Part shown: in pieces, positions 1 through 64,000 of the stretch
Position numbering within the stretch: the first letter of the stretch is position 1
How the letters are laid out: every line of letters starts with the position of its first letter
NCBI GenBank assembly: GCA_963745025.1
Contig: CAVUWD010000011.1
Span: forward strand, 224,001-288,000
DNA length: 64,000 nucleotides
Direction: 5' to 3'
Origin: an uncultured delta proteobacterium
GTDB lineage: Bacteria; Desulfobacterota; Binatia; JACPRU01
The notes under the pieces: generated by a model
Databases searched by the model: none
Told to the model about the DNA's origin: nothing
What the model saw: only the letters and a program-made list of their open reading frames with translations
Translations under genes and position numbers: made by a program

Positions 1-548
1 TGCTGCTCGTTCCACTCGGGGCGCGCGGCGGCGATGCGTTGATCAATCCACTGGGCGCGTTGGTTCTCGTCCTCGGCGCGCTGTCCTGGGCAACGGGCTC
101 GCTCTACGCCCTCCATGCCGAGCTTCCGGAATCACTGCTGCTGTCGAGCGGGATGGAGATGATCGCCGGCGGCATCCTCCTGCTGCTCGCTGGAGCGCTC
201 GCCGGGGAAGTCGGTGAGCTTCGTCCGTCCGTCGTGTCCGCTCGTTCCTTCCTCGCGTTCGCCTATCTCGTCGTCTTCGGCTCGATCGTGGCGTTCAGCG
301 CCTTCACCTATCTGCTCGAGGTCTCCACGCCGTCCCGCGTCTCGACGTACGCGTACGTCAATCCCGTCATCGCGGTCGTCCTCGGATGGCTGCTCGCCGG
401 CGAGGCGCTCACCACCCGGACTCTTCTCGGTGCCACGGTGATCGTCAGCGCCGTGGCGATGGTGACGGCAGGAAAAGCGCCTGCGCGCCTCGGCGAAGAG
501 TCGGCCGCACCCGTCGCCGAGCTTGCCGAAGAGCCACCCCCGACGTAG
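1..548 (+). CDS. EamA/DMT family transporter (5' end outside window)
   Basis: Hydrophobic helices and the YLVVFGSIVAF...STYAYVNPVIAVVLG motif typical of YedA-like EamA proteins. Confidence 0.9.
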   Translation, partial: LLVPLGARGGDALINPLGALVLVLGALSWATGSLYALHAELPESLLLSSGMEMIAGGILLLLAGALAGEVGELRPSVVSARSFLAFAYLVVFGSIVAFSAFTYLLEVSTPSRVSTYAYVNPVIAVVLGWLLAGEALTTRTLLGATVIVSAVAMVTAGKAPARLGEESAAPVAELAEEPPPT

Positions 549-575
549 CGCAGCATAGAGGGACCGGGTCCCTTC

Positions 576-1205
576 TTACCCGCCGACACTGTTCGGCCAC
601 TGACCTCCAGCTGCCGGAGCGCCGAGGTGCGCCGTGTCGTTCCAGGTTACGAGCTGCACGACGCCGCCGTCGGCACGGAAGATCGTGAGCGACGCATTCT
701 CGATCGCGAAGCCAGCGACCGCCGTGAGCGGGAGCCGGAGGAGCCTCGCGGCCACGCCACGGATCACGCCGCCGTGGGTGACAATGAGCACCGTTCCCGA
801 ATCACCGAGGACTGCAGAGCGAAGGTAGCCCGCCGCGCGATCGGCTACGTCGGCGAACGATTCGCCATCGGGGAACCGCGCTTCGCCACTGGGATCGAAA
901 ACGTCGGGCCAGCGCCCGGCGGCTTCGGCGTACGAAACACCCCTCGCGCGGCCGACGTCGACTTCGCGAAGCAACGGCTCGGTCTCGAAGGGCAACTCGA
1001 GTCGCCGCGAGAGTATCTCTGCCGACTCGCGAGCGCGCAGGAGGTCGGAGGCGACGATACGGGCCGGAGGACCTGCGCTCAGGCGCGCCGCCAGACGCCC
1101 GATCTGATCACGCCCGATCGCGGAGAGCGGCACGGGGTCGTGCCCCATGAAGATCCGATCGGTGTTGTACTGCGTGACTCCGTGACGAACGAGGAGAAGA
1201 AGCAC
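576..1205 (-). CDS. Histidine phosphatase family protein
   Basis: LVRHG, SDLLRARESA, GESF and VTHGGVIR motifs. Confidence 0.92.
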   Translation of the reverse strand: MLLLLVRHGVTQYNTDRIFMGHDPVPLSAIGRDQIGRLAARLSAGPPARIVASDLLRARESAEILSRRLELPFETEPLLREVDVGRARGVSYAEAAGRWPDVFDPSGEARFPDGESFADVADRAAGYLRSAVLGDSGTVLIVTHGGVIRGVAARLLRLPLTAVAGFAIENASLTIFRADGGVVQLVTWNDTAHLGAPAAGGQWPNSVGG

Positions 1206-2384
1206 TTACGCCGTGGCAGACGCCGGTGCGGGCGAGACGTAGAGTTCTTCGATCGCCGCACGCCAGCGACCGCGGGCAACGCGGAACTCGCGCCGCGCGG
1301 CGCTGAGCTCGGCGTGAAGCCGCTCGATTTGCCGCCGACCCTCCAATCCGAGGTTCTGTCGCGCCCGCACGAGCTGGCGCTCGAGTTCGCCGAGCCGAGC
1401 CGCCGAGTTCTCGACCGCTGCCTTGATGTCGGTGACTCTCTCACCCACGTACGCGAGCGCATCGGCAGAATGGACCTTCCAGCGTTCGACGAGCCGCTCG
1501 GTATCGCACTCGAGCTCCGCGGCGACGATCTTCTCTCGGGGAACGCGGCAGAGCCCCCAGGCCCAGCCGAGCGCCGCCATGCTGCGGATCAGCCACTTGG
1601 TCGGATCCCATTGATAGCCACGTACGCCGTTGCGGTAATCGGTGGCGAAGCGGTGGTGGAAATTGTGGTAGCCCTCGCCGAACGTGAGTAAAGCCGTGAC
1701 CACGCTGTCACGGGCCGAGATCGCGATCGAGTACGGGCGCTTACCGAGCGTGTGCGCGAGCGAGTTCACGAAGAACGTCGAGTGGTGGACCAACACGGTG
1801 CGGACGATTCCGGCCCAGAGCAGCGCCTCCCACGGATGACCCAGCGAGTAGCCGATCGCGAGCGGCACGCCGAAGCCCATGGTCACGGCGATCGGAACGT
1901 AGAAGCGGTGCTGCCAGCGGATCAACGGATCGGCGACCAGATCCGGCACGTTGGAGAAGTTTGCGGGGTTCGGCGGCTTCACCATCAGCCAGCCGATGTG
2001 CGCCCAGAGAAAGCCCCGCTTGATGTTGTAGGGATCGAGGTCTTGGTCGATGTTCAGATGATGGCGACGGTGGTCGGAGGCCCAGTTCAGCACGGAGTGC
2101 TGGAAGGCAGCCGCGCCGAACAGCAGATAAAAGGCTTTGATGAACCGGCGGCATTCATAGGCGCCGTGAGCGAAATGGCGATGGTAGCCCGCCGTGATGC
2201 TGAAGCCGGTGGCGGCCATGGAGAGGAGCAACAGCGAAACCTCGAACGCGTGAACACCGAAGTGCGTGATGTGCAAACCACCCCAGATCACCGCGATGAG
2301 CGGGGTCAAGACCAAGAAAGAGGCGGTGACCCAGTTGATCTTCTTCAGCACGTGCATTTGTCCATGACCTCGATAGGATATCAA
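1206..2384 (-). CDS. Delta-9 acyl-CoA/acyl-lipid desaturase
   Basis: Three His boxes HRHFAH, HRRHH, HNFHH; GEGYHNFHH and DPTKW motifs; start may be 2357. Confidence 0.93.
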   Translation of the reverse strand: MISYRGHGQMHVLKKINWVTASFLVLTPLIAVIWGGLHITHFGVHAFEVSLLLLSMAATGFSITAGYHRHFAHGAYECRRFIKAFYLLFGAAAFQHSVLNWASDHRRHHLNIDQDLDPYNIKRGFLWAHIGWLMVKPPNPANFSNVPDLVADPLIRWQHRFYVPIAVTMGFGVPLAIGYSLGHPWEALLWAGIVRTVLVHHSTFFVNSLAHTLGKRPYSIAISARDSVVTALLTFGEGYHNFHHRFATDYRNGVRGYQWDPTKWLIRSMAALGWAWGLCRVPREKIVAAELECDTERLVERWKVHSADALAYVGERVTDIKAAVENSAARLGELERQLVRARQNLGLEGRRQIERLHAELSAARREFRVARGRWRAAIEELYVSPAPASATA

Positions 2385-2471
2385 AATACAAATACCCTCT
2401 TAGCATTTCACCGGCACGTAGGCTACTCGATTCGCGGTGGATTCGGTGGAATCCAACGACAATCTAGTCAT

Positions 2472-3311
2472 TTAGCCAAGCGCGCTCGCGTTACCGACGA
2501 CCACCTTGGTGCCGTCGGCCTTCTCGCACCATACGTCGAGATGGATGCGCCTGCGCGCGCCCTCGATCGATTCTTGCCGGACCTTGGCACACGCCGTGAT
2601 CGCGTCCTCGCACCAGACCACGTTCACGAGGCTCACGGACATCTTGCCGCCACGGTACCAGCCCTCGCCGAACTCGCGGCTGAGAAGGCCGGACAGAAAG
2701 CAGAGCGTCATCATTCCCTGGACGACGATATCGGGGAAACCCAGTCCCTGCGCCATCTCACGGTTCGTGTGATAGTTCTCGCTCGGACCCGAGAACGCCT
2801 TGCACATCTCGAGCGTAATCCGCCGCGGCGCGGCGACGATCGTCCGACCGCTCCCCTCGCCGATATCGAACCGCCGGTCGGTTCGCTTCTCGCGATCCTT
2901 GTCGACGACGAGGCCATCGGCCGCTTCGGCGAGAAAGCTCTGGTGCGTTCGCCCGCGCACCAACACGGCGCCGCTTTCGGCGAAGAGAAGCGTCTCGCAT
3001 ACGACGTAGTCGCGGTCGCGCTTGCGATAGCGCTCGGCGACGAAGGAACGGGTGCGGACCCGATCGCCGACGCGCGCGGGCGCGAGAAGCTCCCATTCCT
3101 GCTTGGCGTGCAGGTTGCCGACGAGGTTCGGCAGATACCAGTCTTGCAGAAACGTGTAGCACTCCGAGTGGAAGAGCAGCGCCGGTGCCAGCTCGCGGTT
3201 GAGCGGGTTGCGATCTTCCGTACCGGCCTCGTACGCGGCGATCCGCTCCGGCGTGATGCAGTACTCGTGCCCACCGAGATCCTTACCGACGTAGACGGTA
3301 TCCAGGCTCAT
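2472..3311 (-). CDS. MaoC-like double hot-dog dehydratase
   Basis: Two hot-dog repeats (EDRNP; ENYHTN...GFPDIVVQGM). Confidence 0.8.
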   Translation of the reverse strand: MSLDTVYVGKDLGGHEYCITPERIAAYEAGTEDRNPLNRELAPALLFHSECYTFLQDWYLPNLVGNLHAKQEWELLAPARVGDRVRTRSFVAERYRKRDRDYVVCETLLFAESGAVLVRGRTHQSFLAEAADGLVVDKDREKRTDRRFDIGEGSGRTIVAAPRRITLEMCKAFSGPSENYHTNREMAQGLGFPDIVVQGMMTLCFLSGLLSREFGEGWYRGGKMSVSLVNVVWCEDAITACAKVRQESIEGARRRIHLDVWCEKADGTKVVVGNASALG

Positions 3312-3730
3312 GCCTTCCTCTTTCCCGGCTTCACCACCTCGGTGATATGAAGCTTCCCCGGCTCGATGCGGGCCGAGATCTCCTCGCCTTCTTCAGCCCC
3401 TTTCGGTTTGAACTTGAACGCGACGACTCCCTCATCGTCGTTGCGCGAGCCATCCGGCAGGCGGTTCTCGTAGAAGGCGGTCACGAGCGTCACGGAGTCA
3501 TTGACCTTGAAGAACCACGATTTGCTCTCGAACGTCGGCGCCCCGCCGAGTTCCTCGTAGTAGTTCCCGCCGCCGGTGTCTTCGAGCACCGCCCCCGGGT
3601 AGACCGGGATCTGCGAAGCGTACACGGCTCCGGACAGCACCGGCGACGAGGGCTCGCGAGTGCAGCCGGCGAACACGGCGACCGTGAGCACGGCCGAGAG
3701 CAGCACGCGGGACGGAGCGTCGCGCTTCAG
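3308..3730 (-). CDS. Putative lipoprotein, hypothetical
   Basis: Lipobox-like VFAGC after a hydrophobic stretch; start uncertain, overlaps upstream stop. Confidence 0.6.
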
Positions 3731-4752
3731 AGCACCGCCTCCGCGACGACGCGCATGGCCTCGACCTGCTGGAGGGCGAGGATCATGGTCGTAATCCCGG
3801 ATTCCTTCCAGGCGCCGATGCGGTCGCGGATGCGCTCTTTCGAGCCGCAGAGCGAGATCTCGTCGGCGAGCTCGTCGGGCACGGCAGCGATCGCCTCGCT
3901 CTTCTTGCCGTCGAGATAGAGGTCCTGGATCTTCTTCGCCGCCGCCTCGTAGCCGTAGCGGCAAGCGAGCTCGTTGTAGAAGTTCTTGCCGCGCGCGCCC
4001 ATGCCGCCGATGTAGAGCGCGAGCATGGGTTTGATGAAGTTGAGGCACGCGGCTGCGTCGTCGCCGAGAACGACGGTGACCGAGGGGGCGACGTCGAAGG
4101 TCTTCACGCTCTTGCCGCCCCCTGCCTTGCGAAAGCCGGCTTCGAGCGCCGGCCGATAGACCCCGAGGCGCTGCGGAGAGCAGAAGATCGGCAGCCAGCC
4201 GTCAGCGATCTCCGCCGCCTGCTCGACGCTCTTCGGCCCGATCGAGGCGATGTAGATCGGGATCCGCCGGCCGTGGATGATGCTCTTCAACGGCTTGCCG
4301 AGGCCGCTCGCGCCCGGACCTCTGTAGGGAATCTGGTAGTGCTCTCCCTGATGCTCGAGCGGCTTCTCGCGCGCCCAGATCGCGCGCACGATCTCGACGT
4401 ACTCGCGCGTGCGCACGAGCGGCTTCCCGTAGGCAACGCCGTGCCAACCCTCTACGACTTGCGGACCGGAGGGTCCAAGGCCGAGGAGAAACCGTCCGCC
4501 CGAGAGCTGGTCGAGCGTCATCGCGGTCATCGCCGTCATCGCGGGCGTGCGCGCCGGCATCTGCATGATGCCGGTGCCGACCCGGAGCTGTTTGGTCTGC
4601 GCCGCGATCCACGCGGCCGGGGTAACGGCGTCCGAGCCATAGGCTTCCGCCGTCCATGCGGAATGAAAGCCGAGGCGGTCCGCCTCGTGGACCAGCTCCA
4701 TCGGCAGTGCGATCCGTGAGCCCGAGTAGCCGACGTTGAGTCCGAGACGCAT
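3727..4752 (-). CDS. LLM class F420-dependent oxidoreductase
   Basis: [30 protein letters not shown] motifs; RBS GAGGA before ATG 4752. Confidence 0.92.
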
Positions 4753-4936
4753 GGATCCTCCTCGCGGAAGGGTCGAAGCGTTTTTCATATCGCGTGCGCC
4801 GGCGTGTGGGAAGGCCCGCACGCACGAGCGCAGACGACCCCCGCCGCCGCGGTCCGAGTCTGTCGGAGCATCGGTCGGGGCTCCTTGAGCAGGGGGTTGG
4901 GGTACGTTAGACATATGCGCAGGAGGTGATGCTTCG

Positions 4937-6130
4937 ATGAACGACCTGGAACGTTTCCGCGCCGAGACTCGCGAGTGGTTACTGGCCAACGCTCCAAAGT
5001 CGATGTTCACCCCCGCGCGATCGGAGGAAGACGTCTGCTGGGGCGGCAAGAAAGTTCACTACCCGCCCGACATGATTCAGTGGCTGAAGGTCATGGCCGA
5101 GCGCGGCTGGACGGCGCCGACCTGGCCGAGGGAGTACGGCGGCGGCGGGCTCTCGGCGGCCGAGGCGAAGGTTCTTCAGGACGAGATGCGCGCGCTGAAG
5201 CTTCGGCCTGCGCTCGCGGGCTTCGGGTTGACGATGATCGGTCCGCTCCTCCTGCACGAAGGCAACGAGGAGCAGAAGCGGGAGCATCTCCCCCGCATCG
5301 TCCGCGGCGAGGTGCGCTGGTGCCAGGGCTACTCGGAGCCGGGCGCGGGCTCGGACCTCGCAAGCCTGCAGGCACGCGCGGTGGCCGACGGCGACGATTT
5401 CGTCATCAACGGCCAGAAGATCTGGACCTCGTATGCGGACAGGGCCGACTGGATGTTCCTGCTCGTCCGCACCGACCCGAGCGCGCCGAAGCACGCCGGC
5501 ATCAGCTTCATCCTGATGGACATGGAATCGGCCGGCGTGAGCGTCAAGCCGATTCTGCTGATCAGCGGCTATTCGCCCTTCTGCGAGACGTTCTTGAACG
5601 ACGTGCGGGTGCCACGCCGAAACGTGGTGGGCAAGGTGAACGAGGGCTGGCCGATCGCCAAGAAGCTTCTCGGCTTCGAGCGCACCATGATCGCCGACGT
5701 CTACCTCGAGCGCGACGACGCCACCGGCACCGACCGCCTGATCGACCTCGCGCGTCGCTACGTCGGTCCCGCCGAGGGGGCCATCGGCGACCCGCTGCTG
5801 CGCGACCGCATCACTCACGTGAAGCTCGATCAGGCGTGCCTCGACCTGACGCTCCAGCGCTCCAAGGACTCGGCGAAAGCCGGGCATGCGCCGGGCGCAG
5901 AATCCTCGATTTTCAAGTACTACGGCACCGAGGTGAACAAGCGCCGCAACGAGCTCTTCCTGTCGATTCTCGGGCCGCAAGCGCTCGGCTGGGACGGCGA
6001 AGGCTTCGACGCCCGAGAGCTCAGGGCCACGCGCGAATGGCTGCGCTCGCGCGGCAACTCGATCGAAGGCGGCACCTCGGAGGTGCAGCTGAACATCATC
6101 GCCAAGCGCGTGCTTGGCCTGCCCGACTGA
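4937..6130 (+). CDS. Acyl-CoA dehydrogenase
   Basis: [40 protein letters not shown]; RBS AGGAGG. Confidence 0.95.
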
Positions 6131-6137
6131 GCCGCCG

Positions 6138-7277
6138 ATGAAACTGCTTCTCAGCGAAGAGCACCAGATCCTGAAAGAGACCGCGGCCGAGTTCGTCCGC
6201 TCGAAAACGTCGCTCAAGCGCATCCGTGCGCTTCGCGACAGTGACGACCCCAGCGGCTTCTCGCGCGACCTCTGGCACGAGATGGCGAGCCTCGGCTGGG
6301 TCGGGATCGTGATCCCGGAAACGTACGGCGGAAGCGGGCTCGGCTACTCCCATCTGATGGTCGTGATGGAGGAGATCGGGCGCGGCCTCATGCCGGAGCC
6401 GATGATCCCGGCGGCGCTCGGATCGGCGGCGCTGCTCTTGGGCGGCAACGAGGGTCAGAAACGCGCGCTGCTCCCAGCGATCGTCAAGGGGGAGGCGCTC
6501 GTCGCGCTCGGCTACCAAGAGGCGGGCAGCCGATTCGATCCCGGCCACGTCACGGCGCGCGCCGAGAAGAGCGGCCGCGCGTGGCGCCTGCGGGGCGAGA
6601 AGCGGCTCGTGCTCGGCGGTCAAGTCGCCGATTCGCTGATCGTGTCGGCGCGCACCGCGGGAGCGGCCGGCGATCGCTCGGGGGTCACGCTCTTCCTGGT
6701 CGATCCGAAGGCGAGCGGCGTTACGGTCACCCGTCAGTCGCTCGTCGACGGCCGCCCGGCGGCAATCGTCCGCCTCGACGGCGTCGAGGTCGACGCGGCC
6801 GCGGTCGTCGGCGAGGTCGATCGCGGCGTAGCGGTCCTCGAGGCGGCAATCGATCGGGCCACCGCTGCGCTCGCGGCAGAAATGCTCGGCTCGATGCTCG
6901 CCGCCTTCGACATGACCCTCGGCTACCTGAAAACGCGCAAGCAGTTCGGCGTGCCGATCGGCACGTTTCAGGCGCTCAAGCACCGCGCGGCGATCGTCTA
7001 CACCGAGACCGAGCTCTCGCGCTCGGCCGTGATGGCCGCCTGCTTCGGGCTCGATGAAGACAGCCCGCAGGCTCCCGAGCTCGTTTCGCTCGCCAAGGCG
7101 AGACTCTCCGACGCGTTCGTGCTCACGGCCAATGAAGCGATCCAGATGCATGGCGGCATCGGCATGACGGACGAGCACGACATCGGCTTCTTCTTGAAGC
7201 GCGCCCGCGCGGCCGAGATGACGTTCGGCGACGCCGCCTGGCACCGGCGCCGGTACGCGGAGATGCGCGGCTACTGA
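6138..7277 (+). CDS. Acyl-CoA dehydrogenase, partner subunit
   Basis: RKQFGVPIGTFQALKHR and QMHGGIGMTDE; tandem pair typical of heterotetrameric ACADs. Confidence 0.93.
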   Translation: MKLLLSEEHQILKETAAEFVRSKTSLKRIRALRDSDDPSGFSRDLWHEMASLGWVGIVIPETYGGSGLGYSHLMVVMEEIGRGLMPEPMIPAALGSAALLLGGNEGQKRALLPAIVKGEALVALGYQEAGSRFDPGHVTARAEKSGRAWRLRGEKRLVLGGQVADSLIVSARTAGAAGDRSGVTLFLVDPKASGVTVTRQSLVDGRPAAIVRLDGVEVDAAAVVGEVDRGVAVLEAAIDRATAALAAEMLGSMLAAFDMTLGYLKTRKQFGVPIGTFQALKHRAAIVYTETELSRSAVMAACFGLDEDSPQAPELVSLAKARLSDAFVLTANEAIQMHGGIGMTDEHDIGFFLKRARAAEMTFGDAAWHRRRYAEMRGY

Positions 7278-7603
7278 AAACGGTCGCGGGGCGCCCAGCG
7301 GGCCTGCCGCAAATCGACGGCTCCTCGCCGAGTGAACCGCACGCCCTCACGCACGAGTTGCTCGCGCTGGAGATCCATCCACTCGCGATCACGCCGGCTG
7401 ATGCGCCCCGTGGAATTGACGACGCGATGCCAGGGAACAACGCGCGCGAGCGGACCTTCGAGCCGCCGGAGCGCCGTGCCGACGGCGCGCACGGCGCGAG
7501 GCCGGCCGAGCATTTCCGCGATCTGGCCGTAGGAGGCGACTTTGCCGCGCGGGATCCGCCGCACGAGGCGATGAACCTCTCTGAAAAATGGTCGGCTTGC
7601 CAT
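7271..7603 (-). CDS. Alkyltransferase-like (ATL/MGMT family) protein
   Basis: IPRGKVASYGQIA and PWHRVV, with W replacing the catalytic C as in ATL proteins. Confidence 0.9.
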   Translation of the reverse strand: MASRPFFREVHRLVRRIPRGKVASYGQIAEMLGRPRAVRAVGTALRRLEGPLARVVPWHRVVNSTGRISRRDREWMDLQREQLVREGVRFTRRGAVDLRQARWAPRDRFQ

Positions 7604-7675
7604 TGCGGATCAGCGGCGCTCAAGGCACCGATCGGCGATCGCCAAGACTCCGACCAAGACCTCGGGCATCTCCAA

Positions 7676-8842
7676 TCACACCTCGAGCTTCCTGAGGATC
7701 AGGCACTTCAGATAGTGCGTTTCTGGAACCCCGATCAATACGGGGTGATCGCGCGACTGCATGCGCTTTTCCATGAGCGAAACCACCGCGCGGGCGTCGA
7801 GGGCCGCCGACTGCACGACCTCGAGGAGTAGCTCCTCGCTCACGGGGTAGGAGCAGCTGCACGTCACGAGCGTGCCGCCGGGATTCAGCATCTTCAGCGC
7901 TCGCAGGTTGATCTCCTTGTAGCCGCCGAGCGCTCTCGGCAGCGCTGCTCGGTTTCTCGCAAAGCCCGGGGGATCGAGAACGATCGTGTCGAAGTGCTCC
8001 CCGGCTCGTTCTGCCTCGCGTAGAAAATCGAACGCGTTGACAACCGTCGCCCGGACGTTGCGCAGGCCGTTCCGCTCGGCGTTGCGAGCGATGCGAGCGA
8101 CCGCCTCCTCGGAGATGTCGAGGGCGATTGCTTCCGTACACCGCGCCGCGAGCTCGAGCGCAAAGCCGCCATCGTAGCTGAAGCAATCGAGCAGCCGCCC
8201 GCGCGCGTAGCCGGCGGCCGCGGAGCGGTTCTCGCGCTGATCGAGAAAGCGACCGGTCTTTTGCCCTCGGCGAAGGTCGACCTCGTACTCGCGCTCGCGA
8301 TCGCGCACCACGACGGTTTGCGGCACTTCTCCGCGCAGCACCTTGATCTCCTGATCGAGGCCCTCGAGCGCACGCGCGCGGACGTCGTGGCGAGCCAGAA
8401 CGCCCGTCGGGGAGAGGCGCTCCTCGAGGATCGCGACGACGTCTGCGACGAGCCGCTCCATCCCCTGTGACAGCGCCTGCACGACGAGGACGTCTGCATA
8501 GCGATCGACGATCAGCGAAGGGAGCCGATCGCCCTCCGCGTGCACGAGGCGATACGCGTTCGCATCGATCGCCAGCCGCTCTCGAAACGCGACAGCCGCG
8601 TGTAATCGCTCCGCGAGGAGCGCGCGATCGAAGGCTCGCTCGCCGCGGGTCAACAGACGGAGCGCGATCTCGGAGCGGTCGCTGTACAGCGCGTCGCCGA
8701 GCTTGCGACCGCGAGGACCGAACACCTCCACCACCTCGCCACCGGTGGCCTGCACGTCGGAGACGTCGCTCCGGTAGATCCAGGGGTGCCCGCGCGCGGC
8801 GCGCTCGGCGCCGCGCGCATGAACCACTACGCGCGGGGCCAT
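7676..8842 (-). CDS. rlmI: RlmI-like 23S rRNA m5C methyltransferase
   Basis: GHPWIYRSD PUA-like start, GQKTG.FLDQRENR, LDPP and TCSCS motifs. Confidence 0.85.
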   Translation of the reverse strand: MAPRVVVHARGAERAARGHPWIYRSDVSDVQATGGEVVEVFGPRGRKLGDALYSDRSEIALRLLTRGERAFDRALLAERLHAAVAFRERLAIDANAYRLVHAEGDRLPSLIVDRYADVLVVQALSQGMERLVADVVAILEERLSPTGVLARHDVRARALEGLDQEIKVLRGEVPQTVVVRDREREYEVDLRRGQKTGRFLDQRENRSAAAGYARGRLLDCFSYDGGFALELAARCTEAIALDISEEAVARIARNAERNGLRNVRATVVNAFDFLREAERAGEHFDTIVLDPPGFARNRAALPRALGGYKEINLRALKMLNPGGTLVTCSCSYPVSEELLLEVVQSAALDARAVVSLMEKRMQSRDHPVLIGVPETHYLKCLILRKLEV

Positions 8843-8948
8843 GACGAAGCGTCCTTTTCGTGGAGACGGCCCCGAGCCGCTGAACCCTTCGCTGCGCTCC
8901 CGTCCCTGTGACCGTCATCGACGATCGGCGCAATCGACATGCGCCTCG

Positions 8949-9377
8949 TCACCGGCGACCTCGGTCGCCTTCCAGCGCCAGCGCCCGATCGATGAACGCC
9001 TGCTGGTCCGGGTGGAGCTTGGCCCGCGCCTGATCGGCCGGAAGAAACTCGGCGCGGTCGATCTCCCAATCGGCCGGGGTGAGCGTCGAAGACGGAGGCG
9101 GTGCGAGCGGCTCGGCGAGATAGCCGACGACCGTCTTGCGGCTCTTCGTGTAATCGATCTCGCCGAGCGGCGCGACGATCCGGCACTCGAGTCCGGTCTC
9201 CTCGCGCGTCTCGCGAAGCGCCGCTTGCTCGGGAAGCTCCCCGGGTTCGACGAGCCCCTTCGGGATCGAGTAGGGCTTGCCGCGATTGTATCGGCCGCTT
9301 GGATGGACGAGGAGGTAGCGTAGTTCTCCGTCGAACTCGGCGCGCACCAGACAACCAGCCGAGATCTTGCGGGGCAT
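8949..9377 (-). CDS. NUDIX hydrolase
   Basis: Nudix box GLVEPGELPEQAALRETREETG. Confidence 0.92.
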   Translation of the reverse strand: MPRKISAGCLVRAEFDGELRYLLVHPSGRYNRGKPYSIPKGLVEPGELPEQAALRETREETGLECRIVAPLGEIDYTKSRKTVVGYLAEPLAPPPSSTLTPADWEIDRAEFLPADQARAKLHPDQQAFIDRALALEGDRGRR

Positions 9378-9425
9378 TCTAGGTAGGATGCTACTGAGCG
9401 ACCAACGGGAGCGAAAGAGAAACCT

Positions 9426-10244
9426 CTACGCCGTGCCGTACCGCTCCGCCGCCCGATCGAGCCGCGCCGCGCGATGCTTCAGGATGTCGCGACTCTCCTG
9501 GTGTGTGAGGATGTAGAGCGACTTCGCGCGGATCGCGGCGACGACTCGCTCGGCGACCTCTGCGGGCTCGATCACGCGCGATACGGTCATCGCGACGTCG
9601 CTGACCGATGCCTTGCTCGCTGCCGGGTCCTGTAGCTCCTTCGGCCGGTTGCGTTCGCTCGAGTTGATCTGCGTGTTGACGATCATCGGGCAGAGCACCG
9701 AGGCGCCGATACTGGTGCCCGCGAGCTCGCGATGGAGCGATTCGGTGAGCCCGACGACGGCGAACTTGCTCGCACAGTAGACGCCCAGGCCGGGCATGCC
9801 GACGAGGCCGGCCATCGAGGCCGTGTTGACGATGTGCCCTCCCTGCTTCTGCTCGATCAGCCGCGGAAGGAAGACCTCGATGCCGTGCACGACGCCCCAG
9901 AAGTTCACGTTCATCACCCACTGCCAATCCCTGTGCGTGGCCTCCGCGAGCGGCCCGAAGACGCCGACCCCGGCGTTGTTGCAGACGACGTGTACGGCGC
10001 CGAAGCGCTCGACGGTGCGCTGGCGGAGATTCTCGACGGCCGCGAGGCTCGTCACGTCGGTCTCGACCCCGAGACACTCTTCACCGCCATCCCGGATCTC
10101 GCTCCCGACGCGGTCCATGCCGCCGCGATCGAGATCGGCGAGCACGACCTTCGCGCCCTCCCGGGCAAACGCGAGCGCCATCGCTCGACCGATGCCGCTA
10201 CCACCGCCTGTCACCACTGCTACGCGTCCCTTGAAGTCGTCCAT
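9426..10244 (-). CDS. SDR family oxidoreductase
   Basis: TGGGSGIG, NNAG and YCASK motifs. Confidence 0.95.
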   Translation of the reverse strand: MDDFKGRVAVVTGGGSGIGRAMALAFAREGAKVVLADLDRGGMDRVGSEIRDGGEECLGVETDVTSLAAVENLRQRTVERFGAVHVVCNNAGVGVFGPLAEATHRDWQWVMNVNFWGVVHGIEVFLPRLIEQKQGGHIVNTASMAGLVGMPGLGVYCASKFAVVGLTESLHRELAGTSIGASVLCPMIVNTQINSSERNRPKELQDPAASKASVSDVAMTVSRVIEPAEVAERVVAAIRAKSLYILTHQESRDILKHRAARLDRAAERYGTA

Positions 10245-10303
10245 AGGGCACCTCCGTCTTTCCGACACTTGCAAACGCGGCGCAGGTAGACAACAGGGAT
10301 CCT

Positions 10304-11911
10304 ATGGCGCAGCGCCGGCGGAAATTCTGGGGTTGGGGCTACGAGGGCGACGGCCCGAACGCCGCTCAGCGGAAAGCGATCGCCGAGGGTTTCGCCGCTC
10401 GCTTCGGCACCGGGCCGCTCGCGATCGTCGAGCCGCCCCGCCTCGAGGAGATCGATCTGCGAAGGCCGCGGCTGTCGCCGCCCGCGACGCTGGCGCCGTT
10501 TTGCTCGCAGGCATCCGAAGATCGTGCCGCGCATACCTACGGCAAAGGCTTTCGCGACGTGGTCCGCGCCTTTCGCCGCGATTATTCGAATCCGCCCGAC
10601 GCCGTCGCCTTTCCGCGGAGCGAGCCGGAGGTCGCGGCGCTCCTCGATTGGTGCTCGTCCGCGCGAGCCACGGCGATCCCGTACGGCGGCGGGTCGAGCG
10701 TGGTGGGCGGCGTCGAGCTGCCGCGCGACGATGCATACGCGGGCGCCGTATCGATCGACCTCTCGCGTCTGGATCGCGTGCTCGAGATCGATCGCGTCTC
10801 GCGCGCCGCGCGCATCCAGGCGGGTGTGCTCGGGCCTGCGCTCGAGGATCAGCTTCGCCCGCACGGGTTGACGCTCCGTCACTTCCCGCAGTCCTTCGAG
10901 TTCTCTTCGCTCGGCGGCTGGATCGCGACGCGTTCGGGCGGGCACTTCGCGACGCTCTATACGCACATCGACGACTTCGTGGAGTCGTTGCGTGCGGTGA
11001 CTCCGACGGGTGTCGTCGAGTCTCGCCGGCTTCCCGGCTCCGGCGCCGGGCCGAGTCCCGACCGGATGTTCATCGGCTCCGAGGGCATTCTCGGCGTCAT
11101 CACCGAGGCGTGGATGCGGCTCCAGGATCGGCCGAAGTTCCGAGCCGCGACCGCGGTCAAGTTCCGCGACTTTCTGGCCGGCGCGCGCGCCGTCCGGGCG
11201 ATCGCTCAGGCCGGGATCTATCCCTCCAACTGTCGGCTCCTCGATCCCGGCGAAGCGGAGAACGCAGGCGCGGGCTCGGGTATGGAAGCCGTGCTGCTGC
11301 TCGCGTTCGAATCGGCCGATCATTCTCTGGACGCGTGGATGAGCCGCGCCCTCGAGTGCGCGGCAGACCATGGCGGCAACTTTCCCGAGGGCGCGGGTCA
11401 GACGAAGACTGCAGGTGACGCCGCGCGCGACGGCGCAGCGGGCGCGTGGCGGCAGTCGTTCCTCGGCGCTCCGTACCTCCGCGATGCCCTCGTCGGCATG
11501 GGTATCCTCACCGAGACTTTCGAGACTGCGATCACTTGGGACCGCTTCGAGCGATTCCACGCCGAGATCATGTCCACCGCGGAAGACGCGGTGAAGCGAG
11601 TGTGCGGCGCGGGGCGGGTCACCGCGCGATTCACCCACGCCTATCCCGACGGCCCGGCGCCCTACTACACGATACTCGCCCCGAGCCGGCTCTCGAACCA
11701 GATCGAGCAGTGGGCAGAGATCAAACAGGCCGCATCCGACTGCCTAATGCGTCTCGGCGGCACGATCACGCATCATCACTCGGTCGGCCGCGATCATCGT
11801 CCCTGGTACGACGTCCAGCGCCCGGAGGGGTTCGCCCGCGCACTGCGCGCGGCAAAGCGAGCACTCGATCCACAGGCGATTCTCAATCCCGGCGTGCTGA
11901 TCGACCCTTGA
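10304..11911 (+). CDS. FAD-binding oxidoreductase (alkyl-DHAP synthase-like)
   Basis: PYGGGSSVVGG, HFPQSFEFSSLGGWIATRSGG, GSEGILG, THHHSVG, LNPGVL. Confidence 0.9.
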   Translation: MAQRRRKFWGWGYEGDGPNAAQRKAIAEGFAARFGTGPLAIVEPPRLEEIDLRRPRLSPPATLAPFCSQASEDRAAHTYGKGFRDVVRAFRRDYSNPPDAVAFPRSEPEVAALLDWCSSARATAIPYGGGSSVVGGVELPRDDAYAGAVSIDLSRLDRVLEIDRVSRAARIQAGVLGPALEDQLRPHGLTLRHFPQSFEFSSLGGWIATRSGGHFATLYTHIDDFVESLRAVTPTGVVESRRLPGSGAGPSPDRMFIGSEGILGVITEAWMRLQDRPKFRAATAVKFRDFLAGARAVRAIAQAGIYPSNCRLLDPGEAENAGAGSGMEAVLLLAFESADHSLDAWMSRALECAADHGGNFPEGAGQTKTAGDAARDGAAGAWRQSFLGAPYLRDALVGMGILTETFETAITWDRFERFHAEIMSTAEDAVKRVCGAGRVTARFTHAYPDGPAPYYTILAPSRLSNQIEQWAEIKQAASDCLMRLGGTITHHHSVGRDHRPWYDVQRPEGFARALRAAKRALDPQAILNPGVLIDP

Positions 11912-11968
11912 CAGGCCCCTCGCCATAGGAGTCGATTATCCGCCCCAACCCAGCCAGGAGGTAGAGCG

Positions 11969-12169
11969 ATGGCCGTAGCACGTGTATCGAGAGTGATTTC
12001 TTCATCGACGAAGGGTTTTCAGGACGCGGTGGACACTGCGGTCAAGCGCGCGACCAAGACGCTTCGCGGTGTCACCGGCGGCGAGATCACCTCTTCGAAG
12101 GTGAAGATCGAGAACGGCAAGATCACCGAGTACCGCGTGGAGATGGACCTCATCTTCATCCTCGAGTGA
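11969..12169 (+). CDS. Dodecin family protein
   Basis: 66 aa with SSTKGFQDAV...AVKRATKTLRG...KITEYRV; RBS AGGAGG. Confidence 0.88.
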   Translation: MAVARVSRVISSSTKGFQDAVDTAVKRATKTLRGVTGGEITSSKVKIENGKITEYRVEMDLIFILE

Positions 12170-12289
12170 GGCGCGCCCGTATCGCCCGCCGCCGCGAACG
12201 CCTCTAATCGAGCGTTCGCGGCGGCTTTCTCGGAGTGCGGCCCATCGATCGCCTGGGCGACGAGAGGCATGTCGAACCTAGGCCGGCCG

Positions 12290-12630
12290 GGCCATCGTCG
12301 CGACTGGCGCCGAACGGCGGGCTCGGCTTCGAGGCTTCGCGTGCCTTTGCCGCCGGCGGCCGTGTGATTTTGGCCTGCCGCCGCGCAGCCAAGGCAGAGA
12401 GTCGCGGCAGAGAATTCTGACCGAGCAGCATGGTGCGAGCGTCGAGGTCATGACGCTCGGTCTCGCGAGCCTCGCCTCCGTTCGGCGGTTCGCGGGAGAA
12501 GCTGGCGACACGGACGAACGAGCTTCATGTCCTCTGCAACAACGCGAGCGTAATGGCGCTTCCGCGCCGCAAGACGGCGAAACGCTTCGAGATGGATCAC
12601 CTGGGCCACTTCGCACTCACCGGGCTCGAG
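12290..12630 (+). pseudogene. Degraded SDR (retinol dehydrogenase-like) remnant
   Basis: Pieces in different frames: NGGLGFEA...VILACR, LASLASVRRFA, LCNNA, HLGHFAL. Confidence 0.7.
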
Positions 12631-12754
12631 CCCGTCGTGCGCGCCCGCGATCCCGAGCTGGCCGACCAGCGCTCGGCACCTGAGCGCTGCGCGCGCGGTC
12701 GGCGATCACGATTGCGGTCCGCTGCGAATGTGGCTAAAGGCGTTCACGGCGCAT

Positions 12755-12828
12755 GGTCGCATAGCTCAGCTGGTTAGAGCGCCTGCCTCACATGCAGGAG
12801 GTCCCTGGTTCGAGTCCAGGTGCGACCA
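12755..12828 (+). tRNA. tRNA-Val (anticodon CAC), CCA not encoded
   Basis: Cloverleaf: GGTCGCA/TGCGACC acceptor, GCTC/GAGC D stem, CCTGC-CTCACAT-GCAGG anticodon arm, CCTGG-TTCGAGT-CCAGG T arm. Confidence 0.97.
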
Positions 12829-13056
12829 TCAAAAAAATGGCCTTCAATAGAGCCTTTATGCGTGTTCGCCACGGCCGTCACTTTGGATCAAGAGATGATG
12901 GGGCTACGCCGGGGCTACAGACCCGGAAACAGTCCAGGTCGCGCGGCCGCTCGCAAGGGGGAAGCGACCTTCACCTTCTGCTTCTAAGGCGAAGCTCGAC
13001 CACGAACCGGATCGGGGCCCTTGCCCCTCATCCCCAGCTTGCGCGGGCCGTAGTCG

Positions 13057-13078
13057 TCGAGCCGGGTGCGACCGTCAA
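13057..13078 (+). repeat. Degenerate copy of tRNA-Val 3' end (att-like)
   Basis: TCGAGCCGGGTGCGACCGTCAA vs TCGAGTCCAGGTGCGACCATCAA at 12810-12832. Confidence 0.65.
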
Positions 13079-13120
13079 CCATACGAACGTCGCCGTGACG
13101 GACGATCTCTGAGCGAGCCG

Positions 13121-14110
13121 TCAGAGGGCGCCGCGGGCCTCCAGGTCGTCCATGAAGCGCACGACAAGCTGCGCGATCTCGACGGGCTTCTCCTCCACGG
13201 CGAAGTGGCCAGCATCGATCAGGTGGAGCTCGGCATGCGGGAGGTCCCGGAGGTATGCGCGCGCCCCCGCCGGAACGAAGACCGGGTCGTGCTCGCCCCA
13301 CACGATGAGCGTCGGCGGCTGGCGGGCGCGGAGGAATTCCTGCCAGCGCGGATAGGCGTCGAGGTTCGTCTGGTAGTCCTGGAAGAGCTCGACCTGGATC
13401 AGGCGATCCTCGGGCGTCGCCAGGCGTGCGATGTCGTGCGCCCACGCGTCGGGGCTCATGCGCGCCCGTTTCTCGCCGGGGACGTCGCGGAGGTATTGCC
13501 GGTCGCGAATGGCGTCGTCGCTCACCACCTTGGCCACGGCCGCCACACCGGCCTCCGACCGGTCATCGTGCGCGCGCCGGAAAAACGCCCGCCGATCGTC
13601 GGCGACGCCTTCGAGATACGCGTTCGCGTTCTGCACGACGAGCCCGCGAACCCGCTCCGGGTGTGCGAGCGCGACCCGGAATCCAACGGGCGCGCCGAAG
13701 TCCTGCATGTAGAGCACGTAGCGATCAACGTGAAGCACGTCGGCGAGGCCGGTGACGTACTCGGCGAGGAGATCGAACGTGAACGTGATCTCGCGCGGAT
13801 TCGGGTGCTCGCTGAAGCCGGACCCGAGATTGTCGGGCGCCACGACATGGTAGCGGCCTGACAGGAGCGGGATCAGCTCGCGATAAGCGTGCGAGGATGA
13901 CGGGTAGCCATGGAGCAGGAGCAGCGTCGGCCGGTCGGGTGCGCCCGCTTCGCGGTAGAAGATGCGCCGCCCCCGCACGTCAGCGGTACGGTAGTACGTC
14001 TTCGCCGGCCAGACCGCAGGCGGAACCGGCGACGGGGCCTCCACGTGGCAGGCAGCGACGGCGAGCACGACCAGCACGAGCGGCAGGAGCGAAGACGTGC
14101 GCATCGTCAT
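13121..14110 (-). CDS. Alpha/beta hydrolase with lipoprotein-like signal
   Basis: LLHGYPSSS, nucleophile elbow MQDFG, GHFAVEE; VAAC lipobox. Confidence 0.9.
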   Translation of the reverse strand: MTMRTSSLLPLVLVVLAVAACHVEAPSPVPPAVWPAKTYYRTADVRGRRIFYREAGAPDRPTLLLLHGYPSSSHAYRELIPLLSGRYHVVAPDNLGSGFSEHPNPREITFTFDLLAEYVTGLADVLHVDRYVLYMQDFGAPVGFRVALAHPERVRGLVVQNANAYLEGVADDRRAFFRRAHDDRSEAGVAAVAKVVSDDAIRDRQYLRDVPGEKRARMSPDAWAHDIARLATPEDRLIQVELFQDYQTNLDAYPRWQEFLRARQPPTLIVWGEHDPVFVPAGARAYLRDLPHAELHLIDAGHFAVEEKPVEIAQLVVRFMDDLEARGAL

Positions 14111-14383
14111 GAGGCCTTCTTCCGAGCCCCTTTTGGGTATCGTGCGCGGCATCGTCAAGGTCGCGCGGCGGGCCATTGTCGAGTGGGCCCAGGCCTGCCG
14201 GCGATACCTGCTCCGCAGGGCCCGGACGAAGACGTGCAGCACCATAGTGGGGTGTGAGCGGTAGACTCGGGCGCGCGAAGAACTGCTAGAGTTTCCTGGT
14301 TTCCGCTGTGGCCGCCGCGCACTCAATCGCGAACACGCCAGGCCGTCGGCGGCGCGTTGTCGTGTGACGTCGTATAGTGCCGC

Positions 14384-15211
14384 ATGATCGTTCATCTCGT
14401 CGACGGCACGTACGAGCTGTTCCGCCACTTCTACGGCCTTCGCCGTTTCCACAAGGGAGAGGACCCACCCTTCGGCGCTCTGATCGGCGTGCTGCACACG
14501 GTGTTGCAGATGATCGAGAAGGGGGCGACTCACCTCGGTGTAGCGACCGATCACGTCATCGAGTCCTTCCGCAATCGTCTTTGGGCTGGCTACAAGACGG
14601 GGGAAGGCATCGAGCCCGCGCTCCTCGCGCAATTCCACCCGCTCGAAGAAGCTCTCGCCGCGATGGGAGTCGCTGTGTGGCCCATGATCGAGCTCGAGGC
14701 CGACGACGCGCTTGCCTCGGCCGCCCAGATCGCCTCCGCAAATGAGGGCGTGGAGAAAGTCTGCATCTGGACGCCCGACAAGGACCTGGCGCAGTGCGTC
14801 CGCGGCGACCGAGTGGTGCAGGTAGACCGCAGAGGGCAGAAGATCCGTAACGCGGAAGGAGTTCGCGAGAAGTTCGGCGTGGACCCTCCCTTGATTCCCG
14901 ACTTCCTTGCCCTCGTCGGCGACAGTGCAGACGGGTATCCAGGAATTCCGGGATTGGGTCCGATCACGGCGGCACGGCTCCTGAATCGACACGGCATCAT
15001 AGAGGCCTTCCCGCCTGCCGTACTCGGCGACAGCCGAGACTTGGCGCTGCTCTTCAAGGATCTAGCCACGCTCCGGACCGACGCGCGTCTCTTCGGCGAT
15101 GTGGACGAGCTTCGATGGCGCGGCCCCACCACCGCGTTCACCGCGTTTGCGGAGCAGCTCGGAGACGTTCGTCTGCTAGAGCGCTGTCTCAGGGCACAAG
15201 TATCCACCTAG
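14384..15211 (+). CDS. 5'-3' exonuclease / flap endonuclease
   Basis: LVDGTYELFR, EADD, DKD and LVGDSADGYPGIPGLG (H3TH). Confidence 0.93.
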   Translation: MIVHLVDGTYELFRHFYGLRRFHKGEDPPFGALIGVLHTVLQMIEKGATHLGVATDHVIESFRNRLWAGYKTGEGIEPALLAQFHPLEEALAAMGVAVWPMIELEADDALASAAQIASANEGVEKVCIWTPDKDLAQCVRGDRVVQVDRRGQKIRNAEGVREKFGVDPPLIPDFLALVGDSADGYPGIPGLGPITAARLLNRHGIIEAFPPAVLGDSRDLALLFKDLATLRTDARLFGDVDELRWRGPTTAFTAFAEQLGDVRLLERCLRAQVST

Positions 15212-15500
15212 CGAACCCAAGACTTCGAACCGCACCTTGGACATCGAGAGCTCTCCTGCGTTGTAGAGCAGCACATCGACTTCGCCAATCGCGCTTCTGG
15301 TACGTGCGAACGCCGAACGAATCTCCTCGGCTTTGCTGACGTCGACCGGGATGGCGATCGCTCGACCGCCGGCCGCCGTGAGTTCTCCAGCGAGTTGCTG
15401 GAGCGACGACGCGGAGCTTGTAGAGCCAGGGGCGTGAGGCTGCTTCGGCCTCGAGGCGGCTGACGAGTTGGCGGAGCTCCTTCGGGGACATCGCGGCCAT
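15208..15500 (-). pseudogene. Chimeric remnant: N-terminus of one gene joined to an SDR fragment
   Basis: MSPKELRQLVSRLE... joined out of frame to GGRAIAIPVDVS...VDVLLYNAG. Confidence 0.6.
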
Positions 15501-15581
15501 GGTGGAGCACAGCCGTGTACGTCCGCAACATCGATCGGCCGCACGGGACCTTGCCCGCTCGCTACTCTACCGCGTGGGACC

Positions 15582-16049
15582 CTAAAGACGGATCGTAGAC
15601 GGGCCAGATAACTCAAGCTTCCGCAACTCTTCGCGACACGCCTCGCTGAACTCCCGTAAAGGATCCATCGCCTGTTTATTCTTAAGCGTCGCGGCTAAGT
15701 CGCGAAGCGTGATGTTCGGCCCGAGATACGTATCGATAATCACTTGCATGATCCTGTCCGCGCTTTCGATGACCGGCGGCGATGACCGAACGCGCATCCG
15801 GCTCACGAGAGCGTACAGCCTCACGAGCCTCGATGTATCTGCCTGATCATGCTCGAGGGCGTCCGCGTAAAGTGTTGAGGTTTCTTCGATGAAGTCCTTG
15901 TACAGGTCTTCGCGCGTGGCGACGTCGTGTGCAATTTGTTGCGCTCTGACTTGTGTGCGCTGGGTCAGCCACGATGCCGTCAAAGACGTAAGCCCACCGA
16001 TCGCTGATCCTGCCAGCGCGGCGAATGCGGAAGCGTATGCCGGGTCCAT
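15582..16049 (-). CDS. Hypothetical protein with N-terminal membrane anchor
   Basis: RBS GGAGGAG; FAALAGSAIGGLTSL anchor; intact 155-aa ORF. Confidence 0.75.
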   Translation of the reverse strand: MDPAYASAFAALAGSAIGGLTSLTASWLTQRTQVRAQQIAHDVATREDLYKDFIEETSTLYADALEHDQADTSRLVRLYALVSRMRVRSSPPVIESADRIMQVIIDTYLGPNITLRDLAATLKNKQAMDPLREFSEACREELRKLELSGPSTIRL

Positions 16050-16150
16050 ACTATGTCTCCTCCCCCTTCACTGCGAACGCGACACTGAGCGGCGCTGCTG
16101 GAAGGAGTCTCGCGAGCGCTCGAAGATGTCCGTCAGCTGCTTCGCCATGG

Positions 16151-16204
16151 GGCTAGTAACTATAAGCGGCCGAGTTGTATCATAAGACGGGCGATCTCGG
16201 ACGC
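16151..16204 (-). repeat. dif-like + oriIS-like element, copy 1
   Basis: Minus strand GCGTCCGAGAT-CGCCCGTC-TTATGATACAACT-CGGCCGCTTATAGTTACTAGCC. Confidence 0.65.
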
Positions 16205-16388
16205 TACGGATTCCTCCTTACCGCCCGCTTTTACGGGTGCGGATAAGGCGCCCGTCAAGCTGGACGACGCCCGGACGAGCCAGGCGTGGGCGATCAAGCG
16301 GACGTCGGCGGCCCAACGCCCCGTCGAGGCCGGGCCTTGGCGATCGCCCAGCTGCTCGCGTACGAGTCGCTCGGCCTCTGTCCGCGCT

Positions 16389-16665
16389 GGCAAGGGGCGA
16401 GGTACTATGGCATCGGAGTGCGGTGGCGCGGCTCCTCGACGTGACGCTGCACGACCGCCCGGCTCTCCTCACGATCTGCCGCGTCGGCCCGATGCCCCAG
16501 TTCACAGGCGTCACCTTCGCGCTGCCGCATGTGGTGAGCGGCCGCGGCGCCGGCGCGACGGTTGCGCCGCGGCTGAACAACGTCGAACAGAAGTCCCTGC
16601 AGGAGAGCGCGTCTGTCGTGCGCGAGGCGATCGACTCGCTGCAACAGGTGCCCGGCTTCGCGTGA
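16389..16665 (+). pseudogene. L-lactate/malate dehydrogenase C-terminal fragment
   Basis: GKG..YYG/IGSAVARLLDVTLHD...GVTFALPHVV...QESASVVREAI. Confidence 0.7.
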
Positions 16666-16667
16666 CA

Positions 16668-17985
16668 ATGCAACGGCTTCCCACCGAGGAAGACCTGAGC
16701 CGCCCCCCGACGGAGGAGGAGGTGGACCGGCTCCAGGTGACCACACTGCAGTACTATCTGCACGAGACCAACCCGGCCACCGGTCTGATCCGCGACAAGA
16801 CCGACCCCAGCGCCCCCGCCAGCATCGCTGCAGTGGGCCTTGGCTTGGCGAACATCCCGGTCCTCGTCGACCGGGGCGTGATCGCGCGCGAGTTCGCTCC
16901 CGAGGTCGCGCTTCGCGGACTACGCTTCTTCCGCGACAGCCCGCAGGGCCCCGAGCCCGATGCCACGGGCTACCGGGGCTTCTACTACCACTTCCTCGAC
17001 ATGAAGACCGGCCGCCGGGTGTGGAACTGCGAGCTGTCGACGATCGACTCGACCTTCCTGTTCGCCGGGATGCTCACCTGCGCGGCATACTTCGACGCAG
17101 ACACCGCAGAGGAGGCCGAGGTCCGGCGGGTGGCCGACGATCTCTACCGCCGGGCGGACTGGCAGTGGGCGCTAGCCGGCGGTGCGGCCGTCTCCCACGG
17201 CTGGCGGCCCGAAACGGGGTTCATCCTCCACACCTGGACCGGGTACGACGAGGCGCTGCTGATCTACCTGCTCGGCCTCGGCTCACCAACCTTTCCCTTG
17301 CCGCCCGAGAGCTACGCGGCCTACTGCTCGACGTACCAGTGGAAGACGATCTACGACGCGCGAGGTCCTCTACTCGGGGCCGCTGTTCACACACCAGCTC
17401 TCGCACCTCTGGATCGATTTTCGCGGCATCCAGGACGCGTTCATGCGCAGCCACGGCAGCGACTACTTCGAGAACACTCGCCAGGCGACCTACATCCAGC
17501 AGGAATACGCGCGGCGGAACCCGCTCGAGTTCGCCGGCTACGGTGAATACTGCTGGGGCATCACCGCGAGCGACGGCCCCGGCTTCGAGCAGCGGCGCAT
17601 GAACGGCATCGAGCGGAAGTTCTACGGCTACCAGGCCCGCGGCGCGCCTTACGGTCCCGACGACGGGACGGTGTCGCCGTGGGTGGTGGCCGCCTCGCTC
17701 CCCTTCGCCCCGGAGATCGTGATCCCCACGCTGCGCGCCATGGTCGGCATCGACTTCGGGACAACCATTCGGTACGGCTTCTGGCCGTCGTTCAACCCGA
17801 CCTACGCGGTGCCGGACAGCCCGACGGGCTGGTGGATCACCCCCTACCACTTCGGGATCGACCAGGGCCCGGTTAGTCTCATGGTCGAGAACTACCGCAC
17901 CGGTCTCATCTGGAACATCATGCGCCGCTGCCCCTACGTCGTGGCAGGACTGCGGCGGGCGGGCTTCCAGGGCGGTTGGCTCTGA
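16668..17985 (+). CDS. Glucoamylase-like / GH144-like glycoside hydrolase, frameshift near 17360
   Basis: ASIAAVGLGL, GFYYHFLDM, ELSTID, WTGYDEA, PLFTHQLSHLWIDFR, WGITASDGP, GIDQGP across two frames. Confidence 0.85.
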
Positions 17986-18198
17986 AGACGCCCGTTCGCT
18001 ACCACGGCCTCCACTGCGGAAAGGCGATCGTCATACCGTCGGATCGTGGTCTGACGAGCCATCGGGGCGTCGTATCGATAGGCAGCTGAGCGGCACCACG
18101 ATCGAGGAGCCGTTGCGGGGACGGCATCAAGGCAGGCTCTGCAGAAGCTTCTCGTCGATCGGGTGCGAGGGGATAGTCCCTTCGGGCCTCTTCTCGCA

Positions 18199-18258
18199 AG
18201 GGAAACCCGGGGAGGCCAGAAGACGGCGACGATCGGGCTCGGAGCTGCACGGTTAAAC
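18199..18258. repeat. Dispersed non-coding repeat, copy 1 (partner at 29814-29886)
   Basis: AGGGAAACCCGGGGAGRCCAGARGACGGCGA...ACGATCGGRCTCGGAG..TGCRCGGTTAAAC shared by both copies. Confidence 0.8.
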
Positions 18259-18328
18259 CGTTCCGTGAATCTCGGGCTTGCAACGAGCGTCATCAGATGC
18301 GGGAACGCTCGCGCACTTCGCGCAACGG

Positions 18329-18706
18329 CTACTGGTAGGCGTAGAAGTCAATCGCCACGTGTTGTGGGTCGTTCGGATCTACTCGAACGGGAATCACTCT
18401 TTCGGGCTGAAACTGCGGAACATCGAGCCGAGAGATCAGCGCCTTTTTGATCGTTGCGATGTACGGCGCGCGGCCTTCCGTCGTCACTTCGACTCGCAGC
18501 CCGATTACGGGATCGTTGTTGACGGTCATGCCGGTATCCCAGATCTTCAAAATGGTCGCGCGCGCGGGGAGTCCGGTTTGCTGCAACTCCTTCGCATCCG
18601 ACACACCGCTCCAGTTGTCGATCAATCCGCAAGCGACCAAGCTCACCGCCAGCAGCGCGGCAGCCAGTCCGTCAAGGTGTCGAATCGTCTTTCGGTTTGC
18701 CCTCAA
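18329..18706 (-). CDS. Putative lipoprotein
   Basis: LVAC lipobox; ATILKIWDTGMTVNNDP...VRVDPNDP beta-rich domain. Confidence 0.75.
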   Translation of the reverse strand: MRANRKTIRHLDGLAAALLAVSLVACGLIDNWSGVSDAKELQQTGLPARATILKIWDTGMTVNNDPVIGLRVEVTTEGRAPYIATIKKALISRLDVPQFQPERVIPVRVDPNDPQHVAIDFYAYQ

Positions 18707-18892
18707 CGGTCGATACAGTCAAAGACGTAGATCGCTCGTTACTCAGATGTGCGTAGCAGAGCGTTCAATCGAAGTGCCATCGTGGGTCCGTTCGTCCCCT
18801 CATTTTGAGCCGACCCTTATCGTGGCCGAAGAGGATCGTCCTTTCACCGCCAAGCTGATCGATTACCGCGGCGACGTCCGATGCCAGATCGG

Positions 18893-20059
18893 CTATTCGG
18901 CCACGAATGCGAAGCGCGGATCGGCCGCACGCACGTAGGCCTCCTCGAGCCCCAGTTCCCGTCGCACGATATTGGCGCCGAGAACCAGGGACACGCACTT
19001 GTAAAAGGCGATTCGGCGCGACAGACCCTCGCGGCCAAAGCCGCAGTCGGCGCTGATGACCAGCCGCTCGGGCGGAATCGAATCGAGCGCCCGGCGGATC
19101 GTGTCCGCGACCATCTCCGGTGACTCCACCGTCGTGCGTGTATGGTCGACGACGCCGATAGCGATCTTCTTGTCGGTCTTGACGTTCTTCAGTAGCGCCG
19201 CGTCGCGCGCTTGGTTGCTGCCGCCTTCGAGCATCAGGACGTCGCAGTTCATCTCGAGGAAATAGGGCAGCGCGCGTGCATAGCTCGGCCGGTCCCAGTA
19301 GAAGCTCTGCTGGTTCGGATTTCCCCAGCAGGTATGCGCCCAGATCTCGGTGTTCACTCCCTCGACCTGGCGGTTGAAGGCGGCGGTGTAAAACTCGAGG
19401 TCGCGGTCGCTGCACGGATGCTGCGCGTTGCAGCTGAAATGATGGATCGGCTCCTCGATCTGGATGACGGGACACCCCGCGGCCGCGAGCTCACGGTATT
19501 CCTCGTTGAGCGCTGCGGCGATGTCCATGATGAGAGCGTGATCGTCCTTGTAGTGCTCGTCCCACAGCATGAGCGGCAGACAGGTCGCACAGATAGAACC
19601 GAACTTGACCGGACGTGTGCTCATCTTCTGGGCGGTCTTCCAGATCGCGGTGAACTGCAACGGCCCACGCGTGATCCGGCCGATCACCGACGGCGGATGG
19701 TAGGCCTCTTGCACCTCGTAGAGGATGTGTCCCGGTTTCAAGTCGCCATAGTCGAGGAAATGCGACGACGCATGGAAACCCGTGATGCCGTTGAGGCGCT
19801 CTATGGTGTAGAAGAACCAGGAGCGGCCGCCAACTTCAAGGTCGAAGCGCGTGTCGCCGTCGGTGAGAATGTCGAGCCCCGCGCGTTCCTGCTCGCTCAC
19901 GTAGCACGCCACCGAATCCAGGTACTGTTCGCGGTACTGCGAGTCGCCCATCGCGACCATGAACGGACGCCCGTGGAGGTTCTGGTTGAACCACGATGGT
20001 TTGGGAAACGAGCCGACCATTGCGGTCGGCAGGATCTTGTCTTTGGTAGCGACCAACAT
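18893..20059 (-). CDS. Cobalamin-independent methionine synthase II family protein
   Basis: VGSFPKP, GLDILTDG, HTCWGN and ADCGFG zinc-ligand motifs. Confidence 0.9.
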   Translation of the reverse strand: MLVATKDKILPTAMVGSFPKPSWFNQNLHGRPFMVAMGDSQYREQYLDSVACYVSEQERAGLDILTDGDTRFDLEVGGRSWFFYTIERLNGITGFHASSHFLDYGDLKPGHILYEVQEAYHPPSVIGRITRGPLQFTAIWKTAQKMSTRPVKFGSICATCLPLMLWDEHYKDDHALIMDIAAALNEEYRELAAAGCPVIQIEEPIHHFSCNAQHPCSDRDLEFYTAAFNRQVEGVNTEIWAHTCWGNPNQQSFYWDRPSYARALPYFLEMNCDVLMLEGGSNQARDAALLKNVKTDKKIAIGVVDHTRTTVESPEMVADTIRRALDSIPPERLVISADCGFGREGLSRRIAFYKCVSLVLGANIVRRELGLEEAYVRAADPRFAFVAE

Positions 20060-20159
20060 TGCGTGTTCTCCTTTGCGTCGCGAATCTCCCGAGGTCGCGC
20101 ACATCCAGGAATCGCTAGTCTTCTTCCAGCCCGTCCCGCATGGCCCGTCGAACCATCCC

Positions 20160-20241
20160 TCCGCTTCTGTTCAGGGGTGCGCCGCACTCACCGCAGAACT
20201 TTTCCGCTCGCGCTTTCGAAACTGCAGGCCGGGCAACGCAT
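20160..20241 (-). pseudogene. Double zinc-ribbon N-terminal remnant
   Basis: MRCPACSFES...(frameshift)FCGECGAPL. Confidence 0.7.
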
Positions 20242-20486
20242 AATTCTTGGCTCGACGGCCGAGGCCGAGAGCTGATGCTCTCGAATAGACCCTTGGCGCG
20301 CTGCGCTTCAAGGGTGGCCGATCAGTAGTAAGGTCACCAGCCGGCTGGCAAGCCAACGAGGTTCACCCTTAGACACTAAGGTGAAGTTTCGCGACTCGAA
20401 TTGGCCATCGTTGCGACTCAGACGAGGGCGTAGACCTCCACCTCGGCGATCCGGCCCTTCACCTTCACGGCCGGCAGCGGGCGCAG

Positions 20487-20565
20487 GAGGACAGCTGGGA
20501 TAAGCGGCCGAGTTGTAAAGCCTCCATATCCGACGCTGCCCAAACACGAGACGCCCCGTTTCTAG
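20487..20565 (-). repeat. dif-like + oriIS-like element, copy 2
   Basis: Near-identical to 22957-23036; minus strand GCGTCGGATAT-GGAGGCT-TTACAACT-CGGCCGCTTATCCCAGCTGTCC. Confidence 0.75.
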
Positions 20566-20757
20566 GCAAAAAACTTTGCCCATTCAGGCAATAACCACGC
20601 GGTGGGGGAACCACGCTGTCCCTCAATCGAACGTCTTGGCAACAGCGGCACCGATTCTGCACCCGTGCGAGCGACCTCTCGGCAAGATCGCGCGTTCCTG
20701 TGAAGTTGCTTTGGAACGTAAACGCCGCGCCACACCGGCGCGTCCGGCGCACCGGCC

Positions 20758-20814
20758 CCTCAACGTTCGGGTCAGCGGCGGGCGAAGCGAGTCCGTTGCA
20801 GCCCGGGGTTAGGC
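20758..20814 (-). other. Integron attC site
   Basis: R'' GCCTAAC overlapping the cassette stop codon, L boxes CTGCAACGG/CCGCTGAC, R' GTTGAGG; 57 bp. Confidence 0.8.
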
Positions 20815-21558
20815 GTCGGAGGGAGAGTGCCACCGGCGAAGCAGGGCGCGCGGAGAAGGTATAAGCATTGGTACCGACGCTTGGTACTGATGGTAGGTTT
20901 GGCCGAAATCGACGAGGAGATCCCGCTCTTCGAGCTTAGTGCCGATAATGATCCATGCAGTCCAGAGCACGTTGAAGAGGAACTGGTCTGTGGAGAAGCG
21001 CGGAGTCGACCAGATGAGCAGAAGCATGAACAGGTAGAGTGGATGACGGACATAGCGATAGGGGCCGCGAGCCACGAAGACAGAGGGCGGCAGGGTGGTT
21101 CCGCGCAAGGCCGCTCTAAGCGGAAGCGTGCCGAATACGTCAAAGCCGCGAAGGGAGCTTACGCCCCACGCGAAGCCAGCAACAGCGAGCAGGGCGATAG
21201 AACCCGAGAGCCAACGGGCTGACTCCGGAAGCCGAAAGAGGAAGCTTGTCGTGGGTTGCCAGGCAAGGACGAGGACAAGGAGGGCGACGCCGGACGCAAT
21301 CGAGTAAAGAGCAGGGAGGTAGGTGCTCCGGACTCGCTTCTCGATGCGTTGCTTGGCGCCGCGCCGGATCATGCCGCTGTGCTGAGTGAAGAAGACGAGG
21401 CAGAGGAAGGTGTCGAAGGCAAGACGTGCAGCGTCTGAGCGAGCGATAGCGACAGGCGATGGTGTGCCAAAGAACAGGAAGTAGACAAAGAGGACGAGCG
21501 AACCCCCGCCGATGCCGACGCTGAGAAGGGCTAGCAGGTGAGTGCCTATGGTCTTCAT
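20809..21558 (-). CDS. Isoprenylcysteine carboxylmethyltransferase-family membrane protein (gene cassette)
   Basis: QHS, GPYRYVRHPLY, EERDL...FG..Y..Y...VPMLIP motifs; bounded by attC sites. Confidence 0.88.
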   Translation of the reverse strand: MKTIGTHLLALLSVGIGGGSLVLFVYFLFFGTPSPVAIARSDAARLAFDTFLCLVFFTQHSGMIRRGAKQRIEKRVRSTYLPALYSIASGVALLVLVLAWQPTTSFLFRLPESARWLSGSIALLAVAGFAWGVSSLRGFDVFGTLPLRAALRGTTLPPSVFVARGPYRYVRHPLYLFMLLLIWSTPRFSTDQFLFNVLWTAWIIIGTKLEERDLLVDFGQTYHQYQASVPMLIPSPRALLRRWHSPSDA

Positions 21559-21691
21559 GGGTGCGCCTTGAATGTTCTTCCCGCCGCCCAACGTTGAGGT
21601 CAGCTACGCCGAGCCTCGGGCGGCGTTCTGAAGTTTCCCAGGAAAGTGGACACCGCTACAAGGGTCAACAGGCCCGAAGGAGAGGTGTTCC

Positions 21692-21988
21692 ATGGGAAGG
21701 AAGAGTAGCCGGATCCGGCGCACGTTCACGCCGGGATTCAAGCGCGATGCCGTACGGCTCGTGGTCGAGGAGGGCAAGAGCGCGAGCGAGGTGGCACGCA
21801 ACCTCGGCATCGCACGCAGCCTGCTCCAGCGATGGAAGGATGAGTTCGCGTCGCTCTCGGTGGCGGAAGGCCGTCGCAACAGCGAGCACGAGTGCATCCG
21901 CGAACTCGAGAAGAAACTTCGCGATGTTACCGAGGAGCGAGACATTCTAAAAAAAGCGCTGGCCTACTTTGCGGACGAACAGAAGTGA
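21692..21988 (+). CDS. IS3 OrfA (HTH)
   Basis: RRTFTPGFKRDAVRLV...ERDILKKA; A7G -1 frameshift motif at about 21949. Confidence 0.92.
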   Translation: MGRKSSRIRRTFTPGFKRDAVRLVVEEGKSASEVARNLGIARSLLQRWKDEFASLSVAEGRRNSEHECIRELEKKLRDVTEERDILKKALAYFADEQK

Positions 21989-22823
21989 AGTTTCGCTTCG
22001 TCCAGGACAACCGGGAGACCTTCCGGGTAGGCCCCATGTGCAGAATCCTCGAGGTCTCCAAGAGCGGCTTCTACGCCTGGCTGCGAAGACCACCGAGCGA
22101 TCGTGAGCAAGCCGACGCGGCCCTGGTGGAGCGTATCCGGCTCGTTCATCGAACAAGCCGCGGCGTGTACGGCTCGCCTCGAGTGTACCAGGCGCTGCGA
22201 GATGCGGGCGCGGGGAAACACCGCGTCGCACGGCTCATGCGCCTGGAAGGCTTGCGCGGCCGAGCTCACAAGCGCTTCCGCTTCACCTCCACCAAGCACC
22301 AGGAGTTGCCGGCGGCGCCGAACCTTCTCGATCGACGCTTCAACGCGCGGCCGCCGATATCACCCAGGTCCGCACTCGCGAGGGATGGCTCTTCCTTGCC
22401 GTCGTCCTCGATCTCTTCTCTCGGCGCGTCGTCGGCTGGGCCACCGCACCGCGTCCGGATCAGCGGATCTCGATCGAAGCTCTGCGCAATGCCATCACCA
22501 CCCGCCGCCCGTTGCCGGGTCTCTTGCATCACTCCGATCGCGGCGGCCAGTACGCGAGTGCGGACTACCAGGTCTTCCTCGACCGCCACGGCATGGTCTG
22601 CAGCATGAGCCGTCCCGGGAACTGCCTCGACAACGCCGTCGTCGAGAGCTTCTTCCACACACTGAAAACCGAGTGGCTCTACCACTATCGCTTCACCACC
22701 CGCGCGCAGGCGCGTTTATCCATCTTCGACTACATCGAGGGTTTCTATAACCGGACGCGTCTCCATTCCACGCTCGGCTATCGATCACCAATGGACTATG
22801 AGATTGTCACCAGTGCAGCTTAA
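21985..22823 (+). pseudogene. IS3 OrfB DDE transposase with a small internal deletion/frameshift near 22350
   Basis: YGSPR, ADIT, HSDRGGQY, DNAVVESFF; the usual PNxxW segment before ADIT is missing. Confidence 0.85.
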
Positions 22824-22956
22824 CTGCGTGTCCACTTTTTCGGGGAAAGATCATTCGCTGGGACGATTGGGTTTGGCGTGGATCACTGTGGAGTCATATC
22901 AGGAATCCCAAATCACCTTTGTTTTATCGGACATAACCTTTTCGACGAATTGTGGA

Positions 22957-23036
22957 GAGGATAGCTGGGATAAGCGGCCGACTGACGTAAAGCCTCAATA
23001 TCCGACGCTGCCCAAACACGAGACGCCCCGTTTCTA
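22957..23036 (-). repeat. dif-like + oriIS-like element, copy 3
   Basis: Minus strand GCGTCGGATAT-TGAGGCT-TTACGTCAGT-CGGCCGCTTATCCCAGCTATCC. Confidence 0.75.
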
Positions 23037-23045
23037 CGGTTGCGG

Positions 23046-23644
23046 CCGATCTTTCCTACCACCACCTCACCTGAGTTGAGGCCGATGCGCACACCGAACG
23101 GGATGCCGTGCCGCACGCGCACCTCGTTGGCGTATTCGCGCACAGCATCGCGCAGGCGCAGCTCCGCGTAACACGCCCGCTGCGCATGATCCTCGTGCGC
23201 GATCGGCGCCCCGAATAGCGCCATGATGCCGTCGCCGGTGTACTGGTTGATCGTCCCCTCGAAACGGTGAACACCTTCGCCGAGGATCGCGAAGAAGCGA
23301 TCCATGATCTTGTGCCACTCTTCGGGGTCGATCGACTCCGAGAGCTCCATCGACCCCTTCACGTCGGCGAACAGCACAGTCACCTGCTTGCGCTCGCCTT
23401 CGAGGGCGCTGCGCGAGGTGAGGATCTTGTCCGCAAGGTGACGAGGGGTGTAGCTGGCGGGCGACATAGCGGCGCCGCGGTTCGCCACCGAGTCGGTCAG
23501 GGGGGCGCGACACTTGCGACAGAACTTTGCAGCCGGACGGTTACCGGCGGCGCAGCTCGGGCACGCCACCTCCAGAGGTGCGCTGCACTCTTCGCAGTAG
23601 TGTGAATCGGCAAGGTTCTCGGTCTGGTACTTTGAACAGCGCAC
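23046..23644 (-). pseudogene. Double zinc ribbon + class III cyclase, 3' truncated
   Basis: CEECSAPL..CPSC..FCRKC, GERKQVTVLFADVKGS, YTGDG; breaks at EVVVGKIG next to repeat copy 3. Confidence 0.88.
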
Positions 23645-23652
23645 TGCTTTTC

Positions 23653-26334
23653 CTATGCCCGCCCCTTCAGCCGTGCGAGTCGCTTCTCTACCTCGGTCAC
23701 CTGCGGCCGGAGCTCTTCATCACAATCCTTCCAGAGCTCGAGGAAGCGCGAGTAATGGAAGATCGCCTTCTCGCGGTCGTCGAGCTTCTCGTAGATCTCC
23801 GCGCGACGCAGGTGAGACGGCGCGAGATACGCCCGGTCATAGAGCATCGACTCCTCGAGCGAGGCCAACCAGAAGAGCGCGTCTTGGTCGCGCCCCACGG
23901 CGCGCAGCAACTCGGCGCGAAGATACCGTTCATAGGGCCGAGAGAAGAACGCCGATCGAAATGGCGCCTCCCAGGCGATCTCGAGCCGGGTTTCCTCGAG
24001 GATAACGAGCGCTTCGGCCGGCTTCCCGTCGAGCTGCGCCACCTGTGCGCGCAAGCTTCCGGCGAGAGCGCGAGCGACGGCAGCAACGGTCGGTGATTCG
24101 ACGGGTCGCTCGAGCTCTTCGGCGCTACGGAGCGCGGCATCGCGCTCCCCGAGGCGGATGCTGAGAGTTCCAAGGAGGTAGGAGCGCAGTTGAGCGTGAA
24201 TGCGGTCGTGGGGCGAGAACCAGTCTTCGGTCACCTCGCCTACGGGGCTGGCAGGTGGGCTCCAGCGAGTCACTTCGTCGCGAAGCTTCTCGAGCTCCAC
24301 CCGCGGAAGCGGAAGAAATGGTGAGGCCGCGAGGAGCGCTCGGTATTCGAGTCCGATGCTCGGATCGAGATTTGCCGCGGCCTCGAGCTCGACCTGAGCT
24401 GCGTTCCAATGCCCTTTCGTGAGAGCGAGGTGAGCGAGCTGGACGTGGCCGGTCGTCCGCACGGTCGAGGAACGGACGGGCTCGGTCATCAGCCGCGCGA
24501 GCGCCTCGCTGGCAGGCGCATTGTGCAGCATCTGAGCGAGCGGAGCGCCGCCGAGAGCGTAGTCGCTCGCCCGCCGGAGCTCGGCGACGATCCGTTCCTG
24601 ACTCGCCTTGTCGCCGAATTGGAACGCTTGCAACGTCCGAATGACCAGGGCGTAGTCGCTTCGCGAGTCGAGGGCGAGGTAGCGCCCGATCGACGATGAA
24701 AGCGCCGCCCACTTCTCTTCGGCTTCGTCGAGCTGACAGCTGAAGATCGCGGCGTCGAGGCGTCCGGGATCGAGCGAAAGCTCGTGCTCAACCACGTCGC
24801 GAGCTTCCATGACGGAGCGGCCTCGGAAGGGATTCTCAACCGCCAGCGTCCAACTGAGAACTAACCACGCTTCCCAATCGTCTCGGTAAGCGGCCAGGGT
24901 CTCGCGGGCGCGACGTTCGGTCGCGTCGATGTGTCCGTTGATCCAGTCCGAGACCATCTCGACTAGGAGACGATCATGCTCCGACAGGCGATCTTTGAGG
25001 CGCATCGCGTGCGCTATGGCATGGCGCGACGCCTCGGTTTGCTGGGTATATCCCCCAAGCATGTAGGAAAGGCGGTAGTGGGCGAAGGCGAAATCAGGGT
25101 CGGCGGCGACGGCGCGGCGATAGGCTTCGATGGCCTCGGCGATTCGCCCGGCGCGAAAAGCGCTCTCGCCCTCTAAGAAGGACCTCAAGGCGGGAAACGA
25201 GTGCGTGGTCAACGCCGCCACGCGTGCAAGCTGCTCTCCGGGCCGGCTCAAGCGACCGGCGAGAAGCTCGGCCGCCAGCTGGTCGACAAGGTCGAGAAGG
25301 TGACTCGTTTCGCCCTCGGCGTTCGCCTTCGTCACGACGAGCGCTTTCTCGGCATCGTAAATCGATGCCTCGAGCTGCAAACGACCGGAGATCTCCAGGA
25401 CGCTGCCGAGTACGAAGAGACCTGCGCCGAAATGCTTGGCGACTCGCTGTCCGTGTTCGGGGTCGAGCGTCCAGCCGCCTTCGCGCTTGATGAAGCTCAG
25501 CAGCGAGTGCGGGTCCACCTGCCGGAGTTCCTCGGCGCCGTCGAGCTTGGTGCTGAGGAGTGTGACCATCCCTTCGGCGAGGTAGTCGAGATCCTTCCCG
25601 CCGCTGACGGAGAACGGGAAAACGGCCACGGCGGTCGGCGAGGAGGGCGGGAGATGCTCCGCCGATTTCAGACCCGCGACGTAGCGAGAGACGACCGGAT
25701 AGCTGGCGACGATCCCGAGGAGCGCAAGTCCAACCCCAAGGAGCCAGGCGCGGCGGCGCGTCTTCTCTTCGCGTTCCGCGGATACGCGCGCAGCGGGCTC
25801 GGTGGCTGCTCCCTGCTGGCCGTTCCCCGCCAGCGCATAGACTCGGATCGGGCGGTTGACGTTCTTCAGGCTCTTCTCGCCGAGAAAGGTCGCGCGAATC
25901 TCGGGATGATTGCGAATGTCGTCGTAGACCCTTTCGGAGATGCACACGCCCCCGGGCTTCGCCAGCGCGTGAATCCGCGAGGCGATGTTGACTCCGTCCC
26001 CGATGATTCCCCCATTCGACACGACCACGTCGCCGATGTGAATTCCGATCCTCAGGCGTAGATCGGTGTCGCCGCGAAGCGCTTCCTGAATCTCGCGCGC
26101 ACAGCTCACCGCCTCGACCGCGCTGTCGAAGCTCGAGAGGCTGCCGTCGCCCACGTGCTCGATGAGCTTGCCGTTGAACTTCGGGACGAGCCGACCGAGA
26201 AGCGCACGGCTCCGTTCGAGCACCTGCCGCGCCCGCTGCTCATCCTCACCCATGAGGGCCGTGTAGGCCGCGATGTCGGTGAACATGATCGCGGCGAGCT
26301 TTCGGGTTTCGGTGGGCGTTGCTGGAATCGGCAA
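23653..26334 (-). CDS. Class III nucleotidyl cyclase + TM + TolB-N-like + TPR protein
   Basis: RKLAAIMFTDI, GDG, GDGVNIASR; TM helix; AVAVFPF...DYLAEG; TPR-like C-terminus. Confidence 0.88.
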   Translation of the reverse strand: MPIPATPTETRKLAAIMFTDIAAYTALMGEDEQRARQVLERSRALLGRLVPKFNGKLIEHVGDGSLSSFDSAVEAVSCAREIQEALRGDTDLRLRIGIHIGDVVVSNGGIIGDGVNIASRIHALAKPGGVCISERVYDDIRNHPEIRATFLGEKSLKNVNRPIRVYALAGNGQQGAATEPAARVSAEREEKTRRRAWLLGVGLALLGIVASYPVVSRYVAGLKSAEHLPPSSPTAVAVFPFSVSGGKDLDYLAEGMVTLLSTKLDGAEELRQVDPHSLLSFIKREGGWTLDPEHGQRVAKHFGAGLFVLGSVLEISGRLQLEASIYDAEKALVVTKANAEGETSHLLDLVDQLAAELLAGRLSRPGEQLARVAALTTHSFPALRSFLEGESAFRAGRIAEAIEAYRRAVAADPDFAFAHYRLSYMLGGYTQQTEASRHAIAHAMRLKDRLSEHDRLLVEMVSDWINGHIDATERRARETLAAYRDDWEAWLVLSWTLAVENPFRGRSVMEARDVVEHELSLDPGRLDAAIFSCQLDEAEEKWAALSSSIGRYLALDSRSDYALVIRTLQAFQFGDKASQERIVAELRRASDYALGGAPLAQMLHNAPASEALARLMTEPVRSSTVRTTGHVQLAHLALTKGHWNAAQVELEAAANLDPSIGLEYRALLAASPFLPLPRVELEKLRDEVTRWSPPASPVGEVTEDWFSPHDRIHAQLRSYLLGTLSIRLGERDAALRSAEELERPVESPTVAAVARALAGSLRAQVAQLDGKPAEALVILEETRLEIAWEAPFRSAFFSRPYERYLRAELLRAVGRDQDALFWLASLEESMLYDRAYLAPSHLRRAEIYEKLDDREKAIFHYSRFLELWKDCDEELRPQVTEVEKRLARLKGRA

Positions 26335-26400
26335 GAGATCAGGCCTTCACGATCTTGACGTGGCCGACCTGACTTTTCGAGCGGCCGCAGGATGAGCAGA

Positions 26401-26883
26401 TCACAGGTGGAGCTCCTGCGCGACCTGCTCCGCGCGGATCGGCGCGCCAATCTCCGTGAAGAGGCGATACGCCTCGCGAAGCTCGCGCTGGCGGGCGGTG
26501 TCGTCGCCGGTCAGTCGAGCCAGCTCGGCGCGCTCGACGTGGAGGAAGGGCTCGTAGCTCTTCGCGCCCGACATCTCGAGCCAGGCGTCAGCTTGCACGA
26601 TCGTCGCCTCGATCTCTTGCTCCGCCTTGACGCCCCGGCTCCCGCGGAGAGCACGGATCCGGGTGAGCAGAGCCGAGAACTCCCAGAATCGGGTTCCGCG
26701 TCGCCGGCAGACGGCGAGCGCTTCCTCCGCGAGCGCCAGGGCCTTTTCGCGATCACTGAGTCCGAGATGCGCAGCCGCCATCAGCGCGAGCACGCCGCCT
26801 TCGTGGATCAAAAGGCGACGTTCCCTTCCGATCTTCAACGATGCCGCCAGGACTTCGAGCGCATCTCGCCATGCGCCATTCAA
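26401..26883 (-). pseudogene. C-terminal TPR fragment of a zinc-ribbon cyclase/AAA protein
   Basis: ERAELARLTGD...RELREAYRLFTEIGAPIRAE typical terminus; no start. Confidence 0.75.
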
Positions 26884-26939
26884 GACGTTTGCGAGCCCGA
26901 GGCTGCGGTAGCTCGAGATTCTCCCGTGATGGCTCCCCG

Positions 26940-28101
26940 TCCTGCGCTTTGGCCGCTACTGCACTCCTTCCCGAGCCGAGTACAGCTGTCCGAGCAGGAT
27001 TGGCAGGCATACCGTCAAGCCAACGAGGCGTTGGCAACCGTGGCTGCGCGTCTCGTCGGGCCCGAGGACGCGGTGTGGCTCCACGACTACCATCTCTTCC
27101 TGCTTGGTCAGCGGCTCCGCGAGCGAGGCCATAAGGGACCGATCGGGCTCTTCCTGCACGTGCCATTTCCCGCCCCAGACATCTTCTTCATCCTGCCGTG
27201 GGCGGAAGAGGTGCTCGGAGCGTTACTCGCGCTCGACCTTGTCGGGTTCCATACGCCCGGTCACGTGGAGAACTTCCGTCGCTGCATGGCGGCGCTCCCC
27301 GGTACGCTTGTGGGCGACGACGCGATCGAGTACCGCGGTCGGCGCACACACATCGGCGCCTTCCCGATCGGCATCATTCCAGAGGGCTTCCAGGAGCCTC
27401 CGGTGCCCTCGACAGTCGAGGAGGTGGCGAACCTGATGCGCTCCATCGCGCCGAGCCGCCTGGTGCTCGGCGTGGATCGCCTCGACTATACGAAGGGGAT
27501 CCCTGAGCGTCTCGGGGGGTTTGCCCGTCTCCTGGAACTCCATCCGGAATGGCGCCGTCAGGTGTCGCTTGTGCAGATTTCGGTGCCCTCGCGTAGCGAC
27601 GTACCGGCATACGCGGAGCTGCGTCAGCACGTCGAGACCATCGTCGGGCGCACGAACGGCGAGTTCGGCGATGCCGACTGGGTGCCGATCCGCTACCTCT
27701 ATCGCTCCTACGGGCGCAACCAGCTCTCGCAGCTCTACCGTGCCAGCGCCATCGGCTACGTCACACCGCTACGCGACGGAATGAATCTGGTCGCCAAGGA
27801 GTGGGTGGCCGCCCAAGACGCGGACGATCCGGGGGTGCTCGTGCTCTCGCGCTTCGCGGGGGCCGCCGTCGAGCTCACCGACGCCCTGCTCACGAACCCC
27901 TGGTACGCGGACCGTCTCGCAAGCGACCTTGATCGCGCGCTGCGCATGGGGCTCGAGGAGCGGCGCTCGCGCCACAAAAAGCTACTCGCCGCCGTCTCAC
28001 GTACGACCGCGCTCACCTGGGCGGAAGACTTCCTGTCGGCGCTCTTTGCGGCCGGCGCTCGACCCTCGCAGTCCGTGTCGTGCTCGGTGATGCCGAAGTA
28101 G
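26940..28101 (+). pseudogene. otsA: Trehalose-6-phosphate synthase fragment, N-terminus missing
   Basis: LWPLLH, WLHDYHL, FLHVPFP, GVDRLDYTKG, RDGMNLVAKE, LSRFAGAA. Confidence 0.88.
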
Positions 28102-28165
28102 CCGCGAAAGAACTCGAGCACCGGCAGTAGCGGCAGGGCCTTCCCGCGCAAGTCGGCCGTGCCCT
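28060..28165 (-). pseudogene. Internal fragment of a zinc-ribbon cyclase/AAA protein
   Basis: GKALPLLPVLEFFRGYFGITEHD. Confidence 0.65.
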
Positions 28166-28780
28166 CAGCTCGATCGTTCGATCGTGTTGGCACGCGCGAT
28201 GCTGTTGTTCCCCGAGATCGCGCGCTACGCGGAAACCAGTCTTCGGAGACCGCACGCGTAGCGGCCAGGCGTCCGCGCTCTCGGCCTTCAGCGACAGCCG
28301 TTTCGTGTCCTGCGATGGCTGGCTGAACACGCCCTCCCAGGCTTCGCTTCGCATCCGGCCGGACTCCCGGGGTGGAGACGTGCTAGGACTCACGCTCTCT
28401 GGGAGTGAATGGCTTGAATTCGGTGACAGTGCCGGAAAACCGAGCGTCGCGCGCATCGCCCTGGCAGGGACGCGAGCGAAGCCTATGCCCAGGAGCTGCC
28501 TCGTTTCGCGACATGCGTGATGCCGAGCACGGAATCCGGACGATCGCTTTTCTCGGATCGAAACATCCATTCTGCTGGCACGATCGGTGCTCTCTCGTAA
28601 TCCTGGGAAGCGTTCGAGGATTTCGCACTTGCCGTGAAGCAGTTCTTGAATGAACTCGGCGGGGGCGTAGCCAGGGCGAGCGCTACCAGTCTGGCGCAGC
28701 CGGTCCGGGCGCTGCCCGAGCAACGCAGCGCAAGCTCGAGCGCGCGGCATTCATAACGGACAAACACACGCACCTGCCCC

Positions 28781-29473
28781 GTGGCGATGGACGTGTTCCG
28801 CTTTCGGCGCTACGGTCGTAGCACAGCCGGCAGGATCATGGCCGGCCTCGGCGTCGGCACACGGGAAATGCAGCGAGCGCCGCTCATCAATCGGCCGGTT
28901 CGCGACTATTTCCAGCTCTGGTCGCCGACGTATGACTTCTCTCCGCTACAGGTGGTCCTTTACCGACCGATACACGCTGCGGTCATGCGGGCGACGGAAC
29001 GTCTGCCGCGCGTCGAAGGTCCGGTGCTCGACCTCGGTTGCGGCACCGCGCGGCTGACCCGCGACCTTGCACGACGCTATCCGAGAGTAGTCGTGGTAGG
29101 GCTCGATATAGCGTCGGGCATGCTGAGCGCGGCACGACAGCGGCTCGGCGCCGAGGCGCCTTCGCTGGTCTGTGGCGACGCCTACTCCCTGCCCTTTGCG
29201 AACGAGTCGCTGGTGCTGGTAGCGAGCACGATCGCGTACCATTGGTTGCTGCGCCCGCATGCGGCGCTCGCGGAACTCCACCGCGTTCTTAAGCCAGGCG
29301 GCTACCTGCTGCTGGGCACGCTGATCGCGCGCTTCTTTCCCGGGACCTGGTTCGGCATGCGGCTTGCGACTGAGCGTATGCACCGGAAGGATCTCGCGGC
29401 GGCGGGTTTTGTCGTGGAATCGTTCCATCGCGTCGGCATGGCTGCCGGGGTATTCACCGCGCGTTCGTTGTAA
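28781..29473 (+). CDS. Class I SAM-dependent methyltransferase
   Basis: VLDLGCGT, GLDIA, GDAYSLPF, RVLKPGG; start uncertain. Confidence 0.88.
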   Translation: MAMDVFRFRRYGRSTAGRIMAGLGVGTREMQRAPLINRPVRDYFQLWSPTYDFSPLQVVLYRPIHAAVMRATERLPRVEGPVLDLGCGTARLTRDLARRYPRVVVVGLDIASGMLSAARQRLGAEAPSLVCGDAYSLPFANESLVLVASTIAYHWLLRPHAALAELHRVLKPGGYLLLGTLIARFFPGTWFGMRLATERMHRKDLAAAGFVVESFHRVGMAAGVFTARSL

Positions 29474-29529
29474 ACAGTGCTTCGCGCAGATGGCGGCGAG
29501 CATCCGTCACCGCAGTGTTCACACGCCTC

Positions 29530-29741
29530 GGGCCTCGCAGGTCTCGGTGGCGAGGATCGGGGGATGCGGAACGCTCGGTCGATGCTCCCAGCGGCCTGCC
29601 GCAGCCGTTGCAGAACTTCTGCTTTGCGGGATTCGCCTTTCCGCAGGAAGGGCAACTCAGTGTGCCGGCCAAAGGAGCGGCGCATTCGCCGCAGAAGCTC
29701 GCATCAGCAGGATTTTCAAAGCCGCAGGCTACGCACCGCAT
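29530..29741 (-). pseudogene. Double zinc-ribbon N-terminal remnant
   Basis: MRCVACG..FCGEC..CPSCG..FCNGCG...SPDPR, then similarity ends. Confidence 0.8.
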
Positions 29742-29813
29742 CGAGGGCCACTCGGGAGGCCAAAGCGAAGGAACCGTAGACCCGGGGGCCAGCTACACGC
29801 AAGGGACCGCGAC

Positions 29814-29886
29814 AGGGAAACCCGGGGAGACCAGAGGACGGCGAAGGTCTCCGCGAACGATCGGACTCGGAGTGCGCGGTTAAACT
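29814..29886. repeat. Dispersed non-coding repeat, copy 2
   Basis: Matches 18199-18258 with a short extra central segment. Confidence 0.8.
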
Positions 29887-30019
29887 CAAAAGTGACCTAG
29901 CACTCTCCCGCGCTCGCCCAATCCACGAGTCGTCCTCCACTTCGTGGGACGACAATCCTGGCAAGTGTTTCTGCGTTTTCTCATCCAGGACCTTGCGTCG
30001 CTAGCAGCTAGCGGGTGAT

Positions 30020-30090
30020 CTGCCCGATCTTGGACTTCTAAAAGCCGAGGCGTAGAACTTCGCCGCCTTCTCCGCCTGGTCGTCGAAGAC
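30020..30090 (-). pseudogene. VOC/PhnB-like N-terminal fragment
   Basis: FDDQAEKAAKFYASAF. Confidence 0.55.
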
Positions 30091-30354
30091 GAGAGGCCGG
30101 ATGTCGGCCGATACGAGCGCGCTTGAGGACGCGAGCACGCACGCGGGTCAGCGGCGGGTCGACGGCCGACTACGTGCTTCGTGACGGGGCCAAACGCCTC
30201 GATCGCGTGCAGCTTGTGACTTCTCGCCCCGGCTTCTGGTCAGCTGCAGTCGGCGCGCCCGACACCATCATCTACTTCACGCCAACCAAGAGCACGCGTG
30301 GTCGACGTTCGGCTCACGAGAAGATGCGGCGCTTCGGGATCGCGTGATCTCGCG

Positions 30355-31209
30355 TTAGCGCCGCAGCGCGAAGATCGGGCGCGCGCCGCGCAGACCCTTG
30401 AGCTCGTGCTCGCCGCGCGAGTCGAGCGACGAGGCCCGAGCCGTCGAGCAGGTCGAGGGTGGTGCCGGAGACGAACACCTCGCCGGCGCCGGCGAGCGCG
30501 GCGACGCGCGCGGCAGCGTGGACCGCCGACGCCGCGCGCCTGGCCGCCGACGATCTCGACTTCGCTGGTGTGGATGCCGACGCGCACGCGGATGCCGAGG
30601 TCGGCGACCGCGGGATCCATCGAGGCGGCCGCGCTCACCGCCTTGGCCGCGCCGTCGAAGAGCGCGAGGAAGCCGTCGCCGGCCGCGTCGATCTCGCGGC
30701 CGCGGAAGCGGTCGATCGCCGCGCGGATGCGCACGTTGTGCTCGCGCAGCAGCTCGGCCCACGCGTGGTCGCCGAGGCGTTCGAGCGTCGCCGTCGAGTC
30801 GACGATGTCGCTGAAGAGGATCGTCGCGAGCACGCGCTCGCCGAGCTCCTCCGGCGACAGTCCGAACGCGTGCGCGCTGGCGAACTCGACCGAGTCCCAC
30901 GGCTCGTCGCCGACCACCCAGGCATCGTGTCCGGGCGGGATCTCGTAGGCGTCGCCCGGCCCGATCGTGAGCATCGGTGCCGTCGTCCATGCGCACCTGG
31001 AGCGAGCCCGAGATCGTGTAGCCGAGGTGGCGGTGCTGGCAGGAGCGCGTGCCGGTGATCGGCGCGACGTCCTTCGACCAGCGCCAGCCCGGCTGGAACA
31101 CGAAGCGGCCGATCGCGATCTCGTCGAGCGAGACGATGTCGAGTCGCCCGGTCGGGAAGGTGCGCACCGGTCGGGCGTTTGCGAAGCTCTTGCGCTGCAG
31201 GCGACGCAC
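30355..31209 (-). CDS. Cupin + class III cyclase fusion, frameshifted near 30975 and 30520
   Basis: QPGWRWS...HLGY...PPGHDAWVVG cupin, then RVLATILFSDIVDS, GDG, VHAAAR, ELKG. Confidence 0.8.
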   Translation of the reverse strand: MRRLQRKSFANARPVRTFPTGRLDIVSLDEIAIGRFVFQPGWRWSKDVAPITGTRSCQHRHLGYTISGSLQVRMDDGTDAHDRAGRRLRDPARTRCLGGRRRAVGLGRVRQRARVRTVAGGARRARARDDPLQRHRRLDGDARTPRRPRVGRAAARAQRAHPRGDRPLPRPRDRRGRRRLPRALRRRGQGGERGRLDGSRGRRPRHPRARRHPHQRSRDRRRPGARRRRSTLPRASPRSPAPARCSSPAPPSTCSTARASSLDSRGEHELKGLRGARPIFALRR

Positions 31210-31349
31210 GAGGGCATCGTGCGCTGCGCCGCGGAGCGTCGCAAGGGATGCGCCTGGCGCAGTCCGCCGCCTACCCGAGCGTCTCCGCCGGCAGCCACAG
31301 CGACACCACCGCGCCGCTCGAATCGGGTGATAGAGCGAGAAGTGCCGAC

Positions 31350-31400
31350 GGTTCCGAGATCGCAGGTTATGTCGACATCGGCCGTTTGTAGCCGCTTCTG
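31350..31400 (+). repeat. dif-like + oriIS-like element, copy 4 (inverted)
   Basis: GGTTCCGAGAT-CGCAGG-TTATGTCGACA-TCGGCCGTTTGTAGCCGCT. Confidence 0.65.
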
Positions 31401-31687
31401 TGAAGCGGCCCTAAGGGCCCTCAGCTATTCGATCTCGGGACCGCCGCGCCCAGATGCACCTTACGGATGCCTTCTTTCCGAGCCGGACCGGCAATGACTC
31501 CGGCGTTGAGGCACATGGGTGGTCCGGTCCGGGTCGGAAACTGGGCGTAGGACGAAACCGCGCGGTGGCGCGTGGCAGGACGTTGGCTATGGGGATTGAA
31601 TCAGGAGAGGAAGTGGGCGGGACTACGTGGGACTGTAGGGTGGACGGCAGTCTGCGAGCGCGGCCGGGAGCGGACGGGCGGCGTGAG

Positions 31688-31942
31688 CTCCATGATGTGG
31701 TGCCAGTCTTCAGGGTCGATCGACTCCGAGAGATCCATCGAGCCCTTCACGTCGGCAAAGAGGACGGTCACCTGCTTGCGCTCGCCTTCCAGGGCCGACT
31801 TCGATTGCAGGATCTTCTCGGCAAGGTGCTTCGGCGTGTAGGAGCGAGGGTCGGGAGCCGACGGCTCAGCCAGTGGCTGTCCGCACGAATCGCAGAACTT
31901 CGCGCCCTCGCGGTTCTCGCAGCCGCAACTGGAGCACTTCAC
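31688..31942 (-). pseudogene. Zinc ribbon + cyclase N-terminal remnant
   Basis: CSSC..FCDSCG, SYTPKHLAEKIL, GERKQVTVLFADVKGS; breaks after WHHIME. Confidence 0.88.
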
Positions 31943-31949
31943 TCGGACT

Positions 31950-32115
31950 GACTCTTCACGACAGCTCCTACAGCAACATCTTCGCGTCCTTCAGATCCGC
32001 CGTGTCGAAGCCCTCGGTGAACCAGCCGTAGATCTCGACGAGCATCTCCCGGGTTTCCTTATCCTTGCCCTGCGTCTGGAGCCGGCGAGCGAGGCTCGTC
32101 GTTGCCCGGAGCTGC
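31950..32115 (-). pseudogene. C-terminal remnant of a cyclase/AAA/TPR protein
   Basis: RATTSLARRL...EIYGWFTEGFDTADLKDAK. Confidence 0.8.
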
Positions 32116-32249
32116 CAGGTCGTGACGCTTTGACGGCGGGCGACGGAAAAAGTAGCCTTGCTCGACGGTCAGGAGAGTATTTCTTGTTGCCTGGAACGGA
32201 GGCACTTTCGCACATTGGCACGTGGGTGGAGGCCGTGCGAGATTCTGAT

Positions 32250-33030
32250 CTATTGGCCCCTGAGCCCCTCGCGATCGAGAAGACGGCCGTACCGCGACGC
32301 ATACTTTAGAGCGCGACCACGGTTAGCGGCATAGGCCTCCTTCGCATCATGAGAGAACTGCTGCCAATAAAGATCTAGAAGGGCCGCGATCTCGCCCTTA
32401 AAGTCGATCGAGCCTCGAATCTTTGGTTCCAGCTCTGCGATGGCGTCGGATTTGATCCGGTTGAGGCTCTTACCGAACACCCAGGCAAGTCCTGTGAGGA
32501 TAGCTCCAATGATGGCCAGCTCTTCAATGTCGGCGAAGTCGTAGAAGAAGTCAGCTGCCGCAAGCAGGACCCCCGCATGAAGAAAATCCTCTCGGGCCAG
32601 CTCATTGGGCGCCTCAATGCTCCGCGCTATCTCGCGAATCGGTGGTACATCTAGTTGAACAACGTGTCCTGGCGCATGACCAAGGATGACGCGTGCTATG
32701 GCGTAGCCAATAACAGGACTGCTCGTGAGAGCGATCATGAATGCGCCTGGCGGGGCATCCGACCACAAGAGCGATGCTCCCCCGAGAGTCACAGCCGCCG
32801 AGAAGGTGGAGGCCAGGAATGCGCTGTCTGATGTCAGGTGACGAAGCCGCAGGGTACGAACTTTCTGCAGGAAGGGAAAGTACATCTCCGTAGCGCGCTC
32901 ATTGAGCCTAGAGGCAAGTATCTGAACATCAGCTTGTATCTCGGCATTTATTCCCGCGACAAAGCTCGCTACAACACTCTGAAGATCTTTCTTGAGCTTT
33001 TCCCGGATATCCGAGACCGATTCGTATGCT
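32250..33030 (-). pseudogene. Low-GC hypothetical protein, 5' truncated by IS481
   Basis: Frame stays open from the IS boundary through M32885 to the stop at 32250. Confidence 0.65.
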
Positions 33031-34113
33031 TGTTTGGATCACTTTAGACTGGGACCCGTAGTGATGTCATCGCGGCGCGCGCCATCGGTTGGCGCTGGCT
33101 CCATGCCAGGGCTTCGCCACCCGATGGCGCTTGGAGCTCAATCGACACGCCCGGAAGCGCCGCAGAGAGTTTCTCGGCCGGGGTTCTACCGCCCAGCGCA
33201 GAAGAGAAGCGCTCGAAATTGTATGCGTGTTCCCAGTTCCCGAGGGCCGCGGCGGCCGTCTCGAAGTTGTCAAAGGAGCGATGGCCCCAGAATTCCTCGT
33301 GATCGATTCGATGACTCCGCTCGACCTTCCCGTTCTGTTGAGGACGTCGCGGTCGGATGTGTCGATGACGGATGCCTGCTTCCTGCACCGCAAGGGAAAA
33401 GGCGAGCGAGAATTCCGAGCCATTGTCGCTTTGGACCTTGCGAATCGGGAAGGGAAAGCCACGCTGGAGCTCGCCGAGGAAGTCGAGGCTCGAGGTTTGG
33501 TTGAGCCGCCGGTACAGACGCAGAACGCGGAAGCGGGAGTGATCGTCGATCGCCGTGTACTGAAACGCCTTGGCTTTCCCGACTCGCACGAACTTCACAT
33601 CGACCTGAACGCAGTCTCCCGGCTTCTCCCGTTCGAAGAGTTTGAGTTGTCGGGGCTGTCGCTTACGAACGCGCTGCAGTCGCGGAACTCCGATGTCCCG
33701 GAAGATGCGTTGAATCGTGGTGGTGGTCGTGCGGATCCGATGTACGCGCAGCAGCCACGTCCGGGTCCGTGAGGCCCCATACCGGAGCTCTCGCCGAGCA
33801 TGCTCGACGAGCGGCAAGATCTCCGGGGCCACGCGTCGCTTCTTCCGATCGGGATATTGCGGAATCAACCCATCAGGCCCCAGAGCGCGGAAACGATCGC
33901 GCCATTCACGAACGGTCTTTCGATCAAGCCGAAATCGGTGCGCGGTCGGCTTCAGGCCATGGAGCATCGCCTGTTCGATGATGACCATCCGTTCCCGAAC
34001 CTTCAGCCGATACCGCGCTCTCTTTGATGCCAGATCCTGATTCATCGGACCTCCCTCCGTCGGCGAACGGCATATTCGCCCGGTTGGGGTCCCGATCTAA
34101 AGTGGATACATCA
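33031..34113 (-). mobile_element. IS481 family insertion sequence
   Basis: 27-bp IRs TGTTTGGATCACTTTAGACTGGGACCC / TGATGTATCCACTTTAGATCGGGACCC; no target duplication seen. Confidence 0.88.
33044..34045 (-). CDS. IS481 family DDE transposase
   Basis: PGDCVQVDVK, AIDDHSR, QSDNGSEF, PQQNGKVERSHR. Confidence 0.93.
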   Translation of the reverse strand: MNQDLASKRARYRLKVRERMVIIEQAMLHGLKPTAHRFRLDRKTVREWRDRFRALGPDGLIPQYPDRKKRRVAPEILPLVEHARRELRYGASRTRTWLLRVHRIRTTTTTIQRIFRDIGVPRLQRVRKRQPRQLKLFEREKPGDCVQVDVKFVRVGKAKAFQYTAIDDHSRFRVLRLYRRLNQTSSLDFLGELQRGFPFPIRKVQSDNGSEFSLAFSLAVQEAGIRHRHIRPRRPQQNGKVERSHRIDHEEFWGHRSFDNFETAAAALGNWEHAYNFERFSSALGGRTPAEKLSAALPGVSIELQAPSGGEALAWSQRQPMARAAMTSLRVPV

Positions 34114-34363
34114 GGGCATCGCGGTAGATCACGTTATAGGGTGTCAGGTACACATTCTCTGGCGAGGTCAGCACGTCGACCACGTTGGGCCGATCAAACC
34201 TGCCACCGAAGTTCGCCGTTTCGAACAGACGTGTGCGACCGGAGTCATACGCCTCGGAAGCCATCAAGGATGGATACCAAGGTGCGTTACTGCCGTCTGC
34301 TGCCAGTGCGATGGTGGCCACCATCGACAGAGCTATCGACTGAGACAGTGCGAGTATGCGCAT
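34114..34363 (-). pseudogene. Secreted protein (WYPSL paralog B), truncated by IS481
   Basis: Signal peptide then PWYPSLMASEAYDSGR, matching PWYPSLQAFEHYDSGR in 36751-38471. Confidence 0.75.
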
Positions 34364-34382
34364 CGGTTCTCCTCGGCACAGC

Positions 34383-36644
34383 TTACGGGCCCGGCACGAC
34401 GAGCGGGAAGACGTACGTGGCGTCGCCCGTGCCACAGGGCACCCCGTGCTGGTCGATGGGGGGCAAGATCGAAGGAGGCGGACAGCCTGGAGCGGGAAAG
34501 TACATCCGTATCATCGGACGAATATCGGTATTGATGCTCGAATTGTTCCCGTAGACGTAGTTGTAGTAGGCGGTCGAAGGCGTCGGGATCCAGTTCTGTG
34601 GATACGCGCCAGTCGGCGGCGTGGGGATCCAGTTCTCTGGATCCGCTCCGGGAGGAGAAGGGGGACCCATCCAGATGGTGTAGGAGCCGTTGGCGTTTGG
34701 TTTCAAGAGCTTCGACGCGATTTGCTGCGATCCCAGCTGCGACACCGATTGGATCGGGCCCCACTGGAACGAGCCGCTCCCTGCGAGCAGGTCGACGACT
34801 GTACTGGGATCAGGTGCCCCGGAGTCCTGAATGGGCACAGTATTCCCCGACAGCAGCTGCTTCCAGACTCTGGCGATCTGAAATGTGATCGTGGAGTTCG
34901 TGCCATTCGTTCCCGGTGTGGGATTGGCGACGATGTAGTACGGCTTCCCCGGTAGGAGGCCGTAGGATTCCGCCGCGGATCCACTGAAGAACACGGGGGA
35001 GCTGGCCTTCATGACCGCCCACGTGGTGTTGACGGCCGTGATGGTGTCAGCAGTGGGGTCGACGGAAATCACGTCGAGATTCGCGTTCGAGTAGAACGTA
35101 TTCAGCGATGCGGTCTGCATGAGGAAGGGAGCCGCGGACTGCGAAGTGTCCGGCTGGTACACGTGCAGCGACCAGAAGCCACGATCATTGCCATTGATAT
35201 CCTGCGTGGACGGGGGAAGGTCGGTGAACGTGATCGTGTAGGTGTTGTTGCCGTCCAGCTGAACCGTCGAGGTGCCGATGGCGTTCGTCTGCGCGTACAC
35301 CGCGTCTGCGGCCAGGTTCGCCGAGCCTCCGGCCAGAACGATGGCGCCGCGAACTTCGTAGCCGCTCTCGTTGTTGGGGTACGTACCGACGTTCGCGTTT
35401 TCGTATTTCCAGAAGTTCGTCGATTGCCCCGGGCTCGTCGTGAGCTGAAGGTTGAGGATCTTGTTGCCGTCGAGGAGGCCGTCCTTCAGTGCATTCAGCT
35501 GCGCGGTTCCCCAGTTGAGCGGGACCGCATACCCGTTCTCCGTGAGCCCGAGTGGCCCGAACAACTCGAGGGTTGGTTGCTGACCGTCGGACGGATTCTC
35601 GTAGGGCGTGGCGTCCCCCGTGGCCCCGGCTTGCGGAGCGATCCACGCAGGGAGAAGCCCGAGCGGCGTGCCGGCCAGACCGACATCCGCGGTGGGCATC
35701 GGGCTGATCACGAGCGAGCATCCCGCCTGGAGGAAGAAGTCGACGGCGTCCGCCGGGGTGCAAGTGTTCCGGTCGCTGCACGGCTGTGTTTGCCAGCGCG
35801 CCGCTCGCTTGATCTGCTCCTTCGTGAACTTGTACTCGAAGCTCGACTGGTAGATCGGCTGGTTGCCGTTGTTCAGGTATTCGTCGAGAGTGTTCAGCGC
35901 GAACTTCTGGACGACGTCCTTGTAGACGTTCGCCGTCGAGTTCGGGGGGAAGGAGTTCGGTCCGCTGGAGGGAGCCAGTGTGTCGGCGCGAATGCGGATC
36001 AGCATCCAGTTCAGGTTCGTATCCGTCGGCAGGACGCGGAACTCCTTGCCGCGGATCGTGACTTTCGTTTCGTGCTGGTAGACCGACTGCGGTCCCGCGA
36101 TGAGATACGTCTGCGACTCAGGCGACGGTGTGGTGCGGGTACCGATACTGCCGACGGTGTTGATGAACCCGTCGAGGAAGTCCACGACGATATACTGTTC
36201 CTTCGCGGGATCCTGCGACGGATCCTCCGACGGCGGAACGGTCAAGACGAGGTCCGTTGTACCTCCTTCGGTCTGCTTACCTGAGAGATTGATCATCCCG
36301 TTGAGGTAGAGGACCGAAGCGTCGCCAGCGTTGGTGGCCGGGTTGTTCCAGGCGGCAACCTCCGTGATGCCACCGAGCTTGTTGACCGGCGCCGTCTTGA
36401 GGGTGTTGCGGTTGAGGAAGCGGTAGACGAATTCGGGCGCGAGCGCCCAGATGTAGGCTTGCGCCGCCAGCTGTCGGATCGCGACGGGATCCGTGAGCGA
36501 CGAGATCGCCCCCTGCCGGTGGTAGCACTGGTTGGCCTGAGGCTCCGGCTCGACGGTAGGCGGGACCGCCAAGACGACCTGGCCGTGGAAAGCGAGTGCC
36601 ACGCATACGATGAGCGCACTGGCAGTCAGCGCGTGCTTCTTCAT
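34383..36644 (-). CDS. Secreted DUF1254/DUF1214-like protein
   Basis: Signal peptide, AQAYIWA, GSIGTRTT, LDGNNTYTITF, GFWSL, NWIPTP, RMYFP. Confidence 0.75.
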   Translation of the reverse strand: MKKHALTASALIVCVALAFHGQVVLAVPPTVEPEPQANQCYHRQGAISSLTDPVAIRQLAAQAYIWALAPEFVYRFLNRNTLKTAPVNKLGGITEVAAWNNPATNAGDASVLYLNGMINLSGKQTEGGTTDLVLTVPPSEDPSQDPAKEQYIVVDFLDGFINTVGSIGTRTTPSPESQTYLIAGPQSVYQHETKVTIRGKEFRVLPTDTNLNWMLIRIRADTLAPSSGPNSFPPNSTANVYKDVVQKFALNTLDEYLNNGNQPIYQSSFEYKFTKEQIKRAARWQTQPCSDRNTCTPADAVDFFLQAGCSLVISPMPTADVGLAGTPLGLLPAWIAPQAGATGDATPYENPSDGQQPTLELFGPLGLTENGYAVPLNWGTAQLNALKDGLLDGNKILNLQLTTSPGQSTNFWKYENANVGTYPNNESGYEVRGAIVLAGGSANLAADAVYAQTNAIGTSTVQLDGNNTYTITFTDLPPSTQDINGNDRGFWSLHVYQPDTSQSAAPFLMQTASLNTFYSNANLDVISVDPTADTITAVNTTWAVMKASSPVFFSGSAAESYGLLPGKPYYIVANPTPGTNGTNSTITFQIARVWKQLLSGNTVPIQDSGAPDPSTVVDLLAGSGSFQWGPIQSVSQLGSQQIASKLLKPNANGSYTIWMGPPSPPGADPENWIPTPPTGAYPQNWIPTPSTAYYNYVYGNNSSINTDIRPMIRMYFPAPGCPPPSILPPIDQHGVPCGTGDATYVFPLVVPGP

Positions 36645-36750
36645 GGTTCCTCCGGGCACCGGTCTCACCGGCCTGGTTTCGCGGCAGGGTCCGCGGCGTA
36701 GTCGGTCGCGCCGGGTCGCGGCTCATTCGAGGACCAGACGGTCGATCGGC

Positions 36751-38471
36751 CTATTTGGAATTGGGGAATGGCGTCACCTTGACCAACGTGCCCTCTGCTC
36801 CGGGGAAGAACACGCTTCCGTCGTAACCGGGCTGAACCGCGCTTCCCATGGTCATGAAGGGCACCTGATCGGAGCGTGCGAGCTCGCGACCCGTGGCGGC
36901 GTCGCGAAAGACGACCACGTCCGTCTGGTTGTCGCCGGGGATCTGGTCTACCGGGATGTCCGTGCCGACCCAGGTGCGGTTACCCTGCGGGCCGATGAGG
37001 GTGGCCCACTCGGTCGTCGTCTGAGTCTGCTTCCACACGGTCTTGATGCCCGAATCGGTGATCCTGAACGCCGCGACCTTGCGAGCCAGCGTCTCCACTC
37101 CGTAGAAGAGTCCGTTCTGCGGATCGACCTCGAGCGACATGCCGGCCCAGCTGATCGCCGGCGCGAACGCCTTGGCGAGCTCCGGCGGGATCGGATCGTT
37201 GAGATACGGCTGCAGGAAGAATTGACTTCGTGGCATCGTTCTGGTTGATCGCGAACACCGTAAGCGCCCCGGTAGCAGGAATGGAGTTCGTCGCGCCGAC
37301 GATCCAGTCATTCATGACGATCAACGAGCCGCCAGTCTGCTGATTGTCATAGGGAACGGCTGTGGGCGTCCAGTTGGTATCGAGCGAGAAGTGTCCGTGG
37401 TCCACGGAGTAGCGCACCGCGTTCGAGAGGTTCTCCAGCAGGTAAACGTAGTCGACGCCGTGGTACCGAGTGATCGTCGGCCGGGCGGAGCCGCGTGCCG
37501 GCAGAATGATGGTCTCGATGAACTGCATCGTTTCCGGGTCGACCGAGATCAGGTTGGACTGCGGAACGTTTCGGGCGTCTGGGGCAGTTGAGGAGCGCCG
37601 ACGGTCCGTTGAGCGTGCACCCGGCCACTCGGTACAGCGATTTCACCACGATCGTCCCGTCCGGGAGCGCGTTGATGCCGTTGTACGAGGTGTTGACCGC
37701 GTCATCGCGTCAGGGACTGGTCATAGGTCGGCCGGCGTGCTCGGGTAGTTGCAGCGCATGTAGACCGCGGTCGGCAGCACGAGCGTGTCGACGACCTTCC
37801 CGTCGGCCGGATCGACCTTGAAGATCCGGTAGCCGGACACCACGTAGATGTATGCCGTCGTTCTCGATCGCCATGGCGCCGGGGTAGTCCCATTCGCCGG
37901 CTTGCTGCGGCTGGCAGACCGGCGGGGCGCCGCAGCCTTGCTCGTATGTGCAAACCTGCTGCGTGCCGCACTCCTGCTCCGTGTTACGCAGTTGCGTGTA
38001 CCAGACCGGCTTCAGCGTCGTCGGGTCGACCTTCGCGACGAACGGGCCGATCGAGTTCTCGACGTCGCCGTAGCTGCCGCCCTGGATGAAGGCGTTCTTG
38101 TGGTCGAGGTAAGACATGTTGTAGCCGGACGGGTACGCGCCGTCGTCCGAGAAGACGAGGTCCACACGGTTCTTCCCGTTGAACGAGCCGCCGAACTTCG
38201 CCATCGAGAACACGTGCGAGCGGCCGGAGTCGTAGTGCTCGAACGCCTGCAGCGATGGGTACCACGGCGAGTTGGAGCTAGGAGGGATGTTGCCGGGCGA
38301 AGAATTCGTGGAGTTCGGCGGAGCGCCGAAAGCGACGCTCGCTAGCACCCCCGCGGCCGCGACGACAGCCAACGAAGTGCAGACGTGGAGATGGCCGCGG
38401 ATCCGAGCGAGCAGCGGATATCGCGGATGCATCGGGTCGGTGGCCGCTTCTAGATGGTCTTTGAGATCCAT
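36751..38471 (-). CDS. Secreted beta-propeller-like protein (WYPSL paralog A), several frameshifts
   Basis: Coherent protein pieces across ORFs 37710-38663, 37347-37649, 36980-37528, 36751-37311; VDP repeats. Confidence 0.6.
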
Positions 38472-39161
38472 TCCGCTTCCTTTCCCTTTTGCGACACACG
38501 CGCTGGCTCTTGCGAAACCAGCACACGACCATAGCGGGGCGCTGGAGAACGCCCACCAGCGCCGGGATCGTAACATGCTCGGGCGGACCGAGACATTCCT
38601 CCCCGTCTCTACGCCCTTTGGCTGGATTCGCTGATCTTCGCCGCAAGAACCTGCGACCCCCATTTTGACGCCCTTACTGAGAAAACTTGGAGAGAAGCGA
38701 TGCAGCCAGGAATCGACTACATCGTGTCGTTCTACTGATTTTTCTCGCCGTTCTCACTTCTCACCCTCCGCCGGCGCCGAGCGCCGCTTCAGGTACGTCT
38801 CGAGGTCTTCCACCGGCCGCGTGAAGCGATGGTCGATACCTCCATCGGTCGTCGCACGAATTTCATCACGCTCGTGCGGCGCCGTCGATACCAGGTGGGA
38901 CTGATTATCGCTGTGTGAGCCCGTCGAATACTCCGGGCGATGCCAGGAAGCGCTCTCGGCTTGGGCGGGGGAAGTGTCCATGGAGAGGCGCGCTCGCCCG
39001 GGGGCTCTCGGATTGCGCCTACATCTGGCCGGAAGGCTTGGCCTAACTGACGCGAACAGCTTCTTCGTTTTCCACGAGCCCCTTGCGTGGCAGAATCACG
39101 CGAAGACCACAGGCACGCCGCTAGAGGTGTTACCGGTTCGACATCGAAAGCCGCGAGCGGC

Positions 39162-39275
39162 GGATAGGCGGATAGGCGGGACAAGCGGCCTGGTTGACGT
39201 AATCGCTCCATATCCGACGCCTGCCGAACTCACGAGAAACCCGTTTTTACGGCACGCATAAGGAACCTGTCCACC
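39162..39275 (-). repeat. dif-like + oriIS-like element, copy 5
   Basis: Minus strand GCGTCGGATAT-GGAGCGA-TTACGTCAACC-AGGCCGCTTGTCCCGCCTATCC, downstream of the IS91 transposase stop. Confidence 0.75.
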
Positions 39276-39384
39276 AAAATCACGGTGACGGCGCGCCGGC
39301 GGCCACCCCGCCCCCTCCCGCGTGGCCCGCGAGGCAGAGGGCAAAGAACACTCCGCCCTGGCCTGAGCTTCGCTTGGCTGACTC

Positions 39385-39570
39385 TCAACCGGCGCCGAAG
39401 TCGAAGAACCCCGCCGTCTCCGGAGGCGGCCGCGCGGCCGCAGGCCGCGGGCACTCGGTAGCGATACCGAGGTGAGAGAGGATCTTCCTGATCACCGCCG
39501 GATCCTCGATGGTGGCGAGTAGACGCAGCCGCCCGCCGCACTCGGGGCAGGAAAGAACGTCGATCTCCGC
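39385..39570 (-). pseudogene. IS91-family (HUH Y2) transposase C-terminal remnant
   Basis: IDVLSCPECGGRLRLLATIEDPAVIRKILSHLG...ARPPP signature tail. Confidence 0.85.
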
Positions 39571-39743
39571 CGTGGCATGCATCATGCGTCGATCGAGGTG
39601 GGGTCGAGCTCGGCGCAAAAAAAGAAAGGGCAGGAGCGGCAGCGAGCCGGAGGCACTGGAGCCTCGGGGCTGCTGCCGCTGAAGGGCGGGAACAACGCGT
39701 AGGGATGGACTACGGGGGATGAAGAGAAAACTGCCGATGCTAC

Positions 39744-40320
39744 TCACGCGGGCAGCGCGATCTCCCGGGACCGCTCGAGCCTGCTGATCGTCTTGCTTCG
39801 CCGCCGATCCGACACGCGGGCGTAGACGAGGCTCGACTCGATGTTTCGATGACCGAGGTGGTCCTGAACGAAGTCGATCGGCTCGCCTGCGTCGAGAAGG
39901 TGGGTCGCGCAGCTGTGCCTGAGACAATGCACGTGCCTCCGATTCGGCGGGAGATCGGCGGCGGTGGCGTAGCGGGTGAAGAGGGCCTGTATCCAGCGCT
40001 TCGAGAGCCGGCCCTGTCTGACCGACGAAGAGCGCCGCATTGTCATCGGTCCGGGTACGGAGGTATCGCCGGAGAATCGCCACGAGACGCCGAAAGAGCG
40101 GCTTCTCTCCAGAGTAGCCGTTCTTCACACGCCAGACGCGGATCGTGCGGCGTTCGAAGTCGAGGTCCTCTCGCTGAAGCAGGCAAGCCTCGGAGACTCT
40201 GAGGCCGTAGAGGTAGATCGTCGTGAAGAGCGCTTTATCTCGAGGGTTCCTGATGACCGAGAAGAACGCTCGGACCTGGTCTTGGCGGAGGTACCTCGGG
40301 AGGTTCCACTTCACGATCAT
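39744..40320 (-). CDS. Small tyrosine recombinase (catalytic domain only), frameshift near 40020
   Basis: GLRVSE, K, HCLRHSCAT, LGHRNIESSLVY; RBS GGGAGG. Confidence 0.88.
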
Positions 40321-40322
40321 GA

Positions 40323-40798
40323 ACCGCCTCCCTTCTTCGATAGAAGGAGGCCCTGCGGTCGGGAGTCTCCGCGGTGGCTGGAGCGCCCCCTGCGGTCCCG
40401 TAAGCGCCGGCGTCTCCTTCGGCGGCAGGAAGCTGCGCAGCACGAGTGTCTGCGGAAGGGCCGTGCGCGGCGGCGCGGGCGGCAATGACTTCGGCTTTTC
40501 TGGCAGGCGCTGCGGCGGCAGCGGCTGGAGCTCGGCGTCCGGGATCTCCTCGAGGTCGGCGTCGCAGCGCGTCGTCCTCAAGATCCGCCCCGCCTCGTCG
40601 TCGATCTTCATCTTCTGGCAGACGTAGATCCAGGTATCGACCAGGTCGACCTGAGCCCAGTAGCGGTCGGCCACCTGGTAGAGCTCGTTCGAGACGATCT
40701 GGACGACGAGATCCCCGACTGCGAACCGGGGCGGCTCAGCACGAGCCACGCCATTCCGCGACGACCCGTCCCGTGGGATCGTCGATCCGATAGGACAT
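40323..40798 (-). CDS. Hypothetical protein, frameshifted
   Basis: RBS AGGAGG + ATG at 40798; continues as PRFAVGDLV in another frame. Confidence 0.5.
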
Positions 40799-40820
40799 AG
40801 GAACCTCCTGTCGTTTTTCT

Positions 40821-42073
40821 CTAAGAGCCTCATCGGCATCACGACGAACTTCAGGCTCTCGTCCGCGGACTCGATGACCATCGGCGACACGTCGTCCTCG
40901 AGCTGGATGACGACCCGCTCCTCCTTGATGAAGCGGAGCGCGTCGAGCAGGTAGTTCGCGTTCAGGCCGATCGAGACCTCGCCGGAGGCCCCGAAGCACG
41001 GCAGCGCCCGGGTGAACTCGCCGAGGTCGGGATGCTGCTTGGAGAGCGTCAGCTTGTCGTCCTTCACCTCGAGCTTCACGCCCTTGGCTTTGTCGGTCGA
41101 GAACGGCAGCGAGGAGCTTAGCGCCTCCATGAAGGCTCTACGGTCGACCACGATGTGGTGCTTGCGCTTCTTGGGGATCACCTGGTCGTAGTCGGGGAAC
41201 GTGCCCTCGACGTAGCGCGACGTGAGCTCGTAGTTGGCGATCCGGAAGGAGCAGCCGTTCTCGTGGAAGTGGCCGACGATCGGCGCTCTTGGTCGCCGCG
41301 GCGATGTCGTCGACGAGCTCGACGACCTTCCTCGGGATCAGGAAGTCGCCTTCGATGGTCGCTCCCGGGATCCTCATCACATGAAGCCGGTGCCCATCGG
41401 TCGCCACCGCCAGGTTCTTGCAGAAGCGAAGGTAGACGCCGCTCATGTTGATCCGCGTCTCGTCGACACTGACTGCGGGCAGCACCGGCTCGAGGCTCGG
41501 GAGCTCGGCGATCTTGGCCGGGCCCTTCATCCGGTCCTTGAAGCCTGACAGCTCCGGGAACTCCTTCGCGTCGTGGCCGATGACGACCGCGTCGTCGATG
41601 ACGACGTTGAAGGGAGCCTTCTCGTGGTTGGCGCTCCGGATCGCGACTCCCGGGGACTGTCCGCGCTTTACGCAGTCATACAGGAGCTTCGCGGGAATCG
41701 ACGCGGCCAGGGGCTTCACCTCCGGGATGAAGACCCGGAGCGCGATGTCGAGGTCCGTGGCGAGCAGCACGCCGTTGTCGAAAAGGACGTCCGCGAGAAT
41801 CGCGATCGTGTTCTGTTTCGCCGCGACGCGGGCTAGGAACTTGAGCGCCAGGGCGAGCGGCTTCCGCGGGATCTCGCCGGCGGCGAGCGCGGGAGGAGCG
41901 GCCCTTTCCGCCTTGGCGGGCACGCTGCGCTTCGGCTTGACGAGCGGCGACGGGCCGAGACGTGCGCCGCTGACGGCTGGTGCCGGCGTCTCGGTGACCG
42001 TCGCCGGCGGCAGAGAAGGCTCTGCGGTTGCCACCGCGGACTCGCCGCGGGTGGCGGGTAGGTTGTCGGACAT
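40821..42073 (-). CDS. DNA polymerase III beta sliding-clamp homolog, frameshift near 41290
   Basis: ATDLDI, EFP, VATDGHRL, EGTFPDYDQVIP, IGLNANYLLDAL and FVVMPMRL motifs. Confidence 0.88.
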
Positions 42074-42130
42074 GGGCACTCCCTTGATTTTGAGGTTGAG
42101 TGCCGAGTGGAGAGCACTCGGCACTGAGAC

Positions 42131-42718
42131 TTACTTCTTCAGGCGCCAGGCGTTCTGCTGGAACCAGGCCTTGACCGCCTCCGCGCCCATGATCGACACG
42201 GGCTGCACCTCGGCGATCCATCCGCCCTCGCCGCAGCCGAAGCACTGTTCGGTGAAGTGCTCGATGTCCTCCGCGCCCTGTTCCCTGGCGAAGCGCTCGA
42301 GGGCCTCTTCGGCTTCCTTCTCGGTGGGATGGGCCTCGCAGAACGCCCACTCGAAGTGCGTCACGCGCTCGTAGACGTGCACGTGCGGATTGCTCAACCC
42401 CGCGCACGAGTCGCACTCGTCACCATCGTCATCGAACTCCGTGTGGTAGTGGATCGCCGTGGCGAGGAACCACTCCGCGCGCTCGCCGCCGGCGGGGAGG
42501 ACGGGCTCCGCCCGCGGCGCCGGCGGATTCGGCGCATCGGCGAATCGCGGCTGGACCGGCGCGGTCGGCGTCTTCCAGGGCGCTGGGCCGAACCCCCCGC
42601 GACGGAATCCGACCTCGCCGTCTCGACGCGGCTCGTATGACACCGGCGAGCCGCCTTCGCGACGCATGTGTCCCGGTACGAGCGAGCCCATGCGCGGAGC
42701 GGGTAGGTTGTGCTTCAT
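42131..42718 (-). CDS. Hypothetical protein (Cys/His-rich, acidic)
   Basis: RBS AAGGAG; intact ORF in operon. Confidence 0.65.
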   Translation of the reverse strand: MKHNLPAPRMGSLVPGHMRREGGSPVSYEPRRDGEVGFRRGGFGPAPWKTPTAPVQPRFADAPNPPAPRAEPVLPAGGERAEWFLATAIHYHTEFDDDGDECDSCAGLSNPHVHVYERVTHFEWAFCEAHPTEKEAEEALERFAREQGAEDIEHFTEQCFGCGEGGWIAEVQPVSIMGAEAVKAWFQQNAWRLKK

Positions 42719-42731
42719 CGTGTTCTCCTTC

Positions 42732-43175
42732 TCACCACGCGCCCGTGTCGACGAAGCTCCAGTGCCGGTCGGCGCCGAGGATCACGTGGTCGAGCACGCG
42801 GATGCCGAGGATCTCGCCGGCCTCGCGAAGGCGCCTTGTGAGCTCGGTGTCCTCCGCGGAAGGCTCGGGTTCGCCACTCGGGTGGTTATGCGCGAGAATC
42901 ACGGCCGCGGCGGCGGCGTGAACCGCTGGCCGGAAGACCTCGCGCGGATGACAGAGCGATGCCGTCAGCGTCCCGACCGAGATCACGCGGTAGCCGCCCG
43001 GCTTCACGCGATGCTTCGCGTTCAGAAGCAGCGTGACGAAGACCTCCTGGTCGAGGCCTCCGATCCGCGGCCGGAGGGCCGCGGCGACCTCGTTCGAGCC
43101 GCGAAGCACGCCGATGATCTCCGGCGGCGGCTCGCCGTCACGAATGATCTCGACGCGCGGGAGTGTCGGTTTCAT
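42732..43175 (-). CDS. radC: RadC/JAB domain protein
   Basis: GTLTASLCHPREVF, AHNHPSGEPEPSAED, LDHVILG; RBS GGAGG. Confidence 0.93.
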   Translation of the reverse strand: MKPTLPRVEIIRDGEPPPEIIGVLRGSNEVAAALRPRIGGLDQEVFVTLLLNAKHRVKPGGYRVISVGTLTASLCHPREVFRPAVHAAAAAVILAHNHPSGEPEPSAEDTELTRRLREAGEILGIRVLDHVILGADRHWSFVDTGAW

Positions 43176-43438
43176 GTTCCTCCTAGACCGGCCGTAGATG
43201 CGGCCGGAACTTGATGACGTGCGCGCCCCGCCGGCGTGGGACCGTCTTGAAGATCCAGGCAACGAGGGCCCGGACGAGCATCCAGAGGATCTCGCTCGCG
43301 AGCGGCCGCAGCCACCTCGAACCGCAGGTTCCACGCCGCATCCACAGCACGCGCGAACGCGCCCCCTGGTTCCCAGCCCCGCTTCATCCCGCCCCACACC
43401 TTCTGCATGTTCTCCCCGAAGTAGTTCCGCCCCATCAT
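43172..43438 (-). CDS. Hypothetical protein
   Basis: RBS GGAGG; translationally coupled. Confidence 0.55.
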   Translation of the reverse strand: MMGRNYFGENMQKVWGGMKRGWEPGGAFARAVDAAWNLRFEVAAAARERDPLDARPGPRCLDLQDGPTPAGRARHQVPAASTAGLGGT

Positions 43439-44195
43439 CACGCCTCCCTCCGGATCGCCTCGCGGATCTCCTCGAGGTCTCTCCCGTCGTCGCGCTCCTC
43501 GCGGAGCATCTTCGCCTTGAGCTCCGCAGCGCAGTGATTGGTGCCGCTCTGGTCGGCCACCATGAAGCGGCAGTTCTCGCACGGGGTGCGATAGAGAAGT
43601 TTGCACGCCCAGAACTGCGTCGCCCGGTCGAGCACGGTGCGGTTGTCGTACACGGTGTACGGACCGACGCGGCCGAGCTTGCGCATGTCCGCTCCCGAGA
43701 CGTCCTCTCCGCCGCGCGACTCGGTCGCATCGGATGCAGACCGAGCCGTCGTCCACCACGGCGGGTCGTCTGCCATGCGCGACGTCGGCCGGAAGGCACC
43801 GAAGCCGGCGGTAGACCCATTCCCGGGTCCACCCTGGTAATAGCCGCCGCCTCCTCGCCGGAAGCCGGACTCTTTCTTCCCCTTCGTCCAGAGATCCGGC
43901 GCCTGGTCGTAGGCCTGCTGGTTCGCGATCCCCTTCGTGAACAGGTGATAGAAGCCGCGGTAGACCACGACCGTGAAGAGCGCCCGGAAGAAGTGCGCGA
44001 GTCCCCACGCTGCCTCGTCGCGGACCCACTGGCCGAAGCCCTTCCCTGCCGTGGCCGTCTCCGCGTTGATCTTGGGCTCGGCCGTTGCGACGTCTGGCCG
44101 CGTTGGCCCGGCGAGCTCGAGTAGCCGCCTCCGGACCTGGTCGGCTCGATCACGATGACCGGCGGCGCGCTGCCGTATGGATCCTTGAAGCTCAT
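43438..44195 (-). CDS. Hypothetical protein with C-terminal Cys cluster, frameshift near 44100
   Basis: RBS GGAGGAG; WAC...PCENC...HC. Confidence 0.55.
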
Positions 44196-44516
44196 GTGCG
44201 TGCTCCTCCCTTCTCGAGCACCTCGACGATGTGGTTGAGCTCACCGTTGAAGATCGATTCGACGAGCCACCCCTTGCCGACCGCCTGCTCGAACCAACGC
44301 CGCAGCAACATCGACATGGTGATGACTGCGGCCCACTTCGCGCTGAGCAGCGCCTCTCGCAGCCACCAGTTGCGGCGCTTCTTCGCGCGCCACCAGCTTC
44401 GGATTCGGCGCCCCTGTGCACGCACGAATGCCGGGAATCGCTCGCAACAGCGCGACGCCGCCTCTCCAGTTCCGTTCGATCGGGCGCCACACGCGCTCGA
44501 TCAGTCTTTGCAGCAT
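44192..44516 (-). CDS. Hypothetical protein, frameshifted
   Basis: RBS GGAGG at start; ATGA overlap at the end. Confidence 0.45.
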
Positions 44517-44527
44517 CCTCACCTCCT

Positions 44528-44980
44528 TCATCTCTTCAGGAGCTCTGCCTTCACGAAGACGAACGGGTCTCGGATCTCCCACGCCGGCGCCTCGTCGTAT
44601 CCGGGTAGGCACCTGATCGCGGTCACCGTCAGCGACTCACAGAACGCGGCCGCCTCGGTTTGCTCCCAGTCGTCGGTCTCGCAGGACTGGTACACGTAAC
44701 AACGGATCGCTTTGAGGACGATCACCGGATCGGGCGATCCCGGCAGCATCTTGAACCTGTATTCCGGCACCGCCTCCTCCTCGCCGTAGCGGTAGTTGAC
44801 GCTCCGGCGGTTCTCGGCGATGAGCATTCGCCCGACGTCGTCCTGGGTAAGCTCGTTAAGCTCTCGCTCCTTCCTCGGATCGCCCCAGTACCAGCGAAGC
44901 GGCCCATAGGGACGCACCAGGATGAGCCCCGCGGTCACGAGCGCGTTGATGTGCGTCGCTCCGACCATGAAGGCGCTCAT
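44528..44980 (-). CDS. Phage/ICE-type hypothetical protein
   Basis: MSAF...HINALV...ENRRSVNYRY...CYVYQSCE pattern recalled from mobile elements. Confidence 0.7.
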   Translation of the reverse strand: MSAFMVGATHINALVTAGLILVRPYGPLRWYWGDPRKERELNELTQDDVGRMLIAENRRSVNYRYGEEEAVPEYRFKMLPGSPDPVIVLKAIRCYVYQSCETDDWEQTEAAAFCESLTVTAIRCLPGYDEAPAWEIRDPFVFVKAELLKR

Positions 44981-45489
44981 AACGGGAACATCCCGAGGTC
45001 CGTGATGACGTCGAGCTTCGGATCGAATCCCTTGAGGCACTGGTTTCCGTGGTCGATCACGAACCGCGTGGCGCGTTGGCCGAGGATCTCGATCACCACG
45101 GGTGGATTCCGTGGGTGGTTCCAGAGACCCACCTCGATGAGATCGTCGTCCTGCTTGCCCGCGTAGACGGGCTCGAGCCCCCAGGTGGCCAGCGCCTCCA
45201 TGATCTGGCGCAGCAGATGGATCACGTGCGCGACGTAGGGCTTCCACTTCCGCTCGGGAAGCCGCTGGCCATTCTCGTCGCGGCTGAACCGCTCGTAGTC
45301 GAAGCTGATACGGACCTTCTGGATCTTGCCGTCAGGCCCGCGCGTCCAGAGCTTCGGATCGACGAGCATGACGACCTCCACGCGCCCTCGAGGCAGCAGC
45401 GTCTCGCCGGGTGGTGGATGAACGTGCGACACCTCCGAGAGCGGGATCTTCACCGTCCCGTTCCCGTTCGTGCCCTGCATGGTTTGCAT
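44977..45489 (-). CDS. Hypothetical protein
   Basis: RBS AAGGAG; intact ORF. Confidence 0.7.
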   Translation of the reverse strand: MQTMQGTNGNGTVKIPLSEVSHVHPPPGETLLPRGRVEVVMLVDPKLWTRGPDGKIQKVRISFDYERFSRDENGQRLPERKWKPYVAHVIHLLRQIMEALATWGLEPVYAGKQDDDLIEVGLWNHPRNPPVVIEILGQRATRFVIDHGNQCLKGFDPKLDVITDLGMFPL

Positions 45490-45609
45490 GCGGTTGGTCT
45501 CCTTCGAATTCGGAAAGTACGAAAAGAAAAGGCCCCGCGGTCCGGCACCCTTTCGAGTGCCGGACTTTGGAGCCTTCGTAGGTAGCTACGAAGCTAGATC
45601 GCTAGATTG

Positions 45610-45777
45610 CTAGCTTCCCGCCTTGCGGAATCCCGCGTTCTTCTCCTCGGCGCTCGCGCCGCCGGCGAGGATGTCGCCCATGCCGTCGCCCGCGAGACCG
45701 ACCGCGGCGACCGCGGTGAACAACCCGACGCCGATTCCGACGATGCCGATGATGAACTTGCCGATCGCTTTGAGCAT
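45610..45777 (-). CDS. 55-aa membrane peptide (not in ORF track)
   Basis: RBS AAGGAG; MLKAIGKFIIGIVGIGVGLFTAVAAVGLAGDGMG. Confidence 0.65.
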   Translation of the reverse strand: MLKAIGKFIIGIVGIGVGLFTAVAAVGLAGDGMGDILAGGASAEEKNAGFRKAGS

Positions 45778-45871
45778 TGCGCTCTCCTTCCCTTTGTTCC
45801 TGCGCCAGAAACAGCTGAGCCCTCGGGGCTGGCGCTCACCCGAGGGCTCTTGCCGCGTGCCATGACAGCGG

Positions 45872-46021
45872 TTACGCCGCTTTGGCGGTGGTGTCGGTGC
45901 TCGGGGCCGCGCTGCCGCCGCGGACGCCCTCGCCGATCGCGTCCGCGCCGAACGCCGCGAAGCAGGCGCCGAACGCGATGAACGCGAGTCCGAAGCACAC
46001 CTTCGAGATCTTCAGAAACAT
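45872..46021 (-). CDS. 49-aa membrane peptide
   Basis: RBS AGGAGG; MFLKISKVCFGLAFIAFGACFAAFGADAIGEG. Confidence 0.65.
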   Translation of the reverse strand: MFLKISKVCFGLAFIAFGACFAAFGADAIGEGVRGGSAAPSTDTTAKAA

Positions 46022-46136
46022 GGGAACCTCCTGGTTGTCGTCTGGCCGAAAACAAAAACGCCCCGCGGAACGATTCCCCCGGGGCGTCACAGACAGAGCT
46101 CGGCCGTCCTGTCTTACACTGAGTGTGGCGAACTTT

Positions 46137-46394
46137 TTACGAAGCGTTCAGGTCCCGTTGCCGCGCGCGCCGGCGGCTGGTGATCCATCTGCCCCAGAGC
46201 ACGCTGTCGATGCGCTTCTTCAGCTTCCGCACCGCCTTGTCGAGGCTCTCTCCGGGCTCCGAGACGTAGGTGACCTGGCAGTTGTCAGCGAGCGACTTCG
46301 ACACTTCCCAGCGTCCGTCGATGAGCTTTCCCGAGATGAGACCGTGTCGGGTGAGCTCAGGCCCCGTGAGCTCCTTCACGCCCCCCTCATCCAT
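46137..46394 (-). CDS. Hypothetical protein
   Basis: Short ORF overlapping the upstream stop. Confidence 0.5.
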   Translation of the reverse strand: MDEGGVKELTGPELTRHGLISGKLIDGRWEVSKSLADNCQVTYVSEPGESLDKAVRKLKKRIDSVLWGRWITSRRRARQRDLNAS

Positions 46395-47001
46395 TGACCG
46401 CCGGGTCGACGGTCGTGGACGTCGCCGTGTCCCCGCCTCCGATCGGGCCGTTCGGCTGACCGCTCGGCTGCGCCACGACCGCGGTCTCGTCGCCGCCGGC
46501 GACCGCCCGGACGATCAGGTAGACCACCCCGATCCCCGCGATCGCCGCGCCCACGCCCCAGACCTTCGGGTTCTTGACGAACTGCCAGGTCTTGTTCGCC
46601 GCGCGCCGCAGCCGGCCGGGCTCCTCGCTGCCGTTGATGTTGATCTGCTCCTGAGTCTGTCCCATGGTCCCGTTCTCCTCTTCTTCTTTGAGCGCCGGCT
46701 CCGTTGCCGGCGGCTCGGTTGGTGGTGGATCGATCTCCACCGGGCCGTCGTAGAGTCGTTCGAACTCTGCGGCGATCTGCCTCTCCACTTGCCTCAGAGC
46801 CTTCACGCAGTACCGGGTCTTCACCGGGTGCGGCACGCGCCACTGACAGCGCTCGACGTAGCGCCGTGCGCGTGCGAGCTCCGCGAGCATCGTGAGCATC
46901 GTGTCGTAGAGCTCCGCGTCCTCCGGCCTCAGCTTCAAACGAATCCGGATCTCGTGGGCTTCCGACTCGACGACTTCCTCAGCCGTTGCTCGATCGTTCA
47001 T
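46387..47001 (-). CDS. Hypothetical membrane protein, possible internal start at 46665
   Basis: RBS GGAGG at start; internal GAGGAG + ATG before a TM segment. Confidence 0.6.
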   Translation of the reverse strand: MNDRATAEEVVESEAHEIRIRLKLRPEDAELYDTMLTMLAELARARRYVERCQWRVPHPVKTRYCVKALRQVERQIAAEFERLYDGPVEIDPPPTEPPATEPALKEEEENGTMGQTQEQININGSEEPGRLRRAANKTWQFVKNPKVWGVGAAIAGIGVVYLIVRAVAGGDETAVVAQPSGQPNGPIGGGDTATSTTVDPAVNG

Positions 47002-47158
47002 TCCCTGCCTCCTCTGGTCAGGGCCGAGAAAACAAAAAGCCCCGGAAGGACCTGTTCCTTCTCGGGGCCGCAGGGCAGGTCTCGGCGATGCCCGCCTTGG
47101 TATCGTTCAGCCAGACCGTCGAGTTCTCCTCGTCACCTCCCTTCTGTGCTCTGGCGCC

Positions 47159-47416
47159 TCACCACGACCCAGCGTCGACGAAGCTGTAGTGCTTGCCGTC
47201 ACCGAGGATCACGTGGTCGAGAACGCGGATGCCGACGACTTCGCCGGCTTCCCGCAGGCGCTTCGTGAGCTCGATGTCCTCTGCGCTCGGCGCCGGGTCG
47301 GCGCCTTCAAAGAGGGGCATCAGAAGCCTCGCCGCGTCCGTGGACGTCCGGAGGACGGTCTCCTCGGGCTCGTCTGCTCCGGACTCGCGGACGAGCTCGA
47401 GCCTGTACCTGCGCAT
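47159..47416 (-). pseudogene. RadC paralog with in-frame internal deletion
   Basis: N- and C-termini of RadC present; HPREV and HNHPSG segment absent. Confidence 0.8.
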
Positions 47417-47710
47417 GTGGTCACCTCCTTCCCGCAGGTGGTCTCCTCGGCCGAAACGAAAACGCCCCGGTCGAGCAATGGCGCTCGCCGGGGCGCTGGA
47501 CAGACTATGGCCGCAGCTATCCTCTACACATCATCATGACGCAGAGCGCGGATAAAGGTCACCATGAAAACGCTATTCACTCATTGTCCATCAACGACGC
47601 ACTGCGAATTGTTGACAAATGTGCCCCTGTGGCATTCAGAGGTCACAGTTGCGGTTCTTGCCACTCCGTGTCCAGGATCGAGTCCCGGCCGAGCACGTGA
47701 AAAGCGGCCA

Positions 47711-47914
47711 ATGGTGAGCGAATCAGGCATCCAAGAGGATTTCGTCGTCTCGTGCCCTTACTGCGGAGAGGACGTCGAGATCCACGTCGAGGTGGACGTC
47801 GCGGGCACCCTCGTGCAGGACTGCGAGGTGTGTTGCAACCCGTGGCTCCTGCGCGTCACGGTCGACAGCGGAAATCGGTCCGTCAGCGTGGCGCGGGCCG
47901 ACGGTTCGGAGTGA
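47711..47914 (+). CDS. CPXCG motif cysteine-rich protein
   Basis: CPYCG...QDCEVCCNP. Confidence 0.88.
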   Translation: MVSESGIQEDFVVSCPYCGEDVEIHVEVDVAGTLVQDCEVCCNPWLLRVTVDSGNRSVSVARADGSE

Positions 47915-47993
47915 GAAAGAGCCGCATCGTCCCGATCTTCGATGCCTTCCGAGTAGATTGCGCCTCCTGGCGCCTCGCGCTAGGACCCAGGAT

Positions 47994-48242
47994 ATGACTG
48001 ACACCCCGTTCGTCGTCCAGAAAGTCGAGTGGTACCAGTTTCGCCATCCTGCCGGGCATGCGTTTTTCGTCATGGTCGCGAGCCTTCCGAACGGTTTCTT
48101 CACCGCCGTGCCCTGCCACGTGACGATGCGGCTCGCCGACCACAGCGTGGTCGCGCTCGCTGCGACGCAGGAAGAGGCTTTGACACAGCTCCAGACGACC
48201 CTTGCCGGAAAGACCGCCGGCGAGCTCTTTCCGGCGACGTGA
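47994..48242 (+). CDS. Hypothetical protein
   Basis: Short ORF with plausible composition and AGGA upstream. Confidence 0.55.
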   Translation: MTDTPFVVQKVEWYQFRHPAGHAFFVMVASLPNGFFTAVPCHVTMRLADHSVVALAATQEEALTQLQTTLAGKTAGELFPAT

Positions 48243-48315
48243 GCTCACCGAGCACGGCCGCCGAAGGCATAGCGCCCCTCGGAATTCGTCATCCGACACG
48301 CCAGCAACAAGAGGA

Positions 48316-48339
48316 GAGGCTGACTACGATAAGTGCCGG
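48316..48339 (-). repeat. Partial copy of the oriIS-like tail
   Basis: GAGGCTGACTACGATAAGTGCCGG vs GAGGATAACCACGACAAGCGGCCG at 54429. Confidence 0.4.
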
Positions 48340-48378
48340 CAGGCCGTCCGTCTGGAAAATATTGGTTGAGAGCTGCGA

Positions 48379-49353
48379 ATGCGCCGCATAGTGTGCCGTG
48401 AGTTCGGGCCGCTCGAGAACCTTACCGTCGAGGAAGCCGACGAACCGGAGGTCTCCCCGGGCACTATCCTGGTCGACGTGGAAGCCGCCGGGGTGAACTT
48501 CGTCGACGCTTTGATCGTGCGGGGCGAGTACCAGATAAAGCCGCCGCTGCCGTTCGTCGCTGGCAGCGAGATCGCAGGCAGCGTACTCACCGTCGGCGAT
48601 GGGGTCACGGCGGTTCAGGTCGGCGACCGCATCTTTGGGATGACCGGCTCTGGCGGCTTCGCGGAACGTGTCGTGATCGGAGCCGCGCAGGCGTTTCGCG
48701 TCCCGTCGTTGATCGATGCCAAGCGCGCCGCCACCTTTATCCAGAGCTACTGCACCGCCCTTTTCGCGTTGCGCGAACGCGCCGGGCTGCGCCCTGGCGA
48801 GACGGTCCTGGTGCTCGGGGCGGCCGGCGGCGTCGGGCGCGCGGCCATCGACGTGGCGAAGGCCCTCGGGGCTCGGGTGATCGCGGCCGCGTCGAGCGAC
48901 GCACGTGTCGGCGCGTGCAAGACCGCCGGCGCCGACGAGACGATCGACTACTCGCGCGAGGATCTAAAGAGCCGCGTGAAGCAGCTCGGGGGCGTTGATG
49001 TGATCGTCGATCCAGTCGGCGGTGACCGCGCGGAGCCTGCCCTGCGCACGCTCGGCGTGGACGGGCGCTACCTCGTCATCGGTTTCGCCGCTGGCGCCAT
49101 ACCGCGCATTCCCCTCAACCTCGTTCTGCTGCGCAACCGCCGCGTCGTCGGCGTCGACTGGGGCGCATGGATGAAGAGCAATCCAGATGCCCAACGCCGC
49201 CTGATCGGCGAGCTGCTCGCACTGGTGGAGGCGGGCAGCCTGCACCCCCAGGAACCGGCAACCTACGCCTTGGAGGACGCGGCAACCGCCCTCGCCGATC
49301 TCCTCGCGAATCGCGTGGCAGGCAAAGCGGCGCTCGTTCCGCGGCGTCACTGA
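48379..49353 (+). CDS. NADPH:quinone oxidoreductase (MDR family)
   Basis: GVNFVD, PFVAGSEIAG, LGAAGGVG, IGFAAG. Confidence 0.93.
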   Translation: MRRIVCREFGPLENLTVEEADEPEVSPGTILVDVEAAGVNFVDALIVRGEYQIKPPLPFVAGSEIAGSVLTVGDGVTAVQVGDRIFGMTGSGGFAERVVIGAAQAFRVPSLIDAKRAATFIQSYCTALFALRERAGLRPGETVLVLGAAGGVGRAAIDVAKALGARVIAAASSDARVGACKTAGADETIDYSREDLKSRVKQLGGVDVIVDPVGGDRAEPALRTLGVDGRYLVIGFAAGAIPRIPLNLVLLRNRRVVGVDWGAWMKSNPDAQRRLIGELLALVEAGSLHPQEPATYALEDAATALADLLANRVAGKAALVPRRH

Positions 49354-49569
49354 GCCCGACGGACGTATGGTGGGCCCAGATTCACAAAATCGCGAGAAGG
49401 TGAAGGTCGGAGGCGCCATCACTTCCAGAACCGGCGGGGACGACCTGCTCGGGTGCCAAACGCCGGCGGGGATCGACGAAGGTGTTCGCCGGCTCGCAGG
49501 ATCGCTGCGCACCACGGGATATAAAACGACGCACGGTCGATCGGTACGCGAATGAGGCAAAGACCGTGC

Positions 49570-50418
49570 TCACCGTCCGCCGTTCGCAAACCGTGCGAGC
49601 TCGTCGAGGCGCTTCCACATCGCGTCGCGGTCGGCGGCGGGCAGGCCGAAGATCACCCGCTCGATGCCCGCGCGCTCCCACGAGTCGACGGTTGCGCGCT
49701 CGGTAGGCGCCCAGAAGACCGTGATCGAGATCGAGCGCGGGTCGCGTCCGGCCCTTGTTGCGCGCTCGCGGAGATCCGCCGCTCCGGCGGTGATGTCTTC
49801 GCCGTTGATTCCCGGGATCGGCATCCAGCCGTCGCAATAGTCGACGACACGCTGGCGCCCCTTCGGCCCGTGAGCGCCGAGCAGGATCGGCGGATGCGGC
49901 TTTTGCACGGGCTTCGGCTCTGCCCAGATCGGATCGAAACGCACCATCTCGCCGTGGTACTCCGCCGCCTCCTTTGTCCAGATCTCCTTCATCGCCTCGA
50001 CCCGCTCGCGCACCAGCCGCCAGCGCGTCTTCGGGTTCGTGCCGTGGTTCTCCATCTCCTCGAGGTTCCAGCCGCCGCCGACGCCGAACAGGAGGCGCCC
50101 GCAGGAGAGGAAGTCGGCGGTCGCGACCTCTTTCGCCGTGCTGATCGGATCACGCTCGCAGACGAGGAGCACGCCCGTGCCGAGCTTCAGCTTCTTGGTG
50201 ACGGCTGCGGCTGCGTTCACGCAAGCGAAGGGGTCGAGCAGGTGCCAGTAATCGCGCGGCAGCTCGATGCCTTGCGGGTGCGGCGTGCGCCGCGACGCCG
50301 GGATGTGGCTGTGGTCGGGGAACCAGAGCGACTCAAAGCCGCGCTCCTCGACGGCCGGCGCGAGCTCGTCCGGTCGCACGGAGAAGTCCGTCTGAAGCGA
50401 CATCACGGCATACTTCAT
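49570..50418 (-). CDS. LLM class F420-dependent oxidoreductase
   Basis: GFESLWFPDHSHIP, GVGGGWNLEEM, PKPVQKPHPP. Confidence 0.92.
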   Translation of the reverse strand: MKYAVMSLQTDFSVRPDELAPAVEERGFESLWFPDHSHIPASRRTPHPQGIELPRDYWHLLDPFACVNAAAAVTKKLKLGTGVLLVCERDPISTAKEVATADFLSCGRLLFGVGGGWNLEEMENHGTNPKTRWRLVRERVEAMKEIWTKEAAEYHGEMVRFDPIWAEPKPVQKPHPPILLGAHGPKGRQRVVDYCDGWMPIPGINGEDITAGAADLRERATRAGRDPRSISITVFWAPTERATVDSWERAGIERVIFGLPAADRDAMWKRLDELARFANGGR

Positions 50419-50488
50419 GGGCGGTCCTCCTTCACCGGTTAGCCTACTCCGAGTCGGCGCCGCATCGAAGTTCGGCGTGATCTCGGCG

Positions 50489-51745
50489 TCAGTCGCGTGT
50501 CCCTGGGCCCTGTGCGCCGGCCAATCCGACCGTCGGCGCGGACGAGGCCGCATCGAGGTGCGGCACGACGTTGGTCATGAACAGTTCGAGCTCGCGCAGC
50601 ACGGACTCCTTCGGCTGCTGCGCGAAGTGGTAGATCAGCGTGATGTATTCGCACGGCACCTCGTCGTAGAGGCGCTTCCATTCGTCGCGCACCTGATCGG
50701 GCGTACCGACGGAAAAAATACCGGATTCCTTGATGTTCTGCACGAAATCGGTGTTGGGATCGTTCGGGAACTGCGGGAAGAACGGACCGTAGAAGTTCTT
50801 GTAGATGTCGATGTCGTAGTCGCGGATCATCCGATCGCATTCGGCCATGCTGCTCGCGATGTGGGGCCAGCGCACGATGTTCTGCCGCTGTCCGAGCGTC
50901 ACGCGCTCGCCGTGCTTCGCCGACTCGTCGACATAGAGCTGCGCCTGCTTGCGGATCGAGTCGAACTTCGAAAAGTAGGTCGGGATGAAGCCGTTGCGGC
51001 CGCAATAACGCACCGAGTCGTCGCTCCTCGTGGTGGCGACGAAGATCGGCGGCCGGCGCTTCTTGTAGGTCGGCGGCACCACGCTGATGCGCCGCACGTT
51101 GCCGGCGGCGTCGATCTCGCCCGCTGCGCCGGCCTCGCTTGCGATGCGCGCCGCAGGGTATTTCTCCACGCCGGTGTCGAGCGGAAAGGGCGCCTGGTAG
51201 TAGTCGCCGTTGAGGACGACGGAATCCTCCTCCCAGCAGCGCAGCACCATCGCCACGCGCTCCTCGAAGATGTCGCGGTTCTTCAGGTCGTCGGCGCTGC
51301 CGTCGGAGACGGTGGCGACGGTGTGGGAGAACTGGCCGAGAATGTTGGTCCAGCGCGATTGGTAGCCCCGGGCGAAGCCGACGAAGTATTTTCCACGCGT
51401 GATGTGGTCGAGTATCGCGGTCTCCTCGGCGACGCGGATCGGGTCCTGCGTCGCCATGACGTAGCCGAGCGCGCCAACATGCATGTGCTTCACCTGGCCC
51501 GCCCACCAGGCATTGAGGATGCCGGGGTTGGGCCCGACCTCGTAGCCTTCCGAATGCAGGTGGTGCTCGATGGTCGAGGCGCCCCAGACGCCCAGCTCAT
51601 CGGCCGCCTTGATGATGTCGATCCAGTCGAACAGGACGCGCTGGTAGAGGTCGGCATCACGGCCAACCGGCCGCGCGCGCCGGCGGCCTTCCTCCCCGTC
51701 GGCGGGAAGCATCGGATAGAGCTGCAGGATGACCTTCGGCCGCAT
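50489..51745 (-). CDS. LLM class flavin-dependent oxidoreductase
   Basis: EHHLHSEG, DPIRVAEE, GFARGYQ. Confidence 0.88.
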   Translation of the reverse strand: MRPKVILQLYPMLPADGEEGRRRARPVGRDADLYQRVLFDWIDIIKAADELGVWGASTIEHHLHSEGYEVGPNPGILNAWWAGQVKHMHVGALGYVMATQDPIRVAEETAILDHITRGKYFVGFARGYQSRWTNILGQFSHTVATVSDGSADDLKNRDIFEERVAMVLRCWEEDSVVLNGDYYQAPFPLDTGVEKYPAARIASEAGAAGEIDAAGNVRRISVVPPTYKKRRPPIFVATTRSDDSVRYCGRNGFIPTYFSKFDSIRKQAQLYVDESAKHGERVTLGQRQNIVRWPHIASSMAECDRMIRDYDIDIYKNFYGPFFPQFPNDPNTDFVQNIKESGIFSVGTPDQVRDEWKRLYDEVPCEYITLIYHFAQQPKESVLRELELFMTNVVPHLDAASSAPTVGLAGAQGPGTRD

Positions 51746-51894
51746 CTTGAGCGTCCCTTCGTGTTCTCGATTGTCGTACTTGGCCCGCCTATAGGGCGAC
51801 AGCCAGCAGGCCTTGCAGACGATGTCTCGCAATATCTCGTACGGGGTTCCAGACTCAATCGATCAACGGCATCGCCTGATGAATTCGCGCCGCC

Positions 51895-52020
51895 TTATTC
51901 GCTCACCTCGTCGGCGCCCGCGAGCAGCATCGGCGGCACGTCGAGGCCGAGCGCCTTCGCGGACTTGAGGTTGACCACCAAGGTCAACTGCATCACCGGC
52001 AGGGCGGCAGGTTTGGCCCA
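51895..52020 (-). pseudogene. ABC transporter substrate-binding protein C-terminal remnant
   Basis: [26 protein letters not shown]. Confidence 0.8.
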
Positions 52021-52052
52021 ATGCCGGCTAGCGCCGAGAATGTGCGAACTTG

Positions 52053-52352
52053 TCAGAGTGACCCGTATATGGCCGCCTCGAAGGCCCGAAACAGGTTGAC
52101 TGCCAGGCGATCAAAGAAGGGAAAGATCTGCGTCATGAAGCCGCCGGTCACGCCCTTGGTCTGGTCGATCCAGAAGTAGCAGTTGCTCAGCCCAGCCCAG
52201 GACAGGCTGCCGGGTGAACGGCCTTCCGGTGTCCGCTCCGTATTGATCAAGAAACTCAGGCCCCACTTTTGCTTCATTCCAGGGAAGAAGTCGGCGTCGT
52301 TGGAATACTCCGGTATGGCCGTCTTCAACTCGACGAAATCGATATCGCCCAT
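52053..52352 (-). pseudogene. Serine hydrolase/beta-lactamase family C-terminal remnant
   Basis: GRSPGSLSWAGLSNCYFWID...TQIFPF. Confidence 0.8.
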
Positions 52353-52611
52353 TGCCTCGCTCGACAGCAGCTTCCAGGCGTTCGACTCGGACAGCGACGC
52401 CGACCTGGCCTACGCGCAGAGCTACGCGATGGTGGAGCTGATGCGCGAGTGCGGCGGAGATGGGGCTCTCGACACCGCGCTCGCCGCGTTCGCGAGTGGA
52501 GCGGACACACCCACCGCCCTGGCGCGCGCCTGTCACCGTGAGGAGGTGACTGGAAAAGACCTGCTCGACTTCCTCGAGCGCCGGCTGGCCCAGCGCGGCG
52601 CCAGGCCGTGA
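52345..52611 (+). pseudogene. Peptidase MA-like C-terminal remnant
   Basis: SLDSSF...LAYAQSYAMVE. Confidence 0.55.
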
Positions 52612-53060
52612 AGCCGGAGCTCCTTCGCCGCTGCCTTTCAGCTCGAGAGCTTCATCCCGATGTCGCCGGCCGGCTCGGCTCCCGCCTTACGTCGTTCGGC
52701 GTGGCGGCTCCGCCTCTAAAGAGGCTGCGCCTGGTCGCTCTCGCCGGCAGGGCTCACCCGCACCACCAGCTGAACCGCGCTGAAGCCGGCCGACTCGTAC
52801 AGTCCGGCGAAAACGCCTCCCCCCAGCCAGAGGTTGATCGGCTCGGCGTGGAAGCGCGTACCGAGGGTCAGCTCGACCCATCCGTAGAGCATTCAGGTCT
52901 CGTGCGGATACGGGTCGGGCTGGGACAACATGCCCAAGGTCACGCCAGCCGCGGCCCAGAGGGCGAAGCGCCACCAGCGGAAGACGTCGACTCCCAGCTG
53001 GTCTGCCGCCCAAAGCCAACGCTCGTACCGAGCCCGCGGAAGCAAGATTGAGCGGCGCGG

Positions 53061-53462
53061 TCAGTTGCTCCGCGAGCCACCGCCGCCGCGCACGTCGATT
53101 CCGCGCTGCTCGAGGAGCTTCAGCAGCATCTCGTTCGTCTCGATGATTTCTTGGAGCTTCTTCTCGATCGCCAAGGCGTTCGCCTCCATCCAACAACGAA
53201 GCGCGCTGAGTGCCGCATGAGCAGTCTGCGGATCCATCTTTCGCGGAGGCTCGCCTTCCGCGAGGTCAGCCTTGGTGTCTCCGACGACTAGCGAATTGTA
53301 GATCGCATTCGCGGCCGCCTTCACGTCCTCGGCCGTGCGAAGGTAGCGCCAGCCGCGGGGCTTCCCGCTCTTGCGCGCCTTCCTGGATCGGAGACCGTCG
53401 CTACCCCCAGGGGTCCCCGCGCCATCCTGCGTATTCTCGGCCGTCCAGTTGTTTTCCTTCAT
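53061..53462 (-). CDS. Hypothetical protein (phage/satellite-like)
   Basis: RBS GGAGG; LRTAEDV...IEKKLQEI helical pattern. Confidence 0.55.
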   Translation of the reverse strand: MKENNWTAENTQDGAGTPGGSDGLRSRKARKSGKPRGWRYLRTAEDVKAAANAIYNSLVVGDTKADLAEGEPPRKMDPQTAHAALSALRCWMEANALAIEKKLQEIIETNEMLLKLLEQRGIDVRGGGGSRSN

Positions 53463-53522
53463 CCCTACCTCCGCGTCTTCCCCTCGCATTCCAGGACATT
53501 CACCCGCCGAGCACCGTCCTTC

Positions 53523-53574
53523 GGGTCCGATAGTGGACCCTATGTCGAAATCACGCTTTTGTGCGGGCCATAAC
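53523..53574 (+). repeat. dif-like + oriIS-like element, copy 6, at island right edge
   Basis: GGGTCCGATAG-TGGACC-CTATGTCGAAA-TCACGCTTTTGTGCGGGCCATAAC. Confidence 0.55.
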
Positions 53575-53578
53575 AACT

Positions 53579-54367
53579 CTAGCGGCCGTTGAAGATCACC
53601 TGCTGCTTCTTGGCGAACGCCGCGACGCCGTTCTTGAAGTCCTCGGTGTGGCCGCTCGCGGCGATGGCCTGAGCCTCGAGCTCCATCTGGGTCTCGAGAC
53701 TCTCCTGCGTCGACTGGTGGAAGAGGAGCTTGGCCCGGCCGAAGGCGAGCGTCGGCCCCCGGGCGAGCTCTTTCGCCAGGGTCGCCAGGGCTCCGGGGAA
53801 CTCGGCGTCCGGATGGACGCGGTTGACGAGCCCCCAATCCATCGCCTCGCGCGCCGAAAGCACGCGATTCGTGTAGTGGAGCTCGAGCGCCCGGCGCAAC
53901 CCGATCATCCGCGGCAGGAAATACGACGAGGAGCCGTCGGGCGACGCGGCGATCTTCGAGTACGCCATCGTGAACTTCGCGGACTCCGCCGCGACCACAA
54001 GATCCCCGGCGAGCGCGAGGCTCATGCCCCCACCCGCCGCCACACCGTTGACGGCCATGATGACGGGCTTGGCCGTGCGCGCCAGCCGCGAGACCGCGCC
54101 GTGCAGGTAGGTCGTCAGCTCCTTGATCACGATCCCGATGCGGTCCGCATTGTCGTTGAAGTCCTTGACGTCGCCGCCGGCGCAAAACGCCTTCCCTGCG
54201 CCCGTGATGACGATGCATCGCACGGCGCGGTCCTCATCGGCCTCGAGCGTGGCGCGGAAGAGATCGCCGGCCAGCGCCAGGTTCAGGGCATTGTAGGCCT
54301 CGGGACGATTCATGGTGATCGTGGCGACGGCGTCCTTGACCTCGTAGCGGATGGTGTCGTGATGCAT
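53579..54367 (-). CDS. Enoyl-CoA hydratase/isomerase
   Basis: AFCAGGD, AVNGVAAGGG, PDGSSSYFLPR. Confidence 0.95.
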   Translation of the reverse strand: MHHDTIRYEVKDAVATITMNRPEAYNALNLALAGDLFRATLEADEDRAVRCIVITGAGKAFCAGGDVKDFNDNADRIGIVIKELTTYLHGAVSRLARTAKPVIMAVNGVAAGGGMSLALAGDLVVAAESAKFTMAYSKIAASPDGSSSYFLPRMIGLRRALELHYTNRVLSAREAMDWGLVNRVHPDAEFPGALATLAKELARGPTLAFGRAKLLFHQSTQESLETQMELEAQAIAASGHTEDFKNGVAAFAKKQQVIFNGR

Positions 54368-54428
54368 GGCTCTCTCCTCGTTGGATTAGCGGCGGTCGCC
54401 GACGCGGTGCAGCTTGAGCAGGTGGGTG

Positions 54429-54481
54429 GAGGATAACCACGACAAGCGGCCGAAATTTATTTAGTCTCCCATATAACCGCC
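54429..54481 (-). repeat. dif-like + oriIS-like element, copy 7 (degenerate)
   Basis: Minus strand GGCGGTTATAT-GGGAGA-CTAAATAAATT-TCGGCCGCTTGTCGTGGTTATCC. Confidence 0.5.
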
Positions 54482-54696
54482 GTGCGACGGAAATCATGCG
54501 GGATCTTGCCGGTTAAGCCCGCCGCCTTGCAAGCGGTGTTGGCCTTGTAGTGATTGGTCGGTACGACATCGAGAGCCTGCTAAGTCCGAAAGGACAAGCT
54601 CGAAAAAAGGTGCGGGCGTGTGCCCGCGATCGCTTGTGCTGTGCGGCACCGAGAGGCAAACTTTATTGGGGGAAGCGAGTCCCCTCGTTTCCGACT

Positions 54697-57600
54697 ATGT
54701 CGTCGCAACCTGCTGCTTCACCCCGAGAAAGCTCGGCATCTTCGGTCTCGGCCGAATCGCTCGAAACTCTCCGCCAACTGACGGTTTCGCCGCTCGACGA
54801 GATCACCGCTCCGAAGGCCCTCGCCGCGATCCTCGAGGCACTGCGCCTTCGCTACGGGGCGCTTCTTCGCTACGACTCGGACTCGCAGAGCCTGACGATG
54901 GTCGCGCAGGAAGGGCTGGCGGAGCAGGCGATCGGCGCGATCCGACTCATCCGTCGCGGCGTGAGCGGGGTTTGGGACATGCCGCTCCACGCCGTCCTGC
55001 AGCGACGCGTCTACATCATCGACAGGCCGAAGGAGAATCCCTTCGTGCCCACGCTGCTCCAGGGTAGCGACCAGGGAGTGCTCACCAACGCCGCCGTCAT
55101 GCCGCTGTTCGCGGAGGGGTCGGTGACCGGTGCGCTCCTGCTCGTCGGTAGCGGAAAGCGCGCCATCCACGAGACCGACATCGTCAAGCTACGCGAAGCC
55201 GCGAAGAACCTGGGCACGGCTCTCCGCTTGCCGTCGAAGCTGGAGCCGCGTGCGGCGCACGTGCTCACGCAACCGATCTCGGCGTCGGCTCGCGAGGAAT
55301 CGGTACGGGATCGCGCAATGCTCAAGGCGCGAATCAGCGAGCTCGAGTCGCTGGTCGAATCGCTGCGCCGCACCGCGGGTGGAACGTCGAGCGCAACGGA
55401 GACCGAGCGGCGTCTGGCGGACATCGGACGGGAGCGCGACCGTCACAAATCCGAAGCCGCGCTTCACGAGATCGCGCTCCGCAATCTCCGCGCCGAGTAC
55501 GACTTGGTCCGCGACCAGAGCGCCTCGGAAGCCGAACGCGGCCGCAAGCTCGCGCTCGAGCTCGCCCGAGAGAGAGAACAGCTCGCCGCCGCCGTGGAGA
55601 GCGGCCAGCGGTCGACCGAAGAGCTCGCGCAGGCGAATCGTTCGCGCACCGAGCTCCAGGAACGGCTCGGCGCTCTCGAGCGCCAGCTCGGCGAGACCGC
55701 GAAACAAGTCCATGCCGGCGAAGCCACGCGGGCCGAGATCGCCTCCCGTCTCTCGGTAGCGGAGCGCGACACCGAAGAGCTGCGAAAGAGTTTGCGTGCG
55801 CGCGAGGAGCAAGTCAGCGAGCTCCGTGGCGAGCGCGAGCGCCTGACGGCATCTCTGCAGAAAGCAGCCGCCCGCTACCAGGCGGTCGAGGACGCGACGG
55901 CTCAGCTCGGCGAGGGGTCGGAGATCGCGCAGGCGGAGCTCCGCGGCCAAATCGAAGTCCTGCAGGCGCGCCTCGAGGCGAGCGAGCGGGAGCGAGATCA
56001 GTTGTCTGCGGGTCTCGCTGGCCGGTCGGAGATCGTGCGCGAGATCGAGCGAGAGACCGAACGGTTCCGGACCGAGCTCGCCCGCGAGGTGGAACGCCGC
56101 CGCGTCGCCGAGCAGACCGCGTCGAGCGTGATCCACGATGCCGCAGCGCTGCGCGTCGAGGCCGAACGCGTGCAGGCGGAGCGGCAGATGGCACACGCCG
56201 AGGCGGAGCAATCGCGCACCGAGGCGCAGCAACTCGCCGCCGAGATCGACGCGCTTCGCAAGAGCTCGCAGGGGGAAACCGAGCGACTCCGCCAACAGGC
56301 GGCCGATCTCCAGACCCGCGCCGAGCGGGCGGAATCGATGCGCAACGCGCTCGCCGCGGAAGTCGAGCGCCTGCGTCCGGATCTCGAAAGCCATCGCAAG
56401 AGCGAGGCCGATCTCCGCTCCCGGGACGCCGGCCGGCAGGAAGCCGAACGGGCGCTCCAGGCCGAGGTCGCAGAGCTGCGCAATCGGCTGCAGGAAACCG
56501 CCGAGTCGGCGCGCGCGCTCTCGCGCGAGCGGGATGCGTTGCTCGCCCGCGCCGCCACCCTTCAAGAAACGACGGCCAACTTGCTGCGCGACGGCGAAGC
56601 GCTGCGTGCCGAGCGCGATGGTCGCGACCAGGAGCTCGAAAGCGTCCGCGCGGCCGCCGAGGCCAAAGCGGCCGAGGCCGAGCGCCTACGAGCGGAAGTC
56701 GAGGGCCTACGGGGTTTGGCCCAGGGCGTCGAGGCGGACCTCGGCGAGGCGCGGGGCGGCCAGGCCGCGGCGCTCGAACGTGCGCAGGTGCTGGAGAGCG
56801 AGCTCGCAAGCCTTCGCGGGGAGCTCGAACGCGCGCAGTCGCGCGGCAGCGAGCTCACGGTGGAGCTCGCCCGGCGCGCGCAGCTCGAAGAGTCGTTGCA
56901 AGCCGCGGCCGGTGAAAGTCGCCGGCAGCTCGAGGACACCGAGCGTCGCCGGCTCGAGGAGGAGCTCCAGCGCAACGAGCTCGAGGGCCGGCTACGGCAG
57001 CTCGAGCAACAGCTCCAGGGCGCGAGCGCCGATCTCGCCGAAAAGACGCGCGAGATCGACTTCGCGTCAGTGCTCCGCGCGACCCTGGCGAAATCGGAGC
57101 GCGCGCGGCGCGCCGCGGAAGAGGCCGTCATTCGGCTCGAGGCGGCGCTCGACACGGAGCGGCAGGCGAGCGTGCGGCTGCGTCTCGAAAATGACTCCGA
57201 GCGCGAGAGCGCCCACGAGCTCGCACGTAGGCTGGAAGAGCTGGAGCGCAGGCTCGATGAAGCCGAGGCGGCAATCGGAGAGGCCAACCAGCGCGCCGAG
57301 GCGATCGCCGCGGAGCGAGGAGCAGCGCAAGAGACAACCCAGTCGCTCGCCGCCGAGCTCGGTCGTCGCACGGCGGAGCTCGGCGAGCTATCGAGCCGCC
57401 TCGAGTTTGCCGAGCGAGATTTGCAAGAGCGTGAAGCAGCCGTGCAGCGGTCGCTCGCGCACGCGCAGACCGTCGAGCAGAGCGCGCGAGCAGCCGCTCA
57501 GGAGATCGAAGCCCTCAAGCGCCAAGCACTGGCGAGTCAGGACGAGAAAGACCGGCGGATCCACGAGCTCGAGCTGCGTGTCACCGAGACGGCAGGCCGG

Positions 57601-58746
57601 GCGGAGCGGGTGGCCGCGGACCTGAAGGCGGGCGAAGAAGAGCGCGAGCGCCTGCGCGAGTCGCTGCGGGCGCTGGAGAACGAACGCCATCAGGTGAGCG
57701 AAGCGATGCGCGAGGGAACAGCGAAGAGCGCGGCACTCGAGGCGGCAGTGCGCCGGAGTCAGGCGGAGAGCGAGCGGCTCGTGGGAGACATCGAATCGGC
57801 CAGACAGCAAGCCGCGCGCCTCGAAAACGACCTACGGAGCCTCGAATCGGAGAGCGCGCGCTGGCGGAGCCTGGCCGAGAAGTTGCAAGGCACGATCGAG
57901 GAGCGTGACCGAGAGATCCAGGGGCTCAAGTCTGCCGCGCCGCGGCCGCCGGTCATTCCGCCCCCGGCGACGCTGAAGCCTGCGCCCGCGAAACTGCCAA
58001 CCGCCGGAGCGGCGCCGAAGCCCGCGTCCGTGGTCACGAGCTTCGTCGTCGCGGTACTCGACGAACCAGGCCCCGCGTTCAGCGGGCTCGCGCAGGCGTG
58101 CGGCTCGGGCGGGTTCGAAGCGCGCGCGATCGAGAACGGAGGTTCGACGAAAGAGCTCCCTGCCTACACGGCCGTCAATTTGCTCGCCACCAAGAACGGC
58201 GGGCTCGAGGGCCTGGTTCGCAGCCGTACCGATGAAGGGCTCGCCGCTTCGCGACTCTTCCTCTATGCCGCCAAGCCCGGCGGGGCTAACGGAGTGGTTT
58301 TCGGCAGCGTCGATTGCCTGATCCGGCCGATCGAGGAGAAGGACTTTCTGACCGCGCTTACGGGTCTCCTCGGCAACGGCAAGCGCGTGACGATCATCGG
58401 CGAGGAGCTCGACAGCGTTCTCAAGCTGAACGCCTGGGCGACGGCCAAGGGTTGCTCGGTTTCGAGCGCGGGCGATCTCAAGCAGGGGAACGAGATCCTC
58501 GACATCGTCAAGCCCGATCTCATCGTGTTCGACTTCTCGCGCCTCGGCGGCGAAGGCGCTGGCCTGGTGGTCAAGGCGCGGCGGTCGGCCCGCCTCGAAG
58601 CGCTGCCGATGCTGCTCGTGTTGCCGCAAGGGGCGCAGAGTCCGAGCGCGGCATTCTTCATGAAGCGGATGGCGACGCTCGCGGACGAGAGCCCGCTCGA
58701 CTTCACGCCCATCCTTCGACGCCTGGCGCCGACGGAAAAGGTCTAA
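54697..58746 (+). CDS. GAF-like + very long coiled coil + degenerate receiver-like domain protein
   Basis: N-terminal GAF pattern (LTMVAQEGL...VMPLFAEGSVTGALLL), long heptad region, C-terminal KPDLIVFD. Confidence 0.8.
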   Translation: MSSQPAASPRESSASSVSAESLETLRQLTVSPLDEITAPKALAAILEALRLRYGALLRYDSDSQSLTMVAQEGLAEQAIGAIRLIRRGVSGVWDMPLHAVLQRRVYIIDRPKENPFVPTLLQGSDQGVLTNAAVMPLFAEGSVTGALLLVGSGKRAIHETDIVKLREAAKNLGTALRLPSKLEPRAAHVLTQPISASAREESVRDRAMLKARISELESLVESLRRTAGGTSSATETERRLADIGRERDRHKSEAALHEIALRNLRAEYDLVRDQSASEAERGRKLALELAREREQLAAAVESGQRSTEELAQANRSRTELQERLGALERQLGETAKQVHAGEATRAEIASRLSVAERDTEELRKSLRAREEQVSELRGERERLTASLQKAAARYQAVEDATAQLGEGSEIAQAELRGQIEVLQARLEASERERDQLSAGLAGRSEIVREIERETERFRTELAREVERRRVAEQTASSVIHDAAALRVEAERVQAERQMAHAEAEQSRTEAQQLAAEIDALRKSSQGETERLRQQAADLQTRAERAESMRNALAAEVERLRPDLESHRKSEADLRSRDAGRQEAERALQAEVAELRNRLQETAESARALSRERDALLARAATLQETTANLLRDGEALRAERDGRDQELESVRAAAEAKAAEAERLRAEVEGLRGLAQGVEADLGEARGGQAAALERAQVLESELASLRGELERAQSRGSELTVELARRAQLEESLQAAAGESRRQLEDTERRRLEEELQRNELEGRLRQLEQQLQGASADLAEKTREIDFASVLRATLAKSERARRAAEEAVIRLEAALDTERQASVRLRLENDSERESAHELARRLEELERRLDEAEAAIGEANQRAEAIAAERGAAQETTQSLAAELGRRTAELGELSSRLEFAERDLQEREAAVQRSLAHAQTVEQSARAAAQEIEALKRQALASQDEKDRRIHELELRVTETAGRAERVAADLKAGEEERERLRESLRALENERHQVSEAMREGTAKSAALEAAVRRSQAESERLVGDIESARQQAARLENDLRSLESESARWRSLAEKLQGTIEERDREIQGLKSAAPRPPVIPPPATLKPAPAKLPTAGAAPKPASVVTSFVVAVLDEPGPAFSGLAQACGSGGFEARAIENGGSTKELPAYTAVNLLATKNGGLEGLVRSRTDEGLAASRLFLYAAKPGGANGVVFGSVDCLIRPIEEKDFLTALTGLLGNGKRVTIIGEELDSVLKLNAWATAKGCSVSSAGDLKQGNEILDIVKPDLIVFDFSRLGGEGAGLVVKARRSARLEALPMLLVLPQGAQSPSAAFFMKRMATLADESPLDFTPILRRLAPTEKV

Positions 58747-58938
58747 CGACTCCGACTACACGGCGAACGTTTCGACGATCAGGCGGTCGTTCTCCGCGAC
58801 GCGTTCGGGATACGCACCGACCGAAGGCGCGAGAAGGGGCCGATCGAAATCGGCTCTCGGCTCTCGGCGAAAGGCCCCGCGCTTCCTTTGCTGAGAGCCG
58901 AATTGACAGCCTACGCCTGGTTAGCATAACGCCCGCTC

Positions 58939-59996
58939 ATGCCCATCATCCGCAAGAAGACCGGAAACTTTCTCGAGGACTTCCGAGTCGGGCAGGTGTT
59001 TCGTCACAAGCGCGGCAAGACCATCACCGAGGGTCTGTTCAACGCGTTCACCGAGTTCACGATGACCACGAACCCGCTCGCGAAGAACGCGCGCTACGCC
59101 CGCGCCTACGGGTTCCGAGATCTGGTCGCGCCGCCGGGGTTGGTCATGCACGTCGCCTTCAGCCAGACCGTCGAGGACGTCTCGGAGAACGCGCGCGCCA
59201 ATCTCGAGTACATCGACATGCGCTTCGGGGCGCGGCGGTCGTCGGCGACACGATCGAGGTCGAGACCATGGTGCTCGGCGTCAAAGCCTCCTCGAAGGAT
59301 CCGGACCGCGGCGTCGTCCACGTCCAGTCGACGGCCCGAAACCAGGACGGTGCGGTCGTCCTCACCTTCCAGCGCAAGGTCCAGGTCTGGAAGGGCGATC
59401 CGGCCGCCAAAGTCGAAGACGGCGAGATTCCTTCGCCGGCGATCGAGTGCTCGCTCTGGCTGCCGGCCTACGACGCGAAGCGCAACTACCGCTCGCTCGC
59501 ACATCTTTCGGCGGCAGACGGCTACTTCGAGGATCTCGTTCCGGGCGACACGATCGAGCACTCCCGCGGCCGCACCATGACGACCGAGCACATCGCGCTC
59601 ACCGCGCAGCTCGACAACACCTCACAGGTGCACTGCAATCAGTTTATGATCGATCAGGACCCCACGCAGTACGTCGGGGGGCAGCTGATCGTCTACGGCG
59701 GCATCGCCTTCGACCTATGTCTCGGGCTCTCCTCGCCCGACGTCGGCGACAACGCGCTCGGCGACGTCGAGTATCGAACCGGCCGTCACACGGCGCCGGT
59801 GTTCGCCGGCGACACGGTGTTCGCGTCGACCGAGATCCGCGCCAAGCGCGACTTCCCCGGCCGCGCCGATCTCGGCATCGTCGACACGGTGCTGCGCGGC
59901 TTCAAGCCGGTCAAGAAGAACGACGCTTGGGAGCGCGCGGAAGTGTTCTATCTCGAGCGTGCGATCACGCTGAAGAGAAGGTCGCACTACGCGTAG
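58939..59996 (+). CDS. MaoC double hot-dog dehydratase (mesaconyl-CoA hydratase-like), frameshift near 59230
   Basis: GNFLEDF...QTVEDVSENARANL...GDT; second repeat YFEDL...HTAPVFAGDT. Confidence 0.8.
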
Positions 59997-60062
59997 CGGC
60001 TACCGGCTGCCGGCTACCGGAAGAGAACGACGCCCCTTGTCTTTGCCGGTAGCCGGTAGCCG
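59996..60062. repeat. Palindromic heptamer (CGGCTAC) element
   Basis: CGGCTAC-like x3, spacer, GTAGCCG x2; similar to 63424-63496. Confidence 0.75.
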
Positions 60063-60064
60063 AT

Positions 60065-60796
60065 TCAATCCCACGCATTCTCCCACCCCTCCTCATCGTC
60101 GTCCTCGTCGGCGGCTTCGGGCTTCTCTGCGTTCTTCTCGGCGGGGGCCGAAGGTGTCGGCCGTGGCGGGTGAAGCGCGTCGGCGACTTCGGCGGCGCTC
60201 GGGCAGCCGCGACAATCGAGACGCTTCCGCCACCACTCCGGGGCCTTGCCGTAGTGCTCGGTCACCTTCGCGTCGAGAGCGTCGAACTCTTTCCAAAGAC
60301 CGAGGATGTCCTTCAGTTGATCGCGCTCGCGGCGGCGTAGGCGGCGCAGGTCGTCGGCCTTCTGCTGCTCGACCTGGCTCGCCGCCAGGAAGGCGTCTCG
60401 CTGTCGATCGAGCGAGGCCTGCGCGGAGCGCGGGTCGCCGATCGCCGCGGGAACCCAGGCGCCGAATTGCTTCTCTTCGGTCTTGCGGATCTCGGTGCGA
60501 GTCTCCACGAGCGCACGGCCCGCGGCAGTGAGCTTGCGCTCGATGTCGTTCCGGCTGAGGCTCGCCTGGACCGAGAACGTCTCCTCGGGAGTCGCGTCGC
60601 GCCCCTTCAGGAGCGGTAACGCCGCGGAGTCTCGCTCTCCGCCGGGCGAGCCGGTGATGCTGTAGTGCATGTTGCCGTCCGCGTCCCGCCACTTGCGGAT
60701 CTCGTCGGCCGCGCCCCGTGCCACATCGAGAAGGCCAACGAATGCCAGCGCGAGGGCGCAGCGCGAGGTCGTGTTGAATTCACCGAACCGAGACAC
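60065..60796 (-). CDS. Secreted hypothetical protein (DUF4124-like N-terminus)
   Basis: Signal peptide then IRKWRDADGNMHYS. Confidence 0.7.
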   Translation of the reverse strand: MSRFGEFNTTSRCALALAFVGLLDVARGAADEIRKWRDADGNMHYSITGSPGGERDSAALPLLKGRDATPEETFSVQASLSRNDIERKLTAAGRALVETRTEIRKTEEKQFGAWVPAAIGDPRSAQASLDRQRDAFLAASQVEQQKADDLRRLRRRERDQLKDILGLWKEFDALDAKVTEHYGKAPEWWRKRLDCRGCPSAAEVADALHPPRPTPSAPAEKNAEKPEAADEDDDEEGWENAWD

Positions 60797-60846
60797 TAGT
60801 GTCGGCCCAACGCGCGTTTCGCGCGTCCTCGAAGGAGGAAGCCGCC

Positions 60847-61059
60847 ATGGTGGAAAAGACGATCGACCTCACCGGAACTTCCTCGATTGGCATTGAGGAC
60901 GCGGTGAGCCTGGCCATCCAGCGAGCCGCCATCACCGTCAAGAACATCCGCCAGGCGAAGCTCGTGGACGCCGTCGCGCTCGTCGAGAACGACTCGGTCA
61001 TTCGCTGGCGCGTGCGCGTCGAGGTGACCTTCACGATTCACGATCAGCTCCACGAGTAA
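60847..61059 (+). CDS. Dodecin family protein
   Basis: KTIDLTGTSSIGIEDAV...RA..TVKNI...WRV...TF; RBS AGGAGG. Confidence 0.88.
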   Translation: MVEKTIDLTGTSSIGIEDAVSLAIQRAAITVKNIRQAKLVDAVALVENDSVIRWRVRVEVTFTIHDQLHE

Positions 61060-61062
61060 CGG

Positions 61063-62061
61063 ATGACGGAGCGTGCCGAGGTCAAAGTCCGGGAAGTCCT
61101 GCCAGGCTTCCACCTGATCCACTTGCCGTTGCCGATGAGGCCGACGATCGTCAACGTGTATCTGGTCGACGGCGGCTCGGAATGGGGATTGATCGACACC
61201 GGGATGTACACTGCGGAAAGCGTCAAGGCCTTTCGTTCCGCGCTCGACGTCGCGGGCTGCCCCCCGGAGAAAATCCGCAAGATCATCTGTACCCACCATC
61301 ATCCCGATCACTTTGGCACATCGAGACCCTACCAGGAGCTCTGTCACGCCGAGGTGTTCCTCCATTCCCTCGAGGTGGCACCCGTCGCTAGGTTCCTCCC
61401 GCAGGCTCGCAGCCCGGAGACGATCCGCTTCTTCGAGCGGAACGGTATACCGATCGAGAGCTTCGCGAAAGTGCCGAGCTTGGGAGAATTCTGGAGGAAC
61501 ATGTACGCGCCCGCGCGGCCCGACCACCCCCTCGCGGATCGTGATCGCATCGCGATCGGCGAGCGGACGCTCGAAACAGTGTGGACCCCGGGGCATTCGC
61601 CGGGCCACTGCGTGATGTACTTTCGCAGCGAGAAGGTCGCCGTGGTTGGAGACCACCTGTTGCCGAGGATCACGCCGCACGTGGGTATCGTCTCGGACGA
61701 TGCCGGCGATCCGCTCGGCGATTTTCTCGCCTCGTTGCGAAAGGTCGGGGAGCTCGACGTCGAGACCGTGCTGCCCGCGCACGGCCCGGTCTACCACGAC
61801 CACCGCAAGCGCGTCACGCAGCTCATCGAGTTTCACGACTATCGAATGCAGGTGATGCTCGACATCCTCCGCGGCCGGCCACGCACCGCGTACAACGTCG
61901 CGCTCGAGGCGTTCGACCTCACGCCGCAGAGCCCGTTCCAGCAACAGTTTCCCGCTACCTTCGAAACCCTCGCGCACCTCGAGCGAATGCGGCTCCAGGG
62001 GCGCACCGAGAAGTTCGAGGTCGACGACAGAGTCCTGTGGCGGCCGAAGACCGCTCACTGA
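61063..62061 (+). CDS. MBL-fold metallo-hydrolase
   Basis: THHHPDHFG, TPGHSPGH, GDHLL, PAHG. Confidence 0.93.
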   Translation: MTERAEVKVREVLPGFHLIHLPLPMRPTIVNVYLVDGGSEWGLIDTGMYTAESVKAFRSALDVAGCPPEKIRKIICTHHHPDHFGTSRPYQELCHAEVFLHSLEVAPVARFLPQARSPETIRFFERNGIPIESFAKVPSLGEFWRNMYAPARPDHPLADRDRIAIGERTLETVWTPGHSPGHCVMYFRSEKVAVVGDHLLPRITPHVGIVSDDAGDPLGDFLASLRKVGELDVETVLPAHGPVYHDHRKRVTQLIEFHDYRMQVMLDILRGRPRTAYNVALEAFDLTPQSPFQQQFPATFETLAHLERMRLQGRTEKFEVDDRVLWRPKTAH

Positions 62062-62087
62062 TCTACTGACCTTGAAGCGATAATAAT

Positions 62088-62240
62088 TTTGGCCAAGAAG
62101 GACGCAGAGCCCGCACCCGACTGGGACGCGTCGCGAGCGCCAGACGAGCCGCGGGCCGTCTTTGGAGGCGCGAGAGGCGCCTAGGAAGAAGCTCGTGGCG
62201 GCCAAGTCGGGTGCGGGCACTGCATGCTCCACGGGTCCAA
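62088..62240 (+). ncRNA. Candidate structured RNA
   Basis: 14-bp perfect stem GCCCGCACCCGACT/AGTCGGGTGCGGGC plus flanking stems and two inner hairpins. Confidence 0.45.
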
Positions 62241-62359
62241 GTATTTTCGCTGCAAGGCTAATGAGGTAGACTTGCGCGGTTTCGCATGAAGATATGAGGT
62301 ACGAGGCGCAGTCGCCCTCCGGCGCTTCGGTAGGATCAGGAGGCTGCGATGAGGAGACG

Positions 62360-62557
62360 ATGAGACGTCCGAAGTATCGCTTGCTGTTCGACTGGCCGCC
62401 CTTCGAGCAGGCGCTGCGCGAAGCGGCCGGCCGGCGACGTTGGACCGCGGAGCAGATCGCCGCCGCGCTCCAGCGCGACCGGATCTGCACGATCGAGGTC
62501 GATGACATCGAAGCCCATCTCGACTGGCACGAGCGTCTCGGCTTCGTGGCCCTTTAG
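62360..62557 (+). CDS. Small hypothetical protein
   Basis: RBS GAGGAG, 65-aa ORF. Confidence 0.6.
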   Translation: MRRPKYRLLFDWPPFEQALREAAGRRRWTAEQIAAALQRDRICTIEVDDIEAHLDWHERLGFVAL

Positions 62558-62620
62558 TTTGGCGCCTCCGAGGTATGACGGGGACGGCGGCGACACTCCG
62601 CCCGTAGCGGGCTCACCGAG

Positions 62621-62640
62621 CGTTGACAATGGTGTCAACG
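62621..62640. promoter_or_regulatory. Palindromic operator overlapping a -35 box
   Basis: CGTTGACA-ATGG-TGTCAACG containing TTGACA. Confidence 0.6.
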
Positions 62641-62657
62641 TCCCCGATCCTGACCGC

Positions 62658-63419
62658 GTGGACGGCTTGACGATCGAATTTCGGCCCGAGCTCACGCAGC
62701 CGACGTTGCTGGTCGCGTTTGCCGGCTGGAGCGATGCCGGATCGGCGGCGACGAATGCCGTGCAGTACGTGGGAGCGCAGCTCGGCGCGAAGAAGTTCGC
62801 CACGATCGACGGCGAAGATTTCTTCGATTTCACCGTACAGCGGCCGCTCGTCCGTCTCGACGAGCAGCAGATCCGCCATCTGCAGTGGCCGTCCTACGAG
62901 TTTTCGGCGGCGCGGAACGTGGTTCTTGCGGTGGGGCCCGAGCCGCACCTGCGTTGGAAGACCTTCTGCGGTCTCGTCATGCGGGTAGTGGAAGAGCTGA
63001 AGATCGAGCGCATCGCGCTGCTCGGCGCGTTCCTCGCCGAGGTGCTCTACACGGATCCGGTGCCGCTCACTGGCTTCGCTTCCGACACGGCGATTCTCGA
63101 GCGCCTCAAGGTATCGCCGACCGCGTATCAGGGGCCGACCGGGATCGTTGGCGCGCTCGCAGACCGATTCCGGCGCTCCTCGCTGCCGGTCTTCAGCTTG
63201 TGGGCCGCGATCCCCCACTACATCGCCGCCGCGCCGAACCCGCGCGGAACGCTCGCTCTGCTGCTGAAGCTCAAGGAATGGATGGAGCTGCCGATCGACC
63301 TGGCGCCGCTCGAGGCGGCGGCGAGCGCCTTTCAGGCACAGCTCCTCGAGGCGGTCGAAGGCAATACGGAGCTCGCCAGCTACGTCCACGGGCTGAAAAA
63401 GGGCGAGACGTCGCATTAG
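62658..63419 (+). CDS. PAC2 (proteasome assembly chaperone) family protein
   Basis: VAFAGWSDAG.AA, FFDFTVQRP, GPEPHLRW, YQGPTGI, WAAIPHY. Confidence 0.9.
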   Translation: MDGLTIEFRPELTQPTLLVAFAGWSDAGSAATNAVQYVGAQLGAKKFATIDGEDFFDFTVQRPLVRLDEQQIRHLQWPSYEFSAARNVVLAVGPEPHLRWKTFCGLVMRVVEELKIERIALLGAFLAEVLYTDPVPLTGFASDTAILERLKVSPTAYQGPTGIVGALADRFRRSSLPVFSLWAAIPHYIAAAPNPRGTLALLLKLKEWMELPIDLAPLEAAASAFQAQLLEAVEGNTELASYVHGLKKGETSH

Positions 63420-63423
63420 AGGA

Positions 63424-63496
63424 GGCTACAGGCTTCCGGCTACCGGAAAAGACACCTGGAGCCGTTGCGGTAGCCGGTGGTCGGTAGCCGGTAGTC
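63424..63496. repeat. Palindromic heptamer element
   Basis: GGCTAC-like x3, spacer, GGTAGCC-like x4. Confidence 0.75.
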
Positions 63497-63505
63497 GTTC
63501 TCCCC

Positions 63506-64000
63506 ATGTCCGGCAAATTCACCGCGATGACCCCGCAGCTGCACGACTACGTCAAGCGGCTCTGCGTGCCCGCAGATCCTCTGTTGCAACGTCTCGTCGA
63601 GGAGACGGCGGCCCTCGGTCAGGTCGCGCGCATGCAGATCGCGCCCGACGAGGGAATACTCCTCCAGCTCCTCGCACGCATGATCGGGACGCGTTTCGCA
63701 ATCGAGATTGGCACCTTCACCGGTTACAGCGCCATCTCGATCGCGCGCGGTATCGCCGACGACGGCAAGCTCCTCTGCTGCGACGTCAACGAAGAATGGG
63801 CGGCGATCGCGAGGCGCTACTTTCGCGAGGCCGGCCTCGACCGGAAGATCGAGCTCCGCATCGCTCCTGCGCTCGAGACCCTGCGGTCGCTCCCGAAGGC
63901 CGAGAGCGTGGATTTCGCTTTCGTCGATGCCGACAAGCAATCGTACGCCGACTACTACGAAGAGATCCTGAAGCACCTGCGTCCAGGCGGGCTCCTCCTC
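63506..64000 (+). CDS. O-methyltransferase (caffeoyl-CoA type), runs off window
   Basis: MQIAPDEG, EIGTFTGYS, FVDADK, LRPGG. Confidence 0.92.
   Translation, partial: MSGKFTAMTPQLHDYVKRLCVPADPLLQRLVEETAALGQVARMQIAPDEGILLQLLARMIGTRFAIEIGTFTGYSAISIARGIADDGKLLCCDVNEEWAAIARRYFREAGLDRKIELRIAPALETLRSLPKAESVDFAFVDADKQSYADYYEEILKHLRPGGLLL

Follow-up and report, generated by a model that had tools for sequence, protein, structure and literature searches.

The window, a stretch of DNA of 64,000 nucleotides, contains a repeat unit of about 85 bp in four full copies, one diverged copy and one right half. Copies were found by profile searches and membership was judged with a covariance model, R1, which was run with filters off and had the copies at 39170, 16151 and 31318 as seeds. 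The copy at 16151-16236 (minus strand; nhmmer; R1 E = 3.1e-13, seed) represents a variant B. It has the left arm GCGTCCGAGAT, an 8-bp spacer, a right arm and a tail ending in CTAGCC, preceded by an inverted repeat and a variable stretch. A copy on contig C3 has nearly the same outer flank (98.8% identity over 754 bp) but a different inner flank. The copy at 20489-20564 (minus strand; R1 E = 5.9e-18, not a seed) belongs to the standard type, but its right arm has lost 3 bases. It shares its outer flank with three other copies (115-320 bp), and the inner flanks of all four differ. A further standard copy is located at 22958-23039 (minus strand; profile search; R1 E = 2.5e-21), with the left arm at 23008-22998, the spacer at 22997-22991, the right arm at 22990-22980 and the tail at 22979-22958. 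Its inner boundary cuts the 3' side of a gene for a double-zinc-ribbon adenylate/guanylate cyclase (22913-23644, minus strand). Pfam recognised DZR and positions 6-121 of the 183 positions of Guanylate_cyc; thus, the truncated cyclase predicted at about 23046 is real.

The diverged copy at 31318-31396 (plus strand; R1 seed; recovered independently at E = 7.1e-5 in a genome-wide iterated nhmmer search) retains both arms and the beginning of the tail. After ...GCT the last tail bases are replaced by an alternative end, TCTGTGAAGCGGC, which also follows a unit in genome G001. The fourth full copy, with the spacer GGAGCGA, is at 39170-39252 (minus strand; profile search; R1 seed). On the same strand a C-terminal remnant of an IS91-family transposase of 68 codons is present at 39388-39591 (translation; tblastn against PLSDB), and a broken gene for a small Xer-like tyrosine recombinase at 39772-40371 (Pfam, NCBIfam, comparison with paralogues). 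The last member, at 54431-54474 (minus strand), is a right half with a decayed right arm and a tail (18.6 bits, E = 1.1e-4, model positions 45-88, not a seed). The left part beside it is degenerate up to about 54512. This half-unit is positioned where mosaic DNA meets DNA collinear with a sister genome; collinearity with G001:C9 starts at 54599. This places the edge of the island at about 54.5-54.6 kb and not at 53575 as proposed.

The original prediction had described an element of about 50 bp at seven places and a partial tail at 48316. Most of these places were confirmed, the length was not. By R1, two of the seven proposed copies are not true members, nor is the partial tail. The candidate at 53523-53569 (plus strand) was rejected, as 4.9 bits with E = 2.1 is chance level and nhmmer gave no match; the tail at 48316 had no match with R1. 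The copy claimed at 54429 fell out of the iterated nhmmer list, and only its right half, described above, could be upheld.

Outside the window the unit is abundant. A profile built from five minus-strand copies of the window gave 39 genomic matches at E < 1e-7, its five seeds included, and 54 at E < 1e-3. Four iterations of nhmmer resulted in 71 copies genome-wide (inclusion E ≤ 1e-4) and 86 rows at E < 0.01. This is a repeat family far beyond chance. About 25 copies are 94-100% identical, and an alignment of 39 copies has sharp boundaries at both ends. A short inverted repeat, CCG(T)...(A)CGG, is followed by about 18 variable bases, a two-arm core and a tail. The core of 28-30 bp comprises an 11-bp XerC-side arm, a spacer of 6-8 bp and an 11-bp XerD-side arm, and the tail of 22-25 bp reads ...GGCCGCTTRT-N5-CTATCC; the predicted layout of arm, spacer, arm and tail was correct. 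Among 27 representatives with less than 85% identity the left arm is the best conserved block inside the unit (1.57 bits per position), followed by the right arm (1.10), the spacer (0.72) and the upstream variable stretch (0.46). Hence, the arms are better conserved than the spacer in the larger alignment as well. In diverged variants left and right part types occur in mixed combinations. Solo right-end pieces exist in several length classes, 85 bp, about 340 bp and about 700 bp, and 21 of 27 partial copies in the iterated nhmmer list keep the whole two-arm core.

The arms were compared with the dif site of the host. This site, ACGTCCGATAA-GATATA-TTATGTAAACT at G000:C16:507608-507635, is unique in the genome. 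The genes on its two sides converge, and the maximum of the cumulative GC skew is about 38 kb away. With at most 3 mismatches allowed, 14 of 41 genomes of the class have exactly one copy of it, and a reversed-pattern control gave 0. The consensus arms of the unit match host dif at 8/11 and 10/11 positions, the single representatives at a median of 8 and 8 of 11. Thirteen places in the genome have at most 5 mismatches to dif in the 22 arm positions: dif itself, 11 places inside units and one unit-derived fragment at C14:282747. A shuffled genome had none. The core of a unit in genome G006 (locus L042) has 4/22 mismatches. In contrast, four IS loci which bear a recombinase and an ISCR2-type locus of E. 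coli have background likeness only (at least 8-9/22 mismatches). On the side of the enzymes, the host has a XerC gene (336.6 bits, above the curated cut-off) and a XerD-like protein with 310 bits, i.e. below the XerD cut-off of 329.6 and above that of the tyrosine recombinase subfamily. The similarity of unit and dif which had been anticipated is strong.

The second anticipated link, to IS91-family genes, was also borne out. The transposase tail noticed earlier next to the copy at 39170-39252 was confirmed; the unit lies 135 bp downstream of its end. Its peptide matched at least 5000 PLSDB records in the tblastn search, and the features among the matches listed include 'IS91 family transposase'. 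Two more units, at C17:53850 and C16:838304, follow similar remnants at a distance of 178-187 bp, so that three units of this genome have a remnant 135-187 bp upstream. At L042, a full unit follows a full-length yet frameshifted IS91-type transposase frame at a distance of about 190 bp, and the 556 bp before this frame contain no recombinase gene. By our own tally 10 of the 39 aligned copies share the same IS-internal bases immediately upstream of the unit. An intact IS which encodes both recombinase and transposase (L038) has this right arm and tail at its end, in line with an IS91 origin. The order of genes at L042 and the remnants at the window and two other loci argue that the unit is the oriIS end of an IS91-family element. 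Together with the arm match this supports, at the level of sequence, the prediction of a dif-like site joined to an IS91-type origin tail.

The small recombinase gene has intact paralogues at C17:44901-45476 and C6:500317-500892. The intact form has 191 amino acids and consists of the catalytic domain only; a core-binding domain is absent. Against the XerD, XerC and XerA models it reaches 99.6-136.7 bits. The C6 paralogue is 68% identical and has no unit nearby, and the relatives at L008 and L009 are likewise without one. Of the 'local recombinase' invoked originally the Xer-like nature remains, but the gene is broken and its intact relatives occur away from units. Probably the small recombinase is outside the IS proper.

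Units are found at synteny breakpoints, as had been proposed. In three of six solitary units tested homology with sister genomes ends exactly at the inner boundary and in two of six it ends 25-108 bp from the outer boundary. One gene is cut by different unit variants at positions 238 bp apart in G000 and G001. Flanks reassort: one outer flank is combined with four different inner flanks and one inner flank with different outer flanks. Segments common to different loci measure 115-754 bp and end away from units. Because they do not span from unit to unit, a clean gene-cassette structure is absent. Arrays of units are local, with one orientation within each array and a spacing of 1.2-16 kb; the genes in between run in both directions and often are fragments. 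For none of the six solitary units was an empty site with both flanks collinear found in G001 or G006, nor was one found within G000. Simple insertion of the 85-bp unit is therefore not demonstrated.

We propose, with a probability of roughly 0.55 for the explanation as a whole, that the repeat is the right-end (oriIS) module of a transposase-only IS91-family rolling-circle IS, present mostly as solo copies of about 85 bp. One-ended or abortive rolling-circle transposition might have left the solo units behind as short right-end products, the transposase having acted in trans, a process documented experimentally for IS801. Host XerC/XerD or a Xer-like enzyme would then act on the imitation of dif, which would allow units to recombine with one another. 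In this way DNA circles could be resolved, excised or integrated, and recombination between units may help to build same-orientation arrays and mosaic islands. DNA at the units could thus be open to shuffling by the Xer recombinases of the host, and the island may have been assembled by insertion and recombination of units. Contributions of Xer, of transposase and of homologous recombination between the roughly 25 near-identical copies to the mosaic would look alike in the sequence. If the units are usable by Xer, host dimer-resolution enzymes could rearrange DNA at IS91 end repeats.

Several observations count against this interpretation. Symmetry between the two arms is poor, and the spacer of the standard variant is 7 bp long. 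The alignment of 39 copies contains no conserved target tetranucleotide after the tail beyond (A/G)TCC within it. Among truncated copies the left side is missing in 13 and the right side in 10; with both about equally common, one-ended transposition alone would not explain them. No unit in the genome-wide list is at or next to host dif. Since the ends of shared segments are found away from units, breakpoints are not confined to units. Only L042 pairs a full-length transposase gene with a full unit. In G000 the transposase domain is at most a 145-codon fragment, and none of 11 unit-bearing metagenome contigs carries a transposase. In public runs, all of short contigs, no junctions at units were found. 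Finally, an intact IS with recombinase and transposase (L038; Pfam) ends in the same right arm and tail without the left arm; the right arm may accordingly serve the transposase.

This last point leads to a different explanation. Units may be IS91 right-end fragments and nothing else, with arms read by the HUH transposase and a likeness to dif devoid of function; scrambled flanks and same-orientation arrays then would stem from RecA-dependent recombination, duplication and deletion among 85-bp repeats. We consider this rather unlikely, yet worth serious attention. About 25 copies at such identity suffice for homologous exchange, which would break synteny exactly at unit boundaries, and shared segments that stop elsewhere agree with it, as does the end of L038. 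Moreover, in the available parts of their report the authors of the IS801 work ascribe most genomic IS801 fragments to reorganisation rather than transposition (PMC3189936). What speaks against such an explanation is the left arm. It is the best conserved internal block, matches the XerC-side arm of the host at 8-10 of 11 positions at the correct distance of 6-8 bp from the right arm, and is missing in the recombinase-encoding IS types. Taking the right arm as given, a binomial estimate of our own puts the chance of the left-arm match at about 0.006. In addition, left and right parts are mixed even in variants too diverged for homologous exchange.

An enzyme of mobile elements instead of host XerCD might use the site, either the 191-amino-acid Xer-like protein or IS91-family tyrosine recombinases in trans. 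The small gene is directly upstream of remnant and unit both in the window and at C17:44901-45476, its product resembles XerD, XerC and XerA, and sister genomes hold IS91-family elements with a recombinase of their own; the tyrosine recombinases of IS91 elements belong to an integron-like subgroup according to the accessible part of one study (bioRxiv 10.1101/542381). However, the two loci are close paralogues (93% identical) and so represent one event, and the gene lacks a nearby unit on C6, at L008 and at L009. Considering also the missing core-binding domain, the missing two-arm core in recombinase-encoding IS types and arms which copy the dif of the host, we regard such an enzyme as improbable. 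Even less probable is that units are attachment sites of discrete cassettes, attC- or pdif-like, and that the island was built one cassette at a time. Single orientation and spacing within arrays, reassorting flanks and the half-unit at the right island edge of the window would fit. Against this, the segments common to arrays stop short of the next unit, the inter-unit genes are fragmented and of mixed direction, six folds of the unit gave no single-strand hairpin (z between -1.1 and +1.5) and orientation is uniform and not alternating as in pdif modules.

For IS801, right-end fragments that transpose (229, 360 and 679 nt) were trapped experimentally (PMC3189936), and for IS91 the last 82 bp are enough to serve as origin end (PMC3189936, PMC13181058), as far as the available text of these reports goes. 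Similarly, our units are solo oriIS-end pieces without a transposase gene near rearranged genes. Unlike these miniatures they are shorter, far more numerous (71-86), truncated about equally on the left and right, and no ter-like tetranucleotide is demonstrable at the left end. An imitation of dif is not reported for IS801 or IS91 in the accessible portions of the same sources (PMC3189936, PMC13181058). Recombinase-encoding IS91 members in sister genomes are of the same family, and one of them, L038, even shares right arm and tail. They are distinguished by the absent left arm, and the unit-bearing L042 in turn has no recombinase gene upstream of its transposase. In the CR2-sul2 unit the inferred end of an ISCR2 element coincides in part with a tyrosine recombinase core site, and this recombinase, the GIsul2 integrase, excises and integrates the element, as described in the available account (PMC9376610). 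The overlap of an IS91-like end with such a site is the common feature; there, the 19-bp att site of an island integrase is on the terIS side, here host dif is copied on the oriIS side.

Integron attC sites also form same-orientation arrays of recombination-site-like repeats between variable genes. The units differ by the lack of a folded hairpin and by multi-gene, mixed-orientation content in between, and no integron integrase was found beside unit arrays. On Acinetobacter plasmids many pdif sites outside the terminus border variable DNA, and XerCD is presumed to shuffle them, according to the accessible parts of two papers (PMC7399989, PMC12907356). The units are comparable in being numerous dif-like sites outside the terminus next to variable DNA. 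The orientation of pdif sites alternates, and the modules between them are discrete. The units are direct, fused to an IS91 origin tail and without shared site-to-site segments, and in these respects they depart from pdif modules. With IMEXs such as CTX-phi and TLC-phi, as these are portrayed in the available literature, the units share the imitation of host dif by mobile DNA which encodes no integrase. In CTX-phi, too, a rolling-circle HUH protein is combined with Xer. The chromosomal dif is where IMEXs integrate, whereas the units are dispersed with none at dif, and their carrier is an IS end and not a phage or island; in the strict sense they therefore are not IMEXs. By sequence, then, the element would seem to combine two known kinds, an IS91 right-end miniature and an IMEX-like dif mimic.

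Among the eight places in the window named by the original prediction, the five minus-strand copies gave an alignment of about 85 bp; both plus-strand copies and a partial tail aligned poorly. A profile built from these five was searched over the whole source genome (5.65 Mb, 20 contigs). At E<1e-7 it returned 39 places, including its five seeds; relaxing the threshold to E<1e-3 raised the number to 54. Four rounds of iteration brought the list to 71 copies (inclusion at E<=1e-4), or 86 rows when everything at E<0.01 was counted. A strict pattern search retrieved only two copies in the source genome and none in seven relatives; this pattern was too strict. In the alignment of 39 copies, similarity began at CCGTAGAAAC and ended directly after CTATCC(TC), and both flanks were unrelated. 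The repeat, initially put at about 50 bp, thus has an alignable length of about 85 bp and sharp boundaries. The window was searched with a sequence-only covariance model made from 23 diverse copies, with filters off. Units were located on the minus strand at 22959-23039, 20489-20564, 39170-39252 and 16151-16236, the last two being model seeds, and on the plus strand at 31318-31396, a further seed which the iterated profile found independently (E 7e-5). At 54431-54474 (minus strand) only the right half of a unit was detected (E 1.1e-4). The corresponding copy at 54429 had been a seed of the first profile and was lost from the iterated list; its remainder was unsupported. In the same window search the claimed copy at 53523 reached an E-value of 2.1 and the claimed tail at 48316 had no match. 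The 85-bp family is real, and these two members had to be dropped.

The model search detected units in six of the seven other genomes of the family and in seven of the 143 other genomes of the class. Units were also present on 11 metagenome contigs, none of which carried an IS91 transposase at E<1e-5; consequently, these contigs provided neither a new full-length element nor a left end. A query of the unit against PLSDB gave no match. In the source assembly, contigs C3 and C4 begin inside or at a unit (C3:1-81, C4:14-96), and C3:1-400 is a duplicate of C4:17587-18070. Because the assembly breaks at unit repeats, the copy numbers are lower bounds.

Block conservation was determined on 27 representatives (<85% identity) reduced from the 71 copies. 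Starting at the inner boundary, the unit has a short inverted repeat (consensus CCGTAAAAACGGG, 1.55 bits/position), a variable stretch of 18 bases (0.46 bits/position), a left arm (GCGTCCGAGAT, 1.57), a spacer of seven model columns, i.e. 6-8 bases in the copies (0.72), a right arm (TTATGTCAACT, 1.10) and a tail which ends at the outer boundary. The tail comprises a first part (CGGCCGCTTGT, 1.44), five variable bases (0.86) and the end CTATCCT (1.70). Two 11-bp arms with 6-8 bp between them constitute the two-arm architecture of dif, the chromosome dimer-resolution site for XerC/XerD. Arms no more conserved than the spacer had been named beforehand as a refuting outcome; both arms were ahead of it. 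Six single-strand DNA folds, covering both strands, had z-scores of -1.08 to +1.45, no better than shuffles. This indicated that the unit forms no attC-like hairpin and is no obvious RNA: a reading as integron attC was ruled out, and the same folds speak against a structured RNA.

Most probably the unit is an IS91-family origin end which survives as solo copies; we put the probability at about 0.85. As predicted, the C-terminal end of a transposase gene is left upstream of the 39162 copy, on the minus strand. A 68-residue piece of this remnant matches plasmid IS91-family transposases (at least 5000 matches; annotations include 'IS91 family transposase'). Like remnants are located 178-187 bp upstream of the units at C17:53850 and C16:838304, so that three units of the source genome have a transposase remnant 135-187 bp upstream in the same orientation. 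Identical bases directly upstream of the unit were kept in 10 of the 39 aligned copies. The only Y2_Tnp domain in the source genome was a 145-codon fragment. Across the family, five of eight genomes had the domain; at four places the open frame measured 390-411 codons. Locus L042 of the sister genome G006 has a full-length, frameshifted transposase frame with an IS91-type zinc-finger region, a Y2 region and the same C-terminus; about 190 bp downstream of it there is a full unit. The 556 bp further upstream of this frame contained no recombinase gene, and the left end of the element was not definable from its one copy. Four other loci hold IS91-family elements in which a tyrosine recombinase gene precedes the transposase gene; for L033 and L038 the two domains were also verified with Pfam. 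At L038 the transposase is intact. About 320 bp past its stop codon a long palindrome is followed by the right arm and the tail of the unit, and a piece of exactly this type of end occurs in the source genome at C17:35722. This subterminal palindrome upstream of the right arm is longer than the inverted repeat at the inner end of the unit, which has only 3-4 bp. The two-arm site thus accompanies the frameshifted gene of L042 and is lacking at the four recombinase-bearing loci, L038 having the right arm only. The transposase linkage and the ends of L042 and L038 indicate that right arm and tail form the terminal part of oriIS, the origin or right end, in this clade. As judged by sequence, the entire 85-bp unit is the origin end of a transposase-only IS91 type.

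In its place and its border the unit agrees with an oriIS: it comes after the 3' end of a Y2 HUH transposase gene, in the same orientation, and its outer boundary is precise and carries a conserved terminal motif. For IS91, the last 82 bp are enough as an origin end (PMC13181058), and for IS801, right-end fragments of 229, 360 and 679 nt are described as transposition products trapped in the natural host (PMC3189936). The copies examined here have length classes of 85 bp (the majority), about 340 bp and about 700 bp; the latter two keep 252-618 bp of IS interior. Among the 86 rows, 59 were full, 13 were without the left side, 10 without the right and four without both, and the complete two-arm core was kept in 21 of the 27 partial copies. 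This tally of left-less versus right-less copies counted against a purely one-ended origin, as did the tetranucleotides. In the 39-copy alignment no ter-like tetranucleotide was demonstrable at the left end of the unit, the bases following CTATCCTC had no consensus and no target tetranucleotide could be made out after the tail. Known members have tetranucleotide targets beside the origin end, namely GTTC, CTTG and GTCC, the last being the target word of IS1294b (PMC13181058). Two copies, at window 31318 and at C2:79737 of the sister genome G001, diverge directly after ...GCT, which suggested the final (A/G)TCC of the tail as a target-like word. Possibly it is a target-like tetranucleotide comparable to GTCC of IS1294b; this is a lead, not a result. 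On a Trichlorobacter plasmid, CCTATCC follows an IS91-family transposase at a distance of about 240 bp and is a candidate end of that element.

To what extent does the core resemble the dif site of its host? Two places in the genome were identified by a match to the inner palindrome that dif-type sites have. One of them, ACGTCCGATAA-GATATA-TTATGTAAACT at C16:507608-507635, is unique in the genome. It is located between convergent genes with ordinary genes on either side; the maximum of the cumulative GC skew on this 1.14-Mb contig is about 38 kb away. With up to three mismatches it was found exactly once in 14 of 41 class genomes from several families and never twice; the reversed pattern as a control was found in none of the 41. 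We have taken this site as the host dif. The genome encodes XerC (C14:117775-118641; NCBIfam 336.6 bits, cut-off 335.15) and a XerD-like protein (C20:235034-235891), which at 310 bits was below the XerD cut-off of 329.6 and above that of the tyrosine recombinase subfamily. The consensus arms of the unit match dif at 8/11 and 10/11 positions (median over the 27 representatives, 8 and 8), and the predicted likeness to host dif was thus confirmed. Allowing up to 5 of 22 arm mismatches and a spacer of 6-8 bp, 13 places were retrieved: dif itself, 11 inside units and C14:282747, which continues into the start of the tail and hence is a unit fragment. All 12 places other than dif are therefore unit-derived, and the same search of a shuffled genome yielded none. 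By our own binomial estimate the chance of such a match in an 85-bp element is about 4e-5.

The unit at L042 has four mismatches to the dif arms. Three of the four recombinase-bearing loci have at least nine, i.e. background, and L038 has the right arm only; an E. coli ISCR2-type locus had at least eight mismatches against the E. coli arms. Across these sequences dif likeness is not a general IS91 feature. The dif-imitating type is without a recombinase gene and the recombinase types are without dif imitation (one locus versus four). On balance, we lean slightly towards the view that the two-arm core deliberately imitates the host dif and serves Xer-type recombination.

The units form arrays of predominantly one orientation: 10 of 11 on C17, six of seven on C4, all six at C16:825-843 kb and five of six in the window. 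Between them are genes and gene fragments of mixed orientations, including many double-zinc-ribbon cyclase/AAA_16/TPR genes, a MetE-like gene, an HTH gene and dehydrogenases. On C16 the units have no orientation switch at dif; a replication-strand bias was unsupported. Six solitary units were compared with the sister genomes G001 and G006. Units had been predicted to sit at breakpoints, and this was corroborated. Homology ended exactly at the inner boundary in three (L015, L018 and, by coordinates only, L020) and 25-108 bp from the outer boundary in two (L016, L017); L022 was uninformative, and in none of the six did homology extend across the whole unit. The gene cut at L018 is also cut in G001, 238 bp further along; there, too, the cut coincides exactly with the inner boundary of a unit, which belongs to another variant. 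Some 40 bp from the break at L016, G001 carries a diverged unit that points the opposite way. From 54599 onward the window is collinear with contig C9 of G001, and 44-54.5 kb is a patchwork from three other G001 contigs with the half unit at 54431 at its edge. A half unit thus does mark the right island edge, at about 54.5-54.6 kb and not at 53575. The left 14 kb of the window (1-14000) had no match at E<=1e-40 in G001, a genome of the same genus which is 82% complete; the codon usage there is native-looking and the absence may be an assembly gap.

Flanks were reassorted around the units. Four copies have a common outer flank (115-320 bp) and four different inner flanks; two type-B copies, a unit variant, have 754 bp of outer flank in common and differ inside, and the copies with transposase remnants have a common inner flank and different outer flanks. 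The first 100 bp of the common outer flank were found only beside units. Diverged variants mix left and right part types, e.g. a type-B left part with two different right parts. These patterns fit recombination at or within units. Homologous exchange among the approximately 25 copies which are 94-100% identical would generate the same pattern for the standard type. Segments common between loci end away from the units, which argues against clean cassettes. A search of the source genome for places where the left and right flanks of any of the 71 copies adjoin directly revealed no empty site. For the gene cut at C19:349901 the missing half, 1200 bp of continuation in G001, was unmatched in the source genome, and four public read runs contained no joint at a unit (short contigs, at most 0.29 of sampled words). 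That the island was built by Xer-type recombination at units is in our estimate doubtful.

Several other elements are present in the neighbourhood. A gene string at window 39385-44195 (minus strand) recurs at C17:43304-45476 and C6:498501-500892 and at the extracted loci L008 and L009. It encodes, in this order, a RadC-like JAB protein, a protein resembling the beta clamp of DNA polymerase III, a 239-aa product unmatched in Pfam and a 191-aa tyrosine recombinase, which consists of the catalytic domain only and has its best NCBIfam scores on XerA, XerC and XerD models. In related MAGs the RadC-like/clamp/recombinase string occurs with no unit nearby and looks like part of a separate integrative element. 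The double-zinc-ribbon adenylate/guanylate cyclase, AAA_16 and TPR genes are a large paralogous family (window 22913-26334 and 30240-31298; L001:4006-8116). Many copies are truncated, and several begin 300-580 bp downstream of a unit. About 170 bp at L016:4513-4690 (C16:1105012-1105189) have more than 40 matches at 78-91% in each of G001 and G006; they may belong to the conserved zinc-ribbon N-terminus of the cyclases or represent a repeat family of their own. A 1.3-kb segment at window 16670-17998, with three copies at 83-86% in G001 and ORFs with a weak Glycoamylase match only, is probably another mobile element. At C17:47573-50556 a 2.57-kb insertion, probably a different insertion sequence, splits a MetE-like segment about 100 bp after a unit, and 14 bases are repeated at both its sides. 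Two tandem 39-bp copies (82% identity) are located at window 34573-34650 within a long minus-strand ORF.

How might dif-imitating right-end units operate? Conceivably they are a gene-shuffling platform which uses two borrowed activities, a scheme we consider unlikely. A rolling-circle transposase acting in trans would start at one unit and stop at its neighbour, and the intervening segment would be released as a circle bearing one unit. Host XerCD would then insert the circle into whichever resident unit has a spacer that matches. Like integron cassettes, arrays would extend in a single orientation, with no need of a dedicated integrase. IS91 relatives would have two alternative strategies, either to encode a tyrosine recombinase or to copy the host dif. 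If the imitation works, no smaller passenger of the Xer system than this IS end would be known, and HUH rolling-circle transposition and XerCD recombination would be linked outside filamentous phages. It would also offer a concrete, testable explanation for the tyrosine recombinases of some IS91-family elements, and would account for the hypervariable same-orientation arrays in this uncultured lineage. If the imitation is inert, a well-defined, high-copy family of IS91 miniatures which marks rearrangement points is left.

Among known systems, the unit works like the right-end miniatures of IS91 and IS801, and its position and boundary are those of an oriIS. The core looks like an IMEX attachment site; however, integration at dif with hybrid sites, which defines IMEXs, was not found, and on the dif contig the closest unit is about 52 kb off. 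pdif modules are discrete and bounded by dif-like sites in alternating orientation. In contrast, the arrays here have direct orientation and common segments do not run from site to site. The original observation was confirmed in part, and its interpretation likewise has partial support. Integron attC sites differ from the unit by their folded hairpin; moreover, at E<=1e-20 the XerD model has just four matches in the genome, none of which adjoins the start of an array. In the literature searched, which did not extend to subscription journals and ISfinder/TnPedia, no work linking IS91/ISCR ends with dif or Xer was found. The tyrosine recombinases of IS91 elements have been grouped with integron integrases (bioRxiv 10.1101/542381). 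The nearest experimental precedent for an IS91-like end which doubles as a tyrosine-recombinase site is CR2-sul2, where terIS, the end opposite to the origin, and the att core of the GIsul2 integrase overlap (PMC9376610).
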